From assembly GCA_965649825.1 (NCBI GenBank), contig OZ287694.1, positions 1,301,197 through 1,365,196 on the forward strand: a stretch of 64,000 bases of DNA, written 5' to 3'. A program made the position numbers and the translations under genes. The stretch comes from Penicillus capitatus. Its lineage: Eukaryota; Plantae; Chlorophyta. Position 1 is the first letter of the stretch. Each line of letters begins with the position of its first letter. The notes under the pieces were generated by a model that was given only the letters and a program-made list of their open reading frames with translations, had not been told where the DNA came from and did not search any database. Positions 1 through 64,000 of this stretch are shown one piece after another.

Positions 1-161
1 TATCGCAGGGACGATCATCAACGGGGCCTGAATGTTCCTTACACAGGAGTACTGTCGCACTCTACAATCATCAAAAAACAATAAAGAATCTGAAAGGGCT
101 GCCAATGGATCGAAGCCAATCAACGACGTCCGAGCATTCGGTGAGTGATCTATATCGTCTC

Positions 162-977
162 TCATTCCTCTTCTGCCTGCAGAGAGGCAAGAACGAATCC
201 ACCGGCGAAGAACACCAGAAATCCAGTTCCCAGAAATCCAGCCACTCCGTACCGGAGAATGGCTTCGACGAGGTTGTCTCCGGGAATGAAGACCAAAGCG
301 CCGATCGTCGCCACCAGAAACGGAACGGACAGCGACGTGACTGTGCCTGGATTCGTCGTCAGTGCGTCCTCGGCGACGGACAGGATTCCCAATTCCTCGG
401 CAGTCGACAGCAGACCCAACTCTTCGATCTTCCCCAACGTCAGCCCCGCCTGTCACACATCTCTCGCACATGATCATCCTTCGATCACTCTTCTCTCACC
501 TTCTCTGCAGCCGAGAGCAAACCGGCAGACTCGACGGAACTCAGAACCTTCTTTCGCTCCAGTCTGGGGAACGCGGTGCGGCAGAGATTCGATGGGAATG
601 CAGATCGAGGTACTTTTCGAAGACATTGACGTTCGTGTTCTCCTGGTCTTCCGAAAACATTCCGTATCCGAAGAACCTCTGCACCACACGCGCGCACATG
701 AGTCAGTCCCATATGGAGGCACTGCCAACGACCTTCGTCCAATCCTTCTCCAGTGTATTGAGCTGCATGCACGACGTCGCATCACTAGACACAGAATACG
801 ACGAGAACGGATCTCTCACCTTCTTGGGAACGGCGTTCAATCGCGTCGACGGCGTTGCGCCTCTTCGCTGTTTGGAAGCGTCCTTGACGCTGAGACTGAG
901 TCCCTTCTGCACGCTGGACGCCGACTGGAGCCACGAGACAGATCTCTCATGTCGGAGAACATTCGACGACGCACCAT
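162..977 (-). CDS. DUF1118 family plastid membrane protein, 6 exons with an ATG-only first exon
   Basis: Manual splicing through ~50-nt GT-AG introns gives M|SASSVQKGLSLSVKDASKQRRGATPSTRLNAVPKK|LNTLEKDWTK|RFFGYGMF...|LERKKVLSSVESAGLLSAAEK|AGLTLGKIEELGLLSTAEELG... The N-terminus is transit-peptide-like and the repeated GLLS.AE motifs are typical of DUF1118. Confidence 0.8.
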
Positions 978-1075
978 CGCTCGTAAGGCGAGAGAGGAGA
1001 CGTTGTGGTCTGGCCGCGAGCAAGGCAAAGATGAAGAGATCTGTCCGATCGTCGTCATCCATTAAGACGTCCGTC

Positions 1076-2114
<1,039 letters not shown>

Positions 2115-2182
2115 AAGTGCAGAGCTCAACGGATAGACCACTGGTGACACCTCTATTGTAACAGCGTGTCATCGGTGTCGTT

Positions 2183-2982
2183 TCAGAGGAAGAATCGTCC
2201 TAGAAGTCTCGGCACGGAGCACAGGGCGGCGAGAATGGCTCGCAGGATCCAGGGATTGGTGTAGAAGCTGAAGGCGCTGTAGCTCCACGACGCCGCGCGG
2301 TAGATGAATGTGAGCCATCCCCACGTTGACTTAGCCTTGCTCTTCTTCAAATCCTGGGAACGATACAAGATGGTCACGCATTCGAAAGAGTGATCTCGCA
2401 CTTTGCAGGCGGTCACGATGGCGTCCTGCAGCTCGTGAGGTCGAATCTGATGCGCCTCTGGACACGAGAGAATGCACTGAGCAATGGTCTCCACCAATCC
2501 CTCCATCGCATCATCTTCGGTCACCCACACGAAACTCCCCTCGGAATCCTACACAACGATTCTGTTAGCGGCTTCTGTGTGCCAGGCACTAACTCCCCAC
2601 GTCGTCCGCCGTCTCCTCTTCTTGCGATGTCGACGGTGGTGGATCGAGTTGGGAGGCGCGCTCCATGTCTTTTAGCCTTTCGAGAAATTCGGGACTCTGG
2701 AGCTTGTTCGTCAGCTGGTCGAAGAACTGCACGGTATCATGCCTCCATATCAAGCACCCAATCTGTCTGTCTGTCGTTCACCTTGTCGTCTGGTGTCTCT
2801 TCCTTTGACGATGGAACTTCTGGCTCCTCCGGCTGCGACGGCGAATGCACGTCCGCTGCCGAATGTTCGGTCTTCGAAGGGCGTTCGGCTTCTTCTCTCT
2901 CCGAGACAAGAGGTTTCTTGCCTTCAGACTCGTCCCTGTTCTCTGTCGGAGCCCAACGCCGAAGCCATTGAGATAAAGCCAT
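2183..2982 (-). CDS. Uncharacterised protein resembling a green-plant family, 3 exons
   Basis: Spliced MALSQWLRRW...DDK|FFDQL...|DSEGSFVWVTEDDAMEGLVETIAQCI...WGWLTFIYRAASWSYSAFSFYTNPWILRA. The frame is conserved in the 50232..51029 copy. Confidence 0.65.
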
Positions 2983-3034
2983 CTTCTTTGCTGCTCGACT
3001 GTCACGTCGATCGGTCTTCAAAAGTAAGACCACG

Positions 3035-4115
3035 ATGCCGGACAACGCAGAGAAGCCTTCGGCAGTCTTGATTGGATACAAGGGCGTCAAGTACGGTCTG
3101 CAGAAGGGCAAAGCGGTCTCGGCTCCGAAGCCCGCAGCGTTTGGCGACGACTCCTCTTCCGAAGACGAAGTGGAGGTCCAACTCAAGAAACAGCAGCAGC
3201 AGAACCTCAAGGCTTCGAAAGTGACGACGGCACACGTTGCTGTGGGAAACGCGGTGGCTGTTCTCAGATAGCTGCGGCCCGTGCAGCAGCAGTGGCGGAG
3301 GACAGCACTGTCTATGAATACGATGCTGTGTACGATGACATCCAGCGCAGTCGGGAGGCGCCCAAGAGAAAGGAAGTGGAAGAGAGGAAACCCAAATACA
3401 TCCAGGCACTCGTGCAGAAGGCAGAGATTCGAAAGAAGGAACAAGACATCGCCTACGAGCGACGACTGGTACCCTGATCGTCGTGCGTCTGCTCAAGGCG
3501 GGGATCACTGTCTTAGTTAAAAGAGCGGAAGAAGGATGACCATCTCTACGACGAGAAGGAGGCGTTCCTGACCACTGCATACAAGAAGAAGCTCGAGGAC
3601 GACAGATACTGGATCGAACGCGAGAGAAGAATGTGTGTTCCTCTCCGCGTACGGATGCTGACAGTTCGTTCGGTTCTTGGGACAGGGATGCGATAGAGGA
3701 GGCGGAGGATGTGACGAAGAGGTCGGATCTGACTGGGTTCTATCAGAATCTCGTCACGAAGAATGTTGCCTTTGCATCGAATCGGTTGGCCGAAGCCGAG
3801 GCCGAGGCACCATCGGAGCCACTGGTCGAGTCTGCAGACGCTGAACCTGCAGCCCACTCATCTGAATCCATTCCCGCGGCTGTCGCGGAAGAGAGTGTGA
3901 AGATGCCACCATCGCCTGAGAGAAGAAAGCAAACCACACCATCGACAGAAGATACCCCTGTGAGTGATGGGCGCGCTTCGCCACACGATCCAATGGCTGG
4001 CCGTCGTAAACGAAGAAACGACGATGCCTCTATTGCTTCCGCGAGGGAGAGGTATCTTGCCAGAAAGCGCAGGACGCAAACAGGCACAAATTCTGCTGAT
4101 GCATCTGTTGGATGA
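3035..4115 (+). CDS. NSRP1: Nuclear speckle splicing regulator NSRP1/CCDC55 (DUF2040), 4 exons
   Basis: AFGDDSSSED, EDSTVYEYDAVYDD, RKPKYIQAL...AEIRKKEQD..YERRL, DEKEAFLTTAYKKKL, DVTKRSDLTGFYQNL. Confidence 0.85.
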
Positions 4116-4858
4116 ACTGCTTTGTAAGAGAACCTCTCTCCACTGATGACTGTCAATGATCGGACTCTGTACTCCTCGGCGATACACGCACCTTCCTTTC
4201 TTTCCTTCTCAGCTCGAGAGTGAACCGCGGGGGGCAGTCTTGCTATGAAGACCTACCGCATGCGCGTCGTATGATAGACTCTTTCATAGAACGGTTGAAT
4301 GTTGCAGTTCTGCATCTGTGATGACAGTTTCTGCCAAGAAAAATCAACGATCGTCGCACATGGAGTTCTATACCATCTCTATTCTGGTAACGGTTTCAGT
4401 GAATGTAGCCCAGATAGTGAAAGAGGTACTTTCGTCTCGGCAGCGCATCAATCATGACTGCCACCTCATAGAAAAGATAAAACCACCTTGACCTGTATGT
4501 GACAGGCAAGGCGTTGATCAAGCAAACTGTACTAAACGTGTGTAAGGAAACCCCAAATGAAGATTTCTGCGAACGAGATGTCAACAAACAGAAGAGTATA
4601 CAAGTAAAGGTTTCAGACTGCTGTCAATGTCCTTGCCGATAGGCTGACGACATTTGGACATCATCGAGCACGGCATTCACAGAAACTTCCAAGCAGACGT
4701 AAAACAGTCCCAGTTGTATTGTGCATCTAGCAAAGCACGCTGCCAAAAGAGTGAACCTCAACGTTGATGTACGAAAAAGATGTGTCTTTCTGGATTCCAC
4801 ACTAACGGATGGCGCATGTATTGGACGAGATAATGCACTTGTGTAGTTCTGGCTTGTT

Positions 4859-7800
4859 TCAGGAGGATTGGCTGTTTGGCTTTTCGCCGAGATTTGTTAT
4901 CTCTTTCCTCAACTCCGCCACTTCTCTGTGGGTCATGCTTATCTGTTCGATTAGCCTCTCTTCATTCTTCTCTAGTTCAGACCGAAACTTCTTCGCCACT
5001 TCAAGAATCTTTCCCTCCCACGAATCGACCCTCTCGCTGTCGATGGGCTCAACTGGTACTAGGATGTGGAAGCATTTCTTTTGTGGCTTGACGAGAAGGT
5101 CAGATGCATGACGCATGATCACAGGATGTTGCGGCACTGGATCAGGAAGCTTCGATCTCCACGTGGTTTTGCGACAGGCCTTCCTGTGAGCAGAGACATC
5201 ATTCTGCCGAGACATAGAGCGATAGATATGGCCTACCAGATTTTTCCTGGGATTCCGTTCCATCCGTTACCGACCACAATCAGCTTCGCTCGGCATTTAA
5301 TGATCTCTGCTCTCTCGATGAACTTGATTTTGTCGTACGTGTCTCCCAGGATGGCGACTAGCAAACTCATCATGACAATTCCACAGACGAACAGAAATGT
5401 ATTGAAAAACAGTGAACGGAAGACGTGATAGAAACTGTTAGAATCTTCAAGGATCTAAAATGAACAATGGAAAAGCGATCAGACAATAGACGCCTCACCT
5501 CCGGATCGAATTGGCCTAGGGATGCGTGGAAGAGTGTCTCAAAGGACTTGAAGAAAGAACTGAAGTAACTCTTGTCATCGACTTTGAAAAAGTCAGAGAA
5601 CAGGATCAGAAATGAAATTCCGAATCCGACAATCGTCAATAATGCTAACAAGGTGAAGGGAATGATATCGAGGAAGACTTGCCGTATCATAGACACCATA
5701 GGGCCTGTCGCACTCAGTGGCTGCAGATAGAGCACGATCTGAAGGACGACGGTCAGTATGTATCAGAAGGTAGTGTCGTTTATGCTCACTGAAATCCAGC
5801 ATGACATGCATGCCAATGTAGCAAGGATTGGATCCCACGCTAGCGAATAACGTCTTCTCGAAATCATCAATGGCAATAAAAAGAACGGCTCTATAAAGAA
5901 CGAGAGAATCCTACAGGGCACACCTGAGTTTGGACTTCGAAAGTTTGAGAAATCTGCAACCTTATCTGTGGAATAACACCAAAGATGTTCAAATAGAAAA
6001 TGATACAAACACAGATAATGGCAAAACATCGTGTCTCTCGGGAAACTTTTTTGGATGCAGTGTGACATTCACTGCCATTTTCGCCGATGATTTCACAATC
6101 CATATGTCCGGGTGGATATGCATCTTCGACAAGCACTTCTACCACACAGACAGAGAACAGAATGGTGGCGATCACGTGCAGCACTGCGCTAGTCAAAAAC
6201 GCGTTCCTCAAAGAGGAATGCCACCTCCATTGGACCAATGCCTTGACAAAGGTGGATCCAAAGATCTCCACCGAAACTCCCTTCTGCATCAGATTTGCCA
6301 AGAAACATCCCTTTCCACGATAAACGATGTCTTCCAGACAGAAGAACTTCGAAACCGCCATGATCTGCACCTCTTCTTCCCCTTTTCGGACGCTCTTCTT
6401 CAGAGCCTTACAGTGGCTTAGCCAGAGCGACTTGACCTCTTCACTGTTCGTTTCCGTCCAATCATCCATGGGATCCGTGACCATGGCAACAGGTTTCTCT
6501 TTCCAATTCTTTAACAGGCTCGCAGGGACTGGGAATCTTCCATAGTCGTAGAGGAGTTTGTCTTCAACGAGATAGTCACGTAAAAGCTGAGGAAAGACCT
6601 CCGACAGCTTGTCTGTATGGACAGACAGAATTGCTGCTGTCTCGCTCACAGTCGTGCGCTTCTCCGCGAGCACCTCCATCACAAATGCAGCAACCTCCTT
6701 TGATTTGTGGACGATGGACCATCCCAAGAGGTCGCCGTCTTCCCAGCAAAGGGTAAGGGACTTGCCTTCTTCGGCTGCAAGGTCCAGCAGCAGCTTCGCA
6801 CAGTCGAATTTCTTGTGTATTACGACGTGATGGAAGAGATTCTTCCTTCCTTCTCGGCCGTATCCGAGCACAGAACAGCCGTGTTCAGAAATGAGCCTGC
6901 TTCGACGACCGTTTGATTCTAGGCAGACAACAAGGGAGAGAGATTCTGACCTTTTTACGGTGTCGGCATCGATTTCGATTCCGAGCAAATCAATCAAGGC
7001 GGCATCCGGGACTGAATGCTGCAGGTCGAGCAGAAAACGCATGCAGACAATCGACAAACGATCGATCTCGGACAGCACGTCTCGATCCCGTCGACTCTCC
7101 AGGTTAGCGCGGAACTGAGTGTTGAGTTCGAGGATCTGCTCAGGCGATGAGCCGGACGTGTCGTGCAGTTCCTTGGCTGGTGTCTCTAAAACGTGACAAT
7201 GAATCTCCGCCAGTGTCCTCGACTGAACTTACGGGAGATGTCGTAAATGACGAGGCGATCACTCGCACCGAAGCCGACGATGGCCCTCGTCTGGTCTCGA
7301 TTCATCCACAGAATCGCTTCGATGTCCAGTCTCAGATGACGCGGAACGTTGGACATGTACTCGGCTGTCATGTCTTCTCTCGAGGAGTTCAGCCGGAAGG
7401 ACACGGGTTTCTTCTTCAGAGGATCCAGCCCTACTGTGAGTGTTGTGCTATCCGTTGACAGGTGGATCGGAAAAGCTTCGATCAAAGACTCTACAAAGTA
7501 TTCGACGCCACAGGGATAGTGTAGATGGCCTCTGTTGACAGTGCGAAAGCCATGTTTCAAGTCGAGCACAGCGAACTCGCCATCCTCGAACACGACGATG
7601 GCCTTAGCGCCATCCGCCGTCGCTTTCATTCCCTTCAGCGGCAGACCAATGCTCGATTCGATCCAATGTGTGACAAGATCTTCTGGACGCTCGAATCGCA
7701 CTCTTGCAATCAGGATGCCGTCGTGCTGGGCACTTGCGAATGCAAACTCCGTCTGACCGTTAGCCGAGCAGAAGATTCCACAACTGGCGTCATAAGATGA

Positions 7801-9821
7801 TCTTGGAGGTGCCACTTCTGCAGTGGTCACCATTCTCCACTGAGTGTCGGCAGAAAAACTCTCAAAGTCTTGTATCTCTTTCGTCCGATAGATGCAAATC
7901 TTGCAACGTCCCTCCCGCAAAACAACAGCTACGGATTGTCTGTCTGGACTGAGAATCACGTGTGTGACATTCGATCCTTCGTAATCGCTGAGAATGCTGC
8001 GATGGCCAGTAAAAACACGCGCTTCAGCGAGAGGGGCAACTTCGGCCGTTATCTGTCTCTTCAGTGCGAAGCCTTCGGCCATCAACTGTCCAAACGCGAC
8101 GCTGTCGTACTCCTCCATACGCCACAGGGCTGACAGCATCGCTTCAGTGGTTTCTTCTGCGCATTCGCGACCGCTTTGGAACTCGATTGGCGACGCCACT
8201 CGGAAGACCTCGATGGCTGTCCCGTTGTCCACAGCTACGAACTGACCCGTCGGATCGAACTCGGCCTTCGCCACTCGGATTCTGTCTTGAAAGGACAGAG
8301 GCACTCTGCAGATCATTCTTCCGTCTCTGAGATCGTGAACGACACCATGCCTTCCATCCGCTTCGCACACGAACATTTTCTGCTCGTCTCGTGCGATGGC
8401 CACGTTTCCACTGTCGAGAAAACGAGCTACTAATGTCGACGCAATCGAGAACCATGGCATCTGCGTCTCCATCTGCGTCTCCAATTGGAACTCGATTGTC
8501 TCGTTTTTCAGATCCATGCAAAAGACTGTTGCTGTCTCTCCGCGGTTCCTGCCGTAGAACAGTAGCATCTTGGCCGAATGCGGCACATCGTTGTCCGAGA
8601 ACAAATGGGATCCACTCGTAAACAGCATCCGAGCATCGATCAGAATGCCACCGACCAGTGCATCGTATTCCTCCAGGGCTATCGAGATCGCGGGATCCTT
8701 CGTCTTCGCGCTGTCGTCGGTTGAGACCGCCTGTTCTGGGGTTGAACTTAATTCACTTGCGGTTCTATAGATGTAGACTCGATGCGTTGCCTCTTTCACA
8801 TTCGACCCCACGCCGTCCCATGTGAGCACAAAAGTCCCATCTCTGTCCATTCTGCCGCTGCTTCCGTCGAGAGAGCTCACACGCCAGTCGGATCTTTGGC
8901 GACGGATCTTGCGGAAGAGAACAATACAAGGCTCCTGCCCGGATGGCAGTCTTCGGTTTCCGACGACAAGGAGAGAATCGTTCCCGAAATCGGCATATGA
9001 ATACGTGAAGTCCGATCCGAAATACTCTGCAAAGGGCAGAGCCTCCCACACGCGCTCCTCGTCCGAAAGCACGGAGAGCACCAGCCCTTGTTCAGGCATT
9101 TCGGCCAGGTGAGCAAACGTCCTTCGCCTGTCGTCGTCGGAAACAAGAGCGACTTTCCTCGCATTCGACAGGTCCCAGTCATCAGAGAACACAGGATTGG
9201 CCCATCGCTCCGATTCTCGTAGAACAAAGAAGCGATTCAACTCGCCGTTCAGCCCGATGCGGAAGACAGACATCGACAGATCTTCAAGGAAGACAATAAA
9301 CCGCGAGGAGCTGTCAGCGCAGAAGCTGATGTTGATAACTCCCTGTCCTCTGGACACCATCCGGTTACACAGCTGAGAGAAACGCGTCGTTTCCCACACG
9401 CTAGACAGCGTACGTCAGGCTCGCGATTTCTTGCTGAAGACGACGCACCTTAGGCATCTGCCGCTGCAGACCATGCATCGCTTTGCGTCGCTCGAGAAGA
9501 CAATGAAGGAAGAATCCCCGCCGTCTGAGAGACGACTGACGTCTAGATGAATCAGAGCAACGCGTTTCCCGCAGTCATTCTCCACTCGAGAACACGTCTG
9601 ATTACTTCCGCTCGACTCGCCTGCGACATTGGACAAGTGTCGATTCTTCCAGAAGATGGACAGTGTTTCTGAAAGGCTGACGTCCCACCTTCGTGGCAGT
9701 CGACGGAGGTAAAGGTTTGCTTTCCTGCGTTTGTTTGGGTTGCCGCCAGAACAGGTTGACGCTTTCGAGCAAGATGTCTGTTCCGCTTTGAGACATCGAC
9801 AAGTTGGACGTTGCGCGACAT
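4859..9821 (-). CDS. WD40-like beta-propeller + ankyrin-like + TRP-type cation channel fusion, copy A1 (multi-exon, ~5 kb)
   Basis: Propeller-type repeats (KAEFDPTGQFVAVD, ILSPDRQSVAVV, MKATADGAKAIVV). The propeller joins the channel half via a ~47-nt GTAAG..TAG intron. TRP motifs GPMVSMIRQVFLD, FETLFHASLGQFD and FLVAILGDTYDK are present, with a C-terminal coiled coil. The start codon is inferred from the three-copy conserved MSRNVQL. Confidence 0.85.
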
Positions 9822-10464
9822 GTGAATAAAGCGTTCTCAGACTCGCGACGAACCTCTTGCTGTCGTTTAAGACTCTGAACCGAACGTTTTGCCAACTGAT
9901 ATTCGACTTCCTTAAAAAATGAGTTCATTGTGAAAAGTGAGTGTTGTCAAGAATCTTGTGATACAATTGACACTCGTCAGGAATACGCATTATATAATTT
10001 CTACCTGAATGAAATGTGTGTATCTGAACGTTGATTGTTTGTTGCTTTCTGCATGGCACGATGTCGTTAGATAAGCTCGCCTGATTCGTTGACGGCATGA
10101 GCTACAAGGTTGCGTTCGAAGACGAGACGACAAGGATCGTTCGTTATTTAATTGTCGGATGTGTGATGGTCACTTTGTCACTAATGAGATTCCAAACGCG
10201 AGTGAGGAACGCTAACTTCCGTTCCTTAAATATTGGTCCTCAGAATACTCTTCATCCAGTTGATACGATTCTACAGTCGACAGGTGTCGGAGAACGAAAA
10301 TACGAGCAAACGTATTGTTTGGCACACAGTTGTCTAGTGCCGACAGCGACGAGGGCGCACTCTGAATTGTTCACTCACACCTCGACACTCGTTTGTCAAA
10401 GAGCACGGCGCTTGGGTTTTCCCTTCGTACGCTTGTTTGACAAACTACGTTTTCAGAAGAGCAA

Positions 10465-12642
10465 ATGGATAGCTCGGCATCGGACCTACCGTCGACGGAA
10501 GCCGTTGTGCCGGAGTCAACCACGAACAGCACAGAGCAGTTTGCGCATCGCCGTTCGCAGAGACCGCTCGTGTAACTGTGGCGCGTAGGTTAATTCCGAC
10601 GCACGAGCCGCAAATCGTCGACGCAGGGACGGCGTCAAGGAGGCCTTTGATCTTCGACGCGATTCTAAGGGGACTGTCCAGATTTGTGAGATGGATCTTT
10701 CCATGCGGCGATGAGCTTGATACTCCCACAAACCTCACGCAGCAAGAAAATGAGCTCAGGCAGGCCATCGAGGAATCGGAGAGTGCGACCAAGGCCGCCT
10801 TGGAGAACTTGCTGAGAAGGAACTCGACCTTCAAGCACACCAGCAGCGTTCTGAGCTGGAATCTTCTGGCACTCGTCCACAAACACCCGACGCTCATCGG
10901 CGCGTTCTTGGCGAGCGACAAACTCTCCTTCGAGTACGGAGAGTTCTCTGTCCCCGTCTCCCTGTTCCGAGACGCAGACGGACAGCCGATCGCAATGATG
11001 GCAGACGAGGAGCCAAGCGGCTGGGAGACGACAGACAGCGAGACAGCGAAGGCGTTCTGGATAGCAAAGTGCTCTGAGCATGAGAAAGCCCTGAAAGACA
11101 CAACGGGACCGCAGATCACAGTTGTTGCAAAGTTCGTCCGCCTCGACCAGAGTTTCACCAGACTCGCCCGACGCAAGAATGAAGGCGCTGTCTTTGGCAT
11201 CAACGCGGACGTGGTCTCGGTGCACTGCTCGAGGACGAACCTCCTGACGCTCCTCGCCACTGCCGATCTTCCGGTGGAGATCTTCAACTCTGAATCCCTG
11301 AAAAGCCTTGTCGCGTGGCGCTTCTACTCTCTCCGGAAGAGGTTCTGGTTCGTGTGCCTGTGGTATGTGTCCAAAGCAGTGATCTTCTCCGTCTTCGCAG
11401 CAGAGTACTGCCGCCTGTGGCGCGCGTCTTTGCTCCCGGGACGGATGTACCGGCTGTCGCTTTTTGTGGCAGCAGCGATGCCTGTGTGGACGACGTTTCG
11501 CTCCAGAATTCATGTCGTGAGGTAACAGCATCAGGCACAGATCTCGATCAACTTTGAGGACGCCATTCCGTTGCAGTAACATGATATTCGCGCCGCTGTT
11601 CGTCTATGTCGTCATCATGAATCGCTGCGATGAGCTCTCCGTTTTTCTGACTTCCATTCTCTGTATCATCCGATGGTTGCTGGTAGGTGCTTCGGCCGTG
11701 TCTCGACGGCTTCGTGGTTAGGAATCTAATGAGTGCGGTACTTACTGTGCCTAGGTCGTCGAGTGCCTTCGTCCTCTGGATCGCATAGGGCCCTTCATCT
11801 CGATGGTTCGTTACTCGCTCTTTGATACGCTGCCATTCATCTTTTTGGGAACTGTGGTCTTGTTCGGGTTCTCTCTCGCATTCACCGTTCTGTCGAAAGG
11901 CGGATACGTTAACTGTGATGGGTCCGAGTGTGAGAAGGAAGAAGAGTTTGCCACCATCCCGAACGCTTTCCAGACACTGTTTTACGCTTGTCTAGGAAAT
12001 ATCGAAGCAGAGGTGAGTCTGTGCCTGTCCTTGCTAAGTGAGCCTACCCCGTGTGCATTGCACCGCAGGTGTTTCAGTTTCAGGGCGGCTTCCTCTCGAT
12101 CATGAGATCCATTCTGTTCGACGCCTTCGTCTTTGTCGGCGGAATCGTCCTCCTGAGCTTACTGGTCGCCATCTTGTCCGACACGTATGACAGAGTCAAG
12201 CTCAAAGAGAAGGCCGAGCTGACGAAGTGTCGTGCGCTGATGGCTGGGTGGCTATTGTTCACGCGTTCCATCCCAGCCGGTGACAAGTGGGTCACATCCT
12301 CCGCTTCGTTCTCTTCGGTCACTGTCTTTCAGGAACACCGGCTTCTGGCTGTCCAAGTGGCGCTGGCTGTTCAGCCGCTTCTTCTATGCGTTCCGTTTTT
12401 TTCTGCCACCGGTCCCGTCAGCGAGCAACAAGAAGTACTTCCACTATCTAGTCCCGAAAGACGCACCGAGCGACGACGAGGACAAACAATGGAAAGGGAG
12501 GATCCTGGAAGTCAAAAACTATATGAAAGAGTGGTGGGAGAAGTACGAAGACCGACTGGGGAATCTCGAGAAAAAGATGGACCTATTGCTCCAAAAACTG
12601 GAATCGTTCAAACTATCCCGAGCGAGCTCTTCAAGCTACTAA
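10465..12642 (+). CDS. Short TRP-type cation channel lacking the WD40 domain, copy B1
   Basis: MDSSAS...Q|LIPTHEPQIV..., GPFISMVRYSLFD, FQTLFYACLGNIE, LLVAILSDTYDRVKLKEKAELTKCRALM, KKYFHYLVP. Confidence 0.85.
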
Positions 12643-12835
12643 CGGCACGCATGACGCCGTTCTGCTTCGTTTCATTATTCTTCCCCTATCTTGTTGTTTA
12701 TTGTTTATTATAGAAAACGGACAACCGTGCAATGGGATGTTTACAGGACCGATGTTTAGTGAGCTTTATTCACTTTGTTTTCGATAGGGCAGACACATGG
12801 GTTTCGATGTAGAAGGCTGTATATGATTAAGATTC

Positions 12836-14245
12836 TTAGACCATCCTGCTTCCAGCGGCATTTTCTTCCATCGCTTCTACAACGAACGGATCCCTCACAG
12901 AGAAAATCAGCAGAGCTGCAAGCAGATAGCCTCCGCCGGACACGGACATCGCCACTTCCGCTCCTGCGACGTCCATCAGTTTCCCAAAGGCGATGGGGGA
13001 CACCACCCCTCCAAGGGATGTCAGCAGATTGTACAGGGAGGAGGCCGTCGCTCGGACAGACACATCGCTCGTGGTGATCGCCAATCCAGTAACGTTCGAG
13101 AAAGTCAGTCCATCAGCCGTAATGGCGCAGATGAGCAACAGAAACCTCGACACGGCATACGAAGATGGAGTGTATGCCCATGCCACAAGAGTCATGCCAA
13201 CGATCCCGTAGAAGATCGATGCGAACAGAGAACGATTTCGGATTTTATAGCGACGGACCAGAAGACATGTCATTCCAGCGATTGAGTACGGGATGGCCGT
13301 CACGAGTCCTGCGACGATCGCGTTTCCCTTGTCCGATCCGCAACTCTCTTTGTCTTCCCCTCTGTCTTCGTCTTCTCCATAAAGCATATCGTTAACCAGT
13401 AACATCGCCCAGAAAGCGACAACGTTGAAGATGGCAAAGTCGATGGCGACGCAAAGCGTACAGATTCTCCACGTTCCATTGGCAAAGATGAGTTTGACTT
13501 CCTGCCAGAACGAGACTTCGTGAACGTCAGGCAATGTGTCGCACTTCTGTGTGATCCATTCCTTCTCTTTCGCTTCCAGAAAGGGCGCTGTTTCAGGAGA
13601 AGCTGGCAGGAAGCAGTAGAGGACCAGCGAGAAGAAAATGGGCACCAGCCCCTCGACGACAAAGAGTAACCTCCATCGCTCAACGCCCGCATGTGTGCCC
13701 AGACTCAACAGTCCTGCCGAGAAAGACGATGAGACGGGTATGGAGAAGTACACTGCTGAGATGATGGCGCCGTAGGCTCTTGTCAGATGATCCTCAGGAT
13801 AAAACAGAGAGATAATGTACCACACTGCTGGAAATACGCCTCCCTCTGCGACACCCAGCAATGCTTGCAAAACGTAGAACTGAGTCGCCGTTTGGATGAA
13901 TCCCAAGGACAGTGCGACGCATCCCCATGAGAAAACGAGGAAGGCGAACCAAGTCGGTGCACCAAGGCGTTTGAGCATGACATTGCCGATAAGCTGTGTG
14001 GACAGAGTTCCAGCGTAGAGCAGACTGACGCCTCTGCCGTATTCTGCGTTGGTTAAGTGAAGCTCGGTGCAAAGGTCTTGTGCAGCAAAACTAACGCTGA
14101 TTCGATTCACGTAGGCAATTAGGATGACCAACACGAGCAGGAACAGAAATCGCCGGTCGAGTTTTCGAACGACCTTCGCAGCGAGGGTGACATCGACGAC
14201 AGGGGGTCGTCTTTCCGATAGTAACGGCAGACTTCCTTCTTCCAT
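12836..14245 (-). CDS. MFS transporter, anion:cation symporter (TtuB/Tna1-like) family, intronless
   Basis: KLDRRFL, YVNRISVSFA, LGVAEGGVFPAVWYIISLFYP, RWRLLFVVEGL. About 12 hydrophobic segments in a single ORF. Confidence 0.92.
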   Translation of the reverse strand: MEEGSLPLLSERRPPVVDVTLAAKVVRKLDRRFLFLLVLVILIAYVNRISVSFAAQDLCTELHLTNAEYGRGVSLLYAGTLSTQLIGNVMLKRLGAPTWFAFLVFSWGCVALSLGFIQTATQFYVLQALLGVAEGGVFPAVWYIISLFYPEDHLTRAYGAIISAVYFSIPVSSSFSAGLLSLGTHAGVERWRLLFVVEGLVPIFFSLVLYCFLPASPETAPFLEAKEKEWITQKCDTLPDVHEVSFWQEVKLIFANGTWRICTLCVAIDFAIFNVVAFWAMLLVNDMLYGEDEDRGEDKESCGSDKGNAIVAGLVTAIPYSIAGMTCLLVRRYKIRNRSLFASIFYGIVGMTLVAWAYTPSSYAVSRFLLLICAITADGLTFSNVTGLAITTSDVSVRATASSLYNLLTSLGGVVSPIAFGKLMDVAGAEVAMSVSGGGYLLAALLIFSVRDPFVVEAMEENAAGSRMV

Positions 14246-15322
14246 TCTATCTCTATCCGAATCGTTCAGCAACGGCTGCCACAGATGACTGTAACGTACG
14301 AGGCAGGCGTTTGCTGAGTTTCTTGTTAAATTGCGGTCAGGAATAGTACAGGACGCATCTTTGTATTCGCAGCCGCGTGTTGCAGGTTGAGTCAGCCGTC
14401 GTGAAAGACAGCGGACATGTTATATTGAGAATTATCCTTAATCGGCGTCGTCGCGAGTCTGGCAGTCACATTCCTCCGGATTGAAAGTAGGTAAGTATCT
14501 CGACGGTAGTATGTCGATCGCCGTCATTGAAGGGATCAAGTCCGACGAAAGTTTTGTTTTTATCACAGGAGATCTCATTTGTCTGTTTGCACGGAACAAA
14601 CGGGGAACTCGCTCGTTTATGTTAAAGAAAACGGAGCTTCTATCGTCTGGTAGTAGAATCTTTATAGACATAGGATGATAGCGACGCAACGAACGACGCC
14701 GGCTTCGTCGCAGTGCATTGTCCTTTCTGACGAAATGAACCACCATTGATGAACAAACAAAGAACGCCAAACAAAACTCCGAAAGACAAAAGACGAACGT
14801 AAACCGCGCAAACGCTCAAGAAAATGAAGAAAGCTGTGTCTGGCTGTTTACAACGATTCGACAGATCGACCGCTTTCTGTGTAGGATGGGTAAACTGTCA
14901 CGCACGTCTGGAGCGAGATCGCCGAATACTGTTGACTTTCATGAACCCATGCGCGCTTTGAAACGCTCCTCGACAGCTCAACATCTTACCGTCTACGTAC
15001 AACACAGATTAACGTATCTGTCCTAAAGCTCCTGTCCGTTCTCGCAGCCGTGTCACAAGTTTCCTCGACAAATGCGTTTATCACACAACCGCGGCAAAGA
15101 ACGAACAAAATAATAAACAGCAGAAAAAGGTAAAAGACATTGCCAAGTTGAAACCTGAGATCGCCGACATGTGTTTCCATCGTCACACGCCACGAACCAC
15201 CGCCTTGGTCATTGGGTCTTTTACCTTATCGCGATGCAGAAGAGTAAGGTCAGGGACGCAGTAAGAATAATGGTTATAATTCTCTCCGTTCCATCTCCAT
15301 TGACATCAATCGTGGGTCGTTA

Positions 15323-16666
15323 TCAAGTCCACGCAACTAAAAAACTCACGAAGATGTAGATTCCGCCAGAAACAGCGATAGCAACTTCTGGCCCAGCTGC
15401 ATCTATGACCTTTCCGAAAACAGAAGGGAATGTGATTGCACCGAGTGCTGCGGTAGCGTTTAACAGGGAGGCAGCGGCAGAACGAGCTGAGGGGTCAGAT
15501 GTGGTCATTACTAAGCCGATAACGTAAACAAACGCCATCGCCTTCGCAGCCATGGTGCATGTAAGCAGAAAGAATCTCAGCACGAACAGCCAACTGGGGG
15601 TGACCGCCCACAATACCAAAGACACGCCAGCAATACAACTCAAAGCGGAAGCGAGTCGCGACCGATTCTTGACGTGATAGCGGCGAAGAATCAGGCAGGA
15701 CATTCCGGCAACCAAGAACGGTATCGCCGTCAGCAGAATCGGGACCACCGCAGTGGCGTTCTTCGGCCTACAAGATTTGGAATCGGTTTCCTCTTCGTCC
15801 TGATAGAGCATCCCGTGAATCAGCAGCGTCGCCCAGAACATGAGACAACTGCTGATGCCGAAATCGCACAAACCCCAGAAAGCGAAAATCATCCACGCTC
15901 TGTTGGTAACCACTGTCTTAACTTCCTGCCAGAACGATAAGCTGACAATGCTGTCTTCTCTTTCTTGTTCTGCAGCAATCCATTCCTTCTCCTCGGCATC
16001 CAGAAAAGCAGCCGATTCAGGAGAAGCTGGCAAGAAGAGGTACAAGACTGCCGAGTAGAGAAAGGGCACCAGTCCCTCTACGATAAAGACTAGTCTCCAT
16101 CCTTCGATGCCCACATAGTCGCCGAGACTCAGCAGCGCCGCCGAAATGGGTGACGAGATCGGCGATGATAAAGTCAAGGCGAAGCTGATGACGCCGCAAG
16201 CATTGGTGACGTGTTCTGGAGGATAGAACAGCGAGATAAGATACCATACTGCTGGAAACGTCCCACCCTCTGCGACTCCCTCTAGCGCTCGCAGCAGATG
16301 GAACTGACTCGCCGTCTGGATGAATCCCAGTGCTGCAGAGATGATACCGCCAGATAGACCGATACAGGAGAGCCATACAGGCGCTCCAAGTTGTTTAAGT
16401 AAGATATTGCCCAGGACTAGGGTGAGTATATATCCGACGTGGAACAGACTGACGCTTTTGCCGTAATCTTCGTTTGTTAGATTAAGCTCATCGCACAGTT
16501 GCTGGGCGACATAACCAACACTGCCTCGATTTGCATAGACTATAAAACCAAGACCGGCGAGCAGACTCAGCAAACGACGGTCGAGTTTCTTAAGAGTCCG
16601 ATGCGCCAGGTCAGGGGTGAGCAGTTGTCGCTCTGGGAGTAGCGGCACATTTTCTTCCCTTACCAT
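15323..16666 (-). CDS. MFS transporter paralog (ACS family), intronless
   Basis: KLDRRLL, YANRGSVGYVA, EGVAEGGTFPAVWYLISLFYP, GWRLVFIVEGL. The C-terminus is slightly shorter than in the paralogs. Confidence 0.9.
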   Translation of the reverse strand: MVREENVPLLPERQLLTPDLAHRTLKKLDRRLLSLLAGLGFIVYANRGSVGYVAQQLCDELNLTNEDYGKSVSLFHVGYILTLVLGNILLKQLGAPVWLSCIGLSGGIISAALGFIQTASQFHLLRALEGVAEGGTFPAVWYLISLFYPPEHVTNACGVISFALTLSSPISSPISAALLSLGDYVGIEGWRLVFIVEGLVPFLYSAVLYLFLPASPESAAFLDAEEKEWIAAEQEREDSIVSLSFWQEVKTVVTNRAWMIFAFWGLCDFGISSCLMFWATLLIHGMLYQDEEETDSKSCRPKNATAVVPILLTAIPFLVAGMSCLILRRYHVKNRSRLASALSCIAGVSLVLWAVTPSWLFVLRFFLLTCTMAAKAMAFVYVIGLVMTTSDPSARSAAASLLNATAALGAITFPSVFGKVIDAAGPEVAIAVSGGIYIFVSFLVAWT

Positions 16667-17471
16667 CTGCTTGAGTTGTTAAAGTACTGTTCGACGTCCG
16701 TTGAAATGAAATTTCTGCCTTCTAACGTTGATGCGTGTAGTCCAGTTGCTAGTAAGAACGGCGGTCACTTCAAGGCGGACGCTTGTCCAGACGATGCAGA
16801 CAGAATGCCAACCAATTATACTCTCAGCATTCTTTAATCGCTACGTGACGTCGAGAAGGTTAAGATGGCCTCATAAGTATGCTCGACGGAAGAAAGGACT
16901 TGGCGGTTTCTCGTTTGCTCTTTTCGTTGATCACTGGTCTTCGAGTGAAACGATGACAGTCGTGTTTCTCGTCGAGCACCACCGCGATTCGGACACATGA
17001 CATCTGTCGTCGTTTCTCGCATTGCGTTCCAGAGGAGTTCGACCATCGAAGGCCGAATGCCTCCCGGGGGTATCGCAAACAAAACGCCTCACCACTATCT
17101 TTCGTCTAGCAGTGGCTGACTGGTTTGGCTGCAGTGTATTAGATAAGCGATCGTTGTGCGTCGAAGGGCTTTCTTATCATGTCTTCTGCGTCTTATCGTC
17201 ACTCGACTGCCTTCGAGCAGGAGGCGAATGCTTCATCGTTCGCAAGCCGCATCGATAGGCTGATAACAAGGTAGAGATTCGGGCAGGCGAATTGATTGGA
17301 CGAATCTCGATCGTCGGCGTTCTTCTTCGACGGTTTTGAACCTCTCTTTGTAGAAATGGGCCTTCGAAACGCAAAACCGCATACGACAGAGACTGACTCC
17401 TGAGATGCGCTTTAGGTTCCACTACCGTAATTTAATTCCTGCACACGTGTCCTTACTCCCCGTTGTAAGGC

Positions 17472-19661
17472 ATGAATATCAACCCTCCATATGTGGTGCT
17501 CGACGATGCGCACGCACCTGGAGAAACACGTGCAATTCTTGACGCCATTGCTAGTGGCCAACTCAGTCGAGCCGAGCACTTATTCAGTTATGCGCAAGAA
17601 AACGGAATTCCGGTGGAGGTTTCATTGGATGGTGCCGACATACTCCAATGCGCCATTGAAGAATCAGAAGAGGCAACGTCGATGATTTTGGAGAGACTTC
17701 TGAGCGGATGCTCGACACTTGCAGACACTTGCCGTGTTCTGAGCTACAATCTGCCACAGATGATTCAGAAGTACCCTAGACTCATGAAGGAGTACTTGGC
17801 GATGGACAGATTCGCCGTCGAATACGGGAGGTTCTCACTACCGAGTTCTTTATTTCGAGAGACCAGCGGACAACCGATAGCTATGATGACAGATGAAGAA
17901 CTCCTCAACTGGAGAGCGCCAGGAAACGTGGCTGCGAAGAACCTTTGGATTAGGACCTGTCCGAAATGTCTCGAAGCCATTGCCTGCAAGAAAAAGAGAA
18001 GACAAATCACAGTCGTCGCCAAACTCCTTTGCTTCGATCAGAAATTCAGTCGCCAGAAAAGGGATGGCTTGGTTTTTGGAGTCAACGCAGACGCTGTCTC
18101 TCTGCGTTGCCGAAGCATGAACTTTCTGATGCTCCTCGCGAAGGCCAATCTGCCTTTGGAGATCTTCAATTCTGAATCGCTAAAGGCTCTTACCGAATGG
18201 CGATTTCGTGACTTTCGCAGAAGATCCTGGTTTGTTGGCATCTGGCATCTGGCATCTGGCAAGAGCACTGATCTTCTCCTTCTTCGCAACGACATACTCT
18301 CTTGACGGGGGAGCGATGAGCAAGAGTGGGCGAACGATATCGCTGACACTGCTCATCGTCTCGTCCTTACCCCCTGCGTTGCCCATCTGGCCCAGACTTT
18401 CCACAATAAAGTAGGACTTCATACACCTCTACTCTTCACGGACATGATAACAGAAGTTTTCAGTTTTCTAGCGGCTGCTTTGCTTTCGATACATGTTGCC
18501 TACAAGGGCCGCCATGATCCTTACTCCATCTTTCTAACCTCTGTCACATGTCTGACCCGCTGGCTCTTGGTACATTCATAGGCACTCTTGTTGCTATTCA
18601 AGCGCATTTTTGGGTTGTTTAGGTTGTTCAATGCCTTCGGCATGTCGATCGCATCGGTCCATTTATCTCGATGGTCCGCTACTCGCTGATCGATATAGTG
18701 CCCTTTCTACTCCTGGGCTTAATGGTGATGTTCGGCGTTTCCCTCGCCTTCACCGTTCTGTTCAACAGCAGTGTTGCAGAGGAAGGCCATCAGTACTTCC
18801 CTTCTATTGTGAATTCTCTCCAGACGCTGTTTTACGCCTGCTTGGGCAATTTTGACGAAGAGGTTAACTTACTGACGGCTGTGGCAATCTTGTTGCATCC
18901 TATAACGTGTTACGTTTGTAGGTCTGGCGAATCTCTGGCGGTTTTCTCTCTGTGTGGAGAGCCATTTTGTTCAATGTCTTTCTCTTTGTTGGTGGGATTG
19001 TCCTCATGAGCCTGTTGGTTGCCATCTTGTCCGACACATACGATAGAGTCAAACTCAAAGAGAAGGCCGAGCTGACGAAGTGTCGTGCGCTGATGGCAGG
19101 CGCATTATCATTCACACGTTCTACCGGCACACGGATCGCAACCAGGTGGGGCGTTCACTTCCTCTTGCCTCAAGCTGACTGTGCTCTGAAAGGAAAGTGG
19201 GATTTTGGCAGACAAAGCTTTATTGGCTTATGGGGCATCTTTTGTTTCTTCGCAAGTGGCTCCTTCCTTCCGTCCCGGAATCCATTAATAAGAAGTACTT
19301 TCATTATCTAGTTCCAGAGGAAGTCTTGAGCGATGATGATGACCGATGGGAAGGCAGAGTTCTGGCCTTCGACAAGAGCCTAAGAAAAGAATCTAAGAGA
19401 CAAGAAAAGAGACTCAAAGAGCAGACGCGAACGATGCTATATGAATTCGCCAATTTGAGACAACGGTGCAACGAAAGCGCCGCACAGGATATGGCTGCTG
19501 CTTCGATGACGAAGTGCGAGTCACGTCGACGTCGCTCTGGCCAAGAAGAGTCCTGCGTCGCCGAGTGTTCGACCTCCAATCCACGCACGGATCTGGATGC
19601 TCGGATGGAGAGACTAGAAAACACTTTGGAACATGTGTTGGAGCAACTAGGCGATTCTTGA
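17472..19661 (+). pseudogene. TRP-type channel subtype C, frameshifted by an extra 7-bp unit
   Basis: Homologous to TRP-B (EYGRFSLPSSLFR, IFNSESLK, FYACLGNFDEE, AILSDTYDRVK). (TCTGGCA)x3 at 18241-18261, where two units would keep the frame GIWHLARAL. Confidence 0.75.
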
Positions 19662-19734
19662 TGTTCGTCGTGACTTCTGATGCTAAGTCTTATTTCACTT
19701 TTATATCCGACGCATTCAGATTTTAGATGTCTGC

Positions 19735-20065
19735 ATTGTCTGCCATCGTTGCGATCGGTTGTCCGTTGTCATGTCAATGGTAAAACGTTGTTAAGGACTC
19801 GTTTCTAGGTGTCGACACGCGTTAACGATGTTTCTGCGACGCGCTACGAAGCACAATTAGAAAACGATCTCGTCTCGAGCGCCTTTGTAAATGTATGCCG
19901 TCCCATCGTCGGCATATAAAATATCACAACACCATCTGCTTCTCGGTACGGGGAGACGACGACGGAGAACCTTCCGTATTCGAGGGAGATTTTGTCGGTC
20001 GCCAAATACTCACTGATGAGCTTCGGGATACTTGTGGACGAGTCCCGGAAGATTCGAGCTCAAGA
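19735..20065 (-). pseudogene. Internal remnant of a TRP-B gene (former head-to-head partner of WD40-TRP copy A2)
   Basis: Matches ~41985-42150 (CTGATGAGCTTCGGG..CTTGTGGACGAGTCCCGGAAGATTCGAGCTCA). It is interrupted by a 165-bp insert and truncated at the TIR element. Confidence 0.8.
19767..19931. mobile_element. Solo-LTR-like 165-bp insertion
   Basis: Termini are TGT...ACA, flanked by CCGT/CCAT (4-bp TSD with one mismatch). Removing it restores the TRP-B sequence GTCCGT|CTGC. Confidence 0.55.
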
Positions 20066-20067
20066 TA

Positions 20068-20856
20068 TCTGCTTAATCAGGCCAACCACGTCAAAACACA
20101 GACATGCCTCCAAATGCCACCAGATGCTGCACATTCCGAGAAATCCACTGCTATTAGAGATCCACTTTCTCTTTCAAACTAAACCGTTCCTTTAATCGAA
20201 ATTGCTACATTCGTGGACATTAGATCCTTTACTTGTTGACAAAAGGGCATTCGCTCTTGGTTCTTGGCAAGGTAGACCAACATTTCTTCTAAGGTGAAGA
20301 CTGATGTTAGATTCGTCCCTGTCGACAATGTGTTTGTTCTCTTGAATGAACTAGAAATGCGCTTCATGTATGTCTTCCTCGAGAGTTCAGAATTGTCGGG
20401 ATTTATCGTGGCAGTTAACGGAGTGGTCTTCTTAACGCTGAGAAGCCTGCCCTCCAACACATTATCAATGGCTGTCGTCGATACTATCAAGGCGAATTCA
20501 GTGTTTAATCTCTTCGCCATCATCATCCTCAATGCCGTGTGCAACGTTCTTCGATCCAATCAATTGGATTGCCAGCATAAACATGACGGGGATACGCCAA
20601 ACACTGGCGCGACGCGAACGCGCCGACGCGTGTACAAAGTCGGAGGAGACGGTGCTGAGTCGATGCAAAGACTGATTACATGGTGAGCCCAGTCAGCTTT
20701 ATGGCCCTGGCGCCCGCGGACCGCTGTCATGTCAAGCAGCGGACAGCCTGTCCGGTCCGCGGGGCCGTAACCGTTTGCGCGTACCCGTCAAAACACCATG
20801 CAGCTTTCAGTACCATACCCACCTCTGGGTTCTGGGCTGAATACTGATTAAGCAGT
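20068..20856 (-). mobile_element. Non-autonomous DNA-transposon-like element with 12-bp TIRs and a degenerate SWIM-like ORF
   Basis: CTGCTTAATCAG (20069-20080) and CTGATTAAGCAG (20844-20855) are exact inverted repeats, with TA dinucleotides one base outside each. The left TIR begins where TRP-B homology stops. The minus strand encodes ...SIKGTV*FERESGSLIAVDFSECAASGGIWRHVCVL, resembling the SWIM CxAGxxGxCxH motif. Confidence 0.5.
20713..20763. other. GC-rich T/Y-shaped nested inverted repeat (three-way junction)
   Basis: CCCGCGGACC (20713-22) pairs with GGTCCGCGGG (20754-63). It encloses abutting hairpins GCTG/CAGC and GGACA/TGTCC with no unpaired junction bases. Confidence 0.7.
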
Positions 20857-20989
20857 TAAGTCCTCGCTGTAAAATACAGTACGTACGCCATATCATTCTT
20901 GGCCGTCTTTTCCCAATCTCCTCCATCATTCAGGTCGCATTCGACTCCTACATGTGTTAAATGCGTGACAATATCCGCGACAGACTCTT

Positions 20990-23900
20990 CACATCGACTT
21001 TATTTTTTGAAGAAATCGAGTATCGGTTGGCAGGTCATTTTGTTCAGAGTCCCAACGACAGCAAGAGGTTCGTCGCGTGTCCAAGAACGCTTCGTTTGCA
21101 TGTCGCGCAACGTCCAACTTGTCGATGTCTCAAAGCGGAACAGACATCTTGCTCGAAAGCGTCAACCTGTTCTGGCGGCAACCCAAACAAACGCAGGAAA
21201 GCAAACCTTTACCTCCGTCGACTGCCACGAAGGTGGGACGTCAGCTTTTCAGAAACACCGTCCATCTTCTGGAAGAATCGACACTTGTCCAATGTCGCAG
21301 GCGAGTCGAGCGGAAGTAATCAGACGTGTTCTCGAGTGGAGAATGACTGCGGGAAACGCGTTGCTCTGATTCAGTTAGACGTCAGTCGTCTCTCAGACGG
21401 CGTGGGTCCTTCCTTCATTGCCTTCTCGAGCGACGCAAAGCGATGCATTGTCTGCAGCGGCAGATGCCTAAGGTGCGTCGTCTTCAGCAAGAAATCGCGA
21501 GCCTGACGTAAGCTGTCTAGTGTGTGGGAAACGACGCGTTTCTCTCAGCTGTGTAACCGGATGGTGTCCAGAGGACAGGAAGTTGTCAACATCAGCTTCT
21601 GCGCTGACAGCTCGTCGCGGTTTATTGTCTTCTTTGCCGATCTGTCGATGTCTGTCTTCCGCGTCGAGCTGAATGGCGAGTGGAATAGTTTTTTTGTTCT
21701 ACGAGAATCGGAGCGCTGGGCCAATCCTGGGTTCTCTGATGACTGGGACCTGTCGAATGCGACGAAAGTCGCTCTCGTTTCCGGCGACGAGATGCGAAGG
21801 ACGTTTGTTTACCTGGCCGAAGTGCCTGAACGAGGTCTGGTGCTCTCCGTGCTTTCGGACGAGGAGCGCGCGTGGGAGGCTCTGCCCTTTGCAGAGTATT
21901 TCGGATCGGACTTTACGTATTCCTATGCCGATTTCGGGGATGATTCTCTCCTCGTCTTCGGAAACCGAAGACTGCCATCCGGGCAGGAGCCTTGTATTGT
22001 TCTCTTCCGCAAGATCCGTCGCCAAAGATCCGACTGGCGTGTGAGTTGTCTCGACGGAAGCAGCGGCAGAATGGACAGGGATGGGACTTTTGTGCTCACA
22101 TGGGACGGCGTGGGGTCGAATGTGAAAGAGGCAGCGCATCGAGTTTACATCTACAGGACTGCAAGTGATTCAACTTCAGATCCAGGACAAATGGTCTCAA
22201 CCGACGACCGCCCGAAGACGAAGAATCCCGCGATCTCGATTGTCCTGGAGAAACACGATGCATTGGTCGGTGGCATGCTGATCGATGCTCGGATGCTGCT
22301 TACGAGCGGATCCCATCTGCTCTCAGCCAACGAAGTGCCGCATTCGGCCAAGATGCTACTGTTCTACGGCAGGAACCGCGGAGAGACAGCGACAGTCTTT
22401 TGCATGGATCTGAAAAACGAGACAATCGAGTTCCAATTGGAGACGCAGATGCCATGGTTCTCGATTGCGTCGACATTAGTAGCTCGTTTTCTCGACAGTG
22501 GAAACGTGGCCATCGCACGCGACGAGCAGAAGATGTTCGTCTGCGAATCGGATGGAAGGCACGGAGTCGTCCATGATCTCAGAGACGGAAGAGTGATCTG
22601 CAGATTACCTCTGTCCTCTCAAGACAGAAACCGAGTGGTGAAGGCGGTGTTCGATCCGACGGGTCAGTTCGTAGCTGTAGACAACGGGACAGTCATTGAA
22701 GTCTTTCGAGTGGCGTTGCCAATCGAGCTCCAAAGAGGTCGCGAATGCGCAGAGGAAACCACTGAAGCGATGCTGTCAGCCCTGTGGTGTGTGGAGGAGT
22801 ACGACAGCATCGCGTTTGGACAGTTGATGGCCGAAGGCTTCGCACTGAAGAGACAGATAACGGCCGAAGTTGCCCCTCTCGCTGAAGCGCGTGTTTTTAC
22901 TGGCCATCGCAGCATTCTCAGCGATTACGAAGGATCGAATGTCACACACGTGATTCTCAGTCCAGACAGACAATCCGTAGCTGTTGTTTTGCGGGAGGGA
23001 CGTTGCAAGATTTGCATCTATCGGACGAAAGAGATACAAGACTTTGAGAGTTTTTCTGCCGACACTCAGTGGAGAATGGTGACCACTGCAGAAGTGGCAC
23101 CTCCAAGATCATCTTATGACGCCAGTTGTGGAATCTTCTGCTCGGCTAACGGTCAGACGGAGTTTGCATTCGCAAGTGCCCAGCACGACGGCATCCTGAT
23201 TGCAAGAGTGCGATTCGAGCGTCCAGAAGATCTTGTCACACATTGGATCGAATCGAGCATTGGTCTGCCGCTGAAGGGAATGAAAGCGACGGCGGATGGC
23301 GCTAAGGCCATCGTCGTGTTCGAGGATGGCGAGTTCGCTGTGCTCGACTTGAAACATGGCTTTCGCACTGTCAACAGAGGCCATCTGCACTATCCCTGTG
23401 GCATCGAATACTTCGTGGAGTCGTTGATCGAAGCCTTTCCGATCCACCTGTCGACGGACAGCGCAACACTCACAGTGGGGTTGGACCCTCTGAAGAAGAA
23501 ACCCGTGTCCTTCCGGCTGAACTCCTCAAGAGAAGACATGACAGCCGAGTACATGTCCAACGTGCCGCGTCTTCTGATACTGGACATCGAAGCGATTCTG
23601 TGGATGAATCGAGAACAGACGAGGGCCATCGTCGGCTTCGGTGCGAGCGATCGCCTCGTCATCTACGACATCTCTCGTAAGTTCAATCGAGGACACTGAC
23701 GGAGATTCAATGTCACGTTTAGAGACTCCGGCCAAGGAACTGCACGACACGTCTGACTCATCATCTGAGCAGATCCTTGAGCTCAACACTGAGTTCCGCG
23801 CTCGCCTGGAGAGTCGACGGGATCGAGACGTGCTGTCAGAGACCAATCGTCTGTCGATTGTCTGCATGCGTTTTCTGCTCGACCTGCAGCATTCAGTCCC

Positions 23901-26544
23901 GGATGCCGCCTTGATCGATCTGCCCGGAATCGAGATCGATGCCGACACCGTGAAAAGGTGAGAATCTCTCCCTTGTTTTCTGCCTAGAATCAAACGGTCG
24001 TCGAAGCAGGCTCATTTCTGAACACGGCTGTTCTGTGCTCGGATACGGCCGAGAAGGAAGGAAGAATCTTTTCCATCACGCCGTGATAAGCAAGAAATTC
24101 GACTGTGCGGATCTGCTGCTGGACCTTGCAGCCGAAGAAGGCAAGTCCCTTAGCCTTTGTTGGGAAGACGGTGACCTCTTGGGATGGTCCATCGTCCACA
24201 AGTCAAAGGAGGTTGCTTCTTTTGTGATGGAGGTGCTCGCGGAGAAGCGCACGATTGTGAGCGAGACAGCAGCAATTCTGTCTGTCCACACAGACAAGCT
24301 GTTGGAGGTCTTCCCTCAGCTTTTACGTGACTATCTCGTCGAAGACAAGCTCCTCTACGACTACGGAAGATTTCCTGTCCCTGCGAGCTTGTTAAAGAAT
24401 TGGAAAGAGAAACCTGTTGCCATGGTCACGGATCCCATGGATGATTGGACGGCGACGAACAGTGAAGAGGTCAAGTCGCTCTGGCTAAGCCACTGCAAGG
24501 CTCTGAAGAAGAGCGTCCGAAGAGGGGAAGAAGAGGTGCAGATCATGGCGGTTTCGAAGTTCTTCTGCCTGGAAGACATCGTTTATCGTGGAAAGGGATG
24601 CCTGTTGTCAAATCTGATGAAGAAGGGAGTTTCGGTGGAGATCTTTGGATCCACCTTCGTCAAGTCATTGGTTCAATGGAGGTGGCATTCCTCATTGAGG
24701 AACGCGTTTTTGATTAGCGCAATGCTGCACGTGATTGCTACCATTCTGTTCTCTCTTTGTGTGGTAGAAGTCATCGTTTATGGATATGAACGCAGACCTT
24801 GGATGTATGGAGGAGAGGGTCCTTTTGGGCATTATAGATCGTACAAAAGCTCTTCTCGAGAGCAACGATGTTTTGCCTATATCTACGTTCTCATCATTTT
24901 TTACTTGAACATCTTTGGTATTATTCCACAAATAAGGTAGCCCACTTTTCAGACTCTTCGAGGTCCAGACTGAGGTGTGCGTGTCCGCAGGATTCTCTCG
25001 TTTTATATTGAGCCATTAGTGCTGTTTGAACTGATGTTTTCCAGAAAAGTTCGTCCAGGAAGGGCGGAGGCAATCCTTGCTGCACTGGCGTGCATGTCAT
25101 GCTGGATTTCGGTGAACATAAACTGCACTTTCTTCTGATAAATGCTGACAGTCGTTTTTTAGATCGTGCTCTATCTGCAGCCACTGAGTGCGACAGGCCC
25201 TCTGGTGTCTATGATAAGTCACGTATTCTTAGACATTATGCCTTTCGCCTTGTTGGCAGCATTGACAATCGTCGGATTCGGAATTTCATTCCTGATCCTG
25301 TTCTCTGACTTTTTCAAAGTGGATGACAAGAGTTACTTCAGCGTTCCCTTCAAGTCCTTTGAGACGCTTTTCCATGCATCCTTAGGCCAATTCGATCCGG
25401 AGGTGAGCAGTCTATTGTCTGATCGCTTTTCCATTGTTCGTTTTAGATTCTCGAAGACCCTAACGATTTCTCTCACATCTTCCGTTCTTTATTCTTCGGT
25501 GCATTTCTATTCGTCTGCGGAATTGTCATGTTGAGTTTCCTGGTCGCCATCCTGGGAGACACGTACGACAAGATCAAGTTCATCGAGCGAGCAGAGACCA
25601 TTAAATGCCGAGCGAAGCTGATTGTGGTCGGAAACGGATGGAACGGAATTCCAGGAAAAATCTGGTAGACCATATCTGTCGCTCTATGTCTCGGCAGAAT
25701 GATGTCTCTGTGCACAGGAAAGCCTGTCGCAGAACGTCGTGGAGATCGAGGTTTCCTGATCCAGTCCCGCAACATCCTGCGATCATACGCCATGCTTCTG
25801 GCATTCTCGTCAAGCCACGAAGGAAATGTTTCCACATCCTAGTTCCAGTTGAGCCCATCGACAGCGAGACGGTCGATTCGTGGCAGGGAAAGATTCTTGA
25901 AGTGGTGAAGAAGTTTCGATCTGAACTGAAGAAGAATGAAGAGAGGCTGATCGAACAGATAAGCACGACCCAGAGAGAAGTGGCGGAGTTGAGGAAAGAG
26001 ATAACAAAGCTCGGCGAAAAGCCAAACAGCCAAGCCCGCTGAAACAAGCCAGGAGGACATAAGTGCATTATCTCGTCCAATACATGCGAGATCCGTTAGT
26101 GTGGAATCCAGAAAGACACATTTCTTTCGTAGATCAACGTTGAGGTTCCCTCTTTTGGCAGCGTTCTTTGCTAGATGCACAATAAATGGGGACTGTTTTC
26201 ATGTGTTCTTGGAAGCGTTCTGCGAATGCCGTGCACGACGATGTTCAATATCGTCAGCCTATCGGCAAGAACATTGATAACGGTCTATGCTTACACGTCT
26301 ATATTCATTTACTGACTGATTTCTCAGTCCGTAGAAAACTTCATCTGGGTTTTATTGCATATGCTTCGTCTGTGCCCTGCCTGGGCTAGCGACTTTCACT
26401 GCAACTGCTGCCGGAATGGAGGTAGTATAGAACTCGATGTGCGACGATCGTTGCTTGTTCTTGGCAGAAACTGTCATCATAGATGCAAAACCACAGCATG
26501 CAACTGTTCTCTGGAAGAGTCTATCACACGACGCGCGTGATGTA
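20990..26544. repeat. Third copy, block 1: direct repeat of ~43080..48960
   Basis: The WD40-TRP gene and downstream intergenic DNA align with the right arm in the same orientation. Confidence 0.92.
21100..26042 (+). CDS. WD40-TRP channel fusion, copy A2 (apparently intact)
   Basis: Every exon junction was spliced by hand and stays in frame (e.g. CL S|VWET, VK R|LISEH, IR|ILSFY, WIS|IVLYLQP, DPE|ILEDP, KLIV|NDVSVH). TRP motifs as in A1. Confidence 0.87.
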
Positions 26545-26751
26545 GACGCACTGACGACGAATCCAGGCACAGTCACGTCGCTGTCCATTCCGTTTCTGGT
26601 GGCGGCGATCGGCGCTTTGATCTTCATTCCCGGAGACAACCTCGTCGAAGCCATTCTTCGGTACGGAGTGGCTGGATTTCTGGGAACTGGATTTCTGGTG
26701 TTCTTCGCCGGTGGATTCGTTCTTGCCTCACTGCAGGCAGAAGAGGAATGA
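26545..26751 (+). pseudogene. 5'-truncated DUF1118 fragment at the deletion junction, forming chimeric ORF 26437..26751
   Basis: From GACGCACTGACGACG onward it matches 52856..53062. Upstream it matches the intergenic 48880-48960. Confidence 0.85.
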
Positions 26752-27547
26752 GAGACGACAGAGATCACTCACCGAATGCTCGGACGTCGTTGATTGGCTT
26801 CGATCCATTGGCAGCCCTTTCAGATTCTTTATTGTTTTTTGATGATTGTAGAGTGCGACAGTACTCCTGTGTAAGGTACATTCAGGCCCCGTTGATGATC
26901 GTCCCTGCGATATTGCGAAGATTCATGAAGGATACAGTGATAATGAAAGCCAAGAAACGACGGATGATTAAGAGGAGCAGCATGATGTTGCCGAATAGAA
27001 AACAGTGACGGTACAGAATCGCGGCCGGTTGCCAGCGGCATCGTAACGAGGCAGCAGAGTGATCGAATAGATTAGGACCACCGTCTAAATCAGAACACTC
27101 TAACAATCGATTACATGAGAGGCAACCAGTAAGACTCCTTTGATGTCAGTGGGTTACATTTCTTGTCATCTTATGGCCGAACAGAATCTACCGGATGCAA
27201 AACAGTCTTCGATTCTGCCGCATCTGATGTTATTCGCATCATTTGTCATGTGAAAGCCTTTCTTCAAGACAATCTGGAATAAGAACAGAGATCGGACAGA
27301 CTTTGGGTCTGTTGCGTAGAATTGGAAAAAATAGCATAAAGACAGATGTCTGCAGACTTCAAGGTCGTCAAAAAAAGAGTTAACCTCCAAGCAAAGAACA
27401 GAATCCGAAACACACTTTATGTGTTTCCCAGGATATCAAACTGCACAGCAGTTTCATGTTTGGCCCCGATCAATCTTCTGTAGAATGCAAGAAAGCGTTT
27501 TCGATTTTTGTTTGCATTTGTTGTTTTTGTCTTTCATTGCGGCGTTG

Positions 27548-29875
27548 TTAGGCTGCTAAACTGTCCACTGAGGCTTGTGTGCGTCGACTAGCGGCCTGGG
27601 TCTCCTTTTTCAGTTCTCTCTTGAGGCTCTTTTCGATCTCACGGATGTTTTCCTCCCACAAATCGCTTTGCTCTCTTCCTGTTCTTTCGACGGGGACCAA
27701 ATAGTGAAAGTACTTGCCACTGGATCGCTGACGGATCTTGTTTCTGTAAAGACAGGATCTGAAGAATGGTGCTATCGATGACATCCGTCTGAAGATTGCT
27801 CTCCATCCAAAGCAGCCACTGTCCAAAAGAAACGATGTGAACACAGCGGAGGCATTTGGCGATGCTAACCGGTGCTCGTCTTCTGACGTGATGTTGCGAT
27901 GAATGATGGAAGACACAACATCGCCTGCTATAGCGGCACGATGCCTGGCCGCCCTAGCCGTTTTGTTGATCTTAGAACGATCGCAGGCACCACCAACAAT
28001 TACAAGCAAAAGATTCATCAGAAGAACGGCGCCGAGAAACGCAAAGAAATTATAGGCAAACGCTTTCCATACGTTAACCCACCCTGCCGTCAAACTGATT
28101 TCCTTCATTGCAAGCCACATGTTATCGAACAAAGAGATCTTCGCCAAATAGCCACTGTCCCCGAAAAAGGAGCGGGACAAGCCTCCCGAGCCATGAGAGC
28201 AGGTATAAAAAATGTATTTGCAATCGCCATCATCTTTCGATTTGCAGAGATCGTGAAGATTGCCGACCTCGATGCCCATCGAAAGTCCAATAATTGCGAC
28301 AATGCAATTAAAGTCAAGGTCAAGGATGAAACTCGCCACGAATCCTGAGGAAAATCCGAGAGCTATTTGATTGCAACAACTGACAAGGTTAAAGGCGAAA
28401 ACGAACAAACGATTGAGCATTGACACGAATGGTCTACGACGATCAATTTGTGGGCGCCATCCCACCCCCTAGAAATAAAACACACAAACATTTCATGCAA
28501 ACCAAGTGACACGGTGTGCAATGATGCTCACTGTAATCGAGTAAAAAATGCACTCGATAGACATCATGATGGCGACGAATCCCGCGTAGTCTGGTGATCT
28601 CGTATAACAGACGATGAGATACAACAGAATTGCGACGCTTGGATGGCTAACCATTTAGCACCACAACAACCAATGCATTCAAGCTTCCCTTATGTTTGTT
28701 GGCTTACTAAATCCATGAGCGTCTTGTGACACGTTCAAATAAGTCAACTGTCAGCATAAAGAACAGATAGCTCGTGGTAAACATCCTCACTGATGGTGGT
28801 GGATCATCTTTGTCTTGCAACCCTCTAGGAATCCAAACAAAACCGAAATAGAATCCACCAGCAATGGCCTCCAATGCAATTAACAATCCAAAGAGCCTGT
28901 GGAATGAGTTAGCGACCCAGGTGGTGAAGGCTTGCAAGGCTTCGGAATTGACGACTCTCATCGGAATACGTCGTTGGCTTAGAAGTAAGCCAAGGAAGTG
29001 ATATCGGACGCGGCGCTCATTTGGACCAACAGTGTCATCAGACCAGCTTTGACGGACAGAGTGCTGATTGACACAGAGGAACTTGGCAACGGCTTCGACC
29101 TGAACACCCGACGTCTCATCAAACGCCGTTCGATGTTCTTCGCAGTTCTTTGACCAGAACTCCTTCACTGCTGCACTGTCCAGCGACGTCCAGTCTGTTA
29201 GTTTTTCGTCCGTTGTCATTCCGACTAGACCTTCAGGATTGTCGAACAGAGTAGCAGGCACCATCACTCTGCCATACTCGAAAGAGAAGGCGTCTCTTTT
29301 CAAGTAATCGAGCATGAGATTGGGGAATGTCTGTGTCAGTGGGAGCAAGTAGTTCGTCAGAATGTTGCAGGATTCGTCCACTGTGAACTGTTTGGCCGCA
29401 ACGCGATCGAGAACGAACTTTGCGACGAGCATAGAGTCTTGTGCTGTCCCATGGTCTAATGTGACACACTCTCCGATATGGATCGAGACGAATGCATTGC
29501 ACTCTCTGGCTTGTTCCAGCAAAATCTCTGCGCAGTCGAAATGGCGGTTCAGGATAGCTTCGCAGATTAGAGGAATTCCATTGTCTGTCAAAGAATAGAT
29601 CACTTTCCTCCCATGGGTGGAAATCAGCCTGCACACATAGATATTAACACTTGTGTCACGGCTTCTGTATCTTACTCTTTCGCAGCCTCCTCAGACCACG
29701 ATCGAATAGGGATACGCTTATTGTCGATTGTTATACTAGATTGAATATCATCACCCTCGTCTGAAAATAATAATAGAGTGGGGATGCGTTTCGGAGTCGG
29801 TCATGCTACAGGACCTGTGAGTGGACAGTACAGTGAACTGTCTCGTTTGCTGTGCATTCTGCTGCTTGAACTCAT
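27548..29875 (-). pseudogene. TRP-like channel subtype D, copy D1, with a 1-nt deletion near the start
   Basis: The rest of the frame is intact (FSFEYGRV, AYNFFAFLGAVLLMNLLLVIV, KYFHYLVP). GGTCC-TGTAGCATGA versus GGTCCCTATAGCGCGA in D2 creates a stop at about codon 25. Confidence 0.65.
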
Positions 29876-30364
29876 TGTCGTCTGATAGCCAAAGGGGTCT
29901 ACGAAAAGCGAGAGTGGCACTGTATTAACAGACGTTCACTGTCGGTTGTGCGACACTTGAGAACGTAGAGCCGGCGGCTCGTCGTCGGAGACAGAAGCAG
30001 AAAAACTTCGTCGCACGTCTTGCCAAACAGTCTTAAGAGGGAATACTCAAGCAACAACCCTCGCCGAATAAGTACGAAATGTTGTTGCTGCAGTTCAATA
30101 GAACTTCTCGCCTTCTTGTCCAAATTCGCCATTTATCATCGATCACGAGAAGCTCTTCTGTGCCATTTGTAGCGCGTGCACACGCGGACATTCGCCGCAA
30201 CTCCATTACATCGTATTACGCCGTAGCTGTCCCATCATCGTACGCGTCGTCCGTTTGAGGCATTGCGGGGTACCAGCCGACGTCGGCTAAGTCTGTTGAA
30301 GGTCGCGTTGCTGTCGTCGTCTGTACGTCTTTGATCGAACGTTCTGCTGTCCTCCCCAAAACGA

Positions 30365-31515
30365 ATGTCTGTGTCTCTTCGTTTTTCGCGCCGCACGCGC
30401 AGTACTCCTCTAGCTGGTGCCATTCTTCCGATTTCGCCTCAACTGTTCAACGACGTCGTCTGTCACGGTCTTAGCTACAACGTCGACGTCGACCCCGAAA
30501 CCTTCTCCGAGCTCAAACGCCTCAACGACACATCCCTTCTCTTCTTCCTCGTTGACTCCGAGCAGGATGGCGATGTCCTGCGCGGTCTCTTTCGACTCGA
30601 CTCGCGTCCAGAACTGGACGTCCGTTCCAGTGGCGATGGCTGCTTCGCGACAGTATCCTCAATTTCGTCTCAATCTCGGCGACATGTACGGATCACAGGT
30701 TCGCGTTGTTCGCCTGGAGACGTTGATGGATCTGCCAATTGCCACACTGCGTTGCTCGAGGCCAGACGTCTTTTCATCCGAGAAGACGTGCTTCAGCGAT
30801 TTGGAAGAGGAGCAGGTCCAGACGATCTTGTGCGCCATGCGATCGATGGGATCTGCACAGCGACGATCGAACCCACCGCGAATCGCGGACGAACTGACGA
30901 CCGATGCGGGAAGTCTGTCCAAAATGAGGAATGCCCATCAGATGGAGCCGCCATTCAATGCGGATATTCTCTCAATGGCACGCATCCGAGGAAGAGGAAG
31001 GCAGATAGATGATATCTATCCTCGGTGTCCGATACCAACACAGCCAGAGACATGGAGCGAGTCCCCGGTGAAGGCCGACGTCGATGTCCAGACAACGGAG
31101 GATCCGAGATTGGTGGAGCTGCGCTCACGCAACGCTGTGTTGCAGAAAGAGAACGCAGAACTGAAATCGCAGCTCAGACAAAAGGAGACCAAATTCGAAT
31201 CTATGAAGACGGAAACAGAGAAGATACGTCGAGCACTTTATCGGCAATTCCGTGCAGACTCCTCCTCGTCGAGAGACGCTTCCAATGAGGAAAAGAGTTG
31301 CCAGACGGATCGAGCTGCGACGCAACACGTGCAACTCCCTTCAACTCCCAGAAAGCGCAGCAGGCGAAGCGTCCAGAATCCTCCCTCCATTGCGTAGAGT
31401 TCTGCCGAAATGTCTCCACGCCCAATGGCACGGCCCACGGAATCGAAGCAACGACAGGCGGCGTCCAACATGGGACAGATCTTGTCGCTCCTTTGCCTCC
31501 CACTCCGACGCAGAG
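30365..31515 (+). pseudogene. Truncated DCD-domain gene (DCD + coiled coil, no Kelch)
   Basis: Copy of the 56664+ gene. TAG at 31395-31397 stands where the paralog has CAG, and homology ends ~31515. Confidence 0.75.
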
Positions 31516-34086
31516 AACTTCGTATTGGGCTGGCAGCACCGTCAATCACAGTATTGAGACGTAAGAAACGTGCGATCTGTGCGAAACGCGAATTTGATAG
31601 ACTGTGCAGAACCTTGTTTAACAATGAGCAATTGTTCGCACATAGCCCCACTTTTATAACTGAGCATGACGTCATAGTCGCATCATGCTTCCCGTCATGT
31701 TTCATCTTCGGTCCGGCTTCTCCCTTCTTGTCCCTCGGAGCCATGACACTACTAACAGCGTTTTGTATGTGAATCTTCAGAACACCTTCGAATGCCGCCT
31801 CTGCCGTTTCACTAGACACAGAAAACACCAATCACACACCTGTGGTCGAAGACATCAATATTACTAGGTATAGTAGTGGACACTGCCGCCGTTTTCTGTA
31901 GTATCGCAAAAGCTTTCTAGGTTTAATTTGGCCGGTACGTCATAAGCATGCTCGGCAAATCTTGTAAGACTGTAGGCAGCCTTGGTAATGGAGAGCTCCG
32001 GTTTCTGCCCATCGGAGTCCTCTTTGGGCAAAAACCACGAATAGCCGTCCTTGATTATTCGTTTGAAGAAACGAACAATCGCTAGTGAGTTGGACTCCAT
32101 AGGTTCTTGTCGACAGCAAAGTCGCTATGACGCTTGCAGCGTATCGCTTCGAGGCACCACACTAGGCCTTCGGAAAATGCGCTTCAGAATAGAGCGTCTA
32201 GCTTTGGCAAATTCGTCGGACTGAACGGCCGAGAAACTCCAGAGGGCACGCAGGGAAACAGACGACTGGACTTGAATCAAAGCGCATGGTCTGTTCCTTT
32301 ATAGATTTAAGAATAGCTTCCAGGTTCTCGAGTTGGTCTGCCTCGTTTCTAGGCCGCATACGGCAGAAGCTCAACGTTCTCAGTTTCACAGCACGGCATT
32401 AGGACCGCATACGCTCAGTCATGCTGCGAATAAACGTCAACGTCATGTTCACGTCCATCAGCACCACAGGACGCACCAAGTCGACCTCGAAAAAACTAAA
32501 CACGTTAACCCGGGGACTATCGAAGCGTCACTGGTGCTGTCTCGTCATGAGAAGAGAAGCCACATAAAGATTTCTCGCCTTAGAACTCCCTAGAACCCAT
32601 GAGGCACATCCATTGCTAACAGATGACTAATAATTAGAAATAGAACCTGTCTAACATGTATGGGTCTAAAACCAGAAAGGGACACCCCTTTCGCATCCAA
32701 TCTCCAGAAGAACTCAATTGTCAAACACAGGATAGAGACACTGTCTTGCTCTAGAGCAGAACATAATTTGCTGTGGAATGGCGGCCGTCCCATACAGAAG
32801 GAAGCACTTCGTAGAGAAGATACCCTTAAAGACTGACTGCATCAAGACAAGGACGAATGGCACAGCACCTCTGTCTGTCGGCAGATGACGCATCGAGGGT
32901 ATGGGCCTACTCCTCGCAGGCGCTTGTACGGGAACAGGACAGACAGCCGCCTGAGGACTTCTACGAGCTCTATTCATCCCTCCTGGAATCTCGACATCTG
33001 TCCTTTACATATTCCCAATCTGCATGACTTTCTCTTCCATCCAGTCCTTCGCACGATCGGCGCGCATCCCAAGACGACAAGATAGCCCATCAGATGCACA
33101 ACAGACACTGCGTAGAAATCGAGTGACTCGACGAAAGTAGCTTAGCCGAACGGCAAGACGGAGAGAGTTCACTGTCTTCATCTCGGTCGGACGAGAACGA
33201 TCAAAAAATTTGGCCACGGACCTCGTAGAACGCATCAGTGTTCTCGGGCGCTGAAATCCCTCCATTGCGTACAGACTCAAACACCAATCTCCTCTACCTA
33301 TCACGACGAGTTGGAAAGACACTCTGTGAGACTAGGTCGAGCTGTGATCGTGCTGTCGGAGTCTGTGCCGCTCGAAAGCAGTCGTTTCCTAACGCCCTTC
33401 TGCGCGTTTGAGTTTTTCCAGGTGATCGGCACCTGGCAATTCATCTACAACGATCTATCTCGTTACATCAACAGTTGAACAGGTTGGACATTTGGGTATC
33501 AAGCTACAACTAGGTAGAAATGAACGGACAACGGGCTCATGCATTGCGGTGCTGTCTACGTAGTCGTAGCGGGCTCTTCTCTGTGAAGCCGTCCAGATAC
33601 CCATTCTGGGAAATTGTAGAACTTATCAACGCGAGAAAACAATATACATAGATCGTGATCTTCATCAAAAGAATACCCAACGCACCCTGTGACGAAGAAT
33701 CGTCTAGAATCGAGGGCAGTTGAAACTTACTCTTATTGTTGATGCACGCGTCGCAGCAAACAGAATATTCAGAAGCAGGAGATTCCTTTAGTCTAGAACC
33801 ACCCAATCTTGTGAACCTAACTGTTTCACAGTAGCTTCGAGCACTTGCTCCCTGGATCAACAGTCTGCGCATTCAGTGTTTGAAGGTTGCGTGGCTTACT
33901 CCCATGACGACGAGGACAGTCAAGAAAACCGCTAAGATCTTCATGATAGGAATCTACGACGGACGACGCTTCCGAAAAGTCAAGCGACACAAGACAAACG
34001 CACGACGAACAAAACACCGGAGTTCTCTGACCCTTATATACCCATTAAGTGCTATTTCGGACGGCACTGAATCGTTTGATCGCGAA

Positions 34087-34295
34087 ACCGAGAAACGTTT
34101 TCAGACAGCACGACTGTTTTGATCGTAGTTTCGTCAGACAGCACTGATTCAACTGATCGCAGAATCTGATTTCGACGGCATGCGATCTCGACCGAGAAAC
34201 GTTTTCAGACAGCACGACTGTTTTGATCGTAGTTTCGTCAGACAGCACTGATTCAACTGATTGCAGTATCTGATTCGACGGCATGCATGCGATCG
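34087..34295. repeat. Two-copy 104-bp tandem repeat with internal sub-repeats
   Basis: ACCGAGAAACGTTTTCAGACAGCACGACTGTTTTGATCGTAGTTTCGTCAGACAGCACTGATTCAACTGAT starts at both 34087 and 34191. Confidence 0.95.
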
Positions 34296-36099
34296 CACGA
34301 GCTTAGCTGTCACATCTATGAAGAACTCCCTTCGGCAGCCTGACCTCTGCCTCCCTCACGATGTCCTCTGCATGGACACGTATCTCTCCCTCGCCGTTCT
34401 GGCCAGAGAGACGCGAAGGAGGGCGTTGGCGCCTGAGATGGTAGTCGAGCTTCTCCGCATCATCACGGAGCGCACAGCGAGCCAGCTGAAGTTCCCACTT
34501 TTCGCTGAGGTACTTCGTTTCCTCTTCCGCGAATTTCTCCTCTCTGTCAACAAAGCACCGCCGTCAGCGCTGCCCATACAATTGCGCGGTTCCTGACTTT
34601 TGAATGTGTTCGAAGTTTCTTGTGACGAGGGAGACGCCGGTTAAGTTGCGCTCGGCTTCCCTCTTCTTCACAGCTGCGTCCCAAGAAAGGAGCTCCTTAT
34701 TGAAGCTACGGACAGGCAAGCACACTGTCGACGGACTCTTTGGACAGACGACGCGCACTTCATGAGTTCTTGACGGTAAGCGACAGCGTCGGATCCCACA
34801 CGCAGTTTCTGCAGCCGGCGCGGAGTCAACAAGGGCCACCAACAGAGGAAAGGCTCACCGTCGTGTGGAGTGCATTGCCCAATCGTCGGAGAGCCATTTC
34901 CGGAAACGCGATCGCCAAAGAAATTACAAATAAGCGAACTGCCGGTTGTGACAATACAATTGTGCGCTATGTAGCAGAGGACGAAAACCGCCGCTGCCTG
35001 AACACGTCCCGTCCGTTTTGCACGCGTTCCCCTTTTCCTAGAGGAAAACGTATGTCATCGGCTTCAACACAGCGAAACGAAACATTCGAAGATGATCTTC
35101 CAAGATAAATGTGTTCTACCATAGGTGATCCATGCTTGACAGAAGAGGGTCACCAGCAGCTATGAAATGCCGTTGTACTAGATTTGCGACATCTTCGGAT
35201 TCGTCGTTGGTGACTCCTCGCTTCCGTCCCACAATCCATCGACAAGAAGAGGAATGCTGAATGAGGTAGTACTCTGCTAATCGAACTCATCTTCTGACAT
35301 ACCCTGTAGAACATGCCGCGATGTAGAACTGCAATCTATTGTGAAGACGTCATTCGCCGTGACGACGCAGTGCTTATCAAAAGACGAGGCAAGGAATCTA
35401 TAAAGGGGTTACAAATCTGGAGAGAATGACATTTCCTGCGGTTTCCATTATCAGATAATCCATTAAGGTGAGGAAATGAGTCCTTCCTTTTACTGGGCCA
35501 TTAAAAGCAAACGTCAGTGCGGATACTTTGAATGAACTTAAGAGTAATTAGACTTGTAGCGTTTCTTTCACTGATATGTCATGCACCTACGACAGGGTGG
35601 TTTCGGAGCAAGAGTAAGTAATTCTTGTGTTTGTGTGTATCTCACAGATCGTCCGTTAAAATGAGCTGAGACATGGATTAAGACAACACAAATGACACGT
35701 TGACGTCCGCATCAACGTCCATGCCTCTCTACTGGCATTGGTTCTGCAGAAAACAGGCGCATGAAATCTTCCTTGTCCCACTTGAGGCTTCCTCCTCCAC
35801 TCGAGGGTCCAACACCAGAACTGAAATGTTGCGTTGGGAAAGACCATGCGTATCTGCAGTGGTCGCAAAGACAGGCAAATCGACAGTCATACGTTGGTTA
35901 AGAGATTTATGATGCTCTTCTGCGTTCCAAAGTACTTACTTGTAGACAAAGCAATAGATGAGTTTATGGTAAGCCTTTCAAATTTGTTGACTGAAAAACG
36001 TTTGATTGAGCCAACAAAAAGTTCGTACGTTTTATTAGTTGTCGTTTGCAAGTCCTTGGGTGCACATACTTCCACGACATCTTAAGCTTCGAAGAGAGG

Positions 36100-37400
36100 A
36101 AGAGATTTGCCAGTTCAGTTGTTCGCGAGGTTTGTCATCATGGACCTCAAACCAAGGTATATTCCTTACGCAATCGGCAGCAAAAAAACCCATTCGAGAA
36201 CTTTGGATTTATACAAACATGTGTTGCATTTGCGTGACTTGGTGTCCGCAGTCGACGTTATATGCACAATCAGATTCTCGACATTCTTACTAGCTGCCGG
36301 TTTGCAATCCTTTCCTTGAGATTAGAGATCAGCAGTATAGATTTCTCTTTGTTCTATGGGCCTTCGCCGCCGGCCTCTCTGTCAGATTGCATTGGGAGTG
36401 CATTGCCATAAACATGTGCATTAGCTTACGTCGACGATGTCATCGTCAGCGGGTCACAGATGGTAGTCAGGACTTAGCTTTGAGTCTTATACTTGATGAA
36501 TATCGAGGGTATAGAGCAGAGATCTAATCTCTCAACAATAAGCATGTCGATTAAACAGCGAGCAGTGACGTTTTAGGTTCTTACATTAAAGCGTGCTTTT
36601 TCGTGCTGTGGCGAATCATCGAACGTGTAGTGGTGGCGTATGCGGCTGTCAGGCCGTAGATCCAACATGGTGTGCTACAACAGGAGATCTGCATGGTATT
36701 TTGAGTACAAGAACAAAGGACAGTAGGAACTACAGATTAAGAGACAGGCCACCACATGACCGACCCCTATCGAATCGAACGTTTAGTGGTATCCCAAGCA
36801 TTCGATTGTTCGACTTATCAAGGTATGTTACGATCCACGCGAGTAAACCTAATTGTCAGTGCCGAGATTTGCGCGATTATTGATACGAGTGATGACTAAC
36901 ACCTTAGATTAGTTACTCATAATAAGGATTGTTGAAGTATTGCGATGATGGCAAGCAAAATTTACATGCCTTAAGCGAAACACCACTGATGGTGACAATA
37001 CGATTGCCGAAGAGAAGAAGTGAGGTCAACAATCCGGGCCTGGATGGTCGTTCGCAATAAGACACGTATAGCTTGTCCACTCCAACTTTACTTCAGGACA
37101 GTCAGTATTCGGCGCTCGATAAAGTGGCCGGGCAAAACTCAGAGAATACCATTCTTGCAGTTATCAAGGTTCCAACAATGGAAGATGGCGGAGCGATGTA
37201 GACCAAGACCATCATGCTTGCGAAATCTAATCAAGTACGTAATAATAGACTTGTTTTGATAACCTGGTGTTCTAGATCTTATTCCATCTTATTCTGAGGC
37301 CAAGACAGGATAGCCACCACAACACGTCTTATTAGGAAATCCAAGAAACCAATGCACGACGAAACTTGAACATCAGTCTCCCATCTATGGACGACGGAGC
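36100..37400 (+). mobile_element. Heavily decayed Ty3/gypsy-like pol (reverse transcriptase) remnant
   Basis: Ordered degenerate RT motifs: FSTFLLAAGLQSFP (cf. FSTLDLASGFHQIP), LFYGPSPPAS (cf. MPFGL.NAPAT) and CALAYVDDVIVSG (YxDD, ~36420-36455), with stops and frameshifts. The right boundary is uncertain. Confidence 0.55.
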
Positions 37401-37815
37401 GGAAACCATTCGGTCCAGTAAAGAGAAATTCTTCTTCACGCTAGCATTACAAGTTGCGGCTTTAATGTACTTCAAGGTGGATAAAGACTGCCGAGACACG
37501 GCTTAAAAACTTTTGGTGCGATGCAGCTTGAGCGTCAACGAGAACAATCGTTAGACAAAGGATGCTCTTCTGTATCTTTAAGATGTCCGTCACACTATTA
37601 GGAGACAACCTTAACGGGACACTAGAATGGAAATACCTTCCCACATAACTTCCAGTGCCGTTCGATCTTACTACGCTGCGCGAACATCTACCTTACTTCG
37701 TCTAGATAAACTGCGTCGTAAACCATCCCGTATCGCACTTTCACACCGCAACCTGATCAGTCGTCAGGAAACAATGGTCCGAAGTTCTGATTATTGATCG
37801 AGCGCTAACAGGTAG

Positions 37816-39189
37816 ATGATGAATGTCGATGGATGTTCGACGTTGCTGCCCGACCGCCAGCCTCGCTCCGACGCGAGCATCGCCTCCCGAGTCATCCGAA
37901 AACTCGACCGGCACTTTCTGCTGTTGCTCGTCGGTGTCGTTTTCGTTTCGTACCTGGACCGCGGCAACATTGGATACGTCGCAAACGACCTCTGCAAAGA
38001 GCTGAACCTAAACCACGAGGAGTATGGCAGAGGCGTCAGTCTCTTCTTCTTCGGCTACCTGATTACCCAAGTCGTGGGCAACGTCATGCTCACGCGCTTC
38101 GGAGCACCTGTGTGGATCTCTTTCATTGTTTTTGCGTGGGGCTGCATCGCCGCTGCGATGGGATTTCTACAGAACAAGATGCACTTCTACGTGCTGCGTA
38201 CTCTGCTCGGCATCGCAGAAGGAGGGACGTTTCCAGCTATATACTACACCATCGCCGTGTTCTATCCTCCCGTTCATGCGACGAACGCATACAGTGTCAT
38301 CATATCCTCGGTGGCTCTATCGATGCCCGTATCGGCGCCAATTTCTGCAGGACTGATGGTCATCGGCACTTGCCTAGGCGTCGAGGGATGGAGACTGCTC
38401 TTCATCGTAGAGGGCCTGATTCCCATCGTCTACTCCGTGATTCTGTTCACCTTCATGCCAGCTTCCCCCGAGTCTGCCACTTTCCTCGAAGCGGACGAGA
38501 AGGAATGGATCGCCGCCAAGCACTGTCAAGAGAACGCGTCCGCCTTGTCGTTCTGGCAGGAAGTCAAGACAGCAGTGGCCTGCAGAACATGGCGGTTCTG
38601 TACCGTATGCGTGTTGATGACGAGTGGCATCGGCAGTATTCTGATGTTTTGGGCAACGTTGATCATCCATGACATGCTCTATCCTGATGAAGACGACGAA
38701 GACGAAGACTCCGCAACCTGCGGCACGGAGAAAGGCAATTCCGCTCTCGCTGTTCTCCTAACTGCCATACCTTTCTTGATCGCCGGAATTGTCTCCCTGC
38801 TGCCACGCTATTACACGGTTCAGAACCGGCCTCGGTTTTCTGCCTTCGTTTCGTGCTTTGGCGGCGTGATGCTGATCTGTTGGGTTGTCGCCGCGCACAC
38901 TGTCTTTATCGCGAGGTTTCTGTTTTTGACATGTGCCCTTGCTGCTCTGCATCTTGCCGCTGTCTACTTCATTGGATTGGCAATGACTTCGTGCAAGGCA
39001 TCTATTCGTTCCACTGCGGCTTCCTTGTTCGTCATGACTGGCTCGGTCGGTGCCGCCGTGTTTCCGCTTCTTTTTGGATGGTTGATGGATGTGTTTGGTT
39101 CGGAAGTGGCCTTTGTTCTTCCGACGTCCGCTTACTTCGTCGCGGCTCTCCTTGCTCTCTGTGTCAAGGATCCACTAATCGAAGATTAA
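37816..39189 (+). CDS. MFS transporter paralog (ACS family), intronless
   Basis: KLDRHFL, YLDRGNIGYVA, LGIAEGGTFPAIYYTIAVFYP, GWRLLFIVEGL. Confidence 0.93.
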   Translation: MMNVDGCSTLLPDRQPRSDASIASRVIRKLDRHFLLLLVGVVFVSYLDRGNIGYVANDLCKELNLNHEEYGRGVSLFFFGYLITQVVGNVMLTRFGAPVWISFIVFAWGCIAAAMGFLQNKMHFYVLRTLLGIAEGGTFPAIYYTIAVFYPPVHATNAYSVIISSVALSMPVSAPISAGLMVIGTCLGVEGWRLLFIVEGLIPIVYSVILFTFMPASPESATFLEADEKEWIAAKHCQENASALSFWQEVKTAVACRTWRFCTVCVLMTSGIGSILMFWATLIIHDMLYPDEDDEDEDSATCGTEKGNSALAVLLTAIPFLIAGIVSLLPRYYTVQNRPRFSAFVSCFGGVMLICWVVAAHTVFIARFLFLTCALAALHLAAVYFIGLAMTSCKASIRSTAASLFVMTGSVGAAVFPLLFGWLMDVFGSEVAFVLPTSAYFVAALLALCVKDPLIED

Positions 39190-39624
39190 GCAAATGGTAC
39201 AATAAAGACCGATATTGGCGCCGATGATAGCAGCAAACACTTTTTAACGGTCTTGTGGGACCGACCCTCAAGGTTTTCCTGTTCCCGGTGACTGTTTCTT
39301 TGCACCGTTTCGGCGAAGGGCAACGGCAAAACCTCGACTGCACAGAGCGTGACGAGGATGTCTGTCGATCATCACTTCGGACATAACGTCGCTGAGCGCA
39401 CAGAAATGCGATCTTTGTCGAATAGCAGCACTCGGTCGACAAACAGGAACTGCGACGTTCTCTCTGATGGCAGCGTTGGCATAGGCAAGCAAGACCCCTT
39501 ACCGCATGAAGGAAACGTCATTGACTGACTGCTTCCTGTTTGGCATGTTCCGCACAGATTGCCCAGAAGGTGTCGTCAACTTTTCGACGTAACCTTTTCC
39601 ATGGACGTCTGTTTCGTAAAGAGC

Positions 39625-39895
39625 GTACGCCGTGTCGAGAGGTTTCCGTTGCTCATCTGCGCTACTAATACTGACGGACGGACTTTATCAGAAGTCACTG
39701 GATTGACAATCACCTCGAGCGATGTGTCTGTCCGAGCGACGGCATCTTTCCTGCACAAGCTGTTGACATCCCTTGGAGAGGTGGTGCCCCAACGTCTTCG
39801 GGAAATTGATGGACGTCGCAGGAGCGGAAGTGACGATGCCCGTCTCCGGCGGAGGCTATCTGCTTGCAGATCTGTTTTTTCGCGTTGAGCGATCC
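39625..39895 (+). pseudogene. 3' fragment of the 12836..14245 MFS gene at the inner boundary of the right arm
   Basis: TSSDVSVRATASFLHKLLTSLGEVV / FGKLMDVAGAEVTMPVSGGGYLLA matches the MFS1 C-terminus, with frameshifts. Confidence 0.85.
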
Positions 39896-40150
39896 GTCTG
39901 TCGAAGGAACGACGCAAGGAGATGGCGCCGAAAGCAGTTCAGCCCAAGAATCTTAAACACACACCTTTCCATATCGATGCCCGTGATGTCTGCCTCATAG
40001 ACAAATCATAAAGAATGGATGATAAAGTCTATTGAACAGTCAATCCTGTAAACATCACGTAGGACGACTGTCTGTTTTCAGGTAGAGACAGCAAGTAAAA
40101 AGAAAGAAGGAAGAATAACTGACAGAGGCAGGACGACGCTGCGAGTGCCG

Positions 40151-42533
40151 TCAGCGGCACAAAGAGCTCGCTCGGGATGACTCGGACGGTTCCAGCCTCT
40201 GCAGCACTCGATCGAGCTTGTCCTCGAGTCTCCCCATGCGATCTTCGACGGCCGACATCCGATCAGCCACTGAGGGATCCGCAAAATTCGAATCCTCTAG
40301 CAGCGATCGGCGGTGAGTCAAATCGATGTTCGCCTGGATCGCGGCGAACCTCTCATCGCACTGCTCTTTGAACTCCGAGAACTGGTGCAGTACTGTTCGC
40401 GTCTGCTCCGCCAGTTGCTCTTCGTGCTTCTTCGATTCCTTTCTCAGAGATCTGTTGATGGCCAGGACCCTCCCCTGCCACTGGTCGTCCTCGTCGTCGC
40501 TCGGTGCCTCCTCTGGGACCAGATAGTGGAAGTACTTCCCGTTGCTCGCTGGCGGGACTGGAGGGTTAAGGAAACGGAATGTGTGGAAGACACGACCGCG
40601 CAGCAAGTGCCACTTGGACAGCCAGAAGCCAGACTTCCTGAAAGACAGTGACGAAAGAGAACGAAGCGGTGGATGCGGCCCACTTGCTGCAGGTGCCGAT
40701 GGAACGCGTAAACGCCAGCCACCCAGCCATCAGTGCACGACACTTCGTCAGCTCGGCCTTCTCTTTGAGCTTGACTCTGTCATACGTATCGGATAAGATG
40801 GCGACCAACAAGCTAAGGAGGACGATTCCGCCGACGAAGACGAAGGCGTCGAACAGTATGGATCTCGTGATCGAGAGGAAGCCGCCCTTGAACTGAAACA
40901 CCTGCAGTGGAATATGCACACGAGCTGGGCTCACAGACAAGGACAGGCACAGACTCACCTCTCCTTCGATGTTTCCCAGGCAAGCGTAGAACAGTGTCTG
41001 GAAAGCGTTCGGCACAGAGGCGAATTCTCCTTCCTCCTCACACTTTGAACCAGAGACAGATTCTCCATCCTCTTCACACTTCGAGCCATCAGAGTTCACG
41101 GATCCGTGATTCGACAGAATGGTGAATGCGAGAGAGAATCCGAACAAGACCAGAGTTCCCAGAAAAATGAATGGCAGCGTATCAAAGAGCGAGTAGCGGA
41201 CCATCGAGATGAAGGGTCCGACGCGATCCAGAGGACGAAGGCACTGGACGACCTAGACACCATAAGAACCGCACTTGTTAGATTCCCAACCACAAAGCCG
41301 TCGAGACACGGCCCAAAACACCCACCAGCAACCAGCTCACGACGCAGTGGACGGACGTCAGGAAAAAGGAGATCTGGTAGCGACGATCCATAATCACATA
41401 GAATGTTAGTGGCACCAACGTCAGGGCACTGCAACAAGATTGGCGTGCTCAAGTCGACTGAGATCCCTGTCTGTTGTTACCTTACAACGTGAAGTCTGGA
41501 GCGAAACGTCGTCCACAGAGGCAACGCTGCTACCACGAAGAGCGTCACCTGATACATCCGTCTTAGCAACATAGACGCGCGCCACAGGCGGCCGTAGTCT
41601 GCTGCGAAGACGGAGAAGATCACTGCTTTGGACACGTACCACAGACACACGAACCAGAACCTCCTGCGTAGCGAGTGGAAGCGCCACTCGACAAGGCTCT
41701 TCAGGGATTCAGAGTTGAAGATCTCCACGGGGAGATCAGCCGTAGCGAGGAGCGTCAGGAAGTTCGTCCTCGAGCAGCGCATCGAGACCACGTCCGCGTT
41801 GATGCCGAAGACAGCGCCTTCCCTCGTGAGTCGGGTGAATCTCTGGTCGATGCAGACAAACTTGGCAACAGCTGTCATCTGCGGACCCGTTGTGTCTTCC
41901 AGGGCCTCTCTGATGTGCTTCGGGCAGTTCCTTGTCCAGAACGCCTTCGCTGTCTCGCTGCTTGTCGCTTCCCAGCCGCTTGGCTCCTCGTCAGCCATCA
42001 TTGCGATCGGCTGTCCGTCTGCGTCTCGGAACAGGGAGACGGGGACGAAGAATCGTCCGTACTCGAAGGAGAGTCTGTCGGCCGTCAAGTACTCGCTGAT
42101 GAGCTTCGGGTGCTTGTGGACGAGTCCCGGAAGATTCGAGCTCAGAACGCGGCTGGTGTCCTCGACGGTCGAGCATCTATCCAGCAGATACTCCACGACA
42201 GATTTGGTCGCCCTCTCTGACTCCTCGATGGCCTGCCTGAGGATATCATCCTCTCCCCACGTGAGGTTTATGGGAATGTCAAGTTTCTTGGCGTATGAGA
42301 AGATCCTTCGCACGGAGCTGGACTGCCTCCTTGCAATCGCGTCGAAGATCAAAGGTCTTCCCGATGCCGTCACTGCATCGACGATTCGAGGCCCGTGTGT
42401 CGAAATCAACCTACAACACAGTGAACACGAACGGTCTCTGCAGACGTCCTTGTGCAGACTGTTCAGTGCACTCCATAGTCCACTCCGGCTCAACGACTTC
42501 CGTTAAGGACGTCTCGGATGCCGAGCTGTCCAT
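40151..42533 (-). CDS. Short TRP-type channel, copy B2
   Basis: Paralog of B1: same first intron, GPFISMVRYSLFD, FYACLGNIEGE, AILSDTYDRVK. The C-terminal tail is longer and differs. Confidence 0.85.
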
Positions 42534-43106
42534 TTGTTCTTCTTGAAACGTACGTGATTTGTCAAACAAGTATACGGAGGGAAGACCCCCCGAGCGCGTT
42601 TTTATACAAACGCGTGTCCAGTCAGGCTTCAGCAATTCAGAGGTAGGTCGGCCTCGCCGTCGGCACGTGGATAACTGCGTACCGAACAATGGTTCGCTCG
42701 AATTTTCGTTCTCCAGCACTTGTCAACTGTAGGATCGCGTCAACCGAATGCATAGTATTCCGAGGGCCGGTAGTTAGGAATCAAAAATTAGCGTGTCTTG
42801 TTCGCGTTTAGAATCTCATTAGCGGCAGAATGATTCCGAACCTCTGAGAATTAAATGACGAACAATCCTTGTCGTCTCGTCTTCTACCGCTACCTCGTAG
42901 CCCATGCATGCCGTCGACAAATCAGGCAAGCTTATCTTACGACATCGTGCTATGCAGAAAGCGACGAACAATTAACGTTTAGACACGAACATTCAGTATC
43001 CTTCATGTAGCATTAATGTAATGCGTATTCCAGACGCGTTTCAAGTGTGTCACAAGATTCTTGACAACACTCACTTTTCACAATGAAGTCATTTTTCAAA
43101 GGCAGC

Positions 43107-43295
43107 TGTGAGAGTCGACCTGTCGGCCGAGTCCGAACCGGATGGCGAGTCGCGCTGGGAGCTCCGTCGGCAATGTATAATTACATAAGTCGACGGATAA
43201 GACAGAACAGTTCCCGCATAAGTACTCGGAATGACGTTAGTCCTCTCTCATGCCAACGTCTTGCATGATGAACGTCTTGCGCAACGTACATCACA
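43107..43295. mobile_element. Solo-LTR-like 189-bp insertion in the TRP-B2/TRP-A3 divergent region
   Basis: Termini TGTGA...TCACA, flanked by GCAGC/AAAGC, each one mismatch from GAAGC; the left arm has GAAGT. The insert is absent from the other two copies. Confidence 0.6.
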
Positions 43296-43383
43296 AAAGC
43301 TGAGTATAAGTTGGCAGGTCATTTTGTTCAGAATCCCAACGATAGCAAGAGGTTTGTCGCGTGTCTGAGAACGTTTCGTTTAC

Positions 43384-46300
43384 ATGTCGTGCAACGTCCA
43401 ACTTGTCGATGTCTCAAAGCGGAACAGGCATCTTGCTCGAAAGCACCAAGCTGTTCCGGCGGCAACCCAAACAAACGCAGGAAAGCAAACCTTTACCTCC
43501 GTCGACTGCCACGAAGGTGGGACGTCAGCTTTTCAGAAACACCGTCCGTCTTCTGAAAGAGTCGACACTTGTCCAATGCCGCAGGCGAGTCAAGTGGAAG
43601 CTATCGGCCTTGTTCACCAGAGGAGGATGACTGTGGGAAACGCGTTGCTCTGATTCAGTTAGACGTCAGTCGTCTCTCAGACGGCGTGGGTCCTTCCTTC
43701 ATTGCCTTCTCGAGCGACGCAAAGCGATGCATTGTCTGCAGCGGTGGATGCCTAAGGTGCGTCGTTTCCAGCAAGAAATCGAGAGCCTGACGTACGCTGT
43801 CTAGTGTGTGGGAAACGACGCGTTTCTCTCAGCTGTGTAATCGAATGGTGTCCAGAGGACAGGAAGTTGTCAACATCAGCTTCTGCGCTGACAGCTCGTC
43901 GCGGTTTATTGTCTTCTTTGCCGATCTGTCGATGTCTGTCTTCCGCATCGAGCTAAACGACGAGTGGAATCACTCTTTTGTTCTACGAGAATCAGAGCGC
44001 TGGGCCAATCCTGTGTTCTCTGATGACTGGGACCTGTCGAATGCGAGGAAAGTCGCTCTCGTTTCCGACGACGACATGCGAAGGACGTTTGATCACCTGG
44101 CCGAAATGCCTGAACAAGGGCTGGTGCTCTCCGTGCTTTCGGACGAGGAGCGCGCGTGGGAGGCTCTCCCCTTTGCAGAGTATTTCGGATCGGACTTTGC
44201 GTATTCCTATGCCGATTTCGGGAACGACTCTCGCCTCGTCTTCGGAAACCGAAGACTGCCATCCGGGAAGGAGCCTTGTATTGTTCTCTTCCACAGAATC
44301 CGTCGCCAAAGATCCGACTGGAATGTGAGCTCTCTCGACGGAAGCAGCGGCAGAATGGACAGAGATGGGACTTTTGTGCTCACATGGGACGGCGTGGGGT
44401 CGAATGTGAAAGAGGCAGCGCATCGAGTTTACATCTACAGGACTGCAAGTGATTCAACTTCAGATCCAGGACAGATGGTCTCAACCGGCGACTGCCCGAA
44501 GACGAAGGATCCTTTTATCTCGATTGTCCTGGAGAAACACGATGCATTGGTCGGTGGCATTCTGATCGATGCTCGGATGCTGTTTACGAGTGGATCCCGT
44601 CTGCTCTCGGACAACGATGTGCTGCATTCGGCCAAGATGCTACTTTTCTACGGCAGGAACCGCGGAGAGACAGCGACAGTCTTTTGCATGGATCTGAAAA
44701 ACGAGACAATCGAGTTCCAATTGGAGACGCAGATGCCATGGTTCTCGATCGCGTCGACATCAGTAGCTCGTTTTCTTGACAGTGGAAACGTCGCCATCAC
44801 ACAAGAAGAGCAGAAGATATTCGTCTGCGTTTCGGATGGAAGGCACGGAGTCGTCCATGATCTCAGAGACGGAAGAGTGATCTGCAGGGTGCTTCTGTCT
44901 TCTCAAGACAGAAACCGAGTGCTGAAGGTGGAGTTCGATCCGACGGGTCAGTTCGTAGCTGTGGACAACGGGACAGCCATCGAGGTCTTTCGAGTGGCGT
45001 CGCCAATCGAGCTCCGAGGCGGTCGCGAATGCGCAGAGGAAACCACTGAAGCGATACTGTCAGCCCTGCGGTGTGTGGAGGAGTACGACAGCGTCGCGTT
45101 TGGACAGTTGATGGCCGAAGGCTTCGCACTGAAGAGACAGATAACGACCGAAATGGCGCCTCTCGTTGAAGCACGTGTTTTTACTGGCCATCCCAGCATT
45201 CTCAGCGATTACGAAGGATCGAACGTCACACACGTGATTCTCAGTCCGGACAGACAATCCGTAGCTGTTGTTTTGCGGGAGGGACGTTGCAAGATTTGCA
45301 TCTATCGGACGAGAGGGATACAAGGCTTCGACGGTTTCTCCGACGACACTCAGTGGAGAATGGTGACCACTGCAGAAGTGACACCTCCAAGATCATCTTA
45401 CGACGCCAGCTTCGGGATCTTCTGCTCGGCTAACGGTCAGACGGAGTTTGCATTTGCAAGTCCCCAGCACGACGGCATCCTGATTGCAAGAGTGCGATTC
45501 GAGCGTCCAGAAGATCTTGTCACGCATTGGATCGAATCGAGCATTGGCTTGCCGCTGAAGGGAATGAAAGCGACGGCGGATGGCGCTAAGGCCATCGTCG
45601 TGTTCGAGGATGGAGAGTTCGCTGTGCTCGACTTGAAAGATGGCTTTCGCACTGTCAACAGAGGCCATCTGCACTATCCCTGTGGCATCGAATACTTCGT
45701 GGAGTCGTTGATCGAAGCCTTTCCGATCCACCTGTCGACGGACAGCGCAACACTGACGGTGGGGTTGGATCCTCTGAAGAAGAAACCCGTGTCCTTCCGG
45801 CTGAACTCCTCAAGAGAAGACATGACAGCCGAGTACATGTCCAACGTGCCGCGTCTTCTGAGACTGGACGTCGAAGCGATTCTGTGGATGAATCGAGAAC
45901 AGACGAGGGCCATCGTCGGCTTCGGTGCGAGTGACCGCCTCGTCATCTACGACATCTCTCGTAAGTTCAATCGAGGACACTGACAGAGATTCATTGTCAC
46001 GTTTAGAGACTCCGGCCAAGGAACTGCACGACACGTCTGACTCATCATCTGAGCAGATCCTCGAACTCAACACTCAGTTCCGCGCTCGCCTGGAGAGTCG
46101 ACGGGATAGAGACGTGCTGTCAGAGACCAATCGTCTGTCGATGGTCTGCATGCATTTTCTGCTCGACCTGCAGCATTCAGTCCCGGATGGCGCCTTGATC
46201 GATCTGCTCGGAATCGAGATCGATGCTGACACCGTGAAAAGGTCAGAATCTCTCCCTTGTTGTCTGCCTAGAATCAAACAGTCGTCGAAGCAGGCTCATT

Positions 46301-48354
46301 TCTGAACACGGCTGTTCTGTGCTCGGACAAGGCCGAGAGGAAAGGAAGAATCTTTTCCATCACGCCGCGATAAGCAAGAAATTCGACTGTGCGGATCTGC
46401 TGCTGGACCTTGCAGCCGAAGAAGGCAAGTCCCTTAGCCTTTGTTGGGAAGACGGTGACCTCTTGGGATGGTCCATCGTCCACAAGTCAAAGGAGGTTGC
46501 TGCATTTGTGATGGAGGTGCTCGCGGAGAAGCGCACGACTGTGAGCGAGACAGCAGCAATTCTGTCTGTCCATACAGACAAGCTGTCGGAGGTCTTTCCT
46601 CAGCTTTTACGTGACTATCTCGTCGAAGACAAACTCATCTACGAGTACGGAAGGTTCCCTGTCCCTGCGAGCTTGTTAAAGAATTGGAAAGAGAAACCTG
46701 TTGCCATGGTCACGGATCCCATGGATGATTGGACGGCGACGAACAGTGAAGAGGTCAAGTCGCTCTGGCTGAGCCATTGCAAGGCTCTGAAGAAGAGCGT
46801 CCGAAAAGGGGAAGAAGAGGTGCAGATCATGGCGATTTCGAAGTTCTTCTGCCTGGAAGACATCGTTTATCGTGGAAAGGGATGTTTCTTGGCAAATCTG
46901 ATGAAGAAGGGAGTTTCGGTGGAGATCTTTGGATCCACCTTCGTCAAGTCATTGGTTCAATGGAGGTGGCATTCCTCATTGAGGAACGCGTTTTTGATTA
47001 GCGCAATGCTGCACGTGATCGCCACCATTCTGTTTTCTGTTTGTGTGGTAGAAGTGCTTGTTTATCATGGGCATGGATGCGACCTGTGGAAGCTCGAAGA
47101 TGATCCTATAAAACATTATAAACCGTACGAATGTTCTTCTGGAGTGATACGACGATATCTTGCGATTATCTGTGTTTTCATCATTTTCTACTTGGGCATC
47201 TTTGGTGTTATTCCACAAATAAGGTCACGCGTCTTTTTGATTCTTTGAGATCCAGACTCAGGTGTGCCCTGTAGAATTCTCTCGTTCTTTATAGAGCCGT
47301 TAGTGCTCTTCGAAATTATGGTTTGGGGAGATCAGTATCCGGTAAAGTCGCAATCAGCCCTTGCTGCATTGGCGTGTATGTCATGTTGGATTTCAGTAAG
47401 CATAAACGACACTCTCTTCTGATACATATCGACAGTCTTCTGTCAGATTGTGCTCTATCTGCAGCCACTGAGTGCGACAGGCCCTCTGGTGTCTATGATA
47501 CGGCAAGTCTTCCTCGATATCATGCCCTTCGCCTTGTTGGCAGCATTGTCAATCGTGGGATTCGGACTCACATTCATGATCCTGTTCTCTAAAACCTTCG
47601 AAGTGAATGACAAGAGTTACTTTAGCACTGTCTTCAAATCCTTTGAGACGCTTTTCCATGCATCCTTAGGCCAATTCGATCCGGAGGTGAGCAATCAATT
47701 GTCTGATCGCTTTTCCATTGTTTGTTTTAGATTCTTGAAGATGATGACGATTTCTCTCACGTCTTCCGTTCTCTGTTCTTCGGTGCATTTCTATTCGTCT
47801 GTGGAATTGTCATGTTGAGTTTCCTGGTCGCCATCCTGGGAGACACGTACGACAAAATCAAGTTCATCGAGAGGGCAGAGATCATCAAATGCCGAGCGAA
47901 GCTGATTGTGGTCGGAAACGGATGGAACGGAATCCCAGGAAAAATCTGGTAGAGCATATCCATTTTGTCTCAGGAGATTATTGTCTCTGTACACAGGAAG
48001 GCCTGTCTGAGAATGATGTGGAGATCGAAGTCTCCAGATCCAGTCCCACAACATCCTGTGAACATGCGTCATGCTTCTGACGTTCTTGTCAAGCCACGAA
48101 GGAAATGCTTCCACATCTTAGTACCAGTTGAACCCATCGACAGCGAGACGGTCGTTTCGTGGCAGGGAAAGATTCTTGAAGTGGTGAAGAAGTTTCGGTC
48201 TGAACTGAAAAAGAATGAAGAGAGGCTAATCGAACAGATGAGCACGACCCAGAGAGAAGTGGCGGAACAGATGAGCACGACCCAGAGAGAAGTGGCGGAG
48301 TTGAGGAAAGAGATAACAAAGCTCAACGAGAAACTGAGCAGCCAAACCTCCTGA
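43384..48354 (+). CDS. WD40-TRP channel fusion, copy A3
   Basis: Same exon structure as A1 and A2, with a 33-nt in-frame duplication in the C-terminal coiled coil. Confidence 0.87.
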
Positions 48355-49097
48355 AACAAGCCAGAACAAAACAAGTGCATCTCGTTCAGTACATGCAACA
48401 TCCATCAGTGTGGAATCCAGAAAGAAACAGCTCTTCGCATATCAACGTTGTGGTTCACTCTTTTGGCAGCGTGCTTTACCAAATGCACATTAAATGGGGG
48501 ACCGTTATTACGCCTTCTTGGAAGCGTTCTGTGAATGCCGTGCTCGACGGTGTCCAATGTCGTCAGCCTGTCGGCAAGAACATTGACAACATTCCGCAAC
48601 CTTTACTTTTATATTCTTTTGCTGATTGCTGTCTCAGTTCGTGGAACTGTTTAGCTTTTCGGGGGGATTTGCACATGCTTTTTGTATAGTTTGCTTGAGC
48701 GATGCCTTGCCTGTCACTTACAGGACAAGGTGTTTTATCTTTTCTATGAGGTGGCAGTCATGATTGATGCGCCGCCGAGACGAAAGTACCTCTTTCACTA
48801 TTTGGGCTACTTTCACTGAAACCGTTACCAGAATAGAGATGGTATAGAACTCCATGTGCGACGATCGTTGATTTTTCTTGGCAGAAACTGTCATCACAGA
48901 TGCAGAACTCAACATTCAACTGTTCTATAAAAGAGTCTATCATACGACGCGCATGCGGTACGTCTTTATAGCAAGACTTCCCCCGCGGTTCACTCTCGAG
49001 CTGAGAAGGAAAGAAAGGAAGCCGTGTGTATCGCCGAGGAGTACAGAGTCCGATCATTGACAGTCATCAATGGAGAGAGGTTCTCTTACAAAGCAGT

Positions 49098-50178
49098 TCA
49101 TCCAACAGATGCATCAGCAGAATCTGTGCCTGTTTGCGTCCTGCGCTTCCTAGCAAGATATCTCTCCCTCGCGGAAGCAATAGAGGCATCGTCGTTTCTT
49201 CGTTTACGACGGCCAGCCATTGGATCGTGTGGCGAAGCGCGCCCATCACTCACAGGGGTATCTTCTGTCGATGGTGTGGTTTGCTTTCTTCTCTCAGGCG
49301 ATGGTGGCATCTTCACACTCTCTTCCGCGACAGCCGCAGAAATGGATTCAGATGAGTGGGCTGCAGGTTCAGCGTCTGCAGACTCGACCAGTGGCTCCGA
49401 TGGTGCCTCGGCCTCGGCTTCGGCCAACCGATTCGATGCAAAGGCAACATTCTTCGTGACGAGATTCTGATAGAACCCAGTCAGATCCGACCTCTTCGTC
49501 ACATCCTCCGCCTCCTCTATCGCATCCCTGTCCCAAGAACCGAACGAACTGTCAGCATCCGTGCACGGAGAGGAACACACATTCTTCTCTCGCGTTCGAT
49601 CCAGTATCTGTCGTCCTCGAGCTTCTTCTTGTATGCAGTGGTCAGGAACGCCTCCTTCTCGTCGTAGAGATGGTCATCCTTCTTCCGCTCTTTCAGCTAA
49701 GACAGTGATCCCCTCCTCGAGCAGACGCACGACGATCAGCATACCAGTCGCCGCTCGTAGGCGATGTCTTGTTCTTTCTTTCGAATCTCTGCCTTCTGCA
49801 TGAGCGCCTGGATGTATTTGGGTTTCCTCTCTTCCACTTCCTTTCTCTTGGGCGCCTCCCGACTGCGCTGGATGTCATCGTACACAGCATCGTATTCATA
49901 GACAGTGCTGTCCTCCGCCACTGCTGCTGCACGGGCCGCAGCAATCTGAGAACAGCCACCGCGTTTCCCACAGCAACATGTGCCGTCGTCACTTTCGAAG
50001 CCTTGAGGTTCTGCTGCTGCTGTTTCTTGAGTTGGACCTCCACTTCGTCTTCGGAAGAGGAGTCGTCGCCAAACGCTGCGGGCTTCGGAGCCGAGACCGC
50101 TTTGCCCTTCTGCAGACCGTACTTGACGCCCTTGTATCCAATCAAGACTGCCGAAGGCTTCTCTGCGTTGTCCGACAT
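49098..50178 (-). CDS. NSRP1: NSRP1/CCDC55 duplicate
   Basis: Near-identical to 3035..4115. Confidence 0.85.
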
Positions 50179-50231
50179 CGTGTTCTTACTTTTGAAGACC
50201 GATCGACGTGACAGTCCGAGCAGCAGAGAAG

Positions 50232-51029
50232 ATGGCTTTATCTCAATGGCTTCGGCGTTGGGCTCCGACAGAGAACAGGGACGAGTCTGAAGGCAAGAAA
50301 CCTCTTGTCTCGGAGAGGGAGAAAACCGAACGCCCTTCGAAGACCGAAGATTCGGCAGCAGACGCGCATTCGCCGTCGCAGCCGGAACAGCCAGAAGCTC
50401 CATCGGTAAACGAAGAGACACCAGATGACAAGGTGAACGACAGACAGACAGATTGGGTGCTTGATATGGAGGCATGATACCGTGCAGTTCTTCGACCAGC
50501 TGACGAACAAGCTCCAGAGTCCCGAATTTCTCGAAAGACTGAAAGACATGGAGCACGCCTCCCGGTCCGATCCACCACCGTCGACATCGCAAGAAGAGGA
50601 GACGGCAGACGACGTGGGGGTAGTGCCTGGTACACAGAAGCCGCTAACAGAATCGTCGTGTAGGATTCCGAGGGGAGTTTCGTGTGGGTGACCGAAGATG
50701 ATGCGATGGAGGGATTGGTGGAGACCATTGCTCAGTGCATTCTCTCGTGTCCAGAGGCGCATCAGATTCGACCTCACGAGCTGCAAGACGCCATCGTGAC
50801 CGCCTGCAAAGTGCGAGATCACTCTCTGGAACGCGTCACCTTATTGTATCGTTCCCAGGATTTGAAGAAGAGCAAGGCTAAGTCAACGTGGGGATGGCTC
50901 ACATTCATCTACCGCGCGGCGTCGTGGAGCTACAGCGCCTTCAGCTTCTACACCAATCCCTGGATCCTGCGAGCCATTCTCGCCGCCCTGTGCTCCGTGC
51001 CGAGACTTCTAGGACGATTCTTCCTCTGA
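50232..51029 (+). CDS. Uncharacterised plant-type protein duplicate
   Basis: Near-identical to 2183..2982. Introns GTGAAC..GTGCAG and GTAGTG..GTGTAG keep the frame. Confidence 0.65.
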
Positions 51030-51087
51030 AACGCACTCCGATGACACGCTGTTACAATAGAGGTGTCACTAGTGGTCTATCCGTTCA

Positions 51088-52147
<1,060 letters not shown>

Positions 52148-52245
52148 GACGGACGTCTTAATGGATGACGACGATCGGACAGATCTCTTCATCTTTGCCT
52201 TGCTCACGGCCAGACCACAACGTCTCCTCTCTCGCCTTACGAGCG

Positions 52246-53062
52246 ATGGTGCGTCGTCGAATGTTCTCCGACATGAGAGATCTGTCTCGTGGCTTCAGTC
52301 GGCGTCCAGTGTGCAGAAGGGACTCAGTCTCGGCGTCAAGGACGCTTCCAAACAGCGAAGAGGCGCAACGCCGTCGACGCGATTGAACGCCGTTCCCAAG
52401 AAGGTGAGAGATCCGTTCTCGTTCGTATTCTGTGTCCAGTGACGCGACGTCGTGCATGCAGCTCAATACATTGGACAAGGATTGGACGAAGGTCGTTGAC
52501 AGTGCCTCCATATGGGACTGACTCATGTGCACGCGTGTGGTGCAGAGGTTCTTCGGATACGGAATGTTTTCGGAAGACCAGGAGAACACGACCGTCAACG
52601 TCTTCGAAAAGTACCTCGATCTGCATTCCCATCGAATCTCTGCCGCACCGCGTTCCCCAGACTGGAGCGAAAGAAGGTTCTGAGTTCCGTCGAGTCTGCC
52701 GGTTTGCTCTCCGCTGCAGAGAAGGTGAGAGAAGAGTGATCGAAGGATGATCATGTGCGGAAGATGTGTGACAGGCGGGACTGACATTGGGGAAGATCGA
52801 AGAGTTGGGTTTGCTGTCGACTGCCGAGGAATTGGGAATCCTGTCCGTCGCCGAGGACGCACTGACGACGAATCCAGGCACAGTCACGTCACTGTCCATT
52901 CCGTTTCTGGTGGCGACGATCGGCGCTTTGGTCTTCATTCCCGGAGACAACCTCGTCGAAGCCATTCTTCGGTACGGAGTGGCTGGAGTTCTGGGAACTG
53001 GATTTCTGGTGTTCTTCGCCGGTGGATTCGTTCTTGCCTCTCTGCAGGCAGAAGAGGAATGA
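52246..53062 (+). CDS. DUF1118 duplicate
   Basis: Same exon structure as 162..977, including ATG|GTGCG...CAG|TCG. Confidence 0.8.
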
Positions 53063-53862
53063 GAGACGGCAGAGATCACTCACCGAATCCTCGGACGTCG
53101 TTGATTGGCTTCGATCCATTGGCAGCCCTTTTAGACTCTATTGTTTTTTGATGATTGTAGAGTGCGACAGTACTCCTGCGAAAGACAGATTCAGACCTCG
53201 TCAATGATCGTCCCAGTGATTTTGCGAAAATGCGTGAAGGATACAGTGATAATGAAAGCCAAGAAACGACGGCTGATTAAGAGGAGCAGCATGATGTTGC
53301 CGAATAGAAAACAGTGACGGCACAGAATCGCGGCCGGTTGCCAGCGGCATCGTAACGAGGCAGCAGACGGATCGAATAGATAAGGACCACCGTCTAAATC
53401 AGAACACTCTGACAATCGATTACATGAGAAGCAGCCAGTAAGACTCCTTTGATCGCCAGTGGGTTACGTCTTCTGTCTCTTATCCTTTGGCCGAACAGAC
53501 TCCAACGGATGCAAAACAGTCTTCGATTCTGCCGCATCTGATGTTATTCGCATCATCTGCCGTGCAGACGATTCTCCGTTGAGAAATCGAAGATAAGGAT
53601 AAACGTATAAGAAAGATCTGACAGACGTAGAGTCTGTCACTGGAAAGAATGTTTGCAAAAGACATCTACAGACTTCAAGGTCATCAAAAAACAAGTCAAC
53701 CCCCAAGCAAGGCACATAATCCGAAACACAGTTTATGTGTTTTCGAAAGCATCAAATAACACAGCACCCTCGTGTTTGGCCCCGATCGATCTTCTGTAGA
53801 ATACAAGAAAGCGTTTTCGGTATTGTCTGCATTTGATGTTTTTATCTTTTATTATGGTGTCG

Positions 53863-56193
53863 TTAGGCTGCTAAACTGTCCACCAATGCTTGTGTGCGTC
53901 GACTAGCGGTCCGGGTCTTCTTTTTCAGTTCTCTCTTGAGGCTCTTTTCGATCTCACGGATGTTTTCCTCCCACAAATCGCTTTGCTCTCTTCCTGTTCT
54001 TTCGACGGGGACCAAATAGTGAAAGTACTTGCCACTGGATCGCTGACGGATCTTGTTTCTGCAAAGACAGGATCTGAAGAATGGCGCTATCGATGACATC
54101 CGTCTGAAGATTGCTCTCCATCCAAAGCAGCCACTGTCCAAAAGAAACGATGTGAACACAGCGGAGGCATTTGGCGATGCTAACCGGTGCTCGTCTTCTA
54201 ACGTGATGTTGCGATGAATGATGGAAGACACAACATCGCCTGCTATAGCGGCACGGTGCCTGGCCGCCCTAGCCGTCTTCATGAGTTTGGAACGATATCT
54301 GGTATCAATCAGAATGATAATCCAAAGGTTAATCAAAAGAACTGCGCCGAGAAACGCAAGGAAATTATAGGCAAACGCTTTCCATACGCTAACCCACCCT
54401 GCCGTCGAACTGATTTCCTTCATGGCAAGCCACATGTTATCGAGGAAAGAGAACTTCACCAAATAGTCACCGTCACCGAACAAAAGGCGGGACAATAGAC
54501 TAAAGCCCCCACGGCAAGAATAAAGAGCGTATTCGCAATCTCTGCCATCTTTGTATTTGCGTAAATCATAAAAGCTGTTGACCTCGAAGCCCATCGAAAA
54601 CATAATAATTGCGGCAATGCAATAAAAGACAAGGTCTATGACGAAAATCAACACGAATGACAAGGAAAATCTATTAAGTGCGCAAGTGCAACAATCGACA
54701 ACGATTGCGACGAAATAGAACAAACGATCGAGTCTTGACACGAATGGTCCATGAAGTCCATGGTACAGACACAATCTCATCTCCTACAAATAAAACACAC
54801 GAACATTTCGTGCATACCAGGTGACACGGCGTGCAATGATGCTCACTTGAAGAGACCAAAGGATGGACTCGAAGGACACCACGATGGCGGAGAATCCCGT
54901 GAAGTCTTTCAGTCTCACAAAATCTGCCATGCGATACAACAGAATTGCACCGGTTGGAACGCTAAACATTCAGCACCACAACTATTATTCACGGTTCATC
55001 TTGTGGTGTGTTGTCTTACTAGATCCATAAGCGTCTAATCTTGAGTTCATATATTCGAAAAGTCGCGAAAGAGAACAAATAGCTCGTGGCAAACATCCTC
55101 GCTGAGTGCGACGGATCTTCTTCGTCTTGCAATGCTTTGGGACTCCAAGCAATACCGAAAAGGAGCACCCCGGCAAGGACCTCTAATATGATGAACAATC
55201 CGAAGCGCCCGCGGAATGCGCCGAACACCCAGTCGGCGATAGCTTGCAAGGCTTCGGAGTTGACGACTCTCATCGGAATACGTCGTTGGCTTAGAAGTAA
55301 GCCAAGGAAATGATATCGGACGCGGCGCTCATTTGGACCAACAGTGTCATCAGACCAGCTTTGACGGACAGAGTGTTGATTGACACAGAGGAACTTGGCA
55401 ACGGCTTCGACCTGAACACCCGACGTCTCATCAAACGCCGTTCGATGTTCTTCACAGTTCTTTGACCAGAACTCCTTCACTGCTGCACTGTCCAGCGACG
55501 TCCAGTCCGTTAGTTTTTCGTCCGTTGTCATTCCGACCAGACCTTCAGGATTGTCGAACAGAGTAGCAGGCACCATCACTCTGCCATACTCGAAAGAGAA
55601 GGCGTCTCTCTTCAAGTAATCGAGCATGAGATTGGGGAATGTCTGTGTCAGTGGGAGCAAGTAGTTCGTCAGAATGTTGCAGGATTCGTCCACTGTGAAC
55701 TGTTTAGCCGCAACGCGATCGAGAACGAACTTTGCGACAGCCACAGAGTCTTGTGCTGTCCCATGGTCTAATGTGACACACTCTCCAGTGTCGATCATGA
55801 CGAACAGTTTGTACTTTCTTTTAAATTCCAACAAAATCTCTGCGCAATCGAAAAGGCAGTTCAGGATAGCGTCACAGAGAAGATCGATTCCTTCGTCTGT
55901 CCGGAAATTAATCACCTCGTACCCATACTTAAAGGTCAGCCTGCACACAAAGATACCAACACTTGTGTCACGGCTTCTGTATCTCACTCTTTCGTTGCCT
56001 CCTCGAGCCACGATCGGACAGAGATCCGTTCGTTTTCACCGATTGCAATAATACTAAGTTGAACGTCATCATGCTCCTCTGAAACAACAACAGAGTGAGG
56101 ATGCGTTTCAGAGTCGGTCGCGCTATAGGGACCTGTGAGTGGGCGGTATAGTGAACTCTCTCTTCTTCTGGGTGTTCGACTGCTCGAACTCAT
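53863..56193 (-). CDS. TRP-like channel subtype D, copy D2 (apparently intact)
   Basis: Spliced MSSSSRTP...KE|LTFKYGY...WIY|VPTGAIL...SLQ|EMRLCLY...HGPFVSRL, AYNFLAFLGAVLLINLWII, ARAARHRA, KYFHYLVP. Pore loop SRLLFGDGDY differs from the LG(Q/N)(F/I) motif of subtypes A-C. Confidence 0.75.
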
Positions 56194-56663
56194 TGTCGTC
56201 TGATAGACAAGGGGGTCTACGAAGAGCAAAAGTGGCACTGTATCAACAGACGTTCACTGTCGGTTGTGCAACACTGAGAACAAAGAACCGTCGGCTCGTC
56301 GTCAAAGCTAAACACCTCTGTCGTACTTCTCGTCGGACAGTCTTATGCAAGAACACTCTTCAAGCAACAACTTTCTCAGAATAAGTACGAGTTGTCGTTG
56401 CTGTAGTTCCATAGAACTTCTCGCCTTCTCATCCTAATTCGCCATTCGTCATCCATCACGAGAAGCTCTTCTGCGCCGATGTAGCACGTGCACACGCGGA
56501 TATTCGCCTCGGACAAGCACCGTATGCATGCCGTAGCTATCCCATTATCGTACACCTCGTCCGTTTGAGGAGGCATTGCGCGGTATCACGTCCGCTGAAG
56601 GTCGCGCTGCTGCTGTCTTCCGTACGTCTTTGATCGAACGTTCTGCTGTCTCCCCCAAAACGA

Positions 56664-59226
56664 ATGTCTGCATCTCTTCGTTTTTCGCGCCGCACGCGCA
56701 GTACTCCTCTAGCTGGTGCCATTCTTCCGATTTCGCCTCAACTGTTCAACGACGTCGTCTGTCACGGTCTCAGCTACAACGTCGACGTCGACCCCGAAAC
56801 ATTCTCCGAGCTCAAGCGCCTCAACGACACATCCCTTCTGTTCTTTCTCGTTGACTCCGAGCAGGATGGCGATGTCCTGCGCGGTCTCTTTCGACTGGAC
56901 TCGCGTCCAGAACTGGACGTCCGTTCCAGTGGCGATGGCTGCTTCGCGACAGTATCCTCAACATCGATCTCAATCTCGGCGACATGTACGGATCACAGGT
57001 GCGCGTTGTTCGCCTGGAGACGTTGATGGATCTGCCAATTGCCACATTGCGTTGCTCGAGGCCAGACGTCTTTTCATCCGAGAAGACGTGCTTCAGCGAT
57101 TTGGACGAAGAGCAGGTCCAGACGATCTTGTGCGCCATGCGACCGATGGGATCTGCACAGCACCGACCAAACCCACCGCGAATCGCAGACGAACCGACGA
57201 CCGATGCGGGAAGTCTGTCCAAAACGAGGAATGCCCATCAGATGGAGCCGCCATTCAATGCGGATATCTTCTCAATGGCACGCGTTCGAGGAAGAGGAAG
57301 GCAGGTAGATGATATCTCTCCTCGGCGTCCGATACCAACACAGCCAGAGAGATGGAGCGAGTCCCCGGTGAAGGCCAACGTCGATGTCCAGACAATGGAA
57401 GATCCGAGATTGGTGGAGCTGCGCTCACGCAATGCCGTGTTGCAAAAAGAGAACGCAGAACTGAAATCGCAGCTCAAAGCAAAGGAGACCAAATTCGAAT
57501 CGATGAAGACGGAAACAGAGAAGATACGCAACGCCCTGTTTCGGCATTTCCGTGCAGACTCATCGTCGTCGAGAGACAAATCCAATGAAGAAGCGAGTTG
57601 CCAAACGGATCGAGCTTCGACGCAGCACATACCACTCCCTTCGACTCCCAGAACACGTAGCAGCCGCAGCGTCCAGAATCCTCCTTCCGTTGCACAGACC
57701 TCTACCGAAATGTCCCCACGCCCAATGGCACGGCCCACGGAATCAACGCAATGGACAGGCAGCGTCCACCCCGAGACAGATTTTGTGCCACCGCTGCCTC
57801 CTATTCAGACGCATTGTGTTGATCAAGAGATGCCGAATACATCCTCTGTGCATTCGTGGAAGGACGAGAGAGATCTGAGTCAAGGGACGATCCATTCCAT
57901 GCCACCTCCACTGCCACTCCCGCTTCCACTTCCTTGGGTTAACACACAGCCGGAGTGGGATACGACATTGTCGTCGACGCAGCTGGCTCCAGCGCCGTTT
58001 GCTGTTTCGCTGCCGCCACCCATTTTTGGATGCGCCTCGCCTAAGGCCATCCAGAGATCAGCACCCGTTGCGATCTCTGTGGACAAGATGGCAATTGTTG
58101 GAGGCCTCATTGAAGGAAAGGAAGCCTCCACAGTAGGAGACCCCACACTTATCCTTCAGCATCGCGAGCTAACTACTGTTATGTTCGTTTGTGCCTATAC
58201 AGATGGATGTTTTCGATGTTGGACAGCAATCCTGGCGCAATGTGCTTTATCTTCCCTCAGGTTCGATTCTTCACAAGCACCTGTCACATCACTGTATTCT
58301 ATAGGAGTGTCTTTTCTCTGGGGAGGTGCGGCCTTGATTCGTGAGCATCTCTTCTTGATCGGAGGCATCAATGGCTCGATGCCGATCGATCTAGTTCGAC
58401 ACTACAGTTTTCGATCGAGTGAGCATGGCATCTCTGGTATCGCATATCCCACGTGCCGTTTGCAGAGGAGTGGGATCTCTTGTGCCCAATGCCAGTTTGC
58501 CGGACAGGCGTCGTCTCGGCCGAACTGAATGGAAAGATCTATTTTGCAGGGGAAACGTATCAGATCAAAGATATCGCTGAGGTCTACAGTCCAGACATCG
58601 ATCGCTGGTCCAACCAGATGCCTCCCTGTGAAGTCCGGTCCGTTTTCCCTCTGCCGTTTCTCCACCCATGGCCCTTCTCTGTGCAGTTGCCAGCACGGAA
58701 TGGCGGCTGACAGCAACCGAAACGTTATCTATGTCTTCGGCGGACGCACACAGCACAAGAGATACGCCACATCGGTCGAACAGTATGATCCGCGTCAGGT
58801 CAGGGATCGCCTGTCTACTGGCCTGATATGATCCGAGTGTGTATCATACAGGGGTCGTGGCTGCAAGTGGGACAATTGCCGACGCCGCGCGAGAGTGTTT
58901 TTGGATTATGCAGCTCCGAGCGTCTCGTCATTATGGGAGGAGCAACGCTGATGCAGAAGGAGGCCTTGGGATTCGTCGAGCTCTTCGATCTCAGAGCGCA
59001 GCAGTGGACGGAGGGCCCGCCGATGATGCATGCACGGAAGGAAGGGGCAGCAGCGAGGCTGGAGGAGGATATTTATGTGGTGGGCGGTTTTGATAGAGAC
59101 AAGAATCCACAGGAGATGGAGAGGTGGCGTCAGGGAGGTGGATGGGAAGCAGGACTGACAGATGGGACCATTGACGCACGATGTCTACACAGAGTCTTGA
59201 AGATTCCCAACCACCTCACCGATTGA
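56664..59226 (+). CDS. DCD (development and cell death) domain + coiled coil + Pro-rich linker + Kelch repeats, multi-exon
   Basis: The N-terminus matches the DCD pattern (GAILP, LLFFL, LRGLFRLDS, T|VRV, DLDEEQVQTIL). Kelch exons: VIYVFGG..VEQYDP, LVIMGG..VELFD...W..GPPMMHAR, IYVVGGFD. Exon boundaries are approximate. Confidence 0.8.
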
Positions 59227-59726
59227 GGCCTGCCTCTCTGAGATGCAAATGGGGGTTCTGAAGAAAACGAACGATTTCAAATGCCATCGGGATTTTACTC
59301 GATGAACGGTTTCTGCAATGGATGACTTGTGGGAAGTGATGTGGGAATCATGCAGAAGCGACGGCAGGGCGCTTAGAAAAATCGAATCGATGTCGATCGT
59401 CGACAGCGAAGTGCTATCGACGGGACTGGCAAACTGTGCTTATGAACTGACCCACGCCTGTCACATCGCCGCCGCCGGACATGTGGTGACATTGAGATCC
59501 GATGCATCCGACCGAATACAAAGCCTGTTCAAAAAGTCAGAAGAAATACCACTGAATGCCGTTCCATATCCTATCCATCGACAAACTCAGGCAGGCAGCA
59601 CAGGGAGATGCATTCCAGGATTTGTTAGGAACAGTCGAGAACACGGCACTGCCGTTATGCATGATATCTGTATGGATAAGAACTTTACTGGACAGATCTT
59701 AGAGCATCGAAATCGTATGGACGATA

Positions 59727-61121
59727 TCAGACCTCCACTGGTGTATCTTCACTCAATCCCCATTCTGTCCACGAGCCATCGTACACAGCAACCTGGTCCA
59801 CACAAAGGCATTCCTTATTCCGGAACAGCAGACGGTCATCGATTCGCAAGAGGACTTGACGTACGTGTTTCTTGAATCCTAGATGCGCCAGCGCCAGGGC
59901 AATGGCACACGCCGTCACACCAGATCCACATAGACATGTCGCATCGGTGTTCATATCCACACCTTCAACCATCAAAGCCTCACGTGTCACCCTTTGCTTT
60001 TTAGATTCTCGAAACCTGCAGTTTTGATCAGTTCCATGAGTTCTGCCTTGCTTTTGATGTGACCATCTTCTGTGACGATCGATTCGAGGGGGACATTTCG
60101 GCTGCCAGGGATGTGCCCGGATCGGACGCCTTCCCGCGGTTCGGGTACCGTTCCATCGAATCGCCCAGGCGGTCGTGCGTCAAGTAACTGCTCCGCCTTC
60201 GTTTCCAACAGTTTTTTCACGTCATCAAGACTCCGGACCTGAACTGCAGCTTCAGAGCAACTACCGCTGTTCCATACGATTCAACCTGTGCTACGTCTAA
60301 CCGAGCTGGGTATTTTGTGTTGACGACACCATCTAGTCCAAACTTACAGGCGATGGATGCCGCCATGATCGTGTCTTCGTTCTCATTTGGTGACTCTTCC
60401 ACTTCGAGTCCTGCCGCTTTCCATGCCGGAAAGCCTCCATCGAGTACAGACACACTGTACAGGTGCTGTCACATCATGCAGAGAACAAGCAAGGCGTGCA
60501 CTTTATGTGGCCGAAGACTTTGAACATCCACCAAGCACGAGGGGCGCTGAATAGTCCAGCTCCATCGTATACGACAATGTGATCGCTGACTTTGATCTGT
60601 AGCGCATCGGCCGCAGCGGCGAAGCCTTTCGCATAGGGCAGCATGTGTGGCAAATTCATCTTCCTGTCACATCAATCATGTCGCACAACGATGTGGAGAT
60701 CGATCGATCGATCGATGATCATTTACCCGTCGGCGATGCTATTGACATCAAAGAACTGTGCACCGGGGATATGTCCGCGTCTATACTCCTCAACGGGATT
60801 GCGGCCTAGGAGCTCGGTACGCTCGTACACCTCTAGACGCATTGTGGCGGCTGACCTGCTGTCGGCAGATACCATGACGCATCTAAGATCTTCATCGTCG
60901 TTTCGTTCCGGCTGAAATGCGCCACGTGAAGTGATTGCTGGATAGAAAGCTTCTTCGTACTTTTCCTTGAGCCAGTCGACATCGACAACAGGCTTGACGG
61001 TCATGATAGGTTTGCGTGCTGCTCCGACGGTGACGTGAGAGAAACGAAGACGTATCGGACGACGATGACGCGGAAGGAAACACTGTGAAGATAACCGCTT
61101 ACCCAACAGAACGCCGGTCAT
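59727..61121 (-). CDS. MPST: Thiosulfate/3-mercaptopyruvate sulfurtransferase (tandem rhodanese), multi-exon, organellar transit peptide
   Basis: GHIPGAQFFD, LPHMLP, VVYDGAGLFSAPRAWWMF, VLDGGFPAW, DARPPGRF, RSGHIPG, CGSGVTA, YDGSWTEW. Confidence 0.93.
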
Positions 61122-61218
61122 TTTCCGTTGCGAATCGAAAGACGAATGATCGATCTTCTCGTCGAAACCGATCGATCCGATCGCATCGACACGACGTCCG
61201 CATCTCATTCAAGGGACG

Positions 61219-62247
61219 TCACACAAAGAACCTCGGCGATTTCAGCAGCAGAATCCGGATCAGATCGGGAGGTACACCCATGCTGCGCATTTCGTCCATC
61301 TTCTTGGCTAGACCCTCCTTCAGCGAATGCTTCAAGATCTGAGGTCGATGGACCAAGATACGAAAGAGCTCCAGCTGATCCAGATCGAATTTTTTGAGGT
61401 ATTCGATCTTTGGCCGAATATCGCGATCGACATCGGCAGCGAGAACATGGGGATAGATTTCCAGCATCTGACCAAACAGTCGTCTGCCCATATTGAGCTC
61501 GTCCAGAAAATAACGCGCAAATGGCCGCAGCTGGTCTTCCTTAGACAGCAGCATTACGTTTGGAAACCGGCAGAGAACGTTTTTTAAACATGCCGAGAAA
61601 CAAGTGTTGCGCAAGAACTCCAGTCTTGGATAGATTTCTGTATGATAGGTCGAGCCCAAGACTTGAGGACACTCCAAGATCACACTTTTCGCCACCTCCT
61701 CCAACGACAGTCCAATGCGCATTAAGTACTTCACACGGTATCGGATGTCTTTGATAATCGAGTACTGCAAAAACTCTGGACACTCTTCAAAGATCTTCAG
61801 CATCTCGTTGTCCGACAAAAGGAGCCGTTCTTGGTAATAGGCCATGCGCGGCTGAATATGCGCCGCCAGTGAGAGCGACAGAATCTGTGGCATCTTCATG
61901 ACCACATGGCAAATGAGAGATGTCGAGAGCCCTCGAGACAAAAGGTACATCAGATTCTTTCTCGAGGCCTGGGTGTGATCCAGGGCCATGACGTGAGGCG
62001 AGTAAGACACCATGTCACCAAATTCGACGACGCTCACGCCGATGCGTCGATAGAATTCGAGATGCCTTTTCATGCGCGGTATATCGAGCAGTGCTCCTTC
62101 GAGTCGTGGCAGGGCGCGACCAAAGGTATCGCGGTACCATTGAACGACATCCGGCGGCGCTGGAAGCTGTTGAATGCATTCATCGCTGGAGACAATGCGT
62201 GAGGACAGCCAACGACATCCCGCGGCCCTTCGATGAAAAACGCGCAT
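61219..62247 (-). CDS. mTERF family protein, intronless
   Basis: Repeated motifs (MPQILSLSL..HIQPRMAY, CPEFLQYSI..DIRYRVKYL, YPHVLAADV..DIRPKIEYL) and an Arg-rich transit-peptide-like N-terminus. Confidence 0.88.
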   Translation of the reverse strand: MRVFHRRAAGCRWLSSRIVSSDECIQQLPAPPDVVQWYRDTFGRALPRLEGALLDIPRMKRHLEFYRRIGVSVVEFGDMVSYSPHVMALDHTQASRKNLMYLLSRGLSTSLICHVVMKMPQILSLSLAAHIQPRMAYYQERLLLSDNEMLKIFEECPEFLQYSIIKDIRYRVKYLMRIGLSLEEVAKSVILECPQVLGSTYHTEIYPRLEFLRNTCFSACLKNVLCRFPNVMLLSKEDQLRPFARYFLDELNMGRRLFGQMLEIYPHVLAADVDRDIRPKIEYLKKFDLDQLELFRILVHRPQILKHSLKEGLAKKMDEMRSMGVPPDLIRILLLKSPRFFV

Positions 62248-62261
62248 GATCGATCATGCGC
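62242..62261. other. Perfect 20-bp palindrome containing both divergent mTERF start codons
   Basis: GCGCATGATCGATCATGCGC equals its own reverse complement, with CAT at 62245-47 and ATG at 62256-58. Confidence 0.95.
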
Positions 62262-63398
62262 CGCGCATTCCGGCCGGGTTTTCTGCGTCGTGCCTGCTCG
62301 ACGAAAGAACTCGTTCTCGTAGATCAAACGCCGATCGCGGCGGCCCATGTCTCGGAATCGAATGCTTGGCGCTACTTAAGGGGACTCGGATTGACGGAGA
62401 ACCACTGTGCGGCACTGGAGAATCGCTTTCCTCTTCTCCGACGCGTGTCTTTTCGCCAACCTCTCAGCGCAAAGATCGCCTTTCTTTCCGATAAGGGCAT
62501 GAATCGACGCGGCATGCGGCGTTTCTTCGCCAACGTGCTACAGATCTACCCTGAATTTCTCGATCTCGATGTCGAAACCGACATGCAACCCGTCTTCTCT
62601 TATCTCTCCACTCTGGGCCTCACAGATGAAGAAATCCTTGTCATGACGATCCAGTACCCGCATCTCATGGGCTACGGTGTCGAAGAGGTCTTCCGTAAGA
62701 AGGTCGATTTTCTCAGGGAGACGCTCGTCGATGATCCACAAGACATTGCCCAGATGATCTTCTCCTTTCCACAGTACTTTGGCGTCAGTCTCGAGAACAA
62801 TATCTGTCCCGTCGTGACGTACTTCATGGAAGAGATCGATCTGGATAAGGCGGCTTTGCGAAAGGTGTTTTCGAAATGCCCTCAGATCTTTGGCCTGCGT
62901 CTCGATGCGACGCGTGCGAAACTGGATTTTCTGATCGAAATGGGTTTCGATCTGTTTACCATTCGGGCGCTGATCAAACGCTTTCCCGCTTTCCTCAGAG
63001 CATCGTTGAGGCATCATATCCATCCGACGCTCTGCATTCTGCTCGAATACGGAACGCGGTACATCGTCCGGAAAATTTTCTACAAGTGCCCGCAATGTCT
63101 CTGCCTGTCCTATGACGAAGAGATTCTTCCCAAGTTTCGTTTCTTCGTCGAAATGGGATACGATAATTACGATCTCAAAGTCCTGCTGGAGCAGTTTCCT
63201 GAAGTTCTGTGCTATTCGTTGGAGGACGAGATTATGCCGACGGTTGAGAAATCGTTGGACATCGGAGTGCCCTTCGTGGAAACGCGCATTACATTCGCCC
63301 GACATCCAGAGCTTTTCCGTCAGTCCATTGCGAAAGTGACAGACGACATCGATAACGAAAAAGACAAGAGATACGAACCCAAACGGCTCACTATATGA
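62256..63398 (+). CDS. mTERF family protein, intronless
   Basis: Repeats YPEFLDLDV..DMQPVFSYL, FPQYFGVSLE.NICPVVTYF, FPEVLCYSLE.EIMP, and an Arg-rich N-terminus. Confidence 0.9.
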   Translation: MRRAFRPGFLRRACSTKELVLVDQTPIAAAHVSESNAWRYLRGLGLTENHCAALENRFPLLRRVSFRQPLSAKIAFLSDKGMNRRGMRRFFANVLQIYPEFLDLDVETDMQPVFSYLSTLGLTDEEILVMTIQYPHLMGYGVEEVFRKKVDFLRETLVDDPQDIAQMIFSFPQYFGVSLENNICPVVTYFMEEIDLDKAALRKVFSKCPQIFGLRLDATRAKLDFLIEMGFDLFTIRALIKRFPAFLRASLRHHIHPTLCILLEYGTRYIVRKIFYKCPQCLCLSYDEEILPKFRFFVEMGYDNYDLKVLLEQFPEVLCYSLEDEIMPTVEKSLDIGVPFVETRITFARHPELFRQSIAKVTDDIDNEKDKRYEPKRLTI

Positions 63399-63445
63399 GA
63401 TAACGCCCATGACGTTGTGGACCTATTCTCTGAGAGATGGATCAC

Positions 63446-63974
63446 TTACGACAGACCTTCCTCTTTGTTCAGAAGATTCAACTCTTCCTCCAGTGCCTTC
63501 ACCTGACGTGCATTCCTCTCACGCAACAGAATCTTCTGAACCAGATCATCTAGAGACGCACGGATCTATCCGGCGCCGATGCGATCGTACGGGAGATCCA
63601 CACCTTCGGGATAGCTCGATGGATCATCGTCTTCCAGCATGATGTTGATCAGCGTCTGTCTCCGGCGCTTCACTTGTCGACTCATCTCTTTCAATTCCTC
63701 AAGCGTTCCGCTGAGCAAGAGAGATTCGAAGACGTCTTTGTCGTAAGGCGGCTTCATTTGAGACAGTTCCAAACCGACGGACACCACGGGCATCGCGCCA
63801 TGTCCTATCTATCACCATATCAGCATCCATCAAGGGATTGGGTGTGAGCGTGTGCGAACAGACTTCGTATTGAACGACTTCATCACGGCTGAGAGGATGC
63901 ATGTCGGTTCGACTTCCTGATCCCACCGAGTCCTGAGGCGTTATGCGCCCCTTTGTCTTTGTGTGACGTCGCAT
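63446..63974 (-). CDS. Small hypothetical protein, 3 exons (start may lie further upstream)
   Basis: Two ~54-nt GT-AG introns join ...VVQYE|IGHGAMPVVSVG...SSYPE|DDLVQKILLRERNARQVKALEEELNLLNKEEGLS*. Confidence 0.5.
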
Positions 63975-64000
63975 CGCTGGAGCCGGGCGCTTCTTCGACC

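Follow-up and report, generated by a model that had tools for sequence, protein, structure and literature searches.

Nine TRP-like loci in 52 kb

The window, that is, the whole 64,000-nucleotide stretch of DNA analysed here, contains exactly nine TRP-like loci between positions 4859 and 56193, as located by tblastn with the spliced locus-A protein and pieces of the S- and D-type proteins as queries. This count, together with direct translation, bears out the original prediction of nine such loci in a 52-kb cluster, as well as its sorting into three propeller-plus-channel genes (P-type), two intact short genes, one frameshifted gene and one remnant (S-type), and two divergent genes (D-type). 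The loci, with three smaller features within them, are as follows.

4859..9360, (-) strand: P-type gene A, product of 1400 aa, based on gene model, Pfam and PDB matches and dN/dS; exons 9360-7233, 7185-6951, 6896-5961, 5910-5790, 5738-5499, 5454-5237, 5183-4859; order of parts: ~710-aa beta-propeller-like region, ~80-aa linker, ~230-aa cytosolic helical region, 6-TM TRP-like channel, C-terminal helix
5796..6154, (-) strand: hypervariable block of A, aa 1036-1138, covering the S1-S2 loop, S2, S3, the S3-S4 loop and the 50-nt intron 3
7186..7232, (-) strand: intron 1 of A, 47 nt, donor GTAAGT, acceptor TTTTAG, at the propeller/channel junction
~10587..12642, (+) strand: S-type gene S1, no propeller, frames intact; span without the short 5' exon
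17472..19661, (+) strand: S-type gene S2, frameshifted in this haplotype
18236..18242, (+) strand: 7-bp tandem duplication TGGCATC inside helix S1 of gene S2, which causes the frameshift
19913..20078, (-) strand: S-type remnant, part of the N-terminal cytosolic region, ~55 codons over two frames
21561..26042, (+) strand: P-type gene B, 1393 aa, stop-free, dN/dS 0.33-0.40 against A and C; exons 21561-23676, 23723-23957, 24010-24936, 24991-25111, 25163-25402, 25447-25664, 25718-26042
27548..29875, (-) strand: D-type gene D1
40151..42533, (-) strand: S-type gene S3, with a 25-aa first exon (MDSSASE...), a phase-2 intron and the channel body; splice sites are candidates
43845..48354, (+) strand: P-type gene C, 1405 aa, based on gene model and dN/dS; exons 43845-45960, 46007-46241, 46294-47223, 47275-47395, 47447-47686, 47731-47948, 47997-48354
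53863..56193, (-) strand: D-type gene D2, a mosaic relative to D1

The outer limits of the cluster as first predicted are the stop codon of A (4859) and the start codon of D2 (56193). Its quoted pore motifs can all be read in the translations: SLGQFD is common to A, B and C, CLGNIE to S1 and S3, and CLGNFD, FFGDSG and LFGDGD belong to S2, D1 and D2, respectively.

P-, S- and D-type genes have a channel body in common, consisting of a cytosolic helical region, pre-S1 and six membrane helices with a pore loop, and ending with a post-S6 helix at the TRP-helix position followed by a C-terminal amphipathic helix. This body starts at a conserved phase-2 intron just ahead of the motif LIS(E/T)HG; upstream of the intron, P-type genes carry a ~710-aa beta-strand-rich region and a linker, and S- and D-type genes one or two short exons. 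In D1, two short 5' exons precede the shared cytosolic region, and a strongly divergent membrane domain lies between that region and the shared C-terminus. The remnant matches the N-terminal piece of S3 (63-68% identity, tblastn E = 1.5e-12). The window also holds a pair of mTERF genes, and adjoining DNA or a related contig has a chlorophyllase-family match and an F-box-type kelch match, all of them faint hints of an algal source. Neither Rfam families nor tRNA genes turned up in scans covering the whole window.

Splicing of the P-type genes

Each P-type gene is interrupted by six GT-AG introns of 44-54 nt, removal of which leaves uninterrupted coding sequences of 1400, 1393 and 1405 aa in A, B and C, with no stop or frame error in ~4.2 kb each. 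The propeller and channel halves had been predicted to be joined by conserved introns of ~46-54 nt; the joining holds, by way of these six introns and with the slightly wider length range. The product length of ~1,450 aa proposed at the same time does not: ~1400 aa are encoded from the first ATG conserved in relatives, and ~1450 would need putative upstream exons. Some 450 nt upstream of 9360 are conserved, and are a candidate for coding sequence (from ATG1, MSRNVQLVDV...) or 5'UTR. Three alternative models were discarded. An upstream start for A (MNSFF..., at 9927) is absent from B, C and L004, a locus from another metagenome. An apparent frameshift of B and C relative to A at a TC repeat proved to be a sixth intron, of 54 nt in A, 52 in B and C and 50 in L004, and B and C are therefore intact. 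A last intron of 38 nt with donor GTAACG was rejected because B and C read GAAACG there; the model adopted, of 48-55 nt (GTAG..CAG), is supported in four loci.

The 737-aa propeller ORF of A ends at an in-frame stop inside intron 1. B and C have a 46-nt version of this intron, A and L004 one of 47 nt, and its removal restores the frame in all four. L004, whose exon DNA is ~80% identical to that of A and whose propeller ORF product (P0004) is 72-73% identical, also carries an intact copy of the gene, with the same six introns (47/50/55/51/51/55 nt), splicing absorbing every difference in length. On contig L006, from a distant relative, a single ORF, matching residues 412-885 in the initial draft of the A model, runs through the propeller/channel junction, and three further diverged paralogues (L007, L008, L009), only 25-38% identical, keep the propeller and channel in that order. 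Both halves and the linker of the P-type genes have dN/dS values of 0.2-0.4 (0.19-0.40 for the linker), which denotes purifying selection. The shared introns with frame restored in L004, the single ORF of L006 and the selection acting on halves and linker alike establish, at the level of sequence, that the two halves form one spliced gene and that the fusion is real.

The halves might instead be separate genes, or the propeller be made alone by retention of intron 1, the fusion then being an artefact of read-through. Intron 1 does contain an in-frame stop and is the best conserved of the introns (A and L004 share 41 of its 47 bases; the other introns reach an identity of 69-78%), and an in-frame ATG (the M of ...SIVCMRF...) lies ~47 codons past the junction. 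However, purifying selection acts on those 47 codons when they are read in the spliced frame, the gap between the two ORFs is only 46-47 nt, and the donor and acceptor, together with a CTGAC motif that resembles a branch site and is visible in B and C, are conserved across the four loci; with the uninterrupted ORF of L006 and the order retained in the distant paralogues, these features make separate products very unlikely.

The channel half and the region ahead of it

The spliced channel half of A matches Pfam Ion_trans with E = 6e-8 (32.6 bits, cut-off 25) and PKD_channel above cut-off, and the spliced S3 model matches Ion_trans with E = 1.6e-13 (50.9 bits). Six membrane helices are apparent in the spliced models, with the pore loop between S5 and S6. 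The best match in phmmer searches of the PDB is Iav (2.8e-11), followed by TRPV6, TRPV3, TRPV5, Chlamydomonas TRP1, PKD2L1 and TRPC; the family profile places Chlamydomonas TRP1 (6pw4, 1e-13) ahead of TRPV5/6 (~2e-12), then TRPC4/5, NOMPC and TRPV1/4. All 60 PDB matches listed, with E down to 1e-13, are TRP channels or PKD2L1, and no entry named TRPW is among those listed for the family profile. The predicted TRP-like nature of the channel is supported, and the S4-S6 region, judged by these alignments, is homologous to the TRP type.

Chlamydomonas reinhardtii TRP1 ('TRP-like ion channel'), the best solved-structure match to the profile, aligns from S3 to the post-S6 helix, including the pore-loop LG motif and S6, but only through its membrane domain (chain residues 575-766) and with low overall identity; we know of no N-terminal propeller in this protein. 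Similarity to TRPV5/6, TRPV3 and Drosophila Inactive is significant from pre-S1 to the TRP-helix position, the TRPV5/6 alignment to the profile extending to the post-S6 helix and TLGDYN of Inactive aligning with the pore motif LGQFD. In alignments, the post-S6 segment DTYDKIKFIERAEIIKCRAKLIV falls on the TRP-helix region of Inactive and of Chlamydomonas TRP1, with the conserved TRP-box Trp replaced; this loss sets the family apart from animal TRPV channels, as does a shift of the acidic filter residue (LGQFD, LGNIE, FGDSG). Moreover, the N-terminus of TRPV channels is an ankyrin-repeat domain, whereas no Pfam Ank family matches A at E <= 1 and the ankyrin repeats of TRPV6 gave only non-significant alignments to the P-type protein in the PDB phmmer search. 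The C-terminal tail (...KILEVAKKFRSELEKNEERLIEQISMTHREVAELRKEITNL) has, by eye, a 3-4 hydrophobic spacing. D1 and D2 by themselves do not match Pfam Ion_trans, and the D-type membrane domain resembles nothing known; D1 has no Pfam or PDB match of its own, its membrane domain alone finding nothing meaningful in the PDB. What ties D1 to the other types is homology in the N-terminal region (E 1e-25 to 1e-41), in S6 and in the C-terminus. It may be that neither D1 nor D2 forms a functional channel.

The ~710-aa region had been labelled a WD40 propeller. No HMM recognises it as WD40: searches with WD40 and propeller models gave no significant match (best Pfam E 0.16-0.27 for A, 0.034 for relatives), and the best PDB profile match, at E = 0.036, is not significant, the weak profile matches being to WDR35/IFT121 and other WD40 proteins. 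Only nine relatives were found among 1.84 billion representative proteins. A link to protein P0012, whose repeats match ANAPC4_WD40, is significant (E = 2e-4 over 1.8 billion proteins), and hhalign of the propeller family against this WD40-like protein aligned one blade with 30% probability. An AlphaFold model built from 11 sequences (pLDDT 49.6; 33 with five near-identical sequences) consists of little but beta-strands, mostly grouped about four at a time, apart from a helical insert at 414-473. Of the 50 Foldseek matches listed for it, nearly all are proteins with WD40 propellers, in most cases two of them, at E values down to 2e-11 (about 1e-11 to 1e-8) and TM-scores of only 0.10-0.26. The region is probably a double beta-propeller, the low pLDDT and TM-scores making this fold probable rather than proven; what stands of the label is a beta-propeller-like fold at low confidence.

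WD40-TRP channels have been named TRPW in two preprints of June 2026, which report the architecture in chlorophytes, diatoms, ciliates, euglenids, choanoflagellates and filastereans (Coyle et al., bioRxiv 10.64898/2026.06.15.732144; companion 10.64898/2026.06.15.732245). TRPW1 of the choanoflagellate S. rosetta is lipid-gated and controls flagellar beating, its lipid agonist site lying between the S1-S4 bundle, the TRP helix and the S4-S5 linker, and Chlamydomonas TRP11 is another member (10.64898/2026.06.15.732144; 10.64898/2026.06.15.732245). The present genes resemble TRPW in their probable N-terminal propeller or propellers, predicted to be cytosolic, the helical region (helical or ankyrin in many TRPWs), the type-I-like TRP membrane domain and the post-S6 and C-terminal helices, and also in lineage-specific expansion, the presence of propeller-less members in the clade and, as in the preprints, propeller models of low confidence. 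They differ in that the P-type propeller region escapes WD40 HMMs and is long enough for two propellers, against a single 7-blade domain in TRPW1, and in that the paralogues lie in a single 52-kb cluster and vary mainly in the S1-S4 loops; by their architecture, the P-type genes are candidate members of the TRPW clade. Since TRPW has already been named, the P-type genes are not a new design: their predicted domain order makes them a further example of a described architecture rather than a new class of immune receptor.

The reading we favour, and consider probable, is of a cluster of TRP-superfamily cation-channel genes that has undergone segmental duplication and whose introns are very short, the P-type members having TRPW architecture. 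If they behave like known TRP and TRPW channels, their subunits would assemble as tetrameric, Ca2+-permeable, non-selective cation channels, the propeller serving on the cytosolic side as a protein-docking or regulatory platform and the S1-S4 domain sensing the stimulus that leads to gating.

Duplication, selection and possible specificity

The window includes three segmentally duplicated units, each with an MFS transporter gene and TRP genes. S1 and S3 are 79.6% identical in DNA and inverted in orientation. Gene conversion has been patchy, blocks of 98-100% identity adjoining blocks of ~70%; D2, for example, is 98-100% identical to D1 in its flanks and ~70% in the membrane domain. The TGGCATC duplication in S2 is missing from a 98%-identical alternative haplotig, where the ORF has 311 aa rather than 277; the null allele is still segregating, and the source organism is probably diploid. 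The units, the conversion, this allele and the remnant uphold the earlier view of a birth-and-death array.

Among A, B and C, dS is 0.15-0.19, overall dN/dS is 0.33-0.40, and the proteins are ~86-88% identical (from substitution counts). The propeller (dN/dS 0.29-0.42) has no low-identity window among the paralogues; such segments are confined to the S1-S4 hypervariable block and the C-terminal tail. Within the block DNA identity is 44-80%, against ~92-97% in adjoining segments, dN lies at 0.5-0.85, and the S3-S4 loop has a dN/dS above 1. The variable part of the P-type genes is the S1-S2 loop and the S3/S3-S4 region, not the propeller. In D-type membrane domains dN/dS is 0.5-0.9, locally 2.7.

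These patterns bear on the suggestion, made at the outset, of an analogy with Ca2+-channel immune receptors and HET-E/NWD proteins, whereby the P-type proteins would be intracellular immune sensors, the propeller binding a pathogen or non-self ligand and opening a Ca2+ channel, and the array the product of an arms race. Clustered recent duplicates, among them a null allele that still segregates and a remnant, dN/dS locally above 1 and haplotypes of differing structure would all suit such a history, and HET-E/NWD proteins and the Ca2+-permeable resistosomes of plants likewise belong to clustered, fast-changing families and couple a repeat module to an effector, a likeness in general idea only. 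But HET-E/NWD repeats are hypervariable, whereas here the propeller is the conserved part and the variable residues sit in membrane-domain loops; no NACHT, NB-ARC, TIR, HET or other death or immune domain is among the Pfam matches of the window proteins and spliced models; the P-type proteins have no nucleotide-binding oligomerisation domain, and their channel is predicted to be of the classical 6-TM tetramer type, not an oligomerised funnel as in resistosomes; and TRPW1, the sole characterised protein of this architecture, is a sensory channel. The analogy is not supported, and an immune role of this kind is very unlikely. That the array consists mostly of nonfunctional, decaying duplicates kept similar by gene conversion alone, as the lesion in S2, the remnant, the near-neutral D-type membrane domains and the long tracts of 98-100% identity might suggest, is very unlikely given that A, B and C are free of stops and frameshifts at their dS over ~4.2 kb each, that dN/dS is well under 1 in every domain but the loops, that the L004 copy is intact and that the other haplotype lacks the S2 lesion.

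On the reading of the cluster as duplicated TRPW-type and related channels, most of the difference between the paralogues falls in the S1-S2 and S3-S4 stretches, and they therefore probably sense different things. A bolder proposal, which we put forward tentatively and think rather less likely to be right than wrong, is that the S1-S4 sensor domain and not the propeller sets specificity, the cluster being a fast-evolving, polymorphic repertoire of ligand receptors. Patchy conversion would then homogenise the parts that lie in the cytosol or line the pore, and differences in the S1-S2 loop, in S3 and in the S3-S4 loop (in D1 and D2 across the whole membrane domain) would be preserved or actively widened; the ligands might be, for example, bacterial or algal lipids or self/non-self surface cues. 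If true, the cluster would be a natural library for mapping how the sensor domains of TRP channels gain new ligands.

The cluster provides an independent, genomically resolved case of the propeller-TRP (TRPW) architecture, and illustrates how such a family can evolve: the N-terminal module is swapped or lost at a conserved intron, whole units of MFS transporter gene and TRP genes duplicate, and gene conversion evens out all but the sensor loops. Being so similar overall and differing mainly in S1-S2 and S3-S4, the P-type paralogues amount to ready-made chimeras for the study of sensor-domain specificity in TRP channels.

Gene models of the channel cluster

The window, eukaryotic nuclear DNA of G+C ~51%, is part of ctg340529_34x (1.84 Mb, ENA assembly ERZ25074695), in reverse orientation. 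Its frames are interrupted by all three stop codons, hence the standard genetic code applies; the contig's gene calls come from a prokaryotic-style ORF caller, and for that reason the ORF track splits spliced genes. Tblastn searches, with the spliced locus-A model and pieces of the short and divergent types as queries, returned nine TRP-like loci, the number originally predicted: three propeller-plus-channel (P-type) genes, three short (S-type) genes, one remnant and two genes with divergent membrane domains (D-type). The predicted span proved exact, from the A stop codon (4859) to the D2 start codon (56193), and every pore motif quoted with it (SLGQFD, CLGNIE, CLGNFD, FFGDSG/LFGDGD) is present.

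4859-9360 (-), A, P-type gene
~10587-12642 (+), S1, short gene
17472-19661 (+), S2, short gene
19913-20078, remnant of ~55 codons
21561-26042 (+), B, P-type gene
27548-29875 (-), D1, D-type gene
40151-42533 (-), S3, short gene
43845-48354 (+), C, P-type gene
53863-56193 (-), D2, D-type gene

A, B and C each comprise seven exons joined by six GT-AG introns of 44-54 nt, several with a CTGAC-like branch motif, giving stop-free coding sequences of 1400, 1393 and 1405 aa. The intron at the propeller-channel junction opens with a GTAAGT donor one base past ...YDIS and closes with a TTTAG acceptor; B and C have 46 nt here where A has 47, a difference matched by the frame downstream. It is the best conserved P-type intron: 41 of 47 bases are the same in A and in L004, a related locus in assembly ERZ26696514 (other introns, 69-78%).

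7186-7232 (-), junction intron of A
23677-23722, junction intron of B
45961-46006, junction intron of C
12120-12166 of L004, junction intron of L004

L004 is ~80% identical to A in exon DNA and 72-73% in the propeller ORF product; its own product is 1425 aa long, its six introns (47, 50, 55, 51, 51 and 55 nt) are common to A, and all intron length differences from the window genes are absorbed by splicing. L006, a short contig of a more distantly related organism (Logan SRR20820735), holds a single unbroken ORF that aligns to residues 412-885 of the initial draft of protein A and extends from the latter half of the propeller region across the junction into the channel's cytosolic region, and in three paralogues 25-38% identical (L007, L008, L009) channel exons directly follow the propeller ORF. 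The linker, the ~80 codons that follow the junction, has a dN/dS of 0.19-0.40 when A, B and C are compared with each other and of 0.31 when they are set against L004. Taken together, the shared introns, restored frames, L006 ORF, exon order and linker constraint allow the predicted joining of propeller and channel into one gene by short introns to be taken as established on genomic and comparative grounds. The junction intron ends with an in-frame stop, so its retention would yield a stand-alone propeller protein; the tail of this intron-1-retained product, RKF(S/N)RGH..., is conserved.

A 2-bp difference between A and the other two P-type genes falls at a TC repeat; a frameshift there was considered and rejected, comparison with the related locus placing an intron at this point (A, 54 nt; B and C, 52 nt each; L004, 50 nt). 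In-frame repeats occur in gene A at ~8460-8470 (12 nt, ETQM twice, propeller region) and in gene C at ~48210-48245 (33 nt in tandem, QMSTTQREVAE twice, C-terminal helix), the latter resembled by an INATR(R/K)EV repeat at the L004 C-terminus.

Some 450 nt 5' of the P-type start codon are as conserved with L004 as is coding sequence, and include a near-invariant piece, CATGTCGCGCAACGTCCAACTTGTCGATGTCTCAAAGCGG, holding two ATGs, as well as a 48/45-nt intron-like element. This stretch could be additional 5' coding exons, uORFs or a regulatory leader; none of the gene models tried on it fits all four loci.

~9400-9850 (-), upstream of A
21100-21560 (+), upstream of B
43400-43845 (+), upstream of C
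~9530-9990 of L004, upstream of L004

Identity of the two halves

Unspliced channel ORF pieces gave no match in a Pfam search; the spliced channel half of A matches Ion_trans (E = 6e-8, 32.6 bits, cut-off 25) and also PKD_channel, and S3 matches Ion_trans at E = 1.6e-13. Among solved structures, single-sequence search placed Drosophila Inactive first (E = 2.8e-11), followed by TRPV6/3/5, Chlamydomonas TRP1, PKD2L1 and TRPC3/6, and a profile built from A, C, S3 and D1 retrieved Chlamydomonas TRP1 (1e-13), TRPV5/6 (~2e-12), then TRPC4/5, NOMPC and TRPV4/1, the TRPV5/6 alignment extending from pre-S1 through the helix after S6. That helix aligns with TRP helices, the conserved Trp being absent, and a Pfam scan of spliced A found no ankyrin repeats. 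At the level of sequence, the Ion_trans match and the primacy of TRP structures confirm the predicted TRP-like channel.

The N-terminal half has no significant sequence match in Pfam or PDB. Its family numbers four proteins in a 5.8-billion-protein collection, all from these metagenomes, and nine among 1.84 billion representatives searched at full HMMER sensitivity; repeats of the weakest of these nine, P0012, match Pfam ANAPC4_WD40 (E = 2.3e-12), hhalign of this protein aligning one blade only. An eleven-member profile found WD40/IFT121/WDR35 propellers and a 6-phosphogluconolactonase at E = 0.04-0.4 only. The AlphaFold2 model (11-sequence alignment; mean pLDDT 49.6, reaching 75-88 at residues ~580-710) is nearly all beta-strand, its strands falling mostly into groups of about four; residues 414-473 form a helical insert. 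Foldseek gave 1095 PDB matches at E <= 0.001, with TM-scores of 0.10-0.26 only; the best 50 are nearly all WD40 propeller proteins, mostly two-propeller, among them SSU-processome UTPs, Elp2, IFT-A and doublet-microtubule inner proteins. The modelled half is probably two highly diverged WD40-like beta-propellers: of the WD40 propeller originally predicted, the fold is made probable by Foldseek and the strand pattern, whereas assignment to the WD40 family was not demonstrated, no WD40 HMM match to this half being significant.

A phase-2 intron right before LIS(E/T)HG is common to S3, D1 and the P-type genes; 5' of it, the P-type genes have propeller and linker, S3 and D1 a short exon or a pair of them (25 aa in S3, ~49 aa in D1). 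In L009 an S-like pore (IGNIEAD) stands behind a propeller. The shared intron, alternative 5' modules and L009 pore suggest that the short types arose through loss or replacement of the N-terminal module.

Duplication history and neighbouring genes

Self-comparison reveals three copies of a unit—MFS transporter gene, S gene, P gene—that continues into housekeeping genes or a D gene.

2-9904, matching 53220-43302, inverted, 92%
9912-12559, matching 43099-40411, inverted, 80%
21018-26336, matching 43302-48646, direct, 91%
26545-31512, matching 52856-57813, direct, 85.5%

Overall, A, B and C differ pairwise by dS 0.15-0.19 with dN/dS 0.33-0.40; dN/dS is 0.32-0.42 in the propeller, mostly 0.1-0.4 from S4 through S6 (pore loop of B vs C, 0.62) and 0.00-0.13 in the helix after S6. 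Low identity is confined to three segments, namely aa 1036-1089 (S1-S2 loop), aa 1104-1138 (S3 with the S3-S4 loop) and the C-terminal tail; in the loop segments dN is 0.5-0.85 and dS is raised too, dN/dS exceeding 1 in the S3-S4 loop. D1 and D2 are 98-100% identical in their cytosolic N- and C-terminal regions and ~70% in the membrane domain, where dN/dS lies at 0.5-0.9 but reaches 2.7 in the S4-S5 stretch. A mosaic of this kind is consistent with gene conversion acting on the flanks, while the sensor or membrane region is kept or made to diverge.

A half-coverage contig, ctg314837_18x (18.4 kb), aligns to 6653-19354 at 98.05% identity, so the organism is probably a diploid, unless two close strains were sampled. 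Gene S2 carries a 7-bp tandem duplication in its S1 helix that is absent from the other haplotype, and is thus a segregating null allele. Duplicated units, conversion mosaic and segregating null together make birth-and-death evolution of the array, as first proposed, well supported by the genomic comparisons.

The neighbouring genes are as follows.

1316-2158 (+) / 51088-51729 (-) and 3028-3474 (+) / 49739-50185 (-), inverted two-copy segment beside A and C
12836-14272 (-), 15323-16666 (-) and 37816-39189 (+), MFS_1 transporter paralogues
30417-31397 (+) / 56984-58528 (+), coiled-coil paralogues beside D1 / D2
58789-59223 (+), kelch-repeat gene fragment with F-box-type kelch matches, near the mTERF pair
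61219-62247 (-) and 62256-63398 (+), mTERF genes, head to head, 8 bp apart

The three MFS_1 paralogues lie among the channel genes and were duplicated together with them; in L008 an MFS gene (9768-11324) also comes immediately after the diverged propeller-TRP paralogue, so the MFS-TRP linkage has been kept across old paralogous loci. The inverted segment holds a CCCH zinc-finger gene, adjoined by a RING finger-like ORF (by eye resembling RNF113/Cwc24), and an NSRP1_N-domain gene. If the order of C and D2 is mirrored here, a further D-type gene may sit just beyond the left window end. The main ORF of the coiled-coil paralogue is 326 aa beside D1 vs 514 aa beside D2, and the D1-side copy may be truncated or spliced differently. 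L004, L008 and L009 lie on ERZ26696514 ctg303802 (1.37 Mb) at ~607, ~754 and ~1066 kb, the related organism thus having at least three propeller-TRP genes over 460 kb, 25-72% identical to those of the window; a retroelement-like gag/aspartic-protease ORF neighbours L009. A related contig has a chlorophyllase-family match, which together with the mTERF pair and the kelch gene of the window is a weak hint of a photosynthetic lineage.

Comparison with TRPW channels and possible function

Two June 2026 preprints describe TRPW, TRP channels that carry at least one N-terminal cytosolic WD40 propeller, a TRP helix, a C-terminal coiled coil and, in many cases, an ankyrin region; choanoflagellates have an expanded set, the architecture has also been reported from filastereans, euglenids, ciliates, diatoms and chlorophytes, and the clade includes propeller-less members (bioRxiv 10.64898/2026.06.15.732144; 10.64898/2026.06.15.732245). 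TRPW1 is Ca2+-permeable, has a bacterial fatty acid as its gating ligand and governs the flagellar beat (10.64898/2026.06.15.732144; 10.64898/2026.06.15.732245). A, B and C, with their probable propellers, have the same architecture and are candidate members of the clade, and the propeller-less TRPW members are paralleled by the S and D types. The headline feature of the P-type genes, the propeller-TRP fusion, is thus already known.

The analogy with immune receptors, part of the original prediction, has no specific support: Pfam searches show no NLR-type domain, the propeller is conserved rather than variable, and the single relative studied so far works as a sensory channel. Most likely, we infer, these genes would provide Ca2+/cation entry gated by a stimulus, with the cytosolic propeller serving for docking or regulation and the paralogues being distinguished by their S1-S4 sensor regions; the D-type genes may have taken on a new function or be in decay.

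Follow-up and report, generated by a model that had tools for sequence, protein, structure and literature searches.

How can two divergent genes be transcribed and translated when almost no DNA lies between their start codons? This question is raised by a pair of genes in the window—the whole 64-kb stretch of Penicillus capitatus DNA analyzed here. The minus gene starts at CAT 62245-62247 and the plus gene at ATG 62256-62258, leaving a gap of 8 bp. Both start codons sit inside a perfect 20-bp palindrome, just as the original prediction had described it (Table 1). Neither ORF can be extended upstream, since an in-frame TGA is located two codons before each ATG (62247-49 on the plus strand, mirrored on the minus strand).

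Both genes encode mTERF proteins, as had also been predicted: their scores of 128 and 137 bits against PF02536 lie above the gathering cut-off of 23.1. Proteins of this family are built of helical repeats, bind nucleic acids, and regulate gene expression in organelles. Both proteins have sequence matches in the PDB to human MTERF3 (3m66), MTERF1 (3mva and others), and MTERF4 as well as to a Tetrahymena mitoribosomal protein, but the identity to these solved structures amounts to only 16-18%. For the plus protein, the AF2 model (pLDDT 77.8) is all-helical from residue 36 and matches human MTERF1 in Foldseek (TM 0.56-0.67, E about 1e-6); as modeled, this protein has the superhelical mTERF-repeat fold. 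The AF2 model of the minus protein (pLDDT 55.7) is too poor to judge the fold, so that its mTERF assignment is one by sequence. The sole lead from a named alga is Caulerpa lentillifera, with 45% identity to the minus protein; a homologue search with RTE1/TMEM222 gave close matches to metagenome proteins only. With respect to human MTERF1-4, the plant mTERFs, and Chlamydomonas MOC1, the two proteins are assigned at the level of the family PF02536 rather than to a named plant or animal subfamily.

Table 1. Features of the divergent mTERF pair and its junction (positions in the window)
Feature	Position	Strand	Basis and remarks
Minus-type mTERF gene, single exon, 342 aa, MRVFHRRAAGCRWLSS...	61219..62247	-	ORF; Pfam PF02536 E 4.9e-37; orthologues; PDB sequence matches human MTERF3, MTERF1
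Plus-type mTERF gene, single exon, 380 aa, MRRAFRPGFLRRACST...	62256..63398	+	ORF; Pfam PF02536 E 8.1e-40; orthologues; AF2 model
Minus-gene codons 1-16 (MRVFHRRAAGCRWLSS), presequence-like N-terminus	62200..62247	-	1/48 nt differs from L001
Plus-gene codons 1-16 (MRRAFRPGFLRRACST), presequence-like N-terminus	62256..62303	+	Sequence; residues 1-33 disordered in AF2
Palindrome GCGCATGATCGATCATGCGC	62242..62261	none	Mirrored ATGCGC (minus Met-Arg) + (GATC)2 + ATGCGC (plus Met-Arg)
8-bp spacer GATCGATC between the start codons	62248..62255	none	GATC, single in L001, duplicated in tandem
CATGAT core	62245..62250	none	Sole junction sequence common to all six lineages; junction alignment
Mirror-image upstream ATG, out of frame with the minus gene	62255..62257	-	10 nt before the minus start; opens a 25-codon ORF (read from sequence); follows from the palindrome's symmetry
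Extra out-of-frame upstream ATG	62233..62235	+	23 nt before the plus start; reverse complement of the minus-gene His5 codon; kept in L001

The tightness of the junction hinges on which ATGs are used. The next in-frame Met is residue 59 in the minus gene and residue 82 in the plus gene; if these were the true starts, the ~420 bp between them would be an ordinary intergenic bidirectional promoter. The one point in favor of this reading is that a bacterial-type gene caller put some starts in relatives downstream (P0001, P0004, and P0007), and we regard it as very improbable. In six lineages, covered by the window, L005, L001, L002, L003, L004, and L006, the reading frames run open from the junction ATG, with in-frame indels only before these Mets, and L003 bears no alternative Met before the conserved domain. 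Between the window and L001, the first 20 codons of the two genes show pN of 0.09 and 0.14 versus pS of 0.19 and 0.42—an evolution of the coding type. Upstream of the next Met, some residues are invariant (W37 in minus-type proteins; Y40, L44, L54, and P59 in plus-type proteins), and predicted mTERF helices are located before Met59/Met82, those of the plus protein beginning at residue 36 in the AF2 model. Downstream starts were rejected on these grounds and, as judged from the open frames, the coding-type evolution, and the conserved residues and helices, the junction ATGs are the true translation starts.

The N-termini that begin at the junction had been described as looking like organellar transit peptides, and they do resemble short presequences of the mitochondrial type: all 12 N-termini (12/12) are basic, their first acidic residue comes at position 14-29, they show a motif R-x-(F/L/C)-S/A-T/S, and those of both proteins are disordered in the AF2 models. 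By these features, which are heuristics only and do not separate mitochondrion from plastid, each protein probably carries a short N-terminal presequence of the mitochondrial type. Starting at the next in-frame Met would indeed delete these presequences, as had been claimed, and conserved structured protein would be lost with them.

A head-to-head pair with abutting starts is kept in at least six related lineages that are probably green-algal, and whose similarity ranges from 95% nucleotide identity to ~50% protein identity. The conservation of the spacing in relatives had been named as a check by the original prediction; the starts range from overlapping to 8 nt apart, with CATGAT in common. 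In detail, the ATG-to-ATG spacing covers -2 to +8 nt in the series -2, 1, 4, and 8 nt: the junction reads CAT-GATCGATC-ATG in the window and L005, CAT-GATC-ATG in L001, CATGATG in L002, L004, and L006, and CATG in L003, where 2 nt are common to both start codons. The CATGAT core consists of the minus-type start CAT and a plus-strand ATG (62246) overlapping it by 2 nt; this ATG shares the frame of the plus-type gene in the relatives but not in the window. A minus-type start in L007 (MRVFLQ...), 43 bp from the plus ATG, was rejected as its sister L008 has stop codons there, and a search for further lineages in JGI metagenomes found none. The tight junction does not simply reflect a compact genome, because the other pairs in the window are looser: no other long-ORF pair of the 64 kb is this tight, spacers in the neighborhood measure roughly 100 to several hundred bp, and the next head-to-head pair at the syntenic loci—a small gene and RTE1—keeps a spacer of a few hundred bp.

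The palindrome behaves differently from the arrangement that it covers. Its 20-mer is the longest palindrome of the 64-kb window; in dinucleotide shuffles, palindromes of 20 bp or longer average 0.095 per 64 kb and turn up in 9% of the shuffled sequences. Its length is hence uncommon and not extreme, and the striking part is its placement on both start codons. L005, which was assembled independently and has 95.5% DNA identity to the window, contains the identical 20-mer, so that an assembly error does not account for it. With increasing distance, the palindrome shrinks from 20 bp (window and L005) to 14 bp (L001, 83% identical), to 5+1+5 nt (L002 and L006), and finally to none, and the hairpin that its RNA could form weakens from -12.5 to -6.3 to -3.1 kcal/mol. 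The CGCAT...ATGCG arms are found in the window, L005, L001, L002, and L006; L003 and L004 lack at least one of the two. The 4-bp tandem duplication of GATC is specific to the lineage of the window and L005; a (GATC)n run is also present at 60698-60716. Because facing ATGs are palindromic, both proteins start with Met-Arg with CGC as the Arg codon, and the duplicated GATC is itself palindromic, the 20-bp palindrome is, by this comparison, a young by-product of the start-codon arrangement.

This bears on two other readings of the palindrome. Two genes of the same family mirrored around it had suggested an inverted duplication as the origin of the pair, with the palindrome as its relic, a view that we find hardly credible and have rejected. 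The two proteins are ~22% identical, and in phmmer searches with each of them, more than 100 other mTERFs outscore the neighbor: the plus-type search gives 74-75 bits to the neighbor versus at least 86 bits for 150 other mTERF cluster representatives, and either protein reaches about 100 bits to a plant mTERF. Neither does a phylogeny make the genes sisters, as neighbor-joining bootstraps of 99/100 for the plus clade and 100/100 for the minus clade stand against 2/100 for plus and minus together, deep distances in this tree being saturated. Moreover, it is the youngest lineage that has the longest palindrome, and the palindrome fades with distance, whereas a decaying relic would show the opposite. 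By these comparisons, the two proteins are old paralogues and not each other's closest relatives, and the pair itself is an anciently conserved head-to-head arrangement of distantly related nuclear mTERF paralogues. It is likewise improbable, if less remote, that the palindrome or its CGCATG...CATGCG arms are a selected element, be it a site for a dimeric factor serving both genes or an RNA or DNA hairpin for initiation. The recurrence of the arms in four relatives, the rank of the 20-mer in the window, and its unchanged state in L005 despite 4.5% divergence over 8.7 kb speak in its favor. However, coding explains the arms, since they coincide exactly with the Met-Arg codons at the start of two basic presequences; they are incomplete in L003 and L004, their spacing varies (1, 4, and 8 nt) in a way not tolerable for a dimer site, and the only conserved part is CATGAT, itself made of start codons. 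A conserved RNA hairpin was rejected, as its stability is neither kept across the relatives nor above that of shuffles (z -0.9 to -1.6), and an Rfam scan of the 64-kb window gave no matches. An NRF-1-type palindrome, GCGCATGCGC, was dropped since the half-sites are 1-10 extra nt apart here; the factor family is not known from green algae.

How, then, is the pair expressed? With no space for a conventional promoter or UTR, the leaders should be either very short or antisense-overlapping; this logic, which was already that of the original prediction, holds and is strengthened by the conservation in six lineages. As there is no room between the starts, codons 1-16 of the minus gene must hold any promoter or 5' UTR of the plus gene, and vice versa. 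We cautiously favor a bidirectional initiation zone that both genes share at the junction, promoter determinants located in presequence-coding DNA, and—a step that we purely infer—very short leaders. Both genes would be transcribed outward from this one zone, and upstream promoter determinants, if any, would be embedded in the presequence-coding DNA of the partner, which leaves freedom in the choice of codons. The mRNA leaders would measure ~10 nt or less and might be absent altogether, the CA of each CATG would serve as initiator dinucleotide, and co-regulation of the pair would follow from the shared zone. That CATG itself is a two-way initiator is a doubtful proposition. RNA polymerase II would then begin transcripts of both strands at the A of each ATG or within a few nt of it, giving leaderless or nearly leaderless mRNAs; such nuclear mRNAs are not known from green algae.

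On the sense strand, an ATG is located within 20 nt upstream of the start in 7 of the 12 cases. In L001, L002, L004, and L006, the nearest one is in frame and hence harmless. The GATC duplication shifted it out of frame for both genes and is nevertheless fixed in the window and L005; this is easiest to explain if the upstream ATG is unused, because it would lie at or upstream of the 5' end. Upstream ATGs are not depleted in the partner's first 100 nt (1.55 versus 1.77 per 100 nt), which fits short leaders but would fit tolerance of such ATGs just as well. Next to the junction, no conserved promoter-like motif was found, and synonymous divergence shows no clear drop there, the pS values of the first 20 codons given above comparing with 0.34-0.36 gene-wide. 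Codons 1-16 of the minus gene bear zero synonymous changes, which is within the range elsewhere in the genes; as equally low windows occur there, synonymous-site constraint was discarded as a sign of embedded promoter elements. A non-coding upstream exon spliced before the ATG is unlikely: the spacer contains no AG, and the nearest one of the window, ~49 nt upstream, is not kept at the same place in relatives.

The main rival of short leaders is a pair of overlapping antisense 5' UTRs, in which the promoter and transcription start site (TSS) of each gene lie within the coding sequence of the other, at a depth of tens to hundreds of nt, and the main AUG is reached by leaky scanning or reinitiation; we consider it possible, if on the unlikely side. 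Plants and animals are known to have divergent genes whose 5' ends overlap, upstream ORFs are abundant in Chlamydomonas, and the geometry permits such UTRs as readily as short leaders. The in-frame upstream ATGs of L001, L002, L004, and L006 would merely lengthen a cleavable presequence—in L002, those up to 42 nt upstream give the presequence-like extension MALWLRMTRKVHRI—and position -3 in the window is C for the upstream ATG and A for the main ATG, which favors leaky scanning. On the other side, four out-of-frame ATGs fall within 85 nt before the plus start, two of which open ORFs overlapping the main AUG (one being ORF 62246-62494). Such leaders would also carry a -12.5 kcal/mol hairpin holding both AUGs, and the fixation of the GATC duplication despite its effect on the frame of the nearest upstream ATGs of both genes does not fit them well. 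The ATG at 62233-62235 would be part of the plus-gene leader if the TSS were further upstream. If the 5' UTRs overlap, the mRNAs would be complementary at their 5' ends, which could add translational or antisense regulation of two low-abundance regulators; it would be a tidy but ordinary case of divergent antisense overlap.

If the leaders are short, the junction would be a natural minimal eukaryotic bidirectional promoter without intergenic DNA, in which all promoter information resides in two presequence-coding regions and translation starts at or beside the cap. This would bear on the minimum leader length of nuclear mRNAs outside the few known protist cases, on coding and regulatory constraints sharing the same bases, and on how two regulators of organellar gene expression are kept in step. 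If CATG is a two-way initiator, a green-algal nuclear promoter without non-coding DNA of its own would serve two organelle regulators and would have been kept in this state since before the lineages diverged to ~50% protein identity. The spacing series among the relatives provides a ready natural experiment.

Compared with known systems, the mTERF junction is an extreme, conserved variant of the bidirectional gene pair. As in the head-to-head pairs of animals, plants, and protists, genes of related function diverge on opposite strands from a very short common upstream region, with 5' ends facing less than 1 kb apart (here 8 bp) and with conservation between species. However, in classical bidirectional pairs, each gene has a 5' UTR of its own and the TSSs are separated by tens to hundreds of bp, whereas the mTERF start codons are 8 bp apart (4, 1, or -2 in relatives) with no non-coding promoter DNA. 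In Giardia, Entamoeba, and Trichomonas—amitochondriate protists—very short or absent leaders and AT-rich initiators are a genome-wide habit. The likeness proposed here lies in transcription starting at the AUG or a few nt ahead of it and in a promoter able to fire both ways; in contrast, the mTERF junction is GC- and CpG-rich, and its host possesses organelle genomes that need regulation.

In function, short leaders would come closest to TISU, an AUG-overlapping element that acts in transcription as well as translation, with 5' UTRs of about 30 nt or less (median 12 nt); it is reported to be enriched in mRNAs for mitochondrial functions and has the core AAGAUGG (PMC2518114). The distribution of upstream ATGs makes leaders of such a length plausible for the mTERF pair. 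TISU works in a single orientation and is not known outside mammals. As a motif, TISU was rejected: the junction reads GAUCAUGC on both strands, which lacks both the G at +4 and the upstream AAG. Scant intergenic DNA also makes transcripts begin or end inside neighboring genes in microsporidia and nucleomorphs, where overlapping transcription is a genome-wide result of extreme compaction (PMC6009652, PMC3629993), unlike the mTERF neighborhood with its wider spacers and single tight pair. The genomes of likely relatives measure about 90-146 Mb (10.1101/2020.07.21.211367, 10.1101/2023.11.22.568388).

The original prediction of two divergent mTERF genes whose start codons lie 8 bp apart inside a perfect 20-bp palindrome was confirmed, and the arrangement is shared by relatives. 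Orthologues of both genes were searched in metagenome and SRA assemblies, and the loci then retrieved include L001 with 83% and L002, L003, L004, and L006 with ~40–60% protein identity to the window. The junction between the start codons was compared among the window, L005, and these five loci, with the further related L007/L008 lineage and Caulerpa lying outside the comparison. Spacing ranges from -2 to 8 nt, and the tight pair is retained in all six relative loci. CATGAT—made of the start codons themselves—is the sole string common to all junctions compared, and 3' synteny is also conserved (RTE1, PUB, bromodomain, and dynamin genes). Given this near-zero spacing across relatives, the virtually spacerless head-to-head pair is ancient and stable. 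The original inference that the junction leaves no space for a promoter or UTR holds, the deep conservation of the arrangement lending it additional strength.

Positions and junction sequences of the divergent mTERF genes in the window and in relatives
Feature	Position	Strand	Sequence	Remark
Minus-type mTERF ORF	61219-62247	-	start CAT 62245-47	342 aa
Plus-type mTERF ORF	62256-63398	+	start ATG 62256-58	380 aa
Inter-start spacer	between CAT 62245-47 and ATG 62256-58		GATCGATC	8 nt
Perfect 20-bp palindrome	62242-62261		GCGCATGATCGATCATGCGC	spans both start codons
Junction, window and L005			gcgCAT-GATCGATC-ATGcgc (minus-type left)	starts 8 nt apart
Junction, L001			cgCAT-GATC-ATGcg	4 nt apart; 8-nt ORF overlap if read MIMR
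Junction, L002, L004, L006			CATGATGCG	1 nt apart, or 2-nt overlap
Junction, L003			CATG	two bases common to both start codons

L005, a 1.84-Mb ENA contig that was assembled independently and is named by protein search as encoding the minus-type protein, carries the identical palindromic 20-mer, which rules out an assembly artefact. L005 represents either another haplotype or a close strain: its DNA is 95.5% identical over 8.7 kb with 59 gap openings (window 55337-64000), and its plus-type protein shows three internal residue differences besides the caller's downstream start. An intron-containing sequence for a DRP5/ARC5-like dynamin N-terminus (…GGQSDGKSSLLEALLG…FNVREVEIGTRRPL…) lies at L005:4121-4516; it is syntenic in L001, is not called in L002, and could possibly be used as a phylogenetic marker.

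Judged by sequence, both proteins are clear mTERF-family members, scoring 128 and 137 bits against Pfam PF02536 (threshold 23.1 bits) and matching human MTERF3, MTERF1, and MTERF4 in a PDB sequence search. The AF2 model of the plus-type protein (pLDDT 77.8) matches human MTERF1 with a TM of 0.56–0.67. The neighbours share 22% identity and 74–75 bits in phmmer, while 150 other cluster representatives reach at least 86 bits against the plus-type protein and one plant mTERF ~100 bits against either. In a neighbour-joining tree, the plus and minus clades are recovered in 99/100 and 100/100 replicates and their union in 2/100, so that the idea of sister genes found no backing; the two are not recent duplicates. 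Because deep distances in this tree are saturated, an ancient duplication is still formally conceivable. Among relatives, only Caulerpa lentillifera (EukProt) carries a name, its protein sharing 45% identity with the minus-type one; the next named matches are land-plant mTERFs. The GC content of the window (~51%) is closer to that of Ostreobium quekettii (52.4%) than to those of Bryopsis (45.9%) or Caulerpa (40.4%) (10.1101/2020.07.21.211367; 10.1101/2023.11.22.568388). On these grounds, a bryopsidalean green alga is a sensible but tentative candidate for the source. Antisense within the plus-type gene, a 290-aa ORF (62538-63410, -) without independent support is probably a chance frame.

As far as sequence can tell, the junction ATGs are the real start codons. 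An in-frame TGA two codons 5' of each ATG precludes upstream extension of either frame in the window. Both frames are open up to the junction in every retrieved locus with all indels in-frame, and the first 20 codons of the two genes (window versus L001) show a coding pattern, as pN (0.09, 0.14) stays below pS (0.19, 0.42). The next in-frame Mets, residues 59 (minus-type) and 82 (plus-type), lie behind invariant W37 and behind invariant Y40, L44, L54, and P59, respectively; predicted plus-type helices already start at residue 36 of the AF2 model, and in L003 no Met other than the junction start precedes the conserved domain. All 12 N-termini are basic, finish with an R-x-(F/L/C)-S/A-T/S motif, and are free of acidic residues over 13–28 positions—the typical appearance of short mitochondrial presequences, which they heuristically resemble; plastid targeting may apply instead. 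In L002 (4904-4948), neither frame has a stop immediately 5' of the junction, and extra in-frame ATGs of the minus-type frame at 4930 and 4948 (MALWLRMTRKVHRI-MRRF...), if used, would create an overlap of up to 44 nt between the two genes' CDSs. The L006 contig (L006:1-1232; ENA ERZ23493675, scaffold_1881; protein P0009) starts with a normal junction: its reverse strand encodes the minus-type N-terminus, and the plus-type gene begins at 147/150. At ~495, the plus-type frame runs in frame into the minus-type gene body (...VYPEF|LLCNVLMHMPP...), which reflects an inverted chimera of the assembly or a genuine rearrangement/fusion of both paralogues.

The palindrome is unusual in length, not extraordinary (0.095 of at least 20 bp expected per dinucleotide shuffle of the window); its position on the start codons is the notable feature. 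It is composed of three trivial parts: facing ATGs, paired Arg CGC second codons, and self-complementary GATC. Met-Arg starts occur in 4/6 minus-type and 5/6 plus-type N-termini, and GATC, single in L001, underwent a tandem duplication in the window/L005 lineage. The same unit forms a (GATC)n microsatellite (ATCGATCGATCGATCGAT) at 60698-60716 in the rhodanese gene region. With growing phylogenetic distance the palindrome shrinks from 20 bp over 14 bp and 5+1+5 nt to none, and the potential hairpin weakens in parallel (-12.5, -6.3, -3.1 kcal/mol), so the element is young; at none of the three lengths is the hairpin more stable than in shuffles. The proposed relic of an inverted duplication was hence rejected, given this shortening, the low protein identity, and the tree, and the alternative of a symmetric binding site is unsupported.

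With starts at most 8 nt apart, each mRNA 5' end must lie within a few nucleotides of its AUG or inside the partner CDS. We lean toward the former, whereby each mRNA would begin with a very short leader. Sense-strand ATGs within 20 nt upstream are frequent (7/12 cases) and undepleted across the 12 cases (1.55 versus 1.77 per 100 nt). Overlapping antisense 5' UTRs, with the main AUG reached by leaky scanning, are quite possible: the -3 position is C at the upstream ATG and A at the main ATG, and in L001, L002, L004, and L006 the closest ATG 5' of the start shares its frame and is thus harmless. However, the 85 nt preceding the plus-gene start hold four out-of-frame ATGs in the window, of which two open ORFs that overlap the main AUG, and the GATC duplication was fixed although it shifted the nearest upstream ATG out of frame for both genes simultaneously; both observations favour short leaders. 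So does the C before each main ATG, which creates CA, the preferred pyrimidine-purine initiator dinucleotide, on both strands. Against short leaders count the lack of a conserved motif or synonymous constraint near the junction (window versus L001), and that we know of none in green algae. Leaderless two-way initiation at CATG, if true, would make the finding substantially more interesting.

The pair probably works like other bidirectional gene pairs and represents an extreme, conserved variant of this known arrangement. A similar case is the overlapping transcription of compacted genomes (PMC6009652, PMC3629993), which is genome-wide there, the effect here being local. Mammalian TISU genes, with a median 12-nt leader and enrichment for mitochondrial functions (PMC2518114, PMC4864462), are a functional analogue of the short-leader reading; the TISU sequence itself is absent at the mTERF start codons. 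Simple genome compaction is insufficient, as no other long-ORF pair of the window is comparably tight and the adjoining head-to-head pair has a spacer of a few hundred bp.

On the 3' side of the minus-type gene and on the same strand, a multi-exon rhodanese/sulfurtransferase-like gene (59727-61208, -) follows, whose longest ORF begins 10 nt past the mTERF stop, so that this end is also very tightly packed; a likelier Met lies ~100 nt farther downstream. In L001 (4615-4975), a tandem repeat separates the two genes, several frames translating as DRSFVFDSTIDHSFSTARSIIRFRQH; none was seen at the corresponding window site. Large segmental duplications span much of the window (8-9938, 20984-31512, 43302-57813), direct (21018-26336 versus 43302-48646, 90.7%; 26545-31512 versus 52856-57813, 86%) and inverted (4624-9938 versus 20984-26277, 91.2%; 8-4948 versus 48265-53214, 95.2%), containing 725-aa, ~300-aa, and other ORFs without Pfam match. 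Three uninterrupted MFS_1 transporter ORFs of 447–478 aa are located at 12836-14272 (-), 15323-16666 (-), and 37816-39189 (+).
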